From NCBI RefSeq assembly GCF_044704955.1, contig NC_091981.1, positions 80,600,001 to 80,664,000 of the forward strand: a DNA stretch of 64,000 nucleotides. Direction: 5' to 3'. The position numbers and the translations under genes were made by a program. This stretch comes from Pristiophorus japonicus (lineage: Eukaryota). Below the pieces are notes generated by a model. It ran no database searches and was not told the DNA's origin. It saw only the letters and a list, made by a program, of their open reading frames with translations. Shown here one piece after another: positions 1-64,000 of the stretch; position 1 is the stretch's first letter, and every line of letters starts with the position of its first letter.

Positions 1-1298
1 AGAACTTAAAGAAGGGTAACTTTGAAGGTATGAGGCGTGAATTGGCTAGGATTGATTGGCGAATGATACTTAAGGGGTTGACTGTGGATGGGCAATGGCA
101 GACATTTAGAGACCGCATGGATGAACTACAACAATTGTACATTCCTGTCTGTCGTAAAAATAAAAAAGGGAAGGTGGCTCAACCGTGGCTATCAAGGGAA
201 ATCAGGGATAGTATTAAAGCCAAGGAAGTGGCATACAAATTGGCCAGAAATAGCAGCAAACCCAGGGACTGGGAGAAATTTAGAACTCAGCAGAGGAGGA
301 CAAAGGGTTTGATTAGGGCAGGGAAAATGGAGTACGAAAAGAAGCTTGCAGGGAACATTAAGGCGGATTGCACAAGTTTCTATAGATATGTAAAGAGAAA
401 AAGATTAGTAAAAACAAACGTAGGTCCCTGCAGTCAGAATCAGGGGAAGTCATAACGGGGAACAAAGAAATGGCGGACCAATTAAACAAGTACTTTGGTT
501 CGGTATTCACTAAGGAGGACATTAACAACCTCCCGGATATAAGAGGGGTCAGAGGGTCTAGTAAGGAGGAGGAACTGAGGGAAATCCTTATTAGTCGGGA
601 AATTGTGTTGGGGAAATTGATGGGATTGAAGGCCGATAAATCCCCAGGGCCTGATGGACTGCATCCCAGAGTACTTAAGGAGGTGGCCTTGGAAATAGCG
701 GATGCATTGACAGTCATTTTCCAACATTCCATTGACTCTGGATCAGTTCCTATGGAGTGGAGGGTAGCCAATGTAACCCCGCTTTTTAAAAAAGGAGGGA
801 GAGAGAAAACAGGGAATTATAGACCGGTCAGCCTGACATCGGTAGTGGGTAAGATGCTGGAATCAATTATTAAGGATGTCATGGCAGCGCATTTGGAAAG
901 AGGTGACATGATAGGTCCAAGTCAGCATGGATTTGTGAAAGGGAAATCATGCTTGACAAATCTTCTAGAATTTTTTGAGGATGTTTCCAGTAGAGTGGAC
1001 AAGGGAGAACCAGTTGATGTGGTATATTTGGACTTTCAGAAGGCTTTCGACAAGGTCCCACACAAGAGATTAATGTGCAAAGTTAAAGCACATGGGATTG
1101 GGGGTAGTGTGCTGACATGGATTAAGAATTGGTTGTCAGACAGGAAGCAAAGAGTAGGAGTAAATGGGTACTTTTCAGAATGGCAGGCGGTGACTAGTGG
1201 GGTACCGCAAGGTTCTGTGCTGGGGCCCCAGCTGTTTACATTGTACATTAATGATTTAGACGAGGGGATTAAATGTAGTATCTCCAAATTTGCGGATG
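1..1298 (+). mobile_element. CR1-clade LINE fragment (ORF2 linker and reverse transcriptase), frameshifted, broken at the FAD(D) motif
   Basis: ORFs 30-455 and 470-1459 contain [51 protein letters not shown] and SKFAD. Very similar to the copies at 28491-30603 and 63180-64000. Confidence 0.95.
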
Positions 1299-1376
1299 GC
1301 AGTGCAGACGGTCCTCAAAGAAATGTGCGTACAGGTAAGTGTATGCCATTATTTTTGCTTGGGGAAAATTGTGGCC
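1299..1376. mobile_element. Orphan end of a Harbinger-like non-autonomous element
   Basis: Ends in GGGGAAAATTGTGGCC, resembling the GGGGAAATTTGGGCCC end at 50518-50533. No partner end is visible. Confidence 0.4.
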
Positions 1377-2019
1377 TATTTGCCCATCAAGACTCCTCCG
1401 TGATGAAGAAAAACGGAGGTTTCAAATTGAAGAGCGTGTCAAACAAACTGCTTGCATGAGTAGCTCTGTGTGATTAGCAGATCATTAATGCTTCTTCATG
1501 GACATATTCAGTATGACAATGCATACAAGTTATCAGCATTGTCATTTTAAATCAATTAGAAATTCTAGGTGTCTATGAGATCTGCCACAACCTTTACGTA
1601 CGAAAAGATAAATATTTGTAACTTCACCCCAAGTAATTTAAAAAGTCGGTGTTTCAGAGCATTCCTTTTCGGTAATGTTCAAAATAATGCCCCACTGTGG
1701 CCTTATTCCGAGCGTTCATCTGAGAAACTAAGATCTTGCATTAATTATTTTTCTAAACTTGCCATTAGATGTGGATGGTCTCCCAACTTTGTTGCTACTT
1801 CCACCATATTTCCTAGGCTAAATACTAAAATATTTCTTCAATTAGACTCAGCGCCTACCACCCCCACTGTTCACTGAAAGCAATGCGCATCTGAGAGGGC
1901 TGGAACGTGACTTTATTCTAGATTTCTGCCAGGCTGCCTGAGGGGGAAGGGGGCACCTAAAAAAGGACTTACCGGAGTGTGAAAAAGTGGGGGAAAAAAT
2001 TAAAAGCAGAAGGCCCAAG

Positions 2020-2330
2020 CTCATTTCAGTCTGTGCTGAGTTAGCTGATAACGGGCTTACAACTGATGACAGTACTCTGATTTGGGTCATGGGAATCAGT
2101 CAAGTCTCCCATGCCTCAGTGCCGTCTAGTGACCCCAGCTGAATGTGCATTCAAGCAGACATAGCCGGGTTGGGCTGTGTTGCCACATGGCTAAATTGTA
2201 CCCCAACACACTTTTGTCAAGACTCATGCATGAATAATGATGGCCATTTGGGTGAGGTAAATGGTGTTCATGGAACCATATCTCAGCAAGGAGTCAGCAC
2301 CTTCAGACCAGGAAGGGATGAGAAAAACTT
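2020..2330 (+). repeat. Old SINE-like dispersed repeat, decayed (possibly LF-SINE-like)
   Basis: CTGTGCTGAGTTAGCTGAT and downstream blocks resemble decayed sequence at about 33510-34120 and 47600-47820. The family name is from recall only. Confidence 0.35.
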
Positions 2331-2639
2331 GGCTGTTAGCTACAAGAAAGACTTTTATTGTAATCAAAGACCTAGTCTGCACAGCCAGTGAATTGTGCAT
2401 AGTCCTTATAAGGGAAGGGAAAGGGAGAGAATATGAAGGGGGAAACTAGCATGCTGCTGAGAGGGTATGGGGTTAAAAAAAAGGAAAGAGAATAGTCCAA
2501 TTAATGGCAAAACATATCAACTTGCAAAAAGCCTTAAACAAACAGCATCCGGCCTGTTGAAATTTACAGGTAACCTTTTAATTATTCCCTCAAAACACTT
2601 GTCAGAGTGTTTTGTTTTTTTAAGTACCATGGACAACTG

Positions 2640-3270
2640 TCCAAGGGTTGAAGTTGAAAGAGACCTAGGAATCTTAGTAGGCTCAACAACCAACATGGCC
2701 AACCGATACAGAACAACAATCAACAAAGTCAACAGAATTTTGAACTGTACATGAGAAAATCAGTAAAATACATGTCTGAGGAAGTTGTGAGCAAACTATG
2801 TAGTGCTCTGGTCTGACCACATCTTGAGAATTGTGTCCAGTTCTGGTCACCAAGAAACAAAGAACACATTCAAAACCTGATGGTAGCATAGAAAAGAACC
2901 ATAAGGCTGATCCTAGCGTCAGGGGTCTGGTTATGAGAATGAACTGGAGAAACTTGGAGTATTCAGCCTGAAAGGAGGTGTCTGAGAAGTGATCTTAGGA
3001 GGTATACAAGATATTAAATGGTGCTGAAAAGGTTAATCTGGAAAACTATTTTAAAGTAAACTATGGAAAGAGGGCAGGAGGACACAGGTTCAAAATAATA
3101 AAAGGTAACTTTAGGACCGTATCAGAAAGTTCTTCATGCAGAAAGTGATCAACACTAGGAATGGAATTCCATGCAGAGTGTTGGCGGTGAAATCTCGGAT
3201 CGCTTAAGAAACCATTAGGTGCAGCATAGGATTGTTTAGGATGGATGAAGTAAGAGAAGCTGAATGACCT
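2640..3270 (+). mobile_element. Highly decayed CR1-like LINE 3' fragment
   Basis: Remnants of ERDLG, RPHLE(Y)CVQFWSP, LFSL.RR.LR.DL and RGH.FK motifs, with many stops. Confidence 0.75.
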
Positions 3271-3539
3271 TCATTAACCCCCAGTATGTTGCGATCAGAC
3301 GTTATACATTATGAAGAGGTCCATATCACAACATAGTGACTATTAGCATCTCAGCTATCTTACCATTCCAACGACAGCATAAAGTCATACTGATACTAAC
3401 CACTCCCATGCTACAAAGTTGGAGAGGCACATTTCCAGATATGTGGCCTCAAATGGGAGACAAAGGGGAAAAGCCTCCAGCTGAAGTCATACCTGGCACA
3501 CAAGAAGAGAACTGCAGTTGTCGAGACCAATCATGGCAA

Positions 3540-4480
3540 CCCCGATTCAACATGCTGTTGAAGTTCCCATGGGCAGCATCTTTGGCCCAACCATCTGAAG
3601 ATGCTTCATCAATGAATTTCCCTCCATCATATATTGTCAGGAATAGGGCTGTTCCCTGATGATTCCAGTTTTCGTATCCATTCACAATTCCTCCAATTAT
3701 AAAAAAGAGCTCATACTAACCTACAGTAGCACCTGGACGAAATCCAGACTTAGGCTGACAAGTGCCAGATTACATTCATGCTACATAAATGCCAGGAAGA
3801 GACCATCTGCAACACAGGGAAAAAAAAATTGTCTTTAACAGCACCACCATTAACAAGTCTCTCGTCATCAACATTTGGGCAAAGAGAAATAACCATTTAC
3901 CAGAAGCTTAACTAGATCAGCCGCATCCAAATGATGGCCACAAGAGCAGGGCATTGACTGAGTATTTTGCGATGGGCAACTCGCCTCCTCACTCCTCTGC
4001 CTCTCCATCATCTACAAGGCTCAAGTCAAGAATGTATTGGGATGTTCAGCACTCAGCTGGAAGGGAGCAACCACAACACTCAAGAAGCATCCAAGACAAA
4101 GCAATCCAATAGATCGGCACTCCTGCCATTGATCTTAATATCCACCCTCACCACCACTGTAGTATGTACAATGCATTGGAGCAACTCACCAATCTTATTT
4201 CAACACCATCTCCTATTACCACGACCTCTACCACCGAGAAGGGCGAGAGCAGCAATATTGTAAGATCATCACCTCTAAGTCCCCGCAAGGTGACGCATCA
4301 TCCTGACTTGGATATAGACTACCACTTCTTCATCGTCACCGGATCAAAGTTCTGGAATTCCCGATCTAACACCATGATGGGACAACCATCAGCACAAGGA
4401 CTGCAACAGTTCAAAGAAAAGACAACCACCACCTTTTCAGGGCAATAAATGCCTTGCTAGTATTATCCACATCCCAGGAA
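3540..4480 (+). mobile_element. Decayed non-LTR retrotransposon RT and C-terminal fragment (CR1/L2 group)
   Basis: Degenerate VP.GSI.GP...FIN..P and F.DD motifs at about 3560-3665, followed by a LINE-like C-terminus (WNS motif at about 4353). Confidence 0.6.
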
Positions 4481-5142
4481 CACAAATATGAAAACATTGT
4501 AGATGGCAGTGCTAACAGGCCTAAACTGCCAGAAAGGATTTTAATGTTTCAACAGAGATGACAGTTAAGATATAAATGGTGGTACACAGCCCAACAAAGT
4601 TTGTTGCTTTAATTTTTAAAACTACTTTTTTGGTGAGCTTTTCAACTTCTGCTTCTGCTTCGAAACACACACCACTTATGCAAACCCAGCACTGACATAG
4701 ATCAATTTTTCTGTTGGGTTGGATAGAACCCAAGAGATTTTGGCACATACGCTACAACTGTGGTATCAAAGCAGCATTAGGGACCTTGCCTCTGCTGTTT
4801 CTAACCAACAACGTAACTAGTGACAAGCTTGCATGCAAACTTCCACTAAATATCTACACTACACCAAACCACACCCAAATATTGCTTTACAATTAAATCA
4901 CCATTTAAAAACATTTGACACCATATTGATTATTCAAATAAATCTTTACATTTGTCCCCAAATTAAATTAAATTTTGAAAAATGACATCTCAAAGCATCA
5001 ATCTCCAAAAAATATTAAATCAAAAGGAATGTAGGTTTTTTAACTATCTGTGAGAAGCAATTAGCTCTTGATTCCCCTAAATACACACACACATCCTGAA
5101 TCAACTGCTTTCAGGCTTCTAACGGTGCAGTGCCATCAACCA

Positions 5143-5575
5143 ATCATCATCATCATCACAGGCAGTCCCTCGTGTCGAGGATGACTTGCTTCCACTACAA
5201 AAAGGGATGAGTTCACAGGTATTGCAATGAAGGACTGAATATTCCAGGTACCGAATTCATGTTGAAGGGTGGAAGATGCCTGTGTGTGGATTTTTTTTAA
5301 CGTGTGGTGGCCGTTGCACACCAGCCACCGCACGGACTTGACAGAGCTCGGTCTTGGTCCAGTGGCAAGGAGTAACCAAGTCGACTGGAGACCAGCTCTG
5401 CTGCACGGCCTTAGTGCACACACATATTGCAGTGTGGGCTGGCCCGTGCTGCCCCTGGGCTCTCGCCTCTTCTGGGCCTCGAACTCACCGATCTTGTCGC
5501 TCCACGATCACTCACCGCTCCTGTGCCCCAACCTCGCTGCTCCTGCTGTACCTGCCCACACTCCAATCAGCGACC
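5143..5575 (-). mobile_element. Non-autonomous retroelement (SINE-like) with RTE-type 3' tail
   Basis: The reverse complement ends GGAAGCAAGTCATCCTCG..CGAGGGACTGCC(TGA)n, matching the RTE end at 43200-43246. The body aligns with 59992-60363. Confidence 0.85.
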
Positions 5576-6036
5576 TGTGGTGTCCTTCACCATGGGCTTT
5601 GACACCTTGATTCTCACAGAAAAAAAACTTAATATATTCTACTTTTAAGTATGTTCATCTATCAACATTATGAACAGTGCTGTTCCTTAGGTACTCCGCT
5701 GGTCATAAGGGAGGAGTTCACAGGTATTGCATTTTGATTAGAATTGATACAACAGTTCGCCACCCTTTTTTATTACCATTTAACTAATCTAGATTTCAAT
5801 TTACATGTGCCTTTAATGACTTGTTAAAAAGAAAATCAGGCACAGTTCATTTTGAACTTCATTCACTCACCCACGACATGATGGACCAGAGCAGTGTGGG
5901 TGGCCCAGATTATCCAACCTTCTAAGGAGCTACCTTGCCATGGTTAAAAGATCAAGAACTTAGCACATGGGTATTCAAAGTGAAAAACCAGATGTTACAA
6001 TTCCAAGGAGCAGCATATTAAAATTATTTCGATGTA

Positions 6037-6120
6037 CATGTGCAGCGCCTAAAATCTGGAACCCTCGGTTCGGAACGTCAGAAAGGGGGGTGTACCTGCC
6101 GAGGAGCGGTTCGGGGTGTT
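6037..6120. mobile_element. Left end of a TA-flanked Tc1/mariner-pogo-type MITE leading into a minisatellite
   Basis: TA + CATGTGCAGCGCCTAAAATCTGGAACCCTCGG resembles the TIR CAGGTACAGCGTCCGAAATCCGGAATCCTCAG at 33567. The right end is not seen. Confidence 0.6.
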
Positions 6121-7385
6121 GGGCGGGCGGGGCCCCGCCGAGGTGGTCGCCGGGTGGTAGGGCCCCGCCGAGGTGGTCGCCGGGCGGTAGGGCCCCGCCG
6201 AGGTGGTCGCCGGGCGGTAGGGCCCCGCCGAGGTGGTCGCCGGGCGGTAGGGCCCCGCCGAGGTGGTTGCCGGGCGGGGCCCCGCCGAGGTGGTTGCCGG
6301 GCGGTAGGGCCCCGCCGAGGTGGTCGCCGGGCGGTAGGGCCCCGCCGAGGTGGTCGCCGGGCGGTAGGGCCCCGCCGAGGTGGTCGCCGGGCGGTAGGGC
6401 CCCGCCGAGGTGGTTGCCGGGCGGGCGGGGCCCCGCCGAGGTGGTTGCCGGACGGGCGGGGCCCCGCCGAGGTGGTTGCCGGGTGGGCGGGGCCCCGCCG
6501 AGGTGGTTGCCGGGCGGTAGGGCCCCGCCGAGGTGGTCGCCGGGCGGGCGGGGCCCCGCCGAGGTGGTTGCCGGGCGGGCGGGGCCCCGCCGAGGTGGTC
6601 GGCGGGCGGTAGGGCCCCACCGAGGTGGTCGCCGGGCGGGCGGGGCCCCGCCGAGGTGGTTGCCGGGCGGTAGGGCCCCACCGAGGTGGTTGCCGGGCGG
6701 TAGGGCCCCGCCGAGGTGGTCGCCGGGCGGGCGGGGCCCCACCGAGGTGGTTGCCGGGCGGTAGGGCCCCACCGAGGTGGTCGGCGGGCGGTAGGGCCCC
6801 ACCGAGGTGGTCGCCGGGCGGGCGGGGCCCCGCCGAGGTGGTTGCCGGGCGGTAGGGCCCCACCGAGGTGGTCGGCGGGCGGTAGGGCCCCACCGAGGTG
6901 GTCGCCGGGCGGGCGGGGCCCCGCCGAGGTGGTTGCCGGGCGGTAGGGCCCCGCCAAGGTGGTTGCCGGGCGGTAGGGCCCCGCCGAGGTGGTCGCCGGG
7001 CGGGCGGGGCCCCACCGAGGTGGTCGCCGGGCGGTAGGGCCCCACCGAGGTGGTCGCCGGGCGGTAGGGCCCCACCGAGGTGGTCGCCGGGCGGTAGGGC
7101 CCCACCGAGGTGGTCGCCGGGCGGTAGGGCCCCACCTAGGTGGTCGCCGGGCGGTAGGGCCCCACCGAGGTGGTCGCCGGGCGGGCGGGGCCCCACCTAG
7201 GTGGTCGCCGGGCGGTAGGGCCCCACCTAGGTGGTCGCCGGGCGGGCGGGGCCCCGCCGAGGTGGTCGCCGGGCGGAAGGGCCCCGCCGAGGTGGTTGCC
7301 GGGCGGTAGGGCCCCACCGAGGTGGTCGCCGGGTGGGCGGGGCCCTGCCGAGGTGGTCGCCGGGTGGGCGGGGCCCTGCCGAGGA
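6121..7385. repeat. GC-rich minisatellite, 30-31 bp unit (GGGCCCCGCCGAGGTGGTCGCCGGGCGGTA), about 41 copies
   Basis: Directly visible tandem array. It accounts for all overlapping ORFs at 5967-7531. Confidence 0.98.
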
Positions 7386-7523
7386 AGCCAATTGGAGCAT
7401 TTGCACAAAAAATTCTCAACAATCTCTATGAAGAAAGAATGAGAGACAGAAATCATGAAAATGTTCAAAACGTTCCCTATTTTGCCTGACTGCAGCACTT
7501 TATGAGATGAGGTGCTGCCTAAT

Positions 7524-7605
7524 ACTTGCATTTAGTCAGCACTTTACCTCTTCAAAACATCTCAAAGTGCTTACACAAATAATTAATTTTGAAGTGCAGT
7601 GACTC
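7524..7605 (-). repeat. SINE/L2-type 3' tail fragment
   Basis: Resembles 10508-10595 (CTTGCATTTA...TTTTGAAGTG.AGT). Confidence 0.6.
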
Positions 7606-7696
7606 TTGGGGAAAAATAAAAATAATACAAGCCTGCATCAAACTAATATCCAACTTACCGATCAGAATACTCCAGAAACCATGTGCAAAACATATA

Positions 7697-8083
7697 CAGG
7701 TTGAACCTCTCTTATCCAGGTCTCCCTTATCCGGCACCATTCCCAGCTGCCGGGTGGCACATGCGCAGAACGCAGCCAGTCAAAATCTTACTCACCGATA
7801 TAATCTTTCTCCTCGATTGGCTGCCTCCTCCTCATCGCCCTGCTGGAACTCCTGCAGCCACAGTCGCTCCTCCGCACAGCGCTCCCTCTGGGGGGGTCGG
7901 ACCAACTCTTCGGGGCCCGTCAGCTCCGCCGACCTCCTCCGACTCCGACCCCCCCACCGACCTCGGGCCACCCCCACCCCCCCCCCCACCCGCCCCCCCG
8001 CCAATGACCTCTTCTCATCCTGCAAAATTCCTTATTCTGCACAGGTCAGGTACCAAGAGCGCCGGATAAGGAGGTTCAACCTG
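7697..8083. mobile_element. TA-flanked MITE (pogo/Tigger-like)
   Basis: TIR CAGGTTGAACCTC...GAGGTTCAACCTG with subterminal CTTATCCGGC and TA on both sides. C-rich interior. Confidence 0.9.
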
Positions 8084-8644
8084 TACTAGAAAACATACAG
8101 AACTTTGATTACTGAAACTGAATTATCGTGATACTATGCACATTACAATAGCTCAATAGACTACATTTACCCAGTGAAAATGGAATGACTTACATACTGA
8201 AAAGAGATTTTTATACTGTATACCTGGGAGTTCAAGTAGATATGAATGGGATTTGGTCTGTCTCTGCTTTCAGCAAATTATCGACTCCCCAAAAGCTGCA
8301 CATATTATATTTACACACTATTAAATAATCTTGGACACAAGCTGCACATGTATTAAATCAGTGGCGACTCAAATCAGGATTATTTACCTAAGTATGATAT
8401 TAAGTAATTTGTTTTCAATCTCTTTGGGAGGTGTTGTTCCTAATAACAAAGTAAGAAGAACATAAACATGTATGCACATTTCCAAAATATACTTCAACTT
8501 AGAACACACAGCAATGGACAACGTCAAATATACCGCTGTTGTACAAACAGGATATCTGAGGGTGATCAACTTCCAAACATTAAGACAACTTCCAGAACTA
8601 TAATCTGTTTCAGCATATTTTGTATCAGAGTTCCTGAAATCCAT

Positions 8645-9896
8645 GGGCCCAAGTTTCCACAAGAAAAAAAACGGGCGCCCCTCCGAGCTGGGCGCCCGTT
8701 TTTCGCGCCTAAAAAAATCCTCGGTATTCTCCACCTACTTACAGGTCCTCTGGCCCTCGGCGCAGCCAGCATGAGCTGTGGGGGGGGGCAGAGCCAGGTC
8801 CCGGCGCTGAAAACAGTGCCGGGACCTCTGCACATGCGCGCTACAGTCGGCACGCAAGTGCAGTAGCTCCAGGCGCCAAACTGTGTGGGAGGGGCCCGAA
8901 GTACGCAGCCCCTAGCCCTGGCCGAATGGCCTCATTGGGGCTGTGTGAATGAGGCTCCTCCCACGGCCAGCTCCTGGTCCCCCCCGCCCCCGACCAGACC
9001 CGACACTCGCTGCTCCCCCCCCCCGCCCGCCGACCAGACCCGACCCAACACCCGCTCCCCCCGCCCCAGACCCGACACCCGCTCTCCCCCCCCCCGCCCC
9101 GAGACCCGCTCCCCCCCACCCCCGACTCACCCGACCCGCGCTCCTGTTCCCCGACCCGACCCTCTCTCTCTCTCGCTCTCTCTCTCTCTCCCCGCCCCCC
9201 CTCCCCCTCTCTCCCCGCCCCCCTCCCCCTCTCTCCCCGCCCCCCTCCCCCTCTCTCTCCCCCCTCCCCCCCCTCCCCCTCTCTCTCACCCCTCCCCCCC
9301 CTCTCTCTCTCTCTCCCCCGCTCAGCGACACGAACGGCTTGCTTTCTCCCCCCCCCCTCCCCTCCCCTTCCCCCTCCCCTCCCGCTCAGCGGCACGAACG
9401 GCTGCAGAATTCTCCCTGGCTGAAGCACTTTCACACAGGTAGGAAGATGGTTTATTTAATCTTTTCTTGGCTTATAAATGTTTATTCAGGTTGGATTTAT
9501 TTTGTATAATATTTGTAGAAGTATAAATAAGGATTTATTGTCTAATTTAATGAATTCCCTTCCCCCCCCCCTCCCCCCCACCTCGTTCTGGACGCCTAAT
9601 TTGTAACCTGCGCCTGATTTTTTAATGTGTAGAACAGGTTTTTTCAGTTCTACAAAAATCTTCACTGGCTCCATTCTACTTCAGTTTGGAGTACATTTTC
9701 ACTGTGGAAACTTTCAAATCAGGCGTCAGTGGCCGGACACGCCCCCTTTTGAAGAAAAAATTCTGTTCTAAACTAGAACTGTTCTACCTGACTAGAACTG
9801 CAGAAAAAAAAGTGGAGAATTGAGATTTCTAAAATAGTCCGTTCTCCACCAGTTGCTCCTAAAAATCAGGCGCGAATCATGTGGAAACTTGGGCCC
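8645..9896. mobile_element. Non-autonomous PIF/Harbinger element, derivative of the 35318-40710 family in opposite orientation
   Basis: TIR GGGCCCAAGTTTCCACA at both ends and 3-bp TSD CAT (8642-8644, 9897-9899). 9420-9896 is the reverse complement of 35318-35800. Interior 8980-9390 is C-rich tandem sequence. Confidence 0.95.
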
Positions 9897-10504
9897 CATA
9901 AAACTACAGCAAATTATTTCCTTTCTGTACACAAGCATCCTCCCACTTATTTCTCTTGCCCAGGCTTCTTTCACCATTGCGAGAACCAGTGTCCAGGCTA
10001 CAGACCTCTCCATATCTGCTGACCTGAGCAGCTGTCTTGCAGCTGGCAAGGTGGATGTCCAGAAGAGAGTGCTCCATTATTATAAATCCCCCACTTAAAT
10101 TATCTGTCATTTTATGAAACTCAGCCAAGCTCAGCAGATAATAAATCATGGATTCAATCCTAGAGATTGTTTATCCATCCCTTCTGCATGGCATTTAAGC
10201 TCTCAGGAGCCCCTCACTTTCAAATGCTGGGCCTGGAGAAAAAATTATCAGTAAGGACACCAGTATGGTGAAAAAAAAAGTGTCTCTTTATGCAAATTAC
10301 CGTAATCAAACAATGCATGGTGGTGTTCAATTTCATTAACTGCTATCTATATACTTGACTCGTTCGAAGGATGCTTGGCTGGCTCATCATGATCTAACCA
10401 TGTACAACATAATTCACATTCACCAAAATGTTAAATCAAACTCTTGTCTGGACAGAGTTTGGTGGATACTACCATGCAGAGAGAAAACAAGCAAAAACAT
10501 GAAA

Positions 10505-11165
10505 GAGACTTGCATTTATACAGCACCTTTCGTACCACCGTACGTCCAAAGCGCTTTACAGTCAATAAAGTACTTTTGAAGTGTAGTCACTGTTGTAATG
10601 TAGGAAATGTGGCAGCTAATTTGCACACAAGCAAGCTCGTACAAACAGCAATGTGATAATGACCAGATAATCTGTTTTTGTTAAGTTGATTGAGCGATAA
10701 ATATTGACCAGGACACCAGGAATGCCAGAAACATGGGCTTGGGGGTGGGGGGAAAGGTCAAGCATTTGAGGCGTCGGGACAGGAACTAATTTTAGGGGGA
10801 GTGGGAGAACGTCTTAACCCGTGAGAATGAGCCCGGTCTGTTCCAAGTGGAGTCGGCAGTCAGAATGGCTGAAATTACACTTTGCAAAGTCACTGATGAT
10901 GTCGTCAGGGCGGTTCTAATTACATATTCCAAAGAAACAGCTGGGTGTGTCTTATCCTCCAAGAGGACCAATCGGGTCTTGCAATCTTCGAAATAGTGCC
11001 ATGGGATCTTTTACGGCCATCTGAGAGAGCAGATGGGCCTTGGTTTAATGTTTCATCTGTACTCCCTCAGTACTGCACTGGAGTGTCAGCCTAGACTTTG
11101 ATGCTCAAGTCTCTGGAGTCACAACCTTCTGACTCAGAGGCAAGACTGCTATCTACTGAGCCACA
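10505..11165 (-). mobile_element. tRNA-derived SINE with L2-type tail (SacSINE1/DeuSINE-like), interrupted at 10720-10973
   Basis: Minus-strand head GTGGCTCAGTAGATAGC resembles 52893-52985. Tail TGTAAAGCGCTTTGG...TATAAATGCAAG resembles the L2 tails at 43520-43575 and 52595-52650. Confidence 0.8.
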
Positions 11166-12374
11166 TCTGACACAGGAAAGAGGTATAAATGGTTCAGTCG
11201 GGTGAGTTAATTGGTAGGTACTGTGCTGGAATGGGCTAGAAACATTTTTTGCACTTGCCATTTTGTTGACAATTTTTATTTAAGCAAATTGGAAGCACGG
11301 CTGCTGAAGAAAGAAAGGGTCTTCAAGATGTATTTTTAAATAACCAACAGTTGCAAAGTGCAGCATGTGTAAAAAGAAAACTCCACCAATCATTCTTGTG
11401 TTGTACCAATCTGGGCAATGGTAAAATTGACTCAGAGCAAGGCTACTAAATTTTCGTGAAATGTCAACATACATCAACATCTTCCCCAAAGAATACATTC
11501 ATGTTATTTGCTGCTTGTTGGTCAACTTCAAGGGACGCCTTTATTTGTAACACCTAAAGCTCTGATTGCTGATTGGTCCTCTTGCAGGATGAGACACACC
11601 CAACAGTTTCGCTGGAATATGTAATTAGAACCGCCCTGACGACATAATCAGTGACTTTGCAAAGTGTAATTTGAGCCATTCTGACTGCCGACTCCAAACA
11701 GAAGAGCTCACTTGGAACAGACCGGGCTCATTCTCATGGGTTAAGACGTTTTCCGACCCTCCCAAAACGAGTTCCTGTCCCGAAACCTCAAGTGCTTGAC
11801 CTTTCCCCCAACCCCAAGCCCATGTTTCTGACATTCTCCCCCAGCCCAAGTGCCTGACCTTCGTCCCCGTAACCGGCCCAAGTTCCTGACCTCCTCCCCC
11901 TGCCTAAGTTCCTCCCCCATGGATTCATGACTTTCTTCACAAACAAGTTCCTGACCACAACACCCCCCACCCACCCACCCACAACCCCAAGCCATAGATG
12001 GGGCATTGTGTGGGGGTCACGGATTGTCAACAGGTTTATTTGGTATGAAGTGAATAGTGACAGTATCGTGACTTCTGGATTTCGTCTACTCTAATGATGT
12101 CACTTGCCACACATGCACCGAGCTTGCAGAGAAATCAACCAGGTAGGGGGAGGAGAGGGAGAACATGGTGCGGTTGTAAAGGGGGTGGGGTTGGAAGGTG
12201 GTGATCTGTCTTACCATCTGGATCGTGTTCTCATTCTCAACTCTTTCTTCCACCACCCCACCCCCTTTAGATCTAGATCACATTCTTCCCTCATCTCCGC
12301 TGTGCTCGCCATGCTCTTTAGCCACCACCACCACCGAGTTCCCTCTCTCCTTTTCCCCTCCGATCCCCTCGCTC

Positions 12375-14430
12375 CCTCCCACCCAGTCTCTCTCTGCCCC
12401 TCATCCCCTCCCACCCAGTGTCTCTCTCCCTCTCCCCTCTCTGTCTCTCACCCCCTCCCACCCAGTCTCTCTCCCTCTCCCCCAGTCTCTCTCTGTCCCT
12501 CGCCCCCTCCCACCCAGTCTCTCTCCCTCTCCCCCAGTCTCTCTCTGTCCCTCGCCCCCTCCCACCCAGTGTCTCTCTCCCTCTCCCCCAGTCTCTCTCT
12601 GCCCCTCGCCCCCTCCCACCCAGTCTCTCTCCCTCTCTGCCCCTCGTCCCCTCCCACCCAGTGTCTCTCTCCCTCTCCCCCAGTCTCTGTCCCTCCCCCC
12701 TCCCACCCAGTCTCTCTCCCTCTCCCCCAGTCTCTCTCTGCCCCTCGTCCCCTCCCACCCAGTGTCTCTCTCCCTCTCCCCCAGTCTCTCTCTGCCCCTC
12801 GTCCCCTCCCACCCAGTGTCTCTCTCCCTCTCCCCCAGTCTCTGTCCCTCCCACCCAGTCTCTCTCCCTCTCTGCCCCTCGTCCCCTCCCACCCAGTGTC
12901 TCTCTCCCTCTCCCCCAGTCTCTGTCCCTCCCCCCTCCCACCCAGTGTCTCTCTCCCTCTTCCCCAGTCTCTCTCTGCCCCTCGTCCCCTCCCACCCAGT
13001 GTCTCTCTCCCTCTCCCCCAGTCTCTGTCCCTCCCACCCAGTCTCTCTCCCTCTCTGCCACTCGTCCCCTCCCACCCAGTGTCTCTCTCCCTCTCCCCCA
13101 GTCTCTGTCCCTCCCCCCTCCCACCCAGTGTCTCTCTCCCTCTCCCCCAGTCTCTGTCCCTCCCCCCTCCCACCCAGTGTCTCTCTCCCTCTCCCCCAGT
13201 CTCTGTCCCTCCCCCCTCCCACCCAGTGTCTCTCTCCCTCTCCCCCAGTCTCTCTCTGCCCCTCGTCCCCTCCCACCCAGTGTCTCTCTCCCTCTCCCCC
13301 AGTCTCTCTCTGCCCCTCGTCCCCTCCCACCCAGTGTCTCTCTCCCTCTCCCCCAGTCTCTGTCCCTCCCACCCAGTCTCTCTCCCTCTCTGCCCCTCGT
13401 CCCCTCCCACCCAGTGTCTCTCTCCCTCTCCCCCAGTCTCTGTCCCTCCCACCCAGTCTCTCTCCCCCCTCCCACCCAGTCTCTCTCCCTCTCCCCCAGT
13501 CTCTGTCCCTCCCACCCAGTCTCTCTCCCTCTCTGCCCCTCGTCCCCTCCCACCCAGTGTCTCTCTCCCTCTCCCCCAGTCTCTGTCCCTCCCCCCTCCC
13601 ACCCAGTGTCTCTCTCCCTCTCCCCCAGTCTCTCTCTGCCCCTCGTCCCCTCCCACCCAGTGTCTCTCTCCCTCTCCCCCAGTCTCTCTCTGCCCCTCGT
13701 CCCCTCCCACCCAGTGTCTCTCTCCCTCTCCCCCAGTCTCTGTCCCTCCCACCCAGTCTCTCTCTCCCTCTCTGCCCCTCGTCCCCTCCCACCCAGTGTC
13801 TCTCTCCCTCTCCCCCAGTCTCTGTCCCTCCCCCCTCCCACCCAGTGTCTCTCTCCCTCTCCCCCAGTCTCTCTCTGCCCCTCGTCCCCTCCCACCCAGT
13901 GTCTCTCTCCCTCTCCCCCAGTCTCTCTCTGCCCCTCGTCCCCTCCCACCCAGTGTCTCTCTCCCTCTCCCCCAGTCTCTCTCTGCCCCTCGTCCCCTCC
14001 CACCCAGTGTCTCTCTCCCTCTCCCCCAGTCTCTGTCCCTCCCACCCAGTCTCTCTCTCCCTCTCTGCCCCTCGTCCCCTCCCACCCAGTGTCTCTCTCC
14101 CTCTCCCCCAGTCTCTCTCTGCCCCTCGTCCCCTCCCACCCAGTGTCTCTCTCCCTCTCCCCCAGTCTCTCTCTGCCCCTCGTCCCCTCCCACCCAGTGT
14201 CTCTCTCCCTCTCCCCCAGTCTCTGTCCCTCCCACCCAGTCTCTCTCCCTCTCTGCCCCTCGTCCCCTCCCACCCAGTGTCTCTCCCCCTCTCCCCCAGT
14301 CTCTGTTCCTCCCCCCTCCCACCCAGTGTCTCTCTCCCTCTTCCCCAGTCTCTCTCTGCCCCTCGTCCCCTCCCACCCAGTGTCTCTCTCCCTCTCCCCC
14401 AGTCTCTCTGTCCCTCTCCCACCCAGTCTC
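12375..14430. repeat. Pyrimidine-rich compound minisatellite (CCCTCCCACCCAGTGTCTCTCTCCCTCTCCCCCAGTCTCT modules), about 2 kb
   Basis: Directly visible array with extreme C/T strand bias. It accounts for the six 690-841 aa ORFs. Confidence 0.98.
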
Positions 14431-14864
14431 TCTCTCCCTCTGTCCCTCGCCTCCTCCCACACACTCTCTCTCCCTCTCCCCTCCAATCCCTTCTCTCTCC
14501 CCTCCAATCCCCTCTCCCACCCCTCGATCCCCTCTCTCTCTCTAGTCTCTTTCTCTCCCCCACTCTCTGCCTCTATCTCCCCTTCCAGTATCTCCCTCTC
14601 TCCCAGTCTCCTGCTCGCTCTCTTTCTGCCCGACTCTCTCCCTCCCACTTTCTCCCTCCCACTTCTGATTTCCTCTCTCTTTCAGAAGGCCGCGAAAATT
14701 CTAGGCAAAAGTCCTCGAGATAACCCAAAAGCCCCAGAAGCAGCTCCAGCTCCAGGTTCGAGTGGCAATGAGCTCCACACGGTTCGTGGTTCGGGCGCAC
14801 TTCCGGCTACCTCAAATATCGTACCGTACATGCGCAAAAGGGGGTGCGGGAGTCCCTGAATATT

Positions 14865-15996
14865 GGCCCTGAATTTGCAATCAGCGGTGGAGCGAAGGAG
14901 TATGCCACCAATATCCAAATGAAATCTTCACTTGTGTCGTGCGAACCCCCCCGTCAAGTTGCTTTCAAACGCTGCAGAGTTGTGCACAGCATAGTACCCC
15001 ATGATCCCAGGAGTACAACATTGTGCGTAAGCAAACCTGGGGTCACTTCTTTCACTTCCTGACTTGTAGCCAATCAGGATACAAAGGAGATTGCAGATTT
15101 GCCCAAAACTAATTTTAAATAACAAATGCTATTTTATTCATAAATTACGATCATTTCAATAGTATTTAATACACAAACCAAGATTTCAACATTAATAGAA
15201 TTTGATCAAACACTGAAAAGTATTGAGATACTTTTTACCGAAGGTGTTCTTAAAACCATAAAACTCTATTAGGATGCTTTTTATACAAAGCATGCAGCTG
15301 AATTAACATCGTCCCTTTAATTCTGGGCCATGACAACATAAACCTACAATTACAGTCTTATAGTCCTATCAAATTAGTTTCTCCTCTATTAGACTCATTA
15401 ACTTTTGATTAATTTAAATAATCTAAAATTGAGAGTTTAAACGTCTGATAACATGAGGAAATCGTGAAAGTAAATAAAATCCTATTTAAATAGAAGTTGG
15501 GAAATAATTAAATCAAATCTACAAAAGGCTTTGGGGCAGCAAACACGGTGATACAAATAGGCCCCGTTTACAAAATCGAACAAATAAAAGTTTCTGTCAA
15601 GGTTTGTATCTGCTCAGACACAAACCAGTGCCTCATTGTTATGGGGGCTGTAGCATAAACCTAGCTTAACATTAATATAGCTTTCTCATCCCCCCCCCCA
15701 CCACCCGCCCGCCCCCTTACGCTGTGCAACAGGCTTCCTGCGTCCGTTTGCGCTAGATGTAAAGATTTTCAGGGTAATTAAATCACAGCAGGTGGACAAT
15801 TAGCCCAACTTTTCACCACCACGTTCATTTGTATGAAGAGGTGAAACGTGCAGCGAAGCCCATGTGCAGTCAGAACTTGAGGGATCGCAAGTTCGGGATT
15901 TAGCACATGCAGAAGTCCCGAACGTGCAGCCAGTTTCCATGGTGGTATGAAGGTGTATTCAGGGTAGGCCATCATACCAACCATGAATTCAGGGCC
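14865..15996. mobile_element. Non-autonomous PIF/Harbinger-type element
   Basis: TIR GGCCCTGAATT...AATTCAGGGCC with 3-bp TSD ATT (14862-14864, 15997-15999). AT-rich non-coding interior. Confidence 0.8.
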
Positions 15997-16151
15997 ATTA
16001 TTTTCCAATGAGGCTGAAGCACCATAGTACAATTCCTTTCTGTAAACATCACCCAACATTCTCAAAGAAATCCAAAAAAAAGGTGGGGACTTTTATGTAA
16101 AAAATATGAAAACTTTCATAATTTTATACCAAAAAGAATCCTTAATCCAAG

Positions 16152-16464
16152 CCTCAGATTAGGAGACCAAAACCATACACCATATTCAAGGTGTGGCTTT
16201 ACTAAGGCCCTGTACAACTGTAGTAAGACCTCCCTGCTCCTATACTCTAATCCTCTCGCTATGAAGGTCAACATGCCATTTGCTTTCTTTGCTGCATGCT
16301 GCACCTGTATGCCAACCTTCAATGACTGATGTACCGTGACACCCAGGTCTTGTTGCACCTCCCCCTTTACCAATCTGTCACCATTCAGATAATAATCAAA
16401 CCTCCTGTTTTTAACCACCAAAGTGGATAACATCACATTTATCCACAATATACCGCATCTGCCA
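16152..16464 (-). mobile_element. Inverted 5' segment of the adjacent CR1 copy
   Basis: ORF 16116-16448 (-) contains QDLGV and LVKPHLEY. It ends at CCTAATCTGAGG, where the + segment at 16499 resumes. Confidence 0.9.
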
Positions 16465-17012
16465 CAGAGACTAAAGTCCTGAACTTAAAGAAAGGTTACT
16501 GAGGAAGGACATTCTTGCTATTGAGGGAGTGCAGCAAAGGTTCACCAGACTGATTCCCGGGATGACAGGACTGACATGAAGAAAGACTGGATCGACTAAG
16601 CTTGTATTCAATGGAATTTAGAAGAATGAGAGGGGATCTCATAGAAATATAAAATTCTGACAGGATTGGACAGGTTAAATGCAGAAAGAATGTTCCCAAT
16701 GTTGGGGAAGTCCAGAACTAGGGGTCACAGTCTAAAGATAAGGGGTAAGCCATTTAGGACCGAGATGAGGAGAAACTTCTTCACTCAGACATTTGTGGGC
16801 ATGTGGAATTCTCTATCACAGGAAGTTATTGGGGCCAGTTCGTTAAATATATTCAAAAGGCAGTTAGATGTGGCCCTCACGGCTAAAGGGATCAAGGGGT
16901 ATGGAAAGAAAGCAGGAATGGGGTACTGAAATGCATGATCAGCCATGATCATATTGAATGGTGGTGCAGGCTCGAAGGGCCGAATGGCCTACTCCTGCAC
17001 CTATTTTCTATA
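16465..17012 (+). mobile_element. CR1 LINE 3' end
   Basis: RRMRGDL and RTRGHSLKIRG motifs. 3' UTR GGGCCGAATGGCCTACTCCTGCACCTATTTTCTAT. Confidence 0.95.
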
Positions 17013-17960
17013 TTTCTTCCCGCCAGGCGATAAACTTTTATTTAATTCATTTTATGCACCCCAAACCGGGCACGGGGCAATTTTGCCTCCTTTGTTTTCT
17101 ATTATAATAAAATTTAAAACTGCAAATCTGAGACAATTGTTTATATGCACAGTTGCTTGTTGCTGCTATGAATCCACCCCACAGTACGAAAGGGATGGAT
17201 TCACAGCCTCACCTGCCAAGACTATCACAAGAAAACTTCTACCCAAGGCATTTCCGAAACAACAAAGAGGCATTGGAGCGCAATTATGTCCTAGGTGAAG
17301 TCAATAAATTTTCCGAATTATTTTTCTTGAACACAAATACTCAATGTTTCACCTGCAGCCAAGATTTGTCAAAATACATGTTACACAACCTTTATATTAT
17401 CCAAGTTTCAACCATTAAGTCTTGAGCTGTAATAATGAGCCTCTGAACTATGGAGACCTTTTTTAAAAAAACTGGGTTGCAGGAATGTACATTCACATTT
17501 TATTAAGCCATTATACATATAGATCTAAAATTCATATATATTTTATGAAGCTATTAGAAATAGTGTACGGTCATATATTTTACGTACAATTCAGGATGCA
17601 TTCACTATTTTATGAGGTCATTGTATATTTAGGTGTGCAATCATACACATTTCATGAAAGTCTACATTCCCATGCATAGTTTATGAATTGTCTGCATTCT
17701 GACTGCATTGTGCCTCCAGGAGAAAAGCGCCACAGCTGGGAGCCATGCAGGCCAGGGCTAAGACAGCTTTTTTGGTCCTGGGTTTTAAGGGTTAGTTAGG
17801 CTTGGTTACCTGCGTAATCATGGCCATGTTGGTTGGCGTCAGTGAGTATCAGGTTTTTGGGTCTTTCCAAATCTTTCTATCCTACACTGTTTACGCTCTC
17901 GCATTTTAGAAAGCAGAAAACGACTAAAAAAATAATTGAGAGGGAAGATAAGATTATGAA

Positions 17961-20906
17961 GGACAGAGGAAACAAGCAGGAAAAAAGGGTAAAAAGACAA
18001 ATTTAAAAGCACTTTGTCTAAATGCACGTAGCATTCATAAGAAAATAGATGAGCTGACAGCACAAATAGATACAAATGGGTATGATCTGATAGCCATTAC
18101 AGAGACGTGGTTGCTAGGTGACCAGGATTGGGAACTAAATATTCAGGGGTATTTAACAATTCAGAAGAACAGACAGAAAGGAAAAGGAGGTGGGGTAGCA
18201 CTGTTAATAAAGGATGGGATCAGTGCATTAGTGAGAAATGATATTGGTTCAGAGGATCAAGATGTGGAATCATTTTGAGTGGAGATAAGGAATAATAAAG
18301 TCGCTGGTGGGTGGAGTCCATAGGGCCCCTAACAGTAGCTACATTGTTGGACAGAGTATAAATCAACAAGTAATGGAGGCTTGTAACAAAGGAACGGCAA
18401 TAATCATGGGTGATTTTTAATCTTCATGTTGATCAGACAAAGCAAACTGGCCAGGGTAGCCTTGGAAGAATTCATGGAGCATATCTGGGATCGTTTCCTT
18501 GAACAGTACATTGCAGAACCAACCAGGGAGCAGGATATCTTAGATCTGATACTGTGTAATGAGACAGGATTACTAAATGATCTTGTAGTAAAGAATCCTC
18601 GAGGAATGAGTGGCCATAACATGGTTGAATTTCAAATTCAGTTGGAGGGTGAGAAAGTTGGTTCTCAAACCAGGGTCCTAAGCATAAATAAAGAAGACTA
18701 CAACAATATGAGGGCAGAGTTGGCTAAAGTGGACGGGGAAAATAGACGAAAGTATGGCGCGGTTGATGAGCAGTGACAGACATTTAAGGAAATATTTCAC
18801 AACTTGCATCAAAAATATATCCCAATGAGAAGGAAAGACTGTAAAAGAAGGGATAACCATCCATGGCCATCCGAAATAAGGGCGGGTATCAAATGAAAAC
18901 AAAGGCATCCAATGTGGTCAAGACTAGTGGGAGACCAAGGATTGGGAAATTTGAAAAAGACAGCAGAAAACGACTAAAAAAATAATTGAGGGGGAAGATA
19001 AGATTATGAAAGTAAACTAGCACAAAATATAAAAGCAGATAGTAAGAGTCTCTACAGGTACATAAAAAGAAAGAGTGTGCCTAAAGTAAATGTTAGTTCC
19101 CTGAAGGATGAGACTGGGGAATTAATAATGGAGAACAGGGAAATGGCGGAGAGGTTGAACAAATATTTTGTATCGGTCTTCACAGGAGAAGACACTAAAA
19201 ACATCCCAAGAGTGGATAATCAAGGGGCTATAGGTAGGGAAGAACTTAATACAATCATTATCATTAATAAAGTAGTACTAAGTGAAATAATGGGACTAAA
19301 GGTGGACAAGTCCCCTGGAACTGATGGCTTACATCCTAGGGTCTTAAGAGAAGTGCCTGCAGAGATAGTGGATGCGTTGATTGTAATCTACCAAAATTCC
19401 CTGGATTCTGGGGCAGTCCCAGTAGATTGGAAAACCGCAAATGTAACACCCATATTTAAAAATAGAGGCAGACAAAAAGCAGGAAACTATAGACCAGTTA
19501 GCCTAACATCTGTCATTGGGAAAATGCTGGAGTTCATTATTAAGGAAGCAGCAGCGGGACATTTGGAAAAGCATGATTCAATCAAACAGTCAGCATGGTT
19601 TTATGAAAGGGAAATCATGTTTAACAAATTTGCTGGAGCTCTTTGAGGATGTATTGAGCAGGGTGGATAAGGGGGAACCAGTGGATGCGGTGTATTTGGA
19701 TTTTGAGAAGGCATTCAATAAGGTGCCACATAAGAGGTTACTGCACAAGATAAAAGCTCACTGGGTTGGGGGTGATATATTAACATGGATAGAGGATTGG
19801 TTAACGAACAGAAAACAGAGATAGATGGGATAAATGGGTCATTTTCCGGTTGGCAAACAGTGACTAGTGGGGTGCCACAGGCATTGGTGCTGGGTCCTCA
19901 ACTATTTACAATCTATATTAATGACTTGGATGAAGGGACTGAGTGTAATGTAGCCAAGTTTGCTGATGATACAAAGATGGATGGCAAAGCAAATTGTGAG
20001 GAGGACACAAAAAATCTGCAAAGGGATCTAGAGAGGCTAAGTGAGTGGGCAAAAATTTGGCAGATGGAGTATAATGTGGAAAAATGTGAGGTCACCACTT
20101 TGGCAGAAATAATAGAAAAGCAAATTATAATTTAAATGGAGAAAAATTGCAAAGTGCTGCAGTACAGAGAGACCTGGGGGTCCTTGTGCATGAAACACAA
20201 AAAGTTAGTATGCAGGTACAGCAAGTAATCAGGAAGGCAAATGGAATGTTGGAATTTACTGCAAGTGGGATAGAGTATAAAAGCAGAGAAGTCCTGCTAC
20301 AACTGTACAGGGTATTGGTGAGGCCACACCTGGAGTACTGCGTACAGTTTTGGTCTCCGTATTTAAGGAAGGACATACTTGCATTGGAAGCTGTTCAGAG
20401 AACGTTCACTAGGTTGATTCCGGAGATGAGGGTTGATTCCGGAGATGAGGGGGTTGACTTAGGAGGATAGGTTGAGTAGGTTGTGCCTATACACATTGGA
20501 GTTCAGAAGAATGAGAGGTGATCTTATTGAAACATATAAGATAATGAGGGGGCTCAACAAGGTGGATGCAGAGAGGATATTTCCACTCATAGGGGAAACT
20601 AAAACTAGGGGACATAGTTTCAGAATAAGGGGTCGTCCATTTAAAACTGAGATGAGGAGAAATTTCTTCTCTGAGGGTTGTAAATCTATGGAATTTTCTG
20701 CCCAGAGAGTTGTGGAGGTTGGGTCATTGAATATATTTAAGGCGGAGATAGAGAGATTTTTGAGCGATAAGGGAGTAAAGGGTTATGGAGAGCAGGCAGG
20801 GAAGTGGAGCTGAGTCCATGATCAGATCAGCCATGATCTTATTGAACGGCAGAGCAGGCTCAAGGGGCCAAATGTCCTACTGTTGCTCCTATTTCCTATG
20901 TTCTTA
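17961..20906 (+). mobile_element. CR1 LINE, near-complete decayed ORF2 (APE endonuclease + RT) and 3' UTR
   Basis: LNARSI, AITETWL, IMGDF, EPTREQDILDLILCNE, the RT motifs and KFADDTK are spread across frames. Ends in a CCTATTTCCTATGTT tail. Confidence 0.95.
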
Positions 20907-22519
20907 GACCATTCTCATGGGCGTGAGTGTTCATCTTTGCCTGGATCTCTAAGAAAGGATTTGCTTACATACAATTGCAAATCCTGTTTAGTATAATGGC
21001 TATGATTTTCTGAACTATTTTAAGCCATTAAAAAATTTCCATTTAGTTTTCAAAATTGCAGACTCACAATAGACCATGCTTAAAATATAAACACTGGAAG
21101 CAAATTTATGAATATACAATGAACAGTGAATAATACTGATAGGGTGACTGCAGGGTTTTCGTCTAAACTCCTTGGAATGGCAGAATGAAGAGATTATGGG
21201 CTCAATTTCACCCAAGCCCGTTTTCTGCCATATTTTCTAGGCCAGAAATGCGGCAGAAATATTTTGCCAAAGTTTCCCCGATGTATAATTCAAAGTTGGC
21301 GGCGTGCAGCGTGTCCAGTCACCTCGGAGGGTTGGGGCCTGCTGTCTGCAGCGAAAAAACGATGTTGCACCTTCTATGCATGCGCAACAAAAAAATATGA
21401 TGTTTTTGACGTTATATCAATGGACGTGCATGTGCAGCACTGCTCCGGGTTGGCAATCGGTCATTTTTAAAGAGCCAGTTGTGTGAGAAGGAGTGCTGTG
21501 TGAGAGCATTGGAAAAATCGGATCTGCAGCAATGCAAGATGTAACGCAGTGCAAGGACCAAGAATTTCTTACAGGATGAAGTGGAGGCACTAGTTAACGT
21601 GATGCAGACCAGATAGCAGGAGCTGGATACCAGCAGAGGTCACATAAGAGTTCCACCCAAAGAAATGAAGAAATGCTGGAATCAAGTTGCAGATTACTGC
21701 ACAGTGGTGACCACCACGAGATCTGGAGGCCAGTGTAAAAAGAAGTGGCAGGACCTTGGTCAAGTAGTTAGTGTAAGTAATATTTTCATTTATTCAATGG
21801 AATTGCAATTGTAAATGTGACCAGCTGTATATGTCCCACTCAGCAGAAAGACACCCTCTCTAAAAAGTTGCATTTTCATCTTTGCAGAGGAAGGTGGCAC
21901 ACAACAAAAGGGAAAGAACTCGAACAGGAGGAGGCCCAGCAAATCTATACCCACCGATACCCTTGCTGCTTTGATGGGTTCTGCCTGAAAAAAAGCAACC
22001 ACCACTAAATAAGCTGGGCCCACAGTCGAGGGGGAGGGAAAGTCCTGCAAATTCCAGTCTGGCTTTGCAAAATGTTAAGTACTGTGCGAGCTAGCCATGC
22101 TTTGGTTCCTGGGGATGACTCCGTCAGCTACGCTTCAGTTGATGCAATGAGCCATCATTCATTGTGGTCCTTTAAATCAGCCTGCTGTCTGCGCTGTGTG
22201 AGCCTACTCATGCCACCCACCCTGCCCCCTCCTCTGATGCTAACCCATTTGTCTGTGTTCTGTTATATTTTGCAGGACTTGAGGCCAACCCTGACGATGC
22301 AGAAGATGATTCAGATGAGGACGAGCCTGAAGGAGAACAGCTTCCAATCCCACCCGCCAGACCAAGAGCATGGGGGCGAAGGGGTGGGGATGGAGATGGA
22401 TGAAGCCCCCACTGTTTTACTGACTTTGGTGGAGGTGCAGGTGCCGCCTATTTAGGTGTTAGCCCCTTCCGTGACTAGTGGTTTGAGTGTTGGTGGGACA
22501 TTCCATGGTTTACTAACGT

Positions 22520-22660
22520 CCGAGGCTGCGGGTACCAGTGGTGTGGTGCAGCGATGCACACCCAGGGCCCCACCTTCCAAGGTTGCGGGTACCAGTGGTG
22601 TGGTGCAGCGATGCACACCCAGGGCCCCACCTTCCGAGGCTGCGGGTCCCAGTGGTGGGA
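22520..22660 (+). repeat. 60-bp coding tandem repeat (about 2.3 copies) in Myb exon 3
   Basis: GGCTGCGGGTACCAGTGGTGTGGTGCAGCGATGCACACCCAGGGCCCCACCTTCC is repeated. Confidence 0.9.
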
Positions 22661-22748
22661 TGCAAGCCACACCACAGGGGAAGGAGAGCTCTACCGTGCT
22701 CTCCTGAAGTGCAGAATCTAACAGATGTGGTTCAGATGATGGCAATGA

Positions 22749-24505
22749 AGCAGAAACATAGAAATCTACAGCGCAGAAGGAGGCCATTTCGGTCCATGCC
22801 GACTGACAAAGAGCTACAAGACCCTCGGTCAGCAGCCCTGAAGTTAATATATAAACCTATAAACAATGGCAGAAAGGTAAAGAGCACCCAGCCCAATCAG
22901 TCTGCCCCACACAACTGCAACACCCCTTGTACCGAAACATTCTACACTCCACCCCAACCGGAACCATGTGATCTCCTGGGAGAGGCAAAAACCAGATAAA
23001 AACTCAGGCCAATTGAGGGGTGGGGGGGTGGAAATCTGGGAAAATTCCTCTCCGATCCAGCCAGGCAATTGAAACTAGTCCAGATCACCTTGGCTGTATT
23101 CGATTCCCTGCAGTATGCATCATCATATCTGCGCCAGCCAACAAGAGGTTATCCAGTATAATCCCACTTACCAGCTCTAGGTCCGTAACCCTGCAGGTTA
23201 CGGCACTTTAATTGCCCATCCAAGCACCTTTTAAATGTGGCAAAACCCATCAAAGCAGCAAGGGTGTCAGTGGGTGCAGATTTGCTGGGCCTCCTCCTGT
23301 TCGAGTTCTTTCCCTTTTGTTGTATGCCACCTTTCTCTGCAAACAGACCGAGAGTTCCAGACCCCCACAAACCTCTGCGTGAAGCAGCCTCATCTCAAAT
23401 CCCCTCTGAACCTTCCACCAACCACCTTAAAGCTATGCTCCTCGTAATTGACCCCTCCACCAAGGGAAATAAGCCCTTGCTATCCACTATATCCAGGCAC
23501 CTCAAAATTTTGTACACCTCAATGAGGTCTCCTCTCAATCTCTTCTGTTCCAATGAGAACAAACCCAGCCTAAGCAATCTGTCCTCAAAACTAAGATTCT
23601 CCATTCAGGCAGCATCCTAGTAAATCTCCTCTGCATCCTCTCGTGCAATCACGTCCTTCCTATAATACGGCGACCAGAACAGCATGCAGTACTCTAGCTG
23701 TGGCCTAACCAGAGTATTATACAATTTAAGCATAACCTCCCTGCTCTTGTATTCTATATCTTGGCCAATAAAGGCAAGCATTCCGTATGCCTCCTTATCC
23801 ACCTGGCCTGCTACTTTCAGCAATCTGTGGACAAGCACTCCAAGATCCCTTTGTTCATCTACACTTTTAACTGGCCTAACACTTAATGTATATACCCTTT
23901 CCTCATTAGCCCTCCCAAAGTGCATTACCTCACACTTCTCAGAATTAAATTCCATTTGCCACTACTCTGCCTACCTGACCAGTAGATTGATATCCTCCTG
24001 CAGCCCATGACTTTCCTCTTCATTATCAACCACACAGCCAATTTTAGTGTCGTCTGCAAACTTCTTAATCATACTCCTTATATTCAAATCTAGATCATTG
24101 ATATATACTACAAAAAGCAAGGGACCCAGAACAGAGCCCTGCAGAACCCCACTGGAAACATCTTTCCAGTCACAAAAACATCCATCAACCATTACCCTTT
24201 GCTTCCTACCTATAAATCAATTTTGGATCCAACTAGCCACTTTGCCCTGGATCACATGTGGTTTAACCTTCGTGACCAGTCTACCATGTGGGATCTTATC
24301 AAAAGCTTTGCTAAAGTTCATATACATCACATCGTACGCACTATCCTCATCGACCCTCCTGGTTACCTCCTCAAAAAATTCAATCAGGTTAGTCAAACAC
24401 GATCTTCCCTTAACCAATCTGTGCTGACTGTCCCTAATTAATACTTGCCTTTCCAAATATAGATTTAGCCTGTCTTTCAGGATTTTTTCCAATAATTTTC
24501 CCACC
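22749..24505 (-). mobile_element. CR1 LINE (5'-truncated RT to 3' UTR) inserted in the Myb pseudogene
   Basis: Minus-strand ORFs carry GVLQGSVLGP, KFADDTK and LVRPQLEY. The flanks rejoin as GGCAATGAGTGGGGAG, with ATGA on both sides. Confidence 0.93.
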
Positions 24506-25227
24506 ATGAGTGGGGAGAGCATTGACCTTACGCAATCATTCTTGGACACCATCAGTGGAGTGGGTGATGAGGTAGCGGGACTATCGGGAGAACTAACAGC
24601 AATCTCACGAGAAATGGGAACGGTGTCCGGGACCATGAGTGAGGGAATATTTCAGTCAGCTGAAACCATGTCAGTGAACATCAGAGAGGGGATGTCATAG
24701 GTAGTTGAGACAGTTTTGCTCAACATGAGGGAGGGAATGTTGCAGGTTGTTGAGACACTGTCAGGGCGCATGAAGGACGGCATGTTGGAGTTAGCTGCTG
24801 CACTAAGGGAACACGCCCCGACCCCGCGCCCATTGACAGAATCAACTGCCAGTCCCACTCCAATCCCCACACCAGCCTCTGAAGAGCCCCAAGCTGGGCC
24901 CTCCACATTGCCGCCTGCCGCCTCCCCCCTCCTCCCTCAACAGGTGTGCACTACCCGAGATCTTAGAAAGAATAAGCATGGTACTAATCCCAGAAGCACT
25001 GCACCACCGCCTGCGGGTAGGGGTGGTGGAGTCACCAAGAACAAGTGCGGCGGGCGGCCTTAGAATAAGGTGGAGGCTAGATGGGTGCAGCCTTTCTTTA
25101 CTGCTGCTGTTGTTGTTATTATTATTGTTACTGCTGTTCCATCATTTGTTCCATTAACACAACACAACATTATGGAACAGGTCCAAATAGTAAACATGGT
25201 CCATGTGGAATAGTCGTCGCTGAGCCT

Positions 25228-25925
25228 TCAGGCAGCAAAGCGTTCACGGATAAGCTAGTGGTGCAAGGCTTGAGCAATCGTTAAAGGGGCACGATGGCCT
25301 GCCCTCCTCCACCATCGAGCTTTGGGTTCAGGTACTTGCATGGCTTCCTCGTCCTCGTCATCTGCATCTTCCTCATCATTATCAGCCACTCTCACTGCAG
25401 GTGGGTCTTCTCCCACCAGTTGCTATTGCCTCATGATGGCTAAGTTATGCAGCACACAATAGTGAACTGACCGACAATCTCAGGGGAGTATAGCAAGTAG
25501 CCTCTGGAATGGTCCACGCAGCAGAAACGCTGTTTCAAGATGCCAATGGTTCTCTCTATGATGCTGTGCGTCGCAATGTGCGACATGTTGTAGTCCCGGT
25601 CAGCATAGGGGTGTCATGCTCCAGGTGGCGAGGCCGTATCCTTTGCCTTCCAGTAGCCAGCTCTGCCCTTCTAGCTGCTGCTGAAACATGGCAGATATAA
25701 CGCTCTCGTGTAGAATGAACGCATCATGGGTGCTCCCAGGGTATCTTGCATCGACTGATATAATGCGATGCATGTCGTCACACATGAGCTGTACATTAAT
25801 GGAGTGGAAGCCTTTTCTGTTCCTGCACATCTCACAATCCTCCAAAGGTGCTTGCAAGGCGACGTGGGTACAATCAATGCAGCCCTGTATCTTTGGAAAG
25901 CCAGCAATCCTGGAGACGCCCACAG
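25228..25925 (-). pseudogene. Harbinger DDE transposase, C-terminal fragment
   Basis: ORF 25600-25923 (-) contains GFPKIQGCIDCTH, NRKGFHSINVQ and PGSTHDAFIL. IERTIGILKQRF lies downstream. Confidence 0.93.
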
Positions 25926-27726
25926 CCGTGTTCTGAGGAAGTTCTACTTTGTATAGCTGGAAATGAACAGGCCCGAGATATCCTGTGATTTGAACAGCCA
26001 GCCTCTCAAGTTTAACAAAGAGCTTTGTATAAAATATAAACTAAACCGACCAGAAAGACTGTATATATTTGAAAACGAAGATTCAAAGATTCCCTCTAAA
26101 ATGTGTTGCCAGGGTAACAATTTTTGGGGCATTTTAAAACTTTCTGTACAACTATGATATAATGTGATAGCTAGTAGAACAGCTTTAAGCAACCTCCTTT
26201 TCATCACAGTGCCTCTCACAACCAGTGGGTGGATTTCTGCACCAAGGGAGTAGTTTGTGTTGAATGAGTCTCAAAGAACTAGACTACCTGGCACTGCCAC
26301 CGTTTCAAGCAGAGGTCATTCTGATTGGTAGAAACTTAAAAAAAATCTTAATTAGTACAGCAGTTTGGAGCACAAACACACATCATCAGGGAGTAATGGG
26401 ACACTCCATCAAGTTGCTAATCTCAGTCAAATTGATGCGAGAAGCTGGGGAGCAGAAGCCAGGTGACACCGCAAGGGAAGGGGAAACCAGAGGCACGGGG
26501 TTGCTTTTATGAAATTCCTTCCACCAATTCATTGTGGCATTGTTAAGAGCCTGGGATCAGATGGCACACCCAACCTCTCAGATGTGTACAGCCAGTACAC
26601 ATCACAGGGAGAAAATAAAGGGTTTGCATGCCCTGAAGAAAAATTATTACACTCATTCTTTTTTGCATTCTTCAATAGACAATAACATTTCAACTGCTAG
26701 TTCAAGGAGTACTACTATTTTCACACTTTCTTCAGATGTTTTTTCTCACCACCACAAATACAACATTTCTATAATGAGCAAGATGGATTTGTGGAAAACC
26801 CAATACAAACTCTTCCATCAATGCCACTCTACCACCAGAACTGGAACATGCCCACAAGTGTCCCAGTGATCCACCCTCTGACATCCTATCTATGCAGGAA
26901 ATGATTGCGCTCCACTCAGCATTTTAATGGTCCAGTTAGGATTTTGCTATGTGGGTTGTCAAAGAGTTTTAATACCAAAAAGTCTCTGAGTGCACGTGGT
27001 TTAACAAGAGTAAAAGTGAATGGCAACTGCATTCATTTCTAATGAAGAAAAATGTATCCCAGCGCATGTTGTATACGACTTTATAGTCAATTCATTTAGG
27101 ATCTCAGTTTCTGATGACAAACAACAAACTGAGGAAACAAACCCAACAGGGACAGGAACACCTATGCCATAACAGTCATAATGATGAACAAGTCAGAAAA
27201 AATTTGGCCTCAAGTTCCCCAACTAAAGTTCTAGCATCTTTGTACCTTATATTTCTTTTTCATGCACAGAGTGCCAAAAGATCAACTCCAACTAGCTGGT
27301 GCAGTCACATTAGACTGCAGCAGCTCCCCACCACTGACTTTCAAACCTACTGACAGACACAATCACAATGGCCTGGGCAAGCAGCACACAATTTCTGCTT
27401 AATCACAGGCCGAATTTTTAATCATTGGATAAAACTTTTCTCATCGTCCAACTATCAATGGCTTCCCAGTGTCCTGTTTAAAAAATAACTCTTAATGGAT
27501 CCAAATGAACCAACAGTTTGTTAGTTCTGCAGTCTCCAAAGACGGAATGTCAGCATGTGTCCAGTTTTATATCGTTAATTACTAGCGATTCCAGTAGAAT
27601 CTCCATTTTGGAGTCACCCTATCAACATAATTTTCTACATATCCCAATTTTTAAAACCCTCCGATTGTGGATCTTGTGTAATAATACAGTAATATGGCAG
27701 CACAGATGCTGGTTTGGTATAAGATG

Positions 27727-28378
27727 ATAAGAAACAGGAACAGGAGTAGGCCATTTAATACGAGCATGGCTGATCCGATCATGGACTCAGTTCCACTTCC
27801 CTGTCTGCTCCCCAGAACCCCTTAATCCCTTATCAGTTAAGAAATTGTCCATCTCTGTCTTAAATTTATTCAATGGCCCAGCTTCCACAGCTCTCTGAGG
27901 CAGTGAATTCCACAGATTTACAACCCTCAGAGAAGAAATTCCTCCTCATCTCAGTTTTAAATGGGCGGCCCCTTATTCTAAGATTATGCCCTCTAGTTCT
28001 AGTCTCCCCCATCAGTGGAAACATCCTCTCTGCATCCACCTCGTCAAGCCCCCTCATAATCTTAGACGTTTTGATAAGATCACCTCTCATTCTTCTAAAT
28101 TCCAATGAGTATAGGTCCAACCTACTCAACCTTTCCTCATAAGTCAACCCCCTCATCTCCGGAATCAACCTAGTGAACCTTCTCCGAACTGCCTCCAAAG
28201 CAACTATATCCTTTTGTAAATATGGAAACCAAAACTGTACGCAGTATTCCAGGTGTGGTCTCACCAATATCCTGTATAACTGTAGCAAGGCTACCCTGCT
28301 TTTATACTCCATCCCCTTTGCAATACAAGCCAAGATTCCATTAGACTTCCTGATCACTTGCTGTACCTGCATACTAAC
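27727..28378 (-). mobile_element. CR1 LINE 3' fragment
   Basis: ORF 27866-28372 (-) contains LVRPHLEYCVQFW and RRMRGDL. The 3' UTR is at the left end. Confidence 0.95.
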
Positions 28379-28388
28379 CCTTCATAAG

Positions 28389-31300
28389 GACATAAGAAAT
28401 AGGAACAGGAGTAGGCCATACGGCCCCTCGAGCATGCTCCACCATTCAATAAGATCATGGCTGATCTGATCATGGATTCAGCTCCACTTCGGTTGACGGT
28501 AGATATGCAATGGCAGATATTTTAAGATCACAACAATTGTACATCCCTGTCTGGCGTAAAAATAAATCGGGGAAGGTGGCTTAACAAGGGAAATTAGGAG
28601 CAATGTTAAATCCAAGGAAGAAGCATATAAACTGGCCAGAAAAAGCAGCAAACCTGAGGACTTGGAGAAATTTAGAATTCAAATAGAGGAGGACAAAGGG
28701 TTTAATTAAGAGGGGGAAAATAGAGTACGAGAAGCTTGCCAGGAACATATAAACTGACTGCAAAAGCTTCTATAGATATGTGAAGAGAAAAAGATTAGTG
28801 AAGACTAATGTAGGTCCTTTGCAGTCAGAATCAGGCGAATTCATAATGGGGAACAATGAAATGGCAGACCAAATAGAATACTTTGGTTCTGCCTTCACCA
28901 AGGAAGGCACAAATGACCTCCCGAAAATACTAGGGGACCGAGGGTCTAGCGAAAAGGAGGAACTGAGGGAAATCCTTATTAGTCAGGAAATGGTGTTTGG
29001 GAAATTGATGGGATTGAAGGCCGATAAATCCCCAGGGCCCATTAGTCTCCATCCCAGAGTACTTAAGGAAGTGGCCCTAGAAATAGTAGATGCATTGGTA
29101 GTCATTTTCCAACATTCCATGGACTCTGGATCAGATCCTATGGATTGGAGGGTAGCTAATGTAACCCCACTTTTAAAAAAAAAAGGAGGGCGAAAACAGG
29201 GAATTATAGACCGGTTAGCTTGACATCGGTGGTGGGGAAAATGCTGGAATCAATTATTAAAGATGTAGTAGCAGCGCATTTGGAAAGCAGTGACAGGATC
29301 GGTCCAAGTCAGCATGGATTTATGAAAGGGAAATCATGCTTGACAAATCTACTAGAATTTTTTGAGGATGTAACTAGTAGAGTGGATAAGGGAGAACCAG
29401 TGGATGTGGTGTATTTGGACTTTCAAAAGGCTTTTGATAAGGTCCCATACAAGAGATTAATGTGCAAAATTAAGGCACATAGTATTGGGGGTAATGTATT
29501 GACGTGGATAGAGAACTGGTTGGAAGACAGGAAGCAAAGAGTGAGAATAAACGGGTCCTTTTCAGAATGGCAGGCAGTGACTAGAGGGGTACCGCAAGGT
29601 TCAGTGCTGGGACCCCAACTATTTACGATATACATTAATGATTCAGACGAAGAAATTGAATGTAATATCTCCAAGTTTGCAGATGACACTAAGCTGGGTG
29701 GCAGTGTGAGCTGTGAGGAGGATGCTAAGAGGCTGCAGGGTGACTTGGACAGGTTAGGTGAGTGGGAAAATGCATGGCAGATGCAGTATAATGTGGATAA
29801 ATGTGAGGTTATCCACTTTGGTGGCAAAAACAGGAAGGCAGATTATCTGAATGGTGATAGATTAGTAAAAGGGGAGGTGCAATGAGACCTGGGTGTCATG
29901 GTACATTCATTGAAAGTAGGCATACAGGTACAGCAGGCAGCAAAGAAAGCAAATGGCATGTTGATCTTCATAGCGAGAGGATTTGAGTATAGGAGCTGGG
30001 AGGTCTTACTGCAGTTGTACAGGGCCTTGGTGAGACCACACCCTGAGTATTGTGTGCCGTTTTGGTTTCTTAATCTGAGGAAGGACATTCTTGCTATTGA
30101 AGGAGTGCAGCGAAGGTTCACCAGACTGATTCCTGGGATGACAGGACTGACATATGAAGAAAGGCTGGATCGATTAGGCTTATATTCACTGGAATTTAGA
30201 AGAATGAGAGGGGATCTCATACAAACATGTAAAATTCTGACGGGATTGGACAGGTTAGATGCAGGAAGAATGTTCCCGATGTTGGCGAAGTCCAGAACCA
30301 GGGGTCACAGTTTAAGGATAAGGGGTTATCCATCTAGGACCGAGATGAGGAGAAACATTTTCACCCAGAGAATTGTGAACCTATGGAATTCTCTACCACA
30401 GAAAGTTGTTGAGTCCAGTTTGTAGGATATATTCAAAAGGGAGTTAGATGTGGCCCTTATAGCTAAAGGGATCAGGGGGTATGGAGAGAAGGCAGGACTG
30501 GGGTACTGAAGTTGCTTGATCAGCCATGATCATATTGAATGGTAGTGCAGACTCGAAGGGTCAAATGGCCTGCTCCTGCACCTATTTTCTATGTGCCTAT
30601 GTCTCCCCGCCCGCTCCCCATAACCTCTTATCGTTTAAGAAACTGTCTATTTCTGTCTTAAATTTATTCAATGTCCCAGCTTCCACAGCTCTCTGAGGCA
30701 GAGAATTCCACAGATTTACAACACAGAAGAAATTTCTCCTCATCTCAGTTTTAAATGGGCGATCCTTGTTCTAAGATTATGCCTTCTAGTTCTAGTCTCC
30801 CCTATCAGTGGAAACTTCCTCTCTGCATCCACCTTGTCAAGCCCCCTCATAATCTTATACGTTTCGATAAGATCACCTCTCATTCTTCTGAACTCCAATG
30901 AGTAGAGGCCCAACCTACTCAACCTTTCCTCATAAGTCAACCCACTCATCCCCGGAATCAACCTAGTGAACCTTCGCTGAACCTCCAAAGCAAGTATATC
31001 CTTTCATAAATATGGAAACCAAAACTGTATTCCAGGTGTGATCTCACCAATACCTTATATAGCTGTAGCAAGACTTCCCTGCTTTTATACTCCATTTCCT
31101 ATGCAATAAAGGCCAAGATACCATTGACCTTCCTGATCACTTGCTGTGCCTGCATACTATCCTTTTGTGTTTCATGCATAAGTACCCCCAGGTCCTGCTG
31201 TACTGCAGCACTTTGCAATCTTTCTCCATTTAAATAATAACTTGCTCTTTGATTTTTTTCTGCCAAAGTGCATGACCTCACACTTTCCAACATTATGCTC

Positions 31301-31610
31301 CATCTGCCAAATTTTTGCCCACTCACTTAGCCTGTCTATGTCCTTTTGCAGATTTTTTGTGTCTTCCTCACACATTGCTTTTCCTCCCATCTTTGTATCG
31401 TCAGCAAACGTGGCTACGTTACACTCAGTCCCGTCTTCCAAGTCGTTAATATAGATTGTAAAAAGTTGGGGTCCCAGCACTGATCCCTGCGGCACCCCAC
31501 TAGTTACTGGTTGCCAACCAGAGAATAAAGCATTTATCCAGACTCTCTGTTCTCGATTAGTTCGCCAATCCTCTATCCATGCTAATATATTACCCCCAAC
31601 CCCGTGAACT
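28389..31610 (-). mobile_element. CR1 LINE 3' fragment split in two (28389-28490 and 30604-31610) by a nested CR1
   Basis: CAGCTCCACTTC (to 28490) and CCCGCCCGCTCCCCATAAC (from about 30606) are contiguous in the paralog at 27788-27815. RT motifs lie in 31172-31495 (-). Confidence 0.9.
28491..30603 (+). mobile_element. CR1 LINE, 5'-truncated, RT and 3' UTR (nested insertion)
   Basis: ORFs 28780-29223, 29220-29885 and 29898-30425 carry the full RT motif set. Tail CCTATTTTCTATGT. Confidence 0.95.
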
Positions 31611-32444
31611 GCATTGCCAAATCTATGGGGCAGATCAAAAGCAAGTTTTTAAACTTCACATGGATATCCAAACAACATTAGAAGTGCAGTGACTTCTACT
31701 TATTGCAAACCTAGTTTCAGGTATGGTTATATCTGTACCAAGGATTGCATATTTATATCTCTACCATTACCAGTGATACAGACACCCTTCCTTCATTTGT
31801 ATATCGCTTCAAGTCTCATTACTCTGAAATACTACACTATTCTGGGAATATTCTGCATACCAAATCATTTTTTTAAAATAATATATTACGTAGTAAAATA
31901 AATCTGTAATTTGTGTCGCAGTAGTTAATCATAGCATGACCATGGAACTTTGTTAATTAAATGACAGTCTGCATACTGTGGCCAATTCATTTTTGTAATA
32001 TTGATTTCCCCACACACTTTCTAAATATAAATGAACAGATAGTTATTAGTAGCTCAAAGCAATCATCCTTACATGATAGCCTAGAAAATAAAATTGCAGA
32101 AAATCACAAAAATGCAATTAACCCAGTTAACTAAAGCGATACAAATCAAAACTCTAAGTGCTCCAGGCAGTGTAGCATGTTGACTACACCGCGCCATCCG
32201 TTGGTGGGACATGGATTTGAACCTGTAGTTACCCATAAGTTGATTTACTTATCTCAGCCATACAGCTATGGGTAAGGATCAAACAAAGGCCCATGGCAAT
32301 TGGGGAGAGACAGTCACAGAAAATCACCTTGGGCTACTTTAAAATTTTCCCCCACCCGGCATCTCCCTTTCCCCTCCCAAATAGTCTGTTACAAAACAGC
32401 AATGCAACAGGCATTCTCGCTCTCCCAGTTGTGGAAGGTGGACA

Positions 32445-32603
32445 AGGAAAAATAAAAAAGCTAATTATTATTTAAATGGAGAGAGATTACAAAATGCTGC
32501 AGTGCAGAGGGACCTGGGGGTCCTTGTGGATGTAACACAAAAATTTAGTATGCAGGTACAGCAAGTAATCAGGAAGGCAAAAGGAATGTTGCCCTTTACT
32601 GCA
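32445..32603 (+). mobile_element. Short CR1 segment, inverted relative to the neighbouring copy
   Basis: Reverse-complement match to about 32824-32982. Confidence 0.85.
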
Positions 32604-33480
32604 ACTCTCGTTCTTCTAAACTCCAATGAGTATAGGCCCAACCTGCTCAACCTTTCTTCATAAGACAACCCCTTCATCTCAGGAATCAACCTAGTGAACT
32701 GCCTCCAATGCAAGTATAACCCAGCTTATGAGACCAAAACTGTTCGCAGTACTCTAAGTGTGGTCTCACCAATACCCTGTACAGTTGTAGCAGGATTTCT
32801 CCACTTTTATACTCCATCCCCCTTGCAATAAAGGCCAACATTCCATTTGCCTTCCTGATTACTTGCTGTACCTGCATACTAACTTTGTGTGTTTCATGCA
32901 CAAGGACCCCAGGTCCATCTGTACTGCAGCATTTTGTAATCACTTTCCAATTGAATAATAATTTGCTTTTTTATTTTTCCTGCCAAAATGGATAACCTTA
33001 AACTTTCCCACATTATACTCCATCTGCCAAATGTTTGCCCACTCACTTAGCCTGTCTATATCCCTTTGCAGATTCTTTGTGTCCTCCTCACAACTTGCTT
33101 TCCCACCCATCTTTGTATCATCAGTAAACTTGGCTACATCACACTCGGTCCCTTCATCCAAATCATTAATATAGATTGTAAATAGTTGAGACCTCAGCAC
33201 CAATCCCTGTGGCACCACACTAGTTACAGTTTGCCAACTGGAAAATGACCCATTTATCCCGACTCTCTGTTTTCTGTCAGTTAGCTAATCCTCTATTCAA
33301 ACTCCGTGAACTTTTATCTTGTGCAGTAACCTTTTATGTGGCACCTTATCGAATACCTTCTGGAAATCCAAATACACCACATCCACTGATTCCCCCTTAT
33401 CCACCCTGCTCGTTACATCCTCAAAGAATTGCAGCAAATTTGTCAAAAACAATATCCTTTTCATAAAACCATGCTGACTC
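32604..33480 (-). mobile_element. CR1 RT fragment, truncated at both ends
   Basis: Minus-strand ORFs with QHGFMK, YLDFQKVFDKVPH, KFTDDTK and LVRPHLEY. Confidence 0.93.
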
Positions 33481-33566
33481 ATGGCATCATGCGAAAGAAA
33501 GCTCTCTCCCCGATGGCTCAGTGCTCAGCATGGCAATGAGCTGTACATATTTGTGAAATGAAGATA

Positions 33567-33970
33567 CAGGTACAGCGTCCGAAATCCGGAATCCTCAGGA
33601 CTGAATCCATTCCGGTTTATAGGTTTTTCTGGATTTCAGACAAGAAAATCAATAGTCTGAAACACGGAATTCTCGACTGAACCCATGCTTGATTTTGGGT
33701 TTCGTCTCAAAAATGTCCGGTTTTCAGACAATAATTTTGGATTCCAGACGACCCCATCAGCTACACGCAAAAATTTCAGACAAGAAAATCAATAGTCTGA
33801 AACACGGAATTCTCGACTGAACCCATGCTTGATTTTGGGTTTCGTCTCAAAAATGTCCGGTTTTCAGACAATAATTTTGGATTCCAGACGACCCCATCAG
33901 CTACACGCAAAATGTCCGGTTTTTGGACAATTACGGTTTTCGGAGTTCTGGATTCGGGACGTTGCACCTG
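33567..33970. mobile_element. TA-flanked MITE (Tc1/mariner-pogo type) with an internal 140-bp tandem duplication
   Basis: Imperfect TIR CAGGTACAGCGTCCGAAATCC / GGATTCGGGACGTTGCACCTG with TA on both sides. 33633-33772 equals 33773-33912. Confidence 0.88.
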
Positions 33971-34123
33971 TACTACAATTGTGTCTCAGTGCATTTGGGC
34001 TCAGATGAGAAAATAACAAAACAAAAATAAGCCAGGGTTCCTCTTCACGATTCAGCAACTTCGACTGGAAAAATTTCATATGCAGATAGGATCTGGGTCA
34101 ACTGTGATGCATCCCATGCCTAA

Positions 34124-34268
34124 TAGAAACATAGAAAATAGGTGCAGGAGTAGGCCATCCGGCCCTTCGAGCCTGCACCACCATTCAATAAGATCATGGC
34201 TGATCATTCACCTCAGTACCCCTTTCTTGCTTTCTCTCCATACCCCTTGATCCCTTTAGCCGTAAGGG
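34124..34268 (-). mobile_element. CR1 3' terminal fragment
   Basis: TAGAAACATAGAAAATAGGTGCAGGAGTAGGCC is the reverse complement of the CR1 tail. Confidence 0.9.
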
Positions 34269-36153
34269 AAGATTTTCCTGATTACTATTAGCTGTAAATA
34301 ATTGCCTGGGCAGAGTGCAGAGACAAAAATTGGGCAGGGCAGATTGCACACCCATAATGGAGCCCGTCCAATATTCTGTTCATTTAACCTAAATCTGCCA
34401 CTCAAAATCTGTAGTCACATATGAAGAATGGCACCATAAGGATGGCTCCCAAAATATGTTCATGTCACAGAACCATTAAGCAGTGCCTTCATTAGAAGAG
34501 AAAAAGGAAGAAAAAACATTTTTTTTTCTAAATGAAGAGAAAAAAGCATTTTAAATGAAAGCAAGTAAATTACAAGTAGTGGATTTACTTAGGCTTCAGG
34601 TTCAGGTCAAATTTAATCTGATCTGCACAGATCTTTCAAGAGATATTCAATTCAAATTTCATCTCAACTCTCAGAACTACACAAGGGTGCATATGCTAAT
34701 GAGACCCTTCCTACCTTGATCTCCTGGTATGAATACGACCATATCTGTGTTTTAGTCTTTGGTGCTGTATAAGCAGAATACTTGATGTGCATATGAACAG
34801 GGAAGCATTACTGATCCTCCATCCTGATCAGATTAGCCATTCACAGCACGTACACAGTCTACATGCAGAGACTGTAATAGGGCAGTGTGACACAATGATG
34901 ACCAACAAAGAGTCTTATTGCATAGAATGAATCAACACTAGGTGTTTTGTACTAGTCAGATCTATGCAACAGTAATAAGACGACAGATTTAGATAATCTT
35001 GCCTCTTTTCAATGCAGCACTGGAAGGTGTAAATCAAAATGAGAAAAAGAAAATGGAACATAACCAGGTAACTGTTAGTCACAGAAAAGATTATCAAGGC
35101 ACCTCACCTTGTGACCCATCTACAAAAAGCTTTTTGGCAGTCGTTTAGAGATTTTCTTCAATTTATTTCAAGTTGTACTGTAGAGCGCAACATGGCCTCA
35201 ATTCATTGAATCTTGTTAAAAGACTCTTTCACCTCAGTTTTGAATAAATCCCCTGTAGTTTCTTTCTCAATAGAGGAATTCCTTCTAGTAAAACCTAGTT
35301 ATTTATGTAAACTTCTTGGCCCCAAGTTTCCACATGATTTGCTCCTGATTTTTAGGAGCAACTGGTATAGAACGGAGTATCTTAGAAATCGGAATTCTCC
35401 ACATTTAGTTTTCTGCAGTTCTAGTCAGGTAGAACAGTTTCACTTTGGAACTGAATTTTTTTTTCAAAAGGGGGCGTGTCCGGCCACTGACGCCTAATTT
35501 GAAAGTTTCCACAGTGAAAACGTACTCCAAACTAACTTAGAATGGAGCATGTGAAGATTTTTGTACGCTTGAAAAAACCTTGTCTACACTTTAAAAAATC
35601 AGGCGCAGGTTACAAATTAGGCGTCGGGAACGAGGTTGGGGGGGCGGGGGGGGGGGGGGGAAGGGAAGTCATTAAATTCTACAATCAATCCTTAGTTATA
35701 CTTATACAAATATTATATAAATAAATCCAACCTGAATAAAAATTTATAAGCAAAGAAAAGATTAAATAAACCATGTTCCTACCTGTGTGAAAGTGCTTCA
35801 GGCAGGCCTTTCAGGCAGCGGTGTGGCGTCAGTGTCTCGGCGGCAGGGGCAGGCAGCAAGCAGCCTTCGAGCTGAGCTGCGTTGCTTGAGGCAGGCCTTC
35901 ATTCCCCGCGAAGATGCAGCACCCGGACGGACTTGAGGCCATTCGGCCATGGGATTGCAGCGGCGTCAGTGGCTGGCCGGGAGCCGAAGAATCAGGAGCG
36001 GGCGTGAGGCCATTCGGCCACGCTTTAGGGGCGACGTCAGTGGCTGGCCGGCAGCCAAAGATACAGCAGCAGCCTTCGAGCTGTGAGGAGGACTGAGGCC
36101 ATTTGGACAGGGAGAGGCAGCCACAGAGACAGTTTTATATTTAAATTTGCAGA

Positions 36154-37340
36154 ATGGGTGCTGCATTGTCAACACCACATATTATGCAATGGTTTGCCAT
36201 CAATTCACTGCATAGGAGAGAATTGATTAGACGCACCAGGAACGTCGTAGCCCGTAGGTTGATGGGCAGGAGACCTTACCCACGTCGAGAATATCGAACC
36301 AGGCGCTCGTGCCTGGACATGAGCGAGGCTGATTGTGTGAAAAGGCTGCGTTTTCGCAGAGAAGTTGTCACTGAGATCTGTGATATGGTGAGAGCAGATT
36401 TGCAGCCCAGAAGCAGAAGAACAACTGCCTTGTCTGTTGAAGTGAAGGTAACAGCTGCACTTTCTTTCTATGCCTCGGGATCGTTTCAGGCTACAACTGG
36501 AGATGTGTGTGCCATCTCTCAACGTGCAATACATGCCTGCGTTTACCAGGTCACGGCTGCACTTTATGCGCGAAGAAATGACTTCATCAATTTCCCAATG
36601 ACCGCACAAGCGATCCATGAGAGGGCTGTGGGCTTCTTCAGGATTGCCGGCTTCCCAAAGGTACAGGGCTGCATTGATTGTACCCACATAGCCTTGCGAG
36701 CACCCGTGGAGGAATCTGAGCAGTACCGAAATAGAAAAGGTTTCCACTATCAATGTGCAGCTCGTGTGTGACAACAAGCAGCGCATCATGTCAGTCAATG
36801 CGAGATACCCTGGCAGCACCCACGATGCGTTCATCCTACGCGACAGCCTTCTATCTAACATGTTTGAGCAGCAGCCAGAAGGGCAGAGCTGGCTACTGGG
36901 AGACAAAGGGGCCTGACCACCTGGCTCATGACGCCCCTACGCGTGACACGGACAGAAGCTGACCGTCAATACAACATGGCGCACATTGCGACGCGCAGCA
37001 TCATTGAGAGGACCATTGGCATATTGAAACAGCGATTCCGATGCCTGGACCATTCCGGAGGACAGTTGCAATACTCTCCTCAGATGGTCGGTCACTTCAC
37101 TGTTGTGTGCTGCATGCTTCATAACTTAGCCATCATGAGGCAGCAGGAGCTGGTAGTGGAAGACCGACATGAGGGTCCAGTGCATGATGATAGTATTACG
37201 GAAGACCAGGATGTGGATGATAACGACAATCAGGAAAGCATGCAAGTGCTTGATGCCGGAGGAGGGCCGTCCATCGTGCCCCTTTAACGATTGCCCGAGA
37301 CTTGCGCCAGCAGCTCATCCGTGAATGCTTCAACTACTGA
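36154..37340 (+). pseudogene. Harbinger (HARBI1-family) DDE transposase, frameshifted
   Basis: LRFRRE, ALSFYASGSFQ, GCIDCTH, PGSTHDAFIL, LLGDKG and IERTIGILKQRFRCL. Frameshifts near 36748, 36910 and 37260. An acceptor TTTGCAG lies just before the ATG. Confidence 0.95.
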
Positions 37341-37533
37341 TGCCTGAGGGCTCTGCGATCACTTTTGCATATGGGCATGTTTATTCTTTGCAGTTATTCC
37401 TACGTTGTGTTGTGTTAATGGAACATGAAACAGTTTTAATGAAAAAATATTTTATTGACAAGTTAATGTCACTCTAATAAAATATTTGTCATATCAAACT
37501 ATACTTTTTAATATGACTCTTGAAGATCCCAAA

Positions 37534-37905
37534 CTTGTAAAGTTACAAAAGTTACAAAACACTTTCTATGTGAAAAATTTTACACTCTAAGATCACTTGC
37601 ACTTCAAGATCACTTTTTAGATGCAAAATTAAATAATTTACAGAATGAGAGAGCATTTACACTATAAGATCACTTGAAAACCCTGAGATCATTTATATGT
37701 TGTAAAGTTACAAAACTTACAAAACAGTTTCAATGTGAAAAATCTTACACTCTGAAGAACACTTAAACTTCAGGATCACTTTTTAGGTGCAAAATTAAAT
37801 ACGATACAAAAATGAGAGAGCATTTACACTATAAGATCACTTAAAAACCATAAGATCCCTTATAAGTTGTAAAGTTACAAAACTTACGAAACAATTTCAA
37901 TTTGA
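37534..37905. repeat. AT-rich tandem repeat, about 166-bp period (2.2 copies), between the convergent Harbinger genes
   Basis: TTGTAAAGTTACAAAA recurs at 37534, 37700 and 37867. Internal AAGATCACTT sub-repeats. Confidence 0.9.
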
Positions 37906-38000
37906 AAAACGCTACTACAGCTACATCAAGAACAAGAACAAAAGCAGCAAAGAAAGGCTGCAACCATGTCTCATCCATATCTCAGTGAATGTTCACTTCC

Positions 38001-40189
<2,189 letters not shown>

Positions 40190-41199
40190 TGCAAAGTTGA
40201 ATTGGCACTTTTATTTCTTCAAACACACAGTCCTTAATTTGCAGGCACCGGTTCTGCAAGTTTAGCAGTGAAAAGCTGAACTCACTGATTTCAGCAGGTG
40301 ATTTATTCAGCAGTGCTGCTAAAAGCACTCCCTCACACACAGAAATATCAAGAAAATTAAAATACAAGCCTCTGCAGGGGTCCAAGAAACAAATCTTCAC
40401 TTTTTCTGCAGCACTTTTAAAAATGGCCGAGTGCCAATGTTTACTTCAGACTGCGCGTGCGCGAACGCTCCAACGCGCACGCGCTGGGTTGCCGGCAGCA
40501 AGAAGCCTCATTTAAATTGTACCCGCCCCCTCCTACTTACAAAATTGGCGTGAGTGGTAGGCTCCGCCCCCTGTGCGCCGCGCCAAGCAGACATCGAGCT
40601 CAAAGGAGCTCGAGAATACCACGTTTTTTTTCCGGCGCCGTTTTCGGCGCGAAAAACAGGCGCCCAGCTCTGAGATGCGCATTTTTCGCCGCGTGTGAAA
40701 ACTTGGGGCCCTTGTGTTTAAAATTAAATGGTAGCACAAACATCTCTGCTAATTGCACCAATCTGCCACATTCATTTTTAGTACATTTAGCTAATGAACA
40801 AAAAACTGGTACAAGGTGAATTAAACGTTTAATTTGTTCAATGCTTTCAATGTAACCAACATTATGTATATTTGAGCAGCATAAACTATTTAAAAGAAAT
40901 TAGAACTAAAATCTTCAGCACTGGTAAAATGTGACGAGACATATTCAGCTAACAAAAATATCAGCTATCTCCTAAGCAAAAATCTTTGCTCAAAGTCCTG
41001 TGAGCCAATCCTGAAAGATGAATCAATCCAGCATTTTTTCCTATAAAAGGGCAGTAATAGCAAACACTAAATGAAACATTTTGTCACCCCTGGCCCCAGG
41101 ATAACTTCACTTGCTCAGATGCAAGGATGGTTCATTAAATTCAGTATTCTATTTTACAGGTACAGTTATATACATTACTGTTCATTCATTTCGGTATCT

Positions 41200-43576
41200 G
41201 ATTGACTCCATCCCTCTCCCTAGCATCAATCTGAGGGTGAACAAGACTGTTCGTAACCTACGTGTCATATTTGACCCGGAAATGAGTTCCCAGCCACATA
41301 TACGCGGCGTAACTAAAACCGCCTTTTTCCACCTCCATAACATTGCATGCCTCCACTCCTGCCTCAGCTCTTCTGCTGCAGGAACCCTCAATCATGCCTT
41401 TGTTACCTCTAGACTTGCCTACACCAACTCACTCCTGGCTGGCCTTCCACATTCCACACTACATAAACTTAAAGTCATCCGAAATTCAGCAGCCAGTGTA
41501 CTAACCCGCACCAAGTCAAGATCACGAATCACCCCTGTGCTTTCTGACCTACATTGGCTCCAAGTTAAACAACGCCTCGATTTCAAAAGTTCTCATCCTG
41601 GTTTACAAATCACTCCATGGACTTGCTCCTCCCTATCTAGAGGGAGGAGAGCATGCCGGGGGATCTCAGAGATGCAGTGATCGTGACCATCTTTAAAAAG
41701 GGGGGGACAAGTCTGACTGCGGCAACTACAGAGGAATCTCCCTGCTATCAGCCACTGGGAAAGTCGTCGCTAGAGTCCTCCTCAACCGACTTCTCCCCGT
41801 GGCCGAGGAGCTCCTCCCAGAGTTGCAGTGCGGATTTCGGCCCCTACAGGGCACAACGGACATGATTTTTGCAGCGCGACAGCTACAGGAAAAATGCAGG
41901 GAACAGCGCCAGCTCTTATACATGGCCTTCTTCGACCTTACAAAGGCCTTTGACACTGTCAACTGCGAAGGTCTATGGAGTGTCCTCCTCTGTTTTGGAT
42001 GCCCCAAAAGTTCGTCACCATACTCCGCCTGCTCCACGACGACATGCAGGCCGTGATCCTTACCAACGGATCCATCACACGCCCAATCCACGTCCAGACC
42101 GGGGTCAAACAGGACTTCATTGCCCAAACCCTCTTCTCAATCTTTCTCGTCGTCATGCTCCACTTTACAGTCAACAAGCTCCCCGCTGCAGTGGAACTAA
42201 ACGATAGAACCAGTGGGAACCTGTTCAACCTGCGCCGTCTCCAGGCCAGATCCAAGACCACCCCAACCTCTGTCGTCGAGCTACAGTATGTGGACGACGC
42301 CTGCGTCTGCGCACAGAGGCTGAATTCCAGGACATAGTCGACGTATTTACTGAGGCGTACGAGGCCTTACGCTAAACATCCGTAAGACAAAGGTCCTCCA
42401 CCAGCTTGTCCTCACTGCACAGCAGTGCCCCCCCAGTCATCAAGATCCACGGCGCGGCCCTGGACACCGTGGACCACTTCCCATATCTCTGGAGCCTCCT
42501 AGCAACAAGAGTAGGCATCGACGACGAGATCCACCGCCGCCTCCAGTGCAGCCTTCAGTCGCCTTCAGAAAAAAGAGTGTTTGAAGACCAGGCCCTTAAA
42601 ACTGCCACTAAGCTCATGGTCTACAGGGCTGTAGTAATACCTGCCCTCCTGTATGGCTCAGAGACATGGACCATGTACAGTAGACATCTCAAGTTGCTGG
42701 AGAAATATCCTACAAATCCCCTGGGAGGACAAGCGCACAAACATCAACGTCCTCATTCAGGCCAACATCCCCAGCATTGAAGCACTGACCACACTCGATC
42801 AGCTCTGCTGGGCAGGCCACATAGTTCACATGCTAGACACGATACTCCCAAAGCAAGTGCTCTACTCGAAGCTCCCTCATGGCAAATGAGCCAAAGGTGA
42901 GCAGCGGAAACGCTGCAAGGACACCCTCAAAGCCTCCCTGATAAAGTGCAATATCCCCACTGACACCTGGGAGTACCTGGCCCAAGACTGCCCTAAGTGG
43001 AGGAAGTGCATCTGAGAAGGCGCTGAGCACCTCGCGTCTCAACGCCGAGAGCATGCAGAAATCAAGCACAGGCAGCGGAAAGTGCGTTTGGCAAACCAGT
43101 CCCACCTACCCCTTCCCTCAACAACTACCTGTCCCACCTGTGACAGAGTCTGTGGCTCTTGTATTGGACTGTTCAGCCATCAAAGAACTCACTTCAGAAG
43201 TGGAAGCAAGTCTTCCTCGATTCCGAGGGACTGCCTATGATGATGACGAATCTTTTTGAGTCACACAATCCCACAAGATGTCTGCGCTCCTCAATTTCTG
43301 GCCTCTTGAACATCCATTATAACTGCTCAATCATCAGTGGACGTGCCGTCAGCTGCCTGGGCCCCAAGCACTGGAACTCCGTCCCTAAACCTCTACGCCT
43401 CTCTACCTCTCTTTCCTCCTTTAAGAAGCTCGTTAAAACCTCTCTCTAAACAAGCTTTTGATCATCTGCCTTAATTTCTTCTGTGGCTCGGTGTCAAATT
43501 TATCTGTTTGTCTGTAACACTGTGAAGCGCCTTAGGACACTTTACTACGTTAAAGGCGCTATATAAATAAAAGTTA
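41200..43576 (+). mobile_element. L2-clade LINE 3' fragment split by an RTE insertion (41200-41637 and 43249-43576)
   Basis: VRNL.VIFD, HAFVTSRLAY.NSLLAGLP and ITPVLSDLHWL motifs. Tail GTGAAGCGCCTT...GGCGCTATATAAAT. Confidence 0.9.
41638..43246 (+). mobile_element. RTE-clade LINE, 5'-truncated RT, frameshifted
   Basis: QCGFRP, FAARQLQEKCREQ, FFDLTKAFDTV, GVKQ, LQYVDD, LLYGSETW and a C-terminal CPTC...H...H motif. Stem-loop plus (TGA)n tail. Confidence 0.95.
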
Positions 43577-45295
43577 TCTATTTTTAAGCTTCGTCAAAAT
43601 ATAGTTATAACAAGATTTCAGTGTTAAGGCACCTCACAGAGCTAGAAGTTCAGCTTGCACTGATTCCAAATTCCTATCATCGTATCACTAGCACAGTACA
43701 TCCAACAAAATATTTTGTGCCTCTTTTAAACAATGAAAGGATCAATGCATAAAATACTGTAGATACTGTTGGAAGAAGAAATCTACCCCTATCTTTGAAT
43801 CCTAATTTTGGGGGATACCAAAAGTAGGCAAACTGCTTTCATGGAGTCATCCAAAGCAATTTCCTGGCAGGTCAAGATGGCTCAAGTCATTAGACACTGC
43901 TTGAAAATATCTCATCAACCCATCAGCCTCCTCTTAAAGCACCCCTCCCACCCCGCTCCCTGGCCACCCACTTCAACCCATGACAAGAAATAATGAAAAA
44001 TAACACAAAGGGGAAGAAATAGTCGTACACTTCAATATATTATTCAACGGTTTGTTCATTAGGAATTCTCTACCGCAGTTGAAATTCTTATCTAACCTGT
44101 AACAGTTTGTGTGTCCACATCAAGGGGTTATTGCTCATTTTACCACATAATGCATTGACAAAATAGTATTTTAGCCTAAAACTCCATAGTATAAAACTCC
44201 ACAACCCTGCTTAAATCTTTCCAAAGAACTGTTCCATTAAAAGAATATTTTCTGGAAAGTTTTATAGCATACTTCCACAGTCCGAGTTAGCAATAAGCTC
44301 AGATGTACTGCATGAAGGAGAAGCAGGCTAATGATGTTGAAGCACAATCTTACATTACAGACTTAATAGCTCCAAAGCACAATAACGAGGGTTTTTTTTT
44401 AAATCATAAAAAAAATTATCCTCTTAAGTTCTTCCCACCTCTCGATAATCTGAAGCTGCACACCTCCAGTGGCCAAGTTTAAATAGAAGAATATAGCGAT
44501 GAAGAAAATCTGCAATTCTATACAGTAATTAGACTTACTTTTATCTAAGCCATGATTGACTAGAGGCATTTTTACCTTGAGTGCCACTAATTTCTCCCAT
44601 TGTCAATGGCATTCTCTGCCATAAAAGAGACATAACCAGATAACCCAGAACTAGGGATTGGAAAATGTTTCAATTCCCACGCTGAACTACAGTGACATTT
44701 AAAAAAAAACACACATCCTGAGGTCTCTCAAAGTCAAAGGCAATTTAGTGCCAATTGTTGCTCAATTGGGGGGTAATTTTGTTCTAAAGGCAGCTGCCTG
44801 CTAGAAACTGGACTAAAACTGGCCACATTCCTTTCATCCAGGGCAATTACAACCAACAAGATGGAAACATTTATTCTCATCAATTGGAGTTCGATTTTAA
44901 CCCACACTCCAGCAGTTAATGACCATTACCTAAAGCACTGCATCAACAAATTCCTCATCATTCTGTTTGCTATTTATACCATATGAGGTAATCAAATTTG
45001 AAATTATAAGGTAGAGGGAAACTTACATAAAAAGTAAATTGCTCGAGTTCTCTAGTGGCATTGCCGGGATAGCTTATTTTTTAAAAAGTGCCATCTATCA
45101 ATAATTTTGATGTCACTAAGTCATATAGTTTAGAACATCACGGATATTTTGTAATACAAATTCAGTATTCAGATATAATATTGGAACTTAGAGAGTGCAG
45201 TAAGTCTAATTACTGTAAAATTTAGTGTACAAATTGCACTTCTGTAAGGTTACTAATCTTCAGAAAAATACAGACCATGAACTAAAAATTAATTA

Positions 45296-45352
45296 ATCCA
45301 AGCTTTTGGAATTTAATCCAAGCTTTTGGAATTTAATACAAGCTTTTGGAAT
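45296..45352. repeat. 20-bp tandem repeat x3 (AATCCAAGCTTTTGGAATTT)
   Basis: Directly visible. Confidence 0.9.
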
Positions 45353-45414
45353 CAAGCTGGACAATTAAGGACATTGTGGTCAGGAACTAAAACTGACTTC
45401 ATGCATAATAACAA

Positions 45415-45999
45415 TGGAGATGTTACGTGAGGCCTTGAACTTGATTGACCTGGGTGGAGAAAACAGCCCACTGGAGACAACAAAGGACCCTACGAAATGC
45501 AAATTTTTGGATAACAGCCTTCAGCATAAGGAAATATCCTTTGCATTGTCGACTCCGTGTGCAAATTAGTAGCTATTCAAACTCATCACCATAGCCAGTT
45601 AAACAAATCACCACTTCGATAATCGGATCTCGGCCCAGCAGGAAACTTATTCAAACCATGGATAAATATGCGAGCAAAAACCAGCTCAGCAAAAGGAGGA
45701 CAGGAAGATGGAAGAAGGACAGGAAGACGGAAGAAGAGCAGGCAACAAAGGAAAGGAACAGAAGCTGCAGAGAACAGCCAGAAGACGAACCAACAGATTA
45801 CGGAATCAAGGACCACGAATATGTCTAAAGTCAAGTTTCTCTCAGCAGTCTAGTCCTGTAGTTTTAGTCGGTTTTTGTTGTGTAATAAAACTGACACTGG
45901 ATTAAGCCTAAATTTTGTGCCACATGTTGGACTTTCCCACTATAAGTTCCGAGGTCTAAGAATCAGAGTAGAGTGAAAAACAAACACCCTACACCTCCA
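45415..45999 (+). mobile_element. Possible old LTR-like element
   Basis: Short inverted ends TGGAGATGT / ACACCTCCA, a GATAAATA TATA-like site at 45661, a purine-rich tract and AATAAA at 45884. No TSD found. Confidence 0.3.
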
Positions 46000-46211
46000 T
46001 GCTGTTACGTGCTCTAAATAGAGGACCATATGCATTTGTGCGCTACCTAACCACACGTGTAAGATATACATAGGGTAACGTTACATATGATAATTTATGC
46101 AAATTTTAGAGCAGCTTACTAGGATACAAAACTGATCACTTTCAAACATCCAGGACGTAAATAAGCTTTAAAAAGTAATGTTTTATTTTCCCCAAGCCAA
46201 TTTTCACTCCC

Positions 46212-46345
46212 AGATTGGATGGGTGGATAAAGGAAAGTGATTGAAAGAATATGGTGGGTAAATGTGACTGGAACGATTTGGTTGCGTGAAAGGTAACCGT
46301 GGACACGGAGTAGTTAGGTTGAATGGGCTGTTTGCGTGTTTCAAT
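46212..46345 (+). mobile_element. Old CR1 3' UTR remnant
   Basis: Degenerate match to CR1 ends (GGTTGAATGGGCTGTTT versus GGCCGAATGGCCT). Confidence 0.55.
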
Positions 46346-46429
46346 TTCTCTGTATTTTTTCTCCTGGAGGTGAAGACTCCTTGCTGGAGTATAGCTCAAA
46401 AGGCATTCTCTCAAGTTGTAATTAATCAT

Positions 46430-47599
46430 GCAAGGCTTTTGACAAGATCCCACATAAGAGATTGGTGTGCAAAATTAAAGCACATGGTATTGGGGATAAT
46501 GTACTGACGTGGATAGAGAACTGGCTGGCAGATAGGAAGCAGAGAGTCGGGATAAATGGGTCCTTTTCAGAATGGCAGGCAGTGACTAGTTGGGGGCCGC
46601 AGGGCTCAGTTCTGGGACTCCAGCTATTTACAATACACATTAATGATGATTTAGATGAAAGAAGAGTGTACTATCTCCAAGTTTGCAGATGACACTTAGC
46701 TGGGTGGCGGTGTGAGTTGTGAGGAGGACGCTAAGAGGCTGCAGGGTGACTTCGACAGGTTAGGCGAGTGAGCAAACGCATGGCAGGTGCAGTATAATGT
46801 GGATAAATGTAAGATTATCCACTTTGGGGGCAAAAACACGAAAGCAGATTATCTGAATGGTGGCAGATTAGACAAAGGGGAGGTACAACGAGACCTGGGT
46901 GTCATGGTACATTAGTCATTGAAAGTTGGCATGCAGGTACAGCAGGCGGTGAAGAAGGCAAATGGTATGTTGGCCTTCATAGCAAGGGGATTTGAGTAAA
47001 GGAGCAGGAAGGTCTTACTGCAGTTGTACAGAGCCTTGGTGAGGCCTCACCTGGAATATTGTGTTCAGTTTTGGTCTCTTAATCTGAGGAAGAACATTCT
47101 TGCTATTGAGGGAGTACAGCGAAGGTTCACCAGACTGATTCGTGGGATGGCAAGACTGACATATGAGGAGAGACTGGATCGACTAGGCCTGTATTCACTG
47201 GAGTTTAGAAGGATGAGAGGGGATCTCATAGAAACATATAACATTCTGACAGGACTGGACAGGTTCGATGCAAGAAGAATGTTCCAGATGTTGGGGAAGT
47301 TCAGAACCAGGGGACATAGTCTAAGGATAAGGGGTAAGCCATTTAGGACTGAGATGAGGAGAAACTTCTTCACTCAGAGTGGTTAACCTGTGGAATTCCC
47401 TACCACAGAGAGTTGTTGATGCCAGTCCATTGGATATATGAGAGAGGGAGTTAGATACGGCCCTTACGGCTAAAGGGATCAGGGGGTATGGAGAGAAAGC
47501 AGGAAAGGGGTACTGAGGTGAACGATCAGCCATGATCATATTGAATGGTGGTATAGGCTCGAAGGGCCGAATGACCTACTCCTGCACCTATTTTCTATG
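46430..47599 (+). mobile_element. CR1 LINE, 5'-truncated RT to 3' tail
   Basis: KAFDKIPH, WIENWL and LVRPHLEYCVQFW. Tail CCTATTTTCTATG. Confidence 0.95.
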
Positions 47600-49460
47600 C
47601 AAGTCTGGACATTGAGTATTACCAGCTTATTCGATCTCAGACAGCATTACAGCCAAGTCCCATCCTGTCCATACCCAGTGTCCGCATGTGCAAATTCCCA
47701 TCAGAGGTCAAAGGATAGAAAATAGGAGCAGGAATCTGGATAGATTTTTTCTGCCCAAAGGGGACGGAGGCAAATTATAAAGCTCCTAATACCATCCTGG
47801 CTGTGTTCAATTAAAACTGCTTTTATATAAACAGATCATGTCTTGGGAGAGCGATATAACTATGCCACTCTTCTATATTTACGATTCTAATCTACAGCTG
47901 GTCTTCCAGTAAATCCGCTGCATTGTAGGACATTCAATGTGATATTTTGGCAAGTGCATACATGCAGTGACATTGTGCCAAGATATCACGAGAGAGATTA
48001 ACAACATGCATTGATGATTTCATCAAGATGTTGCAACATGACATCACCAAGCATGCTGTGGCTGCTGTTGGAGCTGCATTTATTAACCCCAAGAAGACTG
48101 AGAAAAGTCAGCAAGATCTGTAAAATGCAGATCTTCCTATATGTGTCTCACTAAAAAAATCTGACAGATTTATTTTAACTTGACCAACTACTACAATATT
48201 TGGCCTACAGGAGTTAGAGACGAAAACCAACACGAAGATGATCAATATTTCAAAATTTAATAAACTTTTAATGGAATTACCTATTCAAAAAAACCTACAA
48301 GAGCTTTCGATAAAGATTCCGCAATGCTGGTAGGTTCTCTGGCTCACGTTATTGCTGAGGGTCTCAAAGAGCATTCCATTTTACTGGTAACAGGATGATG
48401 GTCTCCAACGAAGAAAAATAGGTCACCTGTGCATCCCATTTTATTCTGAATCTGGTAACGTTCAAACTCTTGTCAAACTCCTTCATAGCATCCTGCACCC
48501 ATTCAACTATTTCAACAATCCAAGAAGTTTTATGCAATAGGCTATTATGCAATTCAGCACTGATCTGTCATTGATTCCGGGGCCTTCATTTTCTGGATGG
48601 CTCAGTGACTCACCAGATAAACTTACTGAGCCATTGGGGCAACTGTGAATATTTTCAATTGAAAAATGGCGTTCACATTCACTACTCTTATTATCAAACA
48701 TAATAAAAAATAAACTGTTTTATCATATACAAACTATATTAAAAAGCTAAAAATATCTGCAGTAGTCTTTTCCTCACTTAATTGGATTTTTTTTTCTATG
48801 CTCAACAAGATGAGACGTGACAATGGATCACATTTCCAATCCAATATTGAGCACTTCCAGGTCAGCTACAGCATGATTAAATGCAGACTATTTCTATTAG
48901 CATGCTTTAACCTTAACCTGAAAAGGCAATGTCTACCGCATCGCTATGATTTATTTCTCACAACAGCCACCCCATCGCAATCACTTCATGAACTGCCAAA
49001 CTATGGCCAGCGTTTTGTGACGGAAACTTGGTTACGACCACCCAAACTCATTTTACATAAGACCAACATCCCCTAGAAGCTGCACGTCTGCATGGCCACA
49101 CAGTTCTCTGCTGGTCTCACGCAGCCCAGGACGGGCTTTTTCAGTGTTAAGTTTCATGCATGAATGGGCCACGCAGCCCCGAAAAAAATAAAAGAGGAAC
49201 ATTGCATAGGACCCTCATCAATTACATGGAGAATACTGGATAAGTGGTAATAAGACAACTATTTAACCAAGGAGTTCATATATTATTAACTATGAAATTG
49301 AAACTCATAACAGACGCCGGATGAACCTTCAGACTAGATTCCAGTCAGTAATTCTCCGACAGACATCCAGTACTTATTACACATGGTTCAAGAAGGCATG
49401 CATCCTCTCCAGCCCCCTTGCAAACCCTGTGCTTCATTTGTGTTGCTGATTAGGGCTTAT

Positions 49461-50533
49461 GGGCCCAAGTTTGTCCCCTCTGCTAGAATGGCGCACCGCC
49501 ATGAGGTGCGTGGACTTTGTAGTACAGAAACGGCGCCGATTTCTTACTTCCGTATTCTCCCCGTTGGTTCCAGGCCTGTGGCCTATGGCGCAGCGCATCG
49601 AAACGCGTGGTGGGCGGAGCTACAGCCCTGCGCCGAAAAGAGTGCCAGCAGTTGCACGGGTGCGCAGTGGAGTCTGTGCGCGTGCGCAGTAGCTCCTGGC
49701 CCTCCCAGCACTTCCGGTCTCCGCGTGACCCTATCCCAGGCAGAGTGGCCTGCCGCACAGACCGGCCGCTGCCTTCCCGCGCTCCCTGAACAGTTCCCAT
49801 GGCAACATGGTAGTATGGAGCGTGTACACAGGGAGATTTAGGCCACTTTGTTTGCAGTGCTAAGGAAATAATGTTGGCAGTCTATATAATATACTCCAGT
49901 ACATAAACTTAATTATTTTGTGCATGCATATATGACACATTTACCGAGCACTCTTTTCAGGAGGCAGGACCCTTTGTTCTTGGATTAGCAGCCCTGCCAG
50001 AACTTACCCCTTTAATGTCTATGTATCTCAAATAGTATCAGCATTTTATACAATGACTAAGTATGCTGCAGTAGGTGAGGTAGGAACTTTCAATTTTTTA
50101 TTTATTTATTGATTTATTGATTATTTATTATTGATAATGGTTCTTCATTTTTAAAAATGAAGTGTTTAATGCTTTGGAAAATCCTCGAACTTCCCTTCCC
50201 CTCCCTCCGCTCCGCCCCCCCGCGCCATTTCTGGCTACCTGTGCCTGACTTCTAACGTGTCCGCAAGGTTTTTCAGAACGTACAAAAGTGGACACTTACT
50301 CTGGCCTAAGTTAGTTTGGAGCAACTATTTGCTGACCGAACTTGCTTAAATGGCCAAAACAGACAAGTGGCTGGGAACGCCCCCTTTTGAAAAAAAAACT
50401 AAACTTAAAAAATACCTAACTTACACTTACACTGGTGCAAATTAAATGGCCAGAATTGCAACTAAAAAGATACTCCAGAAAAATCAAGTTGCTCAAAAAA
50501 AAAACGGAGCAACTCCTGGGGAAATTTGGGCCC
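49461..50533. mobile_element. Non-autonomous PIF/Harbinger element
   Basis: Ends GGGCCCAAGTTT / AAATTTGGGCCC. Subterminal blocks (ACGCCCCCTTTTGAA, CAAGTTGCTC) are shared with 8645-9896. The flanks TAT / AAA no longer match. Confidence 0.88.
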
Positions 50534-50929
50534 AAAGTGTTTGTTTCATACAACACAAAAAAAACGACAATAGAATATAAAGGCATTGTTTGTAATCTCT
50601 GGAATGATCACAATTAGATAATAAAATGGCACCATAACTTGTTGACATTCAAGTTAAAACTACACACTTAAGGCATTTAACTCACAGGAGAACAGGAAAA
50701 AGTATTGCATTGCTCAGTTTTTCTTTGCACTACAGCATACTAAGTCATCATGTAAAAGGAGACAAAAGCAGCCATCAGATCAGCCATAAGATAGCTGGAA
50801 AAAAAGATGGCGCATTAATTGTGGCAGTAATAGCAAAAGCTTTTTCAGCGAAGTCAGAAGACCATTAAGGAATGTATAGGGCCAAGAAAGAATACTGTCG
50901 GGAACATTCAAACTAATTCTCAGGCAGAG

Positions 50930-51912
50930 CTTCTAAATTATTATTTTGCACCAGTCTATTAATACTGTACATGATGCTTATATTCCAGATGAGAGGTGCT
51001 CAGTATTGAATAGCATTATTAAAATAAGACAGTAATGTCACCTTGAATAGATTAGGAAAGCTCAAAATTGATAAGGACCAAGGTCCAGATAATATCCATC
51101 CAAGGGTGATTAAAGAGATGGGACAAGTGCTCCATGAGCCCCTTGCCCTTAACTTCAATAGTTCAACAGAGTCAGGGATAGTTCCCTTCGACTGGAAACT
51201 AGCTCATGTAGTTGCTATTTTCTAAAAAAGGGGACAAATCAGAGCCAAGGAACTCCAGGCCCATCAGCCAGACATCCATTATTGGGGAAGATGCTAGAAC
51301 GGATCGTAAGAGGTGCTCTTTATGATCAATGGGAAAGGGAAGGGGCCATTAGAATTTTACAACACTGCTTCCAAAAAATAGATTGTGCTTAACAAATTTG
51401 AAGAGTTTTTTTGTGGAAGTCACTAGGATAGTGGATGAGGGAAACCTGGTACACACTGTCTACCTGGACTTTCAGAAAGCCTTTGATAAGGTGCCTCACA
51501 CTAGGTTACTGCAGAAGATAGAATCAAAAAGTTATAGTTATCGGATGTGGTTCAGCTAAGAGGCATGTTACTAGTGGTGTCTCCCCAGGATCGGTCCTGG
51601 GCCTAGTACACTTCATGGTTTTTATTAATAACCTGGACAGTGGTGTTGGGAGTCATCATCATATGTTTGCAGATGACACCAAAATCTGTGCAAGGGTTAA
51701 ACCAGTGGAGGAGTGCAATCAAATCCAAAAATATTAATGTGTGAGGGGAGTGAGCCAAACAATGGCAAATGGCATTTGATTTAGATAAATGTAGTACCTG
51801 TATAAAAATGTACAATAATACATGCTGGTAGGGCCAACACAGAATATACGCATCATTTAGAGGGAACAATACTGAAAGAGGTTGAAAGTGAAAAATATCT
51901 TGCCGTTATTGT
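50930..51912 (+). mobile_element. Highly decayed CR1-like RT fragment
   Basis: [30 protein letters not shown] and FADDTK remnants. Confidence 0.85.
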
Positions 51913-51916
51913 AGTC

Positions 51917-52655
51917 AGACGACACCCAGTTCTACCTCACCACCATCTCTCTCAACCCCTCCACTGTCTCTAAATTGTCACACTGTTTATCTGACATTCA
52001 GTACTGGATAAGAAGAAATGTCCTCCAACTAAATATTGGAAAGGCCAAAGCCATGGTCTTCGGTCCCCACCACAAACTTTATTCCCTAGCCACTGACTCC
52101 ATCCCACTCCCTGGCAACTGTGAGGCTGAACCAAACTGTTCGCAACCTTCGTGTCATAGTTGACCCACGATGACCTTCCAACCAATTATCCACACCATTA
52201 CTAAGACCACTATTTCCACCTATGTAACATCACCCGACTCCGCCCCTACCTCAGTTCATCAGCTGCTGAAATCCTCATCCTTGCCTTTATTAACTCTAGA
52301 CATGACTATTCCAATGCACTTCTGGCTGGCCTCCTACGCTCTACCCTGCGTAAACTTGAAGTCATCCAAAACTCTGCTGCCCATGTCCTAACTCGCACCA
52401 TTTCCTGTTCACCTACATCTGCTCCCAGTTAAGCAACGCCTCGATTTTAAAATTCTAGTCCCTAAGCTCTGGAATTCTGAAACCTCTCAGCCTCTCCATC
52501 TCTCTCTCCTCTTTCAAAATGCTCCTTAAAGCCTCTCTCTTTGACCAAGCCCCAATTTCTCCCAGTGTCTCAGTGTCAAATTTTGTATCGCTCCTTTGAA
52601 GCGCCTAGGGGCATTTTACGACATTAAAGGCGCTATATAAATACAACTTGCTGTT
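51917..52655 (+). mobile_element. L2 LINE 3' fragment with internal deletions
   Basis: CLSDIQYW, LQLNIGK and similarity to 41200-41600. Tail GGCGCTATATAAATACAA. Confidence 0.88.
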
Positions 52656-52892
52656 GCCAAATCTCTCCTAATGTTAATAATTAGTCATCAGGGCAGTAGA
52701 GCTCTGTGCTTCTGAACCTCCATTTTGGTGATGTTCTGACTCGAGTCACTGTGCCCTATAACAATATGGATTGAACCCCTACAGTTGGCCGATAACTGGT
52801 TTAGTAATGCTAAATGCATTCTACATAATGTTGAGCCCTACAACTCTCTGTTCCTCCAACTCTGGCCTCTTGTGCATCGCACCCCAACCCTT

Positions 52893-52986
52893 GTGGCTCA
52901 ATTGGTAGCACTCTCACCAGAGTCTGAAGGTTGTGAGTTCAGGTCCTACACCAGAAACTGGAGCACAAAAATTTAGGCTGACACTC
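52893..52986 (+). repeat. tRNA-like SINE head fragment
   Basis: GTGGCTCAATTGGTAGC (A-box-like) and GTTCAGGTCC (B-box-like). Matches the reverse complement of 11080-11165. Confidence 0.7.
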
Positions 52987-53160
52987 AAATGCATGTTAAC
53001 ACCAGGAATGGACTTTTGAAGTGCGTGTTATGCGAGTGGGAACTGGCTTCACTGGGAAAAAAAACTAGGCAGTCAGCTGTTGCGTGGGAGGATACAGGCA
53101 TAAATAAAGAGCACTACTAATTGCTAGGAGCAGGGCCTGAGACTCAATTGGGCCAGGAAG

Positions 53161-53408
53161 AACATAAGAATTAGGAGAAGGAGTAGGCCATACGGCCCCT
53201 CGAGCCTGTTCCAAGTCCCCCATAATTATTGCATTACCTTTGTTACCAGCTCCTATTATTTGTTGATTAATACTCTGCCCAATGGTATAGCTGTTGTTCG
53301 GGGGTCTATAAACTACTCGAGTGTTTTCTGCCCCTTGCTATTTCTTATCTCCACCCATACTGATTCTACTTCCTGATCTTCTGAGCCAAGATCCTTTCTC
53401 ACTACTAT
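53161..53408 (-). mobile_element. CR1 remnants: a 3' tail joined to an endonuclease-region fragment
   Basis: 53161-53212 is the CR1 tail. 53213-53408 is the reverse complement of EN-region sequence like 18230-18415. Confidence 0.75.
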
Positions 53409-54533
53409 GAGATTGCCCAATGGAACTGGGAACCTTCTTTAAAATTGCTGAGAGCCATGCCTTAAACCCAATGGGGCCAGAAAAATATATATTTTTTTAA
53501 ATATGATTATTGATTTTGTTAAACAGACTACTGAAAATTGACAGCAAACAACTTGAAAATATGAGAAGAGAAAATGCGCACAGTCACTGTAGATGAATAT
53601 GCAAATATCTAAAGCACCATTAGCATTATTCATTTTTTGATCTTTGCCAACCAGTATAACATACTTCATCCATCTGATTTATTGCTTGGAGTAATTAAAG
53701 ACATTTTTCCCCGAACAGGAAACCAAAACTTGTGGTGGAAAACACAGCGGTGAATTTATTTCAAGTAGAAAGCCCCTTTATGATCATAATATTTCCATGT
53801 ACCAAGATCTCTGTCAGAACATGTATGGTTCCCTCAACAGAAATCACATGCAACTATTCCTTTCAAGTCACACTTCTTTTCTAATGTTTTCAAAGGACCT
53901 ACTGAAGCAGTTTCTAATTCACTGGCCATTTCAAGAAATATTAAAAACATGAATCGGCTTAATGATTGAAAGCTCAGATAATTGCATTTTTTATTCACAA
54001 CTGTCTTATTAGTTGATCCCAAGGCTGTCCCATCCGCATACCTAGCTTATATTGCGGAGCCACGTACTGCAATGTGGCAAACCTGCCAGTGCTCTGAATT
54101 CATCCTATTCATAATATAGGAAAGCAACATCTAAGCAACTGCATACACAAGATTCCAAATGAGCAATTATTCAAAAATTGTGGTTGAAACCGGGGGAAAT
54201 CAGCGATGTTTTCTATATAGGTCAGTAATGAGAAGGATCAACCATCAGTAGCTAGAACAAAATGGTGGCCTGAGCATTCAGCTCATCGCACTAAAACTAC
54301 ACCTCATTCTGACCAATCGCAGATGGAATTGGCTAAATAAAGATGGATACAACTCCCTATAGGTTTTCAATTTTTCAATGCCAATTAGACTTGGAACAGG
54401 GTAAAATGACATTATTACTAAAATGAAAATGTCTAGTTCAAAATAAAATTATGGACCAGCCTAAATAAAACTTCAATTTCATATCTGCAGCAATATCCAC
54501 CAAACTATGGAGGAGTGTAATTACACACATGTT

Positions 54534-55446
54534 GGGCTCAATTTTCCCCAAATTACCTGCACCGTTTTTTTGTAAATTAAAATTTCCAAGTTTCCCCAAC
54601 GTTTCTGCGCCAGCGTAATTCACTTAGGTTAGTTTTTTTTAAGGCTACGAATTTTTTTATTTCATTGGGGGCGTAACCTGCCACCCGCGCCAATTCTGGC
54701 TATGTATGCAAGCTTGGCCAACTCCAATTTTTCTTAAGACGGAGTATGTGTCCACTCTGAAAAGCCTTCTGGGCAGTTAACAAAATCAGCGCAGGTAAGA
54801 GAGTCAGCGCAGAAGATCCAGTTCCAGGCTGGGACAGCAGTGGCAGGAAGGGAGTGTGTGTAATTATAACCTCTTTTACTTAAGGGTTCTGTAGTACTGT
54901 AACAATCTCCTTTTTGTCTTTAATCTTGAATTAACTTTAATCTGGGGCTTTTGGTCTGGTCTGTCCACCCTTTTGGCCTGGGCTAGGAGCGGTCCCGGCT
55001 CCGCAGGGGGCGGGGCCTTTCGGCCTGAGCTAGGAGCGGTACCGGCTCCGGGGGAAGGCCTCTTGCCCTGGGCCAGGAGCGATACTGGCTTCGAGGGGAG
55101 GGAGGCCTTTTGGCCTGGGCTAGGACCGTCGCCGGTCACTTACAGGGAGGGGGCCTTTCCAATTCAGTTTACTTTTGGCACAAATACTCTAATATTTTCA
55201 TGTTGTTATGCTGCAAGGTGCTTGTGCAGGTTGCTGTGAGCTGGCCAGAACTCAGCCCTCAGTGTATCCCTTGTTACCCTGGCAACCCAATCTTTTTGGC
55301 GCGCATCTTAGGCTCCACCCACAGAGCTTAAGGACAATGCGCACCAGGCCACATTCACAAGTTAAAACGGGAAAATTTTCAACTTTTTGGGGGGCATATT
55401 CAGGCCCCAAATACGCCAAAAAATGGGACTGGGAAAAATTGAGCCG
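54534..55446. mobile_element. Non-autonomous PIF/Harbinger element with an internal ~48-bp repeat
   Basis: Ends GGGCTCAATTTTCCCCA / TGGGAAAAATTGAGCCG, the same TIR type as 21198. Flanks GTT / ATT. Four GGCCTGGGCTAGGAGCG-type units at 54970-55160. Confidence 0.85.
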
Positions 55447-55551
55447 ATTGTTTTACACATGGAGAGAATTAGCTACAGAGCAGGATAAGGATTTTTTTTT
55501 TTTTTAATTCATCACATTTCTGTTAATGGTGGTTATCATCACTTGCAAGAT

Positions 55552-56377
55552 GGGCCAATTTTCCACATGGCCGATTTTTGGCGCAGTTGTAGAGGTAAGC
55601 CCGATTTTTTAGTGGCCGACTACGCCAAAAAAAGTTCCAAGTTTCGCCGAGATAAGCTTTCATTTTGAAGCGGCGCAGATTGTCCTCAAGCTCTGTGGGT
55701 GGAGCTTAAGGTCTGCGTCAAAAAACTGAAGTTGCCAGGGTAACGAGGGACACATGAAAGGCTGAGGCTACAAAGTGAAACATACAAGATGCAGCAAAAC
55801 AGATGCAGGTACATATTACCATTGCCAAGATCGCTTCACTTTTGTTTATTGGAAGATTATAGTGACAAACTAGCATACTCTGCAATATTTCTTTAATTTT
55901 AGCTGAAACGGGCCTAATGAAACGAAAGTCATTCCACACACAATTGCACATTAGGTTATTGCTTTTTTGTAGAGCCCCGGTGCCGAATGCCGCCACCTGC
56001 CGCTGCTATCCACGGCCAAAATGCCTCCCACCCCAGGTATCGGTGTCGCTCCCTATCCTGGTCTGAAAGGCCCCCCGCCCCCGGTGCCGTGTCTTGAGCT
56101 TTGCTAAAACAATGGCGTCTGCTCTGCGCCAATTTTCTTAAGTGCAGGTAGGGTGTTTCAGAATGGTGCACTGCGCCGTTTTTGAAAAAATCCTACTTGG
56201 CCATACTCACTAAAATGGCCAGAAATGGTACAGCCGGCAGCCCCAGTGACGTCAAAAAAATCGGGAACTAAAAAAATCAGCCCCATGTAGTTTAGGAGGG
56301 CGCAGAAACCGTGGCAAAACTTACAGATTTTAGTCTGCTCAAAAAAACAGCGTAGAATGGTGGCAAAAATTCAGCCC
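55552..56377. mobile_element. Older non-autonomous Harbinger element, inverted relative to 54534-55446
   Basis: Ends GGGCCAATTTTCCAC / TGGCAAAAATTCAGCCC. The block GTTGCCAGGGTAACGAGGGACAC (55731) is the reverse complement of about 55262-55287. Confidence 0.7.
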
Positions 56378-56658
56378 GCAGTTACTGCAAGAAAAAACAA
56401 TTGAAACAAAACAAGACTGATTTCCATTATGTTTAGGAACTTGCACGTCGAACTCTTCTAGAAGATTCAGCTCCACAGATACAACCAGCTGGAATTACTC
56501 AGATGAAACATTCACACACAAAGTGGCACACATAACCAGCAGAAAGAATGCCAAATTCCCCAAATCTGACAAGACTAAGGCCCAAATATTTGATATCACT
56601 TTTAGGAACTGCTAATAGCTTGTAGCTATGGATTGTCCAACTGTAAACATTCTGAATT

Positions 56659-57073
56659 ATAGAAATTTACAGCCGGAAGGAGGCCATTTTGGCCCTTGTG
56701 TCCGTGCCACCCAACAAGTGGCTATCCAACCTAATCCCACTTTCCAGCTCTAGGTCCAGAGTCCTGCAGGTTACAGCAGTGCAAATGCACATCCAAGTAC
56801 TTTTTAAATGTGGTGAGGGTTTCTGCCTCTACCACCCTTTCAGGCAGTTAGTTCCAGACCCCCACCAAGAAATTTCTCCTCAAATCCCCTCTAAACCTTC
56901 TACCAATAACTTTAAATCTATGCCCCTTGATTGTTGACCCCTCTGCTAAGGAAAATTGGTACGTCCGATCTAGGCCCCTCATAATCTTATACACTCAATA
57001 AGGTCTCCCTCAGCTTCCTCTGTTCCAAAGGAAACAAACACAGCCTATCCAATCTTTCCTCAAAGCTAAAATT
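56659..57073 (-). mobile_element. CR1 3' fragment
   Basis: Aligns with 22757-22800 plus 23128-23600. Confidence 0.88.
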
Positions 57074-58791
57074 GTATAAAGCTAAAATTATATAAACATC
57101 TGTTCCCTGTAAACAGTGTTTACATGCCAACTTAAAGTGTTCCTTAGATTCAGTGACCCAACCAATTCTAAAAGTTTAGAAAATCATATGAACATTAAAG
57201 TTGCCCGAAATAACACTTGAAACAAGACTGGTCTATGGCCAACCCAGTTCCAGCATTCCACATGCCATACATAGCTGCAACTTTCAAGCTCAGAAATAGA
57301 TCAGTGTGGTCACTACAATTGTGACAACTGGAAACCCAGATTTGGATCCAAGTCGGTGTGTGCATCTCTGGCCTGGACAATAGTACTGTAACAGCTGAAA
57401 GAACCTGCTTTTCCACCATAAAGATTTAGTGTTCTAGTAAATTTTATTTTCTAGTAAATTTGAGGAGGGTACAATATCTACCACATACTTATCTATGCTA
57501 GTAATGGATGTCATAAGCCTGCTAACCAGAGAGCACAGCTGGAAAGTTGGCCATTATATTTCAAGCACATTGTGGATCACGTATGTTTAATCAGTCTCAA
57601 AAATGTTAGCTTTGTAAATGTATAATTAGTGGCACTTTACTCAAAACATACACAGAGGGAACACAAAGTACATCAAACACAAAAGAATGTCATGAAGCTC
57701 CAGTGATAAACAGAATGCTCATTTTATAACTACCTATAGTGGACCTCTGGTGTTCAAGAACCAAAAGGTGTTAAAACTTGGATTTGTAAATCACTTTACA
57801 ATCCTAACAAAATACAGGAGGATCTGTAAAGTTTATCGTTGCTTTAACCCATTAAATAATCACACCAGACTCTCGACTTAAGTAAATAAAAGCATATTCC
57901 GTTTATCTACGAGGCTCACTTATGCTTCTTCAGTGCTGCCCAACAAATTATCCTTAATCCTACTTTCCAGTCAACCCATAAATGGCTATTCCAAAACAGC
58001 ATGAATGAATGCTGCTTCAATGAGAATGAAACTGGAGGAGAAAATGAGAGGCTGCTTCCACTAATGAACATGCTAGCTATCAAAGTCTCAAGCTCCACTG
58101 ACCCTGGGTTAGTTGTGGAATCTGCACGTAATAAAGCTACATAGCGGAGGTAGCAGTATTAGCAAAAAAACTTTTCATAACCTCAGTCATTATCTAGTTT
58201 GCTGCAGGGATACAGAAGAAGCAAAGTTGGGCCCTGGTCCACCAACACTAAGCCATGAAAACCCAAGGGAGGCCAGAGAATTGATGATGGGTAGGAAAGA
58301 AGGATCTATTCCATCATTGCTCTATAGATTCTAGTTTGTATTTTGAACAATTAACTTTTTACAGAATGAAATCCAGCGCAACAAATTCAGCCAGCTGGGT
58401 GGGGGGGGGGGGGGGGGAGGGGGTGACACATATTCTGCTAGGACTGTGGAAGTCACCAAGGTTACAGTACATACACTTGAGCACCACTTTGGAATGCTCA
58501 CCTTAAGCATTCAAATTGCTTTTTATTGGATATATCAAAATAAAATCCTTATAAATACTTTCAAAACTGCAAAGCATCTAAAATAAACAGCATTCAGAGA
58601 TAGCATATTACACATATACATATGTATATTACAGTGCAGAAAATGCTATTATTCATAAATCCAAATGTAATAATACTCAATAATACAATGGGATGCAAAG
58701 TTCATTATATTCAACTCCTTCAACTAGCATGAGCCTATAATAAGAGTGCCGAGTCACATATATTAAGATTAGTGAGTTTGGACAATGAACC

Positions 58792-59054
58792 TGTTATGTA
58801 TGCATGCCAACAATGTTATGATGTACTGCAACACTGAATGTATCTTCACCCTGTATACACCTTACCTGTACACCAGAGGGTGCTGCTGATGGAGACGCAA
58901 GAGTCACCTGCATATTGCAGGTAACCCAGTATAAAAGGGAGCTCACCTCTTGGTGTCCTTACTCTAGGAGCTGTAATAAAGGACTACAGTCTTCACAGAT
59001 CAAATGCCATAATCCTGCCTCGTAGAGTGATTAACAGTGCCTACATATACAATA
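58792..59054 (+). mobile_element. Solo LTR (263 bp)
   Basis: Starts TGTTATG and ends TACAATA (degenerate CA). 5-bp TSD GAACC (58787-58791, 59055-59059), TATAAAA at 58930 and AATAAA at 58975. Confidence 0.82.
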
Positions 59055-59317
59055 GAACCAGTGCCAACTTCTTCACCTACATTTGTTTATCTCCTAAATA
59101 CGCTGGTAAAAGCTTGAAAGTAGTTTTAGGATTAATTCAAACAAAGAACGTGTTTCATGCTGTGCCTTGAAATTATTGTACTATAATAAAGCTCCATTAC
59201 AAAACTATAACTTCAAGCATAGTTACAACTGAAATTTTGAAAATAAGACAACTTAAAAAAGTGAGGTTTGGCATTAGGGTCTGAACATGAAATAGATATG
59301 GTTGCACTAAAAAAAAT

Positions 59318-59812
59318 AATACAGAACAGGAGACCATTTGGCCCATTGAGTCTGCAAAGGCACTTTCGAAGAACAATCCAGTTAATTCCACACCCCCGTT
59401 CTTAGCCCATTTCCTGCAATTTTTTCTCCAAAGTATTTATCCAATTCCCTTTTAAAGGGTATTATTGAAGCTATATCCACCACCCTATCAGGCAGTGCAT
59501 TCCAAATCCTAACCACCCAGTGCGTGAAAAAGGTTTTCTTCGTGTTGCCTCTGGTTCTTTTGCCAATCGCCTTAAATTTATGCCCTCGGGTTATGAACCC
59601 TTTCAGCCATTGGAAACAGCTTCTCTTTATTTACTCTATCTAAACCCTTCTTGATTTTAAACACTGCGATCAAATCTTCTCTTCGCCTTCTCTGCGCTAA
59701 GGAGAACCCCATCTTCTCTAGTCTATCCACGTAACTGTAATCCCTCATCCCTGGAATCATTCTGGTAAATCACTTCGGTACCTTCCAAAGCCTTCATGAG
59801 CTTCCTAAAGTA
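59318..59812 (-). mobile_element. Decayed CR1 3' fragment
   Basis: ORF 59578-59760 (-) reads MIPGMRDYSYVDRLEK...DLIAVFKI. The 3' UTR is at the left. Confidence 0.85.
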
Positions 59813-59991
59813 TTACAATTAACTAGAACTTCACAGTCAACCCCTGTACAGTCACACATTGTGACTTCAACTGTCCGTGGGTGCTCGGAATTATTTCAAA
59901 TCACCGCACACTGCAATTATAACAAACTCAGCACACACAAATCCAAGTTACTAGGAGTATTAGCAGTAAGTAGTGTTATAACATATTAGGA

Positions 59992-60363
59992 GCAGGAGCA
60001 GCAAGAGACTGTGGAGGGACGTGATCAGGGCCCAGGAGAGGCGGGAGTTCAAGTACAGGGGCAGCATGGGCCAGCCCACACTGTGATATGTGTCACACTA
60101 GGTCCGTGCAGCAGAGCAGGTCTCCAGTCGTCTTGGGTAATCCTTGCTACTGGACCAAGACCTAGCTCTGTGAAGCTGGTGTGGTGGCTGGTGTGCAACG
60201 GCCACAACATGATAAAAAAAATCCACGCACAGGCATCTTCCACCATTCAGGATGTAGTTCAGGAGCTGGAATTTTAGGTCCTTCATTGGAACACCTGTAC
60301 TTATCTTTTTTTGGTGTGGAAGCAAGTCATCCTCGTTTCGAGGGACTGCCTATGATGATGATG
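59992..60363 (+). mobile_element. Non-autonomous retroelement with RTE-type tail (second copy)
   Basis: 12-bp TSD AACATAT(T/C)AGGA at 59980-59991 and 60364-60375. The tail matches RTE 43200-43246 and the body matches 5143-5575. Confidence 0.9.
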
Positions 60364-61369
60364 AACATATCAGGAAGAGTTAAAAACAATCTGGCACACA
60401 CTGGAATCAACTATGCCGAATAATAAAGATACATTCATGATTATCATCTGCTTACTTCATCATTTAGTACAGGTTTCTTTTCACAACTATATGATCAATG
60501 ATTAAAGTTCCAGTTGCTAATGTTGGTTTAAAAATCAAATATTCAAGGTTCTGTCTGAAGTACACAATACATTCTAGAAAATTTAATGAGTGTACATTAC
60601 ATTACATCAGAATTTTAGATCCGATTATACGGAGAGTCCATCAAACATCAGCAATTTCCTTAGCCCCAGGAATTGATGTTCTCTTGAGACTAATTTCAAT
60701 GAGAGCGCTCCACTTTCTGGTTGTTTTGCCAGAAAAGAAAGAGGGATTTAAAGATCCACTCTCCAAAACTTTGGGAACAGCAGCAGGAGCAGACAGATAT
60801 GAGAGAACCGGCGGCAGCAGAGCACTTCAATAAAGCCCGAGGCTCGAGGCCCAGACCGAGCTAGTTGGAAACAGCAGCAGGAGCGGACAGACCTGAGAGA
60901 ACCGGCGGCAGCAGAGCGCTTCAATAAAACCCAAGGCTCAAGGCCCAGACCGAGCTAGTTGGGAGCAGCAGCTGGAGCAGACGGACTGCTTTCGAATCAA
61001 GAGTTCGAAAAACATCAGGGAAAAAAAAAATCGAAGTGTTCGTGAGAGGCGGGAGTTCGAGAAGGCAGCAGCTAATAAAGGCCCAGCAGTTGGGTATCTG
61101 GGGAGTTCGTGAGAGGCGGGAGTTCAAGGAAGCAGCGACCTATAAAGGCCCAGCATTCAGATATCCAGGGAGTTCGTGAGAGGCGGGAGTTCAAGGAGGC
61201 CAGCCGGTGCAGCTGCAGCAGGGAGGCAAAAAAAAGAGGTAGAAAGAAATCGAAAGGTGACATCACAGCCAAGGGGGTAAGTGATTGGCAAGTAGTTTTT
61301 CTTTTTCTTTATCAGTAAGTAACCTTTAGCATTGTTGTTGCCAAATTAAGCTAATCTAAGGGTTAAGTC

Positions 61370-62325
61370 ATGGCAGGAGAGCTCGGACACGTGTTATGCT
61401 CCTCCTGTACTATGTGGGAAGTCAGGGACGCTTCCGGTGTCCCTGACGACTACATGTTTAGGAAGTGCATCGGCCTGCAGCTCCTGACGGACCGCGTTGC
61501 GGCGCTGGAGCTGCAGGTGGATGTACTCTGGAGTATCCACGATGCTGAGAATGACATGAATAGCACGTTTAGTGTGTTGGTCTTACCGCAGGTAACCGGT
61601 ACACAGCCAGATAGGGAATGGGTGACCAACAGGAAGAGCAGTGCAAGGAAGGTAGTGCAGGGGTCCCCTGCAGTCATCCCCCTGCAAAACAGATACACTG
61701 CTTTGGGTACTGTTGGGGGGGGGGGGGATGACTCATCAGGTTAGGGCAGCAGCAGCCAAATTCATGGCACCGTGGGTGGCTCTGCTGCACAGGAGGGCAG
61801 GAAAAAGAGTGGGAGAGCTACAGTGATAGGGGATTCAATTGTAAGGGGAATAGATAGGCGTTTCTGCGGCCGCAAATGAGACTCCATGATGGTATGTTAC
61901 CTCCCTGCTGCAAGGGTCAAGGATGTCTCGGACCGGGTGCAGGGCATTCTGAAAAGGGAGGGTGAACAGCCAGTTGTCGTGGTGCATATAGGTACCAACT
62001 ATATAGGTTAAAAAACGGGATAAGGTCCTACAAGACGAATTTAGGGAGCTAGGAGCTAAATTAAAAAGTAGGACCTCAAAAGTAGTAATCTCAGGATTGC
62101 TACCAGTGCCACGTGCTAGTCAGAGTAGCAATCGCAGGATAGCTCACATGAATATGTGGCTTGAGGAGTGGTCCAAAAGGGAGGGAATTCAAATTCCTGG
62201 GACATTGGAACCGGTTCTGGGGGAGGTAGGACCAGTACAAATCGGACAGTCTGCACCTGGGCAGGACCGGAACCAATATCCTAGGGGGAGTGTTTGCTAG
62301 TGCTGTTGGGGAGGAGTTAAACTAA
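61370..62325 (+). pseudogene. CR1 ORF1 (zinc finger / leucine zipper + SGNH esterase-like domain), disrupted
   Basis: CSSC...RKC, LTDRVAALELQV, VIGDSIVRG (about 61823), VVVHIGTN and D.LHL. In-frame stops. Confidence 0.9.
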
Positions 62326-62499
62326 CATGGCAGGGGGATGGGAATCTATGCAGGGAGACAGAGGGAAGTAGAATGGGGGCAGAAGCAAAAGATAGAAAGA
62401 AGAAAAGTAAAAGTGGAGGGCAGAGAAACCCAAGACAAAAAGCAAAAAGGGCCACATTACAGCAAAATTCTAAAGGGGCAAAGTGTATTAGAAAGACAA

Positions 62500-64000
62500 G
62501 CCTGAAGGCTCTGCGCCTCAACGCGAGAAGTATTCGGAATAAGGTGGACGAATTAACTGCGCAGATAGCAGTTAACGGGTATGATGTAATTGGCATCACG
62601 GAGACATGGCTCCAGGGTGACCAAGGCTGGGAACTCAACATCCAGAGGTATTCAACAGTTAGGAAGAATAGACAGAAAGGAAAAGGAGGCAGGGTGGCAT
62701 TGTTGGTTAAAGAGGAAGTTAATGCAATAGTAAGAAAGGACTTAGCTTGGATGATGTGGAATCGGTACAGGTGGAGCTATGGAATACCAAGGGGCAGAAA
62801 ACGCAAGTGGGAGTTGTGTACAGACCACCAAACAATAGTTGTAAGGTTGGGGACAGCATCAAACAAGAAATTAGGGATGCTTGCAATAAAGGTACAGCAG
62901 TTATCATGGGTGACTTTAATCTACATATTGATTGGGCTAACCAAACTGGTAGCAGTGTGGTGGATGAGGATTTCCTGGAGTGTATTAGAGATGGTTTTCT
63001 AAACCAATATGTCGAGGAACCAACCAGGGAGCTGGCCATCCTAGACTGGGTGATGTGTAATGAGAAAGGACTAATTAGCAATCTTGTTATGGTCACTCTT
63101 CCCCTAGGGGTCTCGCACAACATGGTAGAATTATTTATTAGGATGGAGAGTGACACAGTTAATTCAGAAACTAGGGTCCTGAACTTAAGGAAAGGTAACT
63201 TTGATGGTTTGAGGCGTAAATTGGCTCGAATAGACTGGCAAATGATACTTAAAGGGTTGACGGCAGATAGGTAATGGCAAACATTTAAAGATCACATGGA
63301 TGAACTTCAGTAATTGTACATCCCTGTCTGAAGTAAAAATAAAACGGGGAAGGTGGCTCAACCGTGGCTAACAAGGGAAATTAAGGAGAGTATTAGATCC
63401 AAGGAAGAGGCATATAAATTGGCCAGAAAAAGCAGCAAACCTGAGGACTGGGAGAAATTTAGAATTCAGCAGGAGGACGACAAAGGGTTTAATTAAGAGG
63501 GGGAAATTGAGTACGAGAAGAAGCTTGCCAGGAACATAAAAACTGACTGCAAAAGCTTCTATAGATATGTGGAGAGAAAAAGATTAGTGAAGACAAACAT
63601 AGGTCCCTTGCAGTCAGATACAGGTGAATTTATAATGCGGAAACAAATAAATGGCAGACCAATTGAACAAATACTTTGGTTCTGTCTTCACGAAGGAAGA
63701 CACAAATAACCTTCGGGAAGTACTAGGGGAGGGTCCAGTGAGAAGGAGGAACTGAAGGATATCCATATTAGGCGGGAAATTGTGTTAGGGAAATTGATGG
63801 GGTTGAAGGCCAATAAAACCCCGGGGCCTGATAGTCTGCATCCCAGAGTACGTAAGGAAGTGGCCCTAGAAATAGTGGATGCATTGGTGATCATTTTCCA
63901 ACAGTCTATCAACTCTGGATCTGTTCCTATGGACTGGAGGATTGCTAATGTAACACCACTTTTTAAAAAAGGGAGGGAGAAACTGGGTAATTATAGACCG
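62500..64000 (+). pseudogene. CR1 ORF2 N-terminus (APE endonuclease, linker), disrupted
   Basis: LNARSIRNK, IGITETWL, VVYRPP, IMGDFN, EPTRELAILDW and PGPDSLHPRV. Confidence 0.93.

What the first reader, a model, noticed from the sequence alone, without database searches (positions are those of the whole stretch)
5202..63122. Window-wide pattern of locally templated insertions and micro-rearrangements
At least five short segments (25-255 bp) are copies of sequence 0.2-1.3 kb away, in direct or inverted orientation: 5707-5731, 10720-10973, 17912-17960, 23239-23347 and 32445-32603. Most sit at a break or deletion in another element. A 36-bp patch (16465), a 30-bp micro-inversion (63089) and an isolated 19-bp inverted pair (44521/45199) add to this. 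The copies are seen directly. A common origin in templated break repair (Pol theta end joining, replication template switching or microhomology-mediated break-induced replication) is inference. If this density holds genome-wide, it would be an under-described mutational process that shuffles sequence between unrelated elements.
Basis: partly seen in the sequence, partly recalled or inferred. Interest (0 to 1): 0.7.

Follow-up and report, generated by a model that had tools for sequence, protein, structure and literature searches.

The report
Nearby-DNA repair patches in shark-like genome
Four or five short stretches in this transposon-rich, probably shark, DNA are copies of sequence 0.5-1.3 kb away, most likely pasted in while separate chromosome breaks were repaired; such scars were catalogued in other vertebrates in 2009, so this is a new example of a known mutation type, and two of the listed cases have other causes.

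Summary
Partly confirmed. Four of the five named patches (5707, 10720, 17912, 23239) share derived changes with their neighbour. Three of them replace 14-27 bp of a host repeat, and 5 of their 6 junctions have 2-4 bp microhomology. The 19-bp pair (44521) probably belongs with them. The 63089 inversion fits a textbook short template switch. Two items fail: 32445 shares 0 of 7 donor changes and is closer to distant copies, and 16465 is a LINE-derived filler in a twin-priming-like 5'-inverted insertion. In 1.10 Mb of sampled genome, 45 nearest-match pairs lie within 5 kb against 4.9 expected, so the pattern extends beyond the window. The window is 3-6 times denser than the rest of the sample, and about half of the longer pairs are LTR pairs, tandem repeats or possible terminal inverted repeats. 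The process is not under-described: it matches the repair-mediated duplications of Pace et al. 2009 (mean distance 1.2 kb, deletion, filler, microhomology). Tract length and distance fit ectopic strand annealing or fork template switching better than classical Pol theta insertions. My searches found no survey in cartilaginous fish. The scan noted the same kind before in other genomes.

The parts
5707..5731 (+). P1 acceptor: 25-bp direct copy in sequence with no repeat match; ancestral site unknown
   Evidence: 24/25 to donor, both donor-derived sites shared; flanks have no homologues in the sample
5202..5226 (+). P1 donor, inside an interspersed repeat (about 5147-5580)
   Evidence: 44 other copies cross both its ends; 1,740 candidates in the genome search
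10480..11200 (-). P2 host: very high-copy tRNA-type SINE (resembles LF-SINE; name and strand recalled, not tested), interrupted with loss of about 14 bp
   Evidence: host copies stop at 10723 and resume at 10985, modal gap 14 bp
10720..10984 (-). P2 acceptor: about 260-bp inverted copy. 4-bp microhomology at left; the last 11 bp match family sequence that the donor has since lost (inferred), giving 2 bp at right
11571..11836 (+). P2 donor, part of a different interspersed repeat family
   Evidence: 10,263 candidates in the genome search; private changes shared with the patch
16152..17017 (+). 5'-inverted CR1-type LINE insertion with twin-priming-like geometry: 16152-16464 antisense, 16499-17017 sense to the 3' end, break points overlapping by about 5 bp
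   Evidence: junction not found in 39 other scored loci
16465..16500 (+). P6: 36-bp filler from about 1.4 kb upstream of the sense part in the same LINE family; likely copied from the element's RNA or cDNA at insertion, not from neighbouring DNA
   Evidence: L043 3829-3864 vs 5259; other copies 92%, window copy 86%
17912..17960 (+). P3 acceptor: 41 new bases replace 19 bp of the host LINE near its truncated 5' end, with 4-bp microhomology at both ends
   Evidence: 98% to donor vs at most 92%; junction unique among 40 scored
18962..19010 (+). P3 donor, 1.0 kb downstream in the same CR1-type LINE copy (about 17906-20906)
   Evidence: 3 of its 4 derived changes are in the patch, so copying came long after the LINE inserted
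21881..21985 (+). P4 donor: piece of a decayed Myb/SANT-domain gene, likely of a Harbinger transposon
   Evidence: Myb_DNA-bind_4 E 2.4e-4, below the curated cut-off, at 21617-21811; 13-bp deletion shared with the patch
23239..23343 (-). P4 acceptor: 103-105-bp inverted copy replacing 27 bp of an unrelated LINE-like host (22752 to beyond 23800); microhomology 2 bp left, 0 right
   Evidence: junction unique among 40 scored
32445..32604 (+). P5: LINE fragment tail-to-tail with a 3'-truncated copy of the same subfamily (32602-33480, minus strand); not shown to be a local copy
   Evidence: 0 of 7 donor-derived changes shared; distant copies 94.4% vs 90.6%
44521..44539 (+). P8 probable acceptor of a 19-bp inverted copy in single-copy DNA
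   Evidence: a contig of organism C has 106 other letters in place of 44477-44552
45199..45217 (-). P8 probable donor
   Evidence: lies inside a stretch (45080-45236) that aligns in organism C
63087..63122 (.). P7: in-place inversion in a LINE endonuclease region. A 30-bp core plus one flank change that perfects a 4-bp inverted repeat; one 36-bp template switch explains both
   Evidence: 6 of 6 homologues show the other orientation and the ancestral base

Best explanation
Four of the patches (5707, 10720, 17912, 23239), and probably the 19-bp pair at 44521, are copies of DNA 0.5-1.3 kb away, likely left by independent germ-line break repairs of the known repair-mediated duplication type. Inferred steps: a break loses 14-27 bp; one 3' end anneals through 2-4 bp of microhomology to nearby DNA on either strand (same or sister chromatid); it copies 20-260 bases, lets go, and rejoins the other end. 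Shown: local origin, host deletion (three cases), microhomology, different ages and a genome-sample excess. Inferred: the break itself and the pathway. I favour ectopic synthesis-dependent strand annealing or an equivalent fork template switch (FoSTeS/MMBIR) for the copying step, perhaps closed by microhomology end joining. The other items are a mixture: 63089 is a short in-fork template switch, 16465 is a by-product of LINE insertion, and 32445 is most likely two same-subfamily LINE pieces brought together, or a fold-back made at insertion time.
For: Donor-private changes are shared by the patch. Host repeats are interrupted with small deletions: 14 bp (P2) and 27 bp (P4), 19 bp (P3). Microhomology of 2 bp or more occurs at 5 of 6 window junctions with a known host (p 5e-4) and at 8 of 9 when three readable junctions from two outside events are added (p 3e-6; read by eye). 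The P3 and P4 junctions occur in no other of 40 scored loci, so they are not family features; no other locus joins the P2 host and patch. There are 45 local pairs vs 4.9 expected in 1.10 Mb, 34 of 45 within 1.5 kb. Pace 2009 reports the same anatomy: mean distance 1.2 kb, mean size 162 bp, microhomology 2-9 nt, deletion 1-15 nt. Changes private to each side argue against assembly error, and one short-read contig spans both P8 arms.
Against: No orthologous empty site was shown for P1-P4; one search was inconclusive because contigs break in the repeats. One of 29 distant copies matches P1 equally well, one shares P4's deletion, and one matches P3 at 96% over a shorter stretch. P2 ends in 11 bp that today's donor lacks. 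P4's right junction has no microhomology, and the 19-bp and 27-bp deletions exceed the 1-15 nt in Pace's table. Genome searches scored only 40 candidates each. Sequence alone cannot separate break repair from fork template switching. Of 25 pairs of 35 bp or more in the sample, 13 were rejected by eye as other things.
Confidence: 0.75

Rival explanations
1. The patches are ordinary independent insertions or nested remnants of abundant repeats that happen to lie near a relative, sometimes homogenised later by local gene conversion.
For: 63-69% of the sampled DNA is interspersed repeat. Most local pairs in the window are not nearest matches (9 of 15). This reading fits P5 and several sample pairs, such as LTR pairs and two LINE 3' ends.
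Against: P3 and P4 are internal pieces of a LINE and of a likely DNA transposon gene, which do not move alone. The P2 and P4 hosts are unrelated to their donors, so no flanking homology exists for conversion. Control distance bins show 9-fold fewer such pairs.
Confidence: 0.08
2. All patches are classical polymerase-theta (TMEJ) templated insertions.
For: Deletion plus insertion, 2-4 bp microhomology and both orientations are TMEJ hallmarks (PMC7165422 passages).
Against: That paper places templates typically within 30 bp, defines them as within 50 bp, and finds primary tracts rarely over 10 bp. Here single tracts are 41-260 bp from 0.5-1.3 kb away. No enrichment near G4 motifs (11 of 23 vs 12.6 expected) or tandem arrays (4 vs 2.6).
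Confidence: 0.1
3. The patches are by-products of retrotransposon integration (reverse-transcriptase template jumps or 5' filler synthesis) made when the LINE or SINE inserted.
For: This fits P6 (twin-priming geometry, LINE-derived filler) and possibly P5 (no shared later changes). P3 lies near a LINE 5' truncation. Extra 5' nucleotides are common for some fish LINEs (PMC4245944 passages).
Against: P3 carries 3 of 4 changes that its donor gained after insertion. P2 and P4 sit in the middle of their hosts and come from other families. P1 and P8 are in sequence with no repeat match.
Confidence: 0.05
4. The pairs are assembly artefacts (chimeric reads or mis-joins).
For: Short-read contigs could not be seen bridging the P2 junctions; no long reads were available.
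Against: Patch and donor differ by 2-13%, with changes private to each side for P2 and P4. One contig from organism A spans both P8 arms.
Confidence: 0.02

Closest known systems
Repair-mediated duplications (RDs), proximal class; Pace, Sen, Batzer and Feschotte 2009, PMC2671141 (read: abstract, whole-text parts 1-3 of 8, sections 12, 13, 21, passages)
   Same: Short copy inserted in an interrupted transposon; donor within 5 kb (mean 1.2 kb); size up to about 600 bp; deletion, filler and microhomology at the junctions; vertebrate germ line.
   Different: Their pipeline needed at least 50 bp and a donor found only once elsewhere, which they say excluded repeat-derived copies. The donors of P1-P4 are all repeat pieces, and P1, P3 and P8 are under 50 bp. 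They surveyed no cartilaginous fish. They confirmed empty sites across species; I could not.
Doublets (short paired duplications), Thomas et al. 2004 (paper not held; known here only through Pace 2009's description)
   Same: Short, near-identical, closely spaced pairs such as P8 and the short pairs.
   Different: Described in mammals; definitions could not be checked.
Short-range template switch mutations, four-point model; Loytynoja and Goldman 2017, PMC5453318 (passages read)
   Same: P7: in-place inversion of a short fragment with perfecting of a small flanking inverted repeat.
   Different: That model requires a reverse-complement fragment from the immediate neighbourhood; it does not cover the direct or kilobase-range patches.
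Pol theta templated insertions (PMC7165422, passages) and MMBIR-type templated insertions (PMC8421209, abstract and outline only)
   Same: Local template, both orientations, microhomology, deletion; MMB-TIs occur as germline variants in humans.
   Different: Classical Pol theta insertions are much shorter and closer (within 30-50 bp) than these.
Twin-primed 5' inversion of LINEs (described in PMC4245944, passages read)
   Same: P6: antisense 5' part, sense 3' part with its end, nearly abutting break points, filler at the joint.
   Different: That paper saw 5' inversions almost only with human L1 in human cells. This is a CR1-type element (clade name inferred), no target-site duplication was seen, and the form is rare here (2 of 125 3'-end fragments).

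Membership tests
Repair-mediated duplication (Pace 2009) | Acceptor interrupts a transposon whose two parts resume within 30 bp of each other | tested here: met
   P2 14 bp, P4 27 bp, P3 19 bp. Not applicable to P1 and P8, which lie in non-repeat DNA.
Repair-mediated duplication (Pace 2009) | Donor 50 bp to 5 kb away and the best reciprocal match | tested here: met
   P2, P3, P4 met; P1 tied with 1 of 29 distant copies; P5 and P6 not met. Only 40 candidates were scored per search.
Repair-mediated duplication (Pace 2009) | Deletion, filler or microhomology at the junctions; no polyA tail | tested here: met
   5 of 6 junctions have 2 bp or more; all three hosts have deletions; no polyA tract in the junction views.
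Repair-mediated duplication (Pace 2009) | Insertion at least 50 bp and donor single-copy (a detection filter, not part of the mechanism) | tested here: not met
   Donors of P1-P4 are repeats; P1, P3 and P8 are under 50 bp. These cases lie outside the catalogue's filter but work like its members.
Repair-mediated duplication (Pace 2009) | Empty orthologous site in an outgroup | tested here: inconclusive
   P2: contigs break in the SINE. P8: organism C has other sequence across the left arm but aligns across the right arm; the state in organism B is not shown. P1, P3 and P4 not tested.
Classical Pol theta TINS | Template within about 50 bp; primary tract rarely over 10 bp | tested here: not met
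   Templates 480-1,253 bp away, tracts 19-260 bp.
Classical Pol theta TINS | Genetic dependence on POLQ | not testable with these tools
   Needs mutants.
Four-point template switch (P7) | A difference cluster explained by one reverse-complement fragment from the immediate neighbourhood | tested here: met
   63087-63122 is the reverse complement of the ancestral stretch shifted by 2 bp, apart from a few later substitutions.
Twin-primed 5' inversion (P6) | Antisense 5' part joined to a sense 3' part, with nearly abutting break points | tested here: met
   Ruler positions 1285-1590 antisense and 1585-2102 sense.
Twin-primed 5' inversion (P6) | Target-site duplication around the whole insertion | tested here: inconclusive
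   None seen by eye in the flanks; CR1 duplications are only about 3-5 bp and this copy is 11-13% diverged.
MITE or DNA transposon terminal inverted repeats (P2, P8) | Both arms and the interior recur together as a family, with a target-site duplication | tested here: not met
   P2's arms are one-sided family pieces inside other elements. P8's region is single-copy. No duplication was found at the outer ends.

The most novel reading that the evidence does not exclude
In this shark-like genome, repair-mediated copies that move sequence between unrelated repeats, a class the 2009 catalogue filtered out, are several-fold denser than RDs in any surveyed vertebrate. The strict count is 3-6 per Mb of transposon DNA, against 0.08-0.65 published. 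About 9 per Mb of all non-satellite DNA are 35 bp or longer, roughly 40,000 genome-wide. Because each patch freezes its donor's private mutations, they would give a datable record of germ-line break repair in a slowly evolving lineage. My sample does not establish this: the count is 2 outside the window (95% interval 0.4-11 per Mb), and there are 0 single-copy-donor cases in 0.69 Mb, which is compatible with the human rate.
Probability: 0.25. Interest if true: 0.5.

Novelty: new member of a known kind. Interest (0 to 1): 0.25.

Why it matters
As it stands, this extends a known vertebrate mutation type to a probable cartilaginous fish. It also shows that testing donor-private mutations recovers the repeat-to-repeat class that the original survey had to discard, and dates each event relative to the donor's insertion. 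If the higher density held genome-wide, it would test Pace's open question of why RD density varies eightfold among vertebrates (repair pathway use, break load from LINE activity, or retention time), using a lineage believed to mutate slowly (recalled, not tested here). No function is implied for any patch in the window; they sit in dead repeats or in non-repeat DNA of unknown role.

Tried and rejected
Terminal inverted repeats of a MITE for 10720/11836 and 44521/45217: rejected.

P5 as a late local copy: rejected. P5 as twin priming: rejected, because the junction is 3'-to-3'.

P6 as a local copy: rejected. Frequent twin priming in these LINEs: not found; 2 of 125 3'-end fragments in the sampled blocks, one of them P6, using two natural copies as rulers and 78% identity or more.

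Association of patches with G4 motifs or tandem arrays: none (11 of 23 vs 12.6; 4 of 23 vs 2.6). The 23 were 12 curated long pairs plus 11 uncurated short pairs.

Rows dropped before counts: 3 of the 10 distant 100-kb blocks (C2, C4, C14) were 87-100% satellite and were left out. Tandem-repeat-masked and low-complexity seeds, pairs with a gap of 50 bp or less, and pairs over 700 bp were excluded. Of 25 pairs of 35 bp or more, 13 were rejected by eye: 5 LTR-pair rows, 4 tandem or internal repeats, 2 possible terminal repeats, 1 pair of LINE 3' ends, and 1 long duplication around a LINE. The control bins were not curated.

The exact-match doublet count was not used, because one long pair yields several rows. 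An all-against-all BLAST timed out and was replaced by a seed-and-extend script.

Orthologue check at P2: inconclusive. One contig per run of organism B carries small insertions at 10736-10741, which might be an orthologous patch junction, but this was not shown. Rfam: 0 matches.

Literature searches for a shark or ray survey listed none; the library lacks most subscription papers, and Thomas 2004 is not held. No supplements were read.
Full report
Setting. The window is G000:C5:80600001-80664000 in a 5.92-Gb genome. It is made mostly of decayed repeats: LINE fragments with reverse transcriptase and endonuclease domains, a DDE_Tnp_4 transposase and Myb/SANT remnants of Harbinger type, SINEs, and GC- and CT-rich tandem arrays. 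A shark is likely from genome size, repeat make-up and the scan's earlier notes on this genome; I did not test this. The names CR1/HER1 and LF-SINE are recalled. About 63-69% of sampled DNA has a non-local repeat match, so a nearby similar sequence alone proves nothing. Each item needed a test of local origin.

Item tests. I aligned each patch and its neighbour with the closest copies from genome searches and asked whether the patch carries the neighbour's own derived changes. P2 (10720-10984) shares six sites seen in 0 of 17 copies and seven seen in 1 of 17. P3 (17912-17960) is 98% like its donor against at most 92% for 29 copies, and it carries 3 of the donor's 4 derived changes, so it was copied long after the LINE inserted. 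P4 (23239-23343) shares a 13-bp deletion, which 1 of 29 copies also has. P1 (5707-5731) shares both derived sites; 0 of 14 unselected copies and 1 of 29 best copies match equally. P5 (32445-32604) shares 0 of 7 donor changes and is closer to distant copies, 94.4% against 90.6%. P6 (16465-16500) has no local source. P8 (44521/45199) lies in single-copy DNA. One same-organism contig spans both P8 arms, and in organism C the left-arm region is replaced by other sequence while the right-arm region aligns.

Junctions. Host copies show what was lost: 14 bp of a SINE at P2, 27 bp of a LINE-like repeat at P4, and 19 bp of the LINE at P3. Microhomologies read by eye are 4 and 2 bp (P2), 4 and 4 bp (P3), and 2 and 0 bp (P4). 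P2's right-hand value assumes that the last 11 bp reflect sequence the donor later lost. Three readable junctions of two events outside the window have 2, 2 and 3 bp. That is 5 of 6, or 8 of 9, at 2 bp or more, against 0.16 by chance. The P3, P4 and P6 junctions occur in none of the other scored loci, so they are not parts of family consensus. Patch-donor divergence runs from 0 to about 13%, which means separate events over a long time.

The other items. P7 is an in-place inversion. All six homologues shown have the other orientation, and a single 36-bp reverse-complement copy shifted by 2 bp also explains a flanking change. This matches the four-point template switches of PMC5453318 (passages). 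P6 is filler at the joint of a 5'-inverted LINE with twin-priming geometry, taken from further upstream in the same family, so it likely arose at integration. Such inversions are rare here (2 of 125). PMC4245944 (passages) saw them almost only for human L1. P5 is a 3'-to-3' junction of same-subfamily pieces. It is either two insertions fused by deletion or a fold-back at insertion time; the data do not separate these.

Genome sample. I took 1.4 Mb from eleven contigs, dropped three satellite blocks, added the window, and scanned 1.10 Mb of unmasked DNA for pairs whose best match in the sample is each other. At 0-5 kb there are 45 (27 direct, 18 inverted). Four equal bins at 10-45 kb hold 16 in all, predicting 4.9 (p 1.5e-16), and 34 of the 45 lie within 1.5 kb. 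An earlier, smaller run agreed: 37 vs 10 in controls. Not all are patches: of 25 pairs of 35 bp or more, 12 look like templated copies and 13 do not. The window is on the dense side: 6 in 58 kb vs 39 in 1,043 kb, and 3 of the 12 curated pairs (p 0.03 and 0.02). No link to G4 motifs or tandem arrays was found.

Comparison with known work. Pace et al. 2009 (PMC2671141) searched interrupted transposons for inserted copies. They found 824 in human with the donor within 5 kb, mean distance 1.2 kb, mean size 162 bp, and deletion, filler or 2-9 nt microhomology at the junctions. Densities were 0.08-0.65 per Mb of transposon DNA in ten vertebrates, none cartilaginous. They attribute the events to ectopic synthesis-dependent strand annealing and note that repeat-derived copies were excluded. 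By their structural rule but allowing repeat donors I count 4 in about 0.69 Mb of repeat DNA, or 2 without the window (3.0 per Mb, interval 0.4-11). With single-copy donors I count 0 (upper bound 5.3). A raised rate is possible but not shown. Classical Pol theta insertions are templated within about 30-50 bp with short tracts (PMC7165422 passages), a poor fit in scale. MMBIR-type insertions are known as human germline variants (PMC8421209 abstract). Two searches listed no survey in sharks or rays. After reaching this reading I saw that the scan had filed similar cases from other genomes under the same paper; those notes are not independent support.

Verdict. The pattern is real and extends beyond the window, but it is a known vertebrate mutation type mixed with two unrelated LINE by-products. 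Interest 0.25; new member of a known kind.

Noticed in passing
window 33633-33912: Perfect 140-bp tandem duplication (100% identity); either very young or an assembly artefact.
   Followed up: no
The inner pair passes the nearest-match filter, but the nesting suggests decayed terminal repeats of one element.
   Followed up: partly
window 16152-17017; G000:C3 block positions 40428-40775: 5'-inverted CR1-type LINE copies with twin-priming geometry, a form reported mainly for mammalian L1; 2 of 125 3'-end fragments in the sample.
   Followed up: partly
window 28385-31610: Nested LINEs: a minus-strand copy (28385-28490 plus 30604-31610) is split by a plus-strand copy (28491-30601); such nesting generates many local inverted matches.
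   Followed up: partly
window 36145-37284 and 21500-22300: Decayed Harbinger-type transposase (DDE_Tnp_4, E 6e-15) and Myb/SANT partner gene remnants.
   Followed up: partly
window 6130-7384 and 12365-14660: A GC-rich 30-bp minisatellite and a 2.3-kb pyrimidine-rich array flank P1 and P2; no general association with patches was found in the sample.
   Followed up: yes
G000:C5:80594366-80594406 (in L040): A 41-bp, 100% identical direct copy from a repeat 605 bp away lies 5.6 kb left of the window, so five patches fall within 30 kb.
   Followed up: partly
G000:C12:40002192 and G000:C8:170038645: Two further clean insertions in interrupted repeats with donors 681 and 146 bp away.
   Followed up: partly
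G000:C14:80.0-80.1 Mb, C2:200.0-200.1 Mb, C4:150.0-150.1 Mb: Three of ten arbitrarily chosen 100-kb blocks are almost wholly satellite DNA (15-bp units on C14, 28/54/82-bp units on C2).
   Followed up: no
window 43900-45240: Single-copy non-repeat DNA that aligns to contigs of other organisms (about 90% in organism B, patches in C and D); possibly a conserved non-coding region.
   Followed up: no
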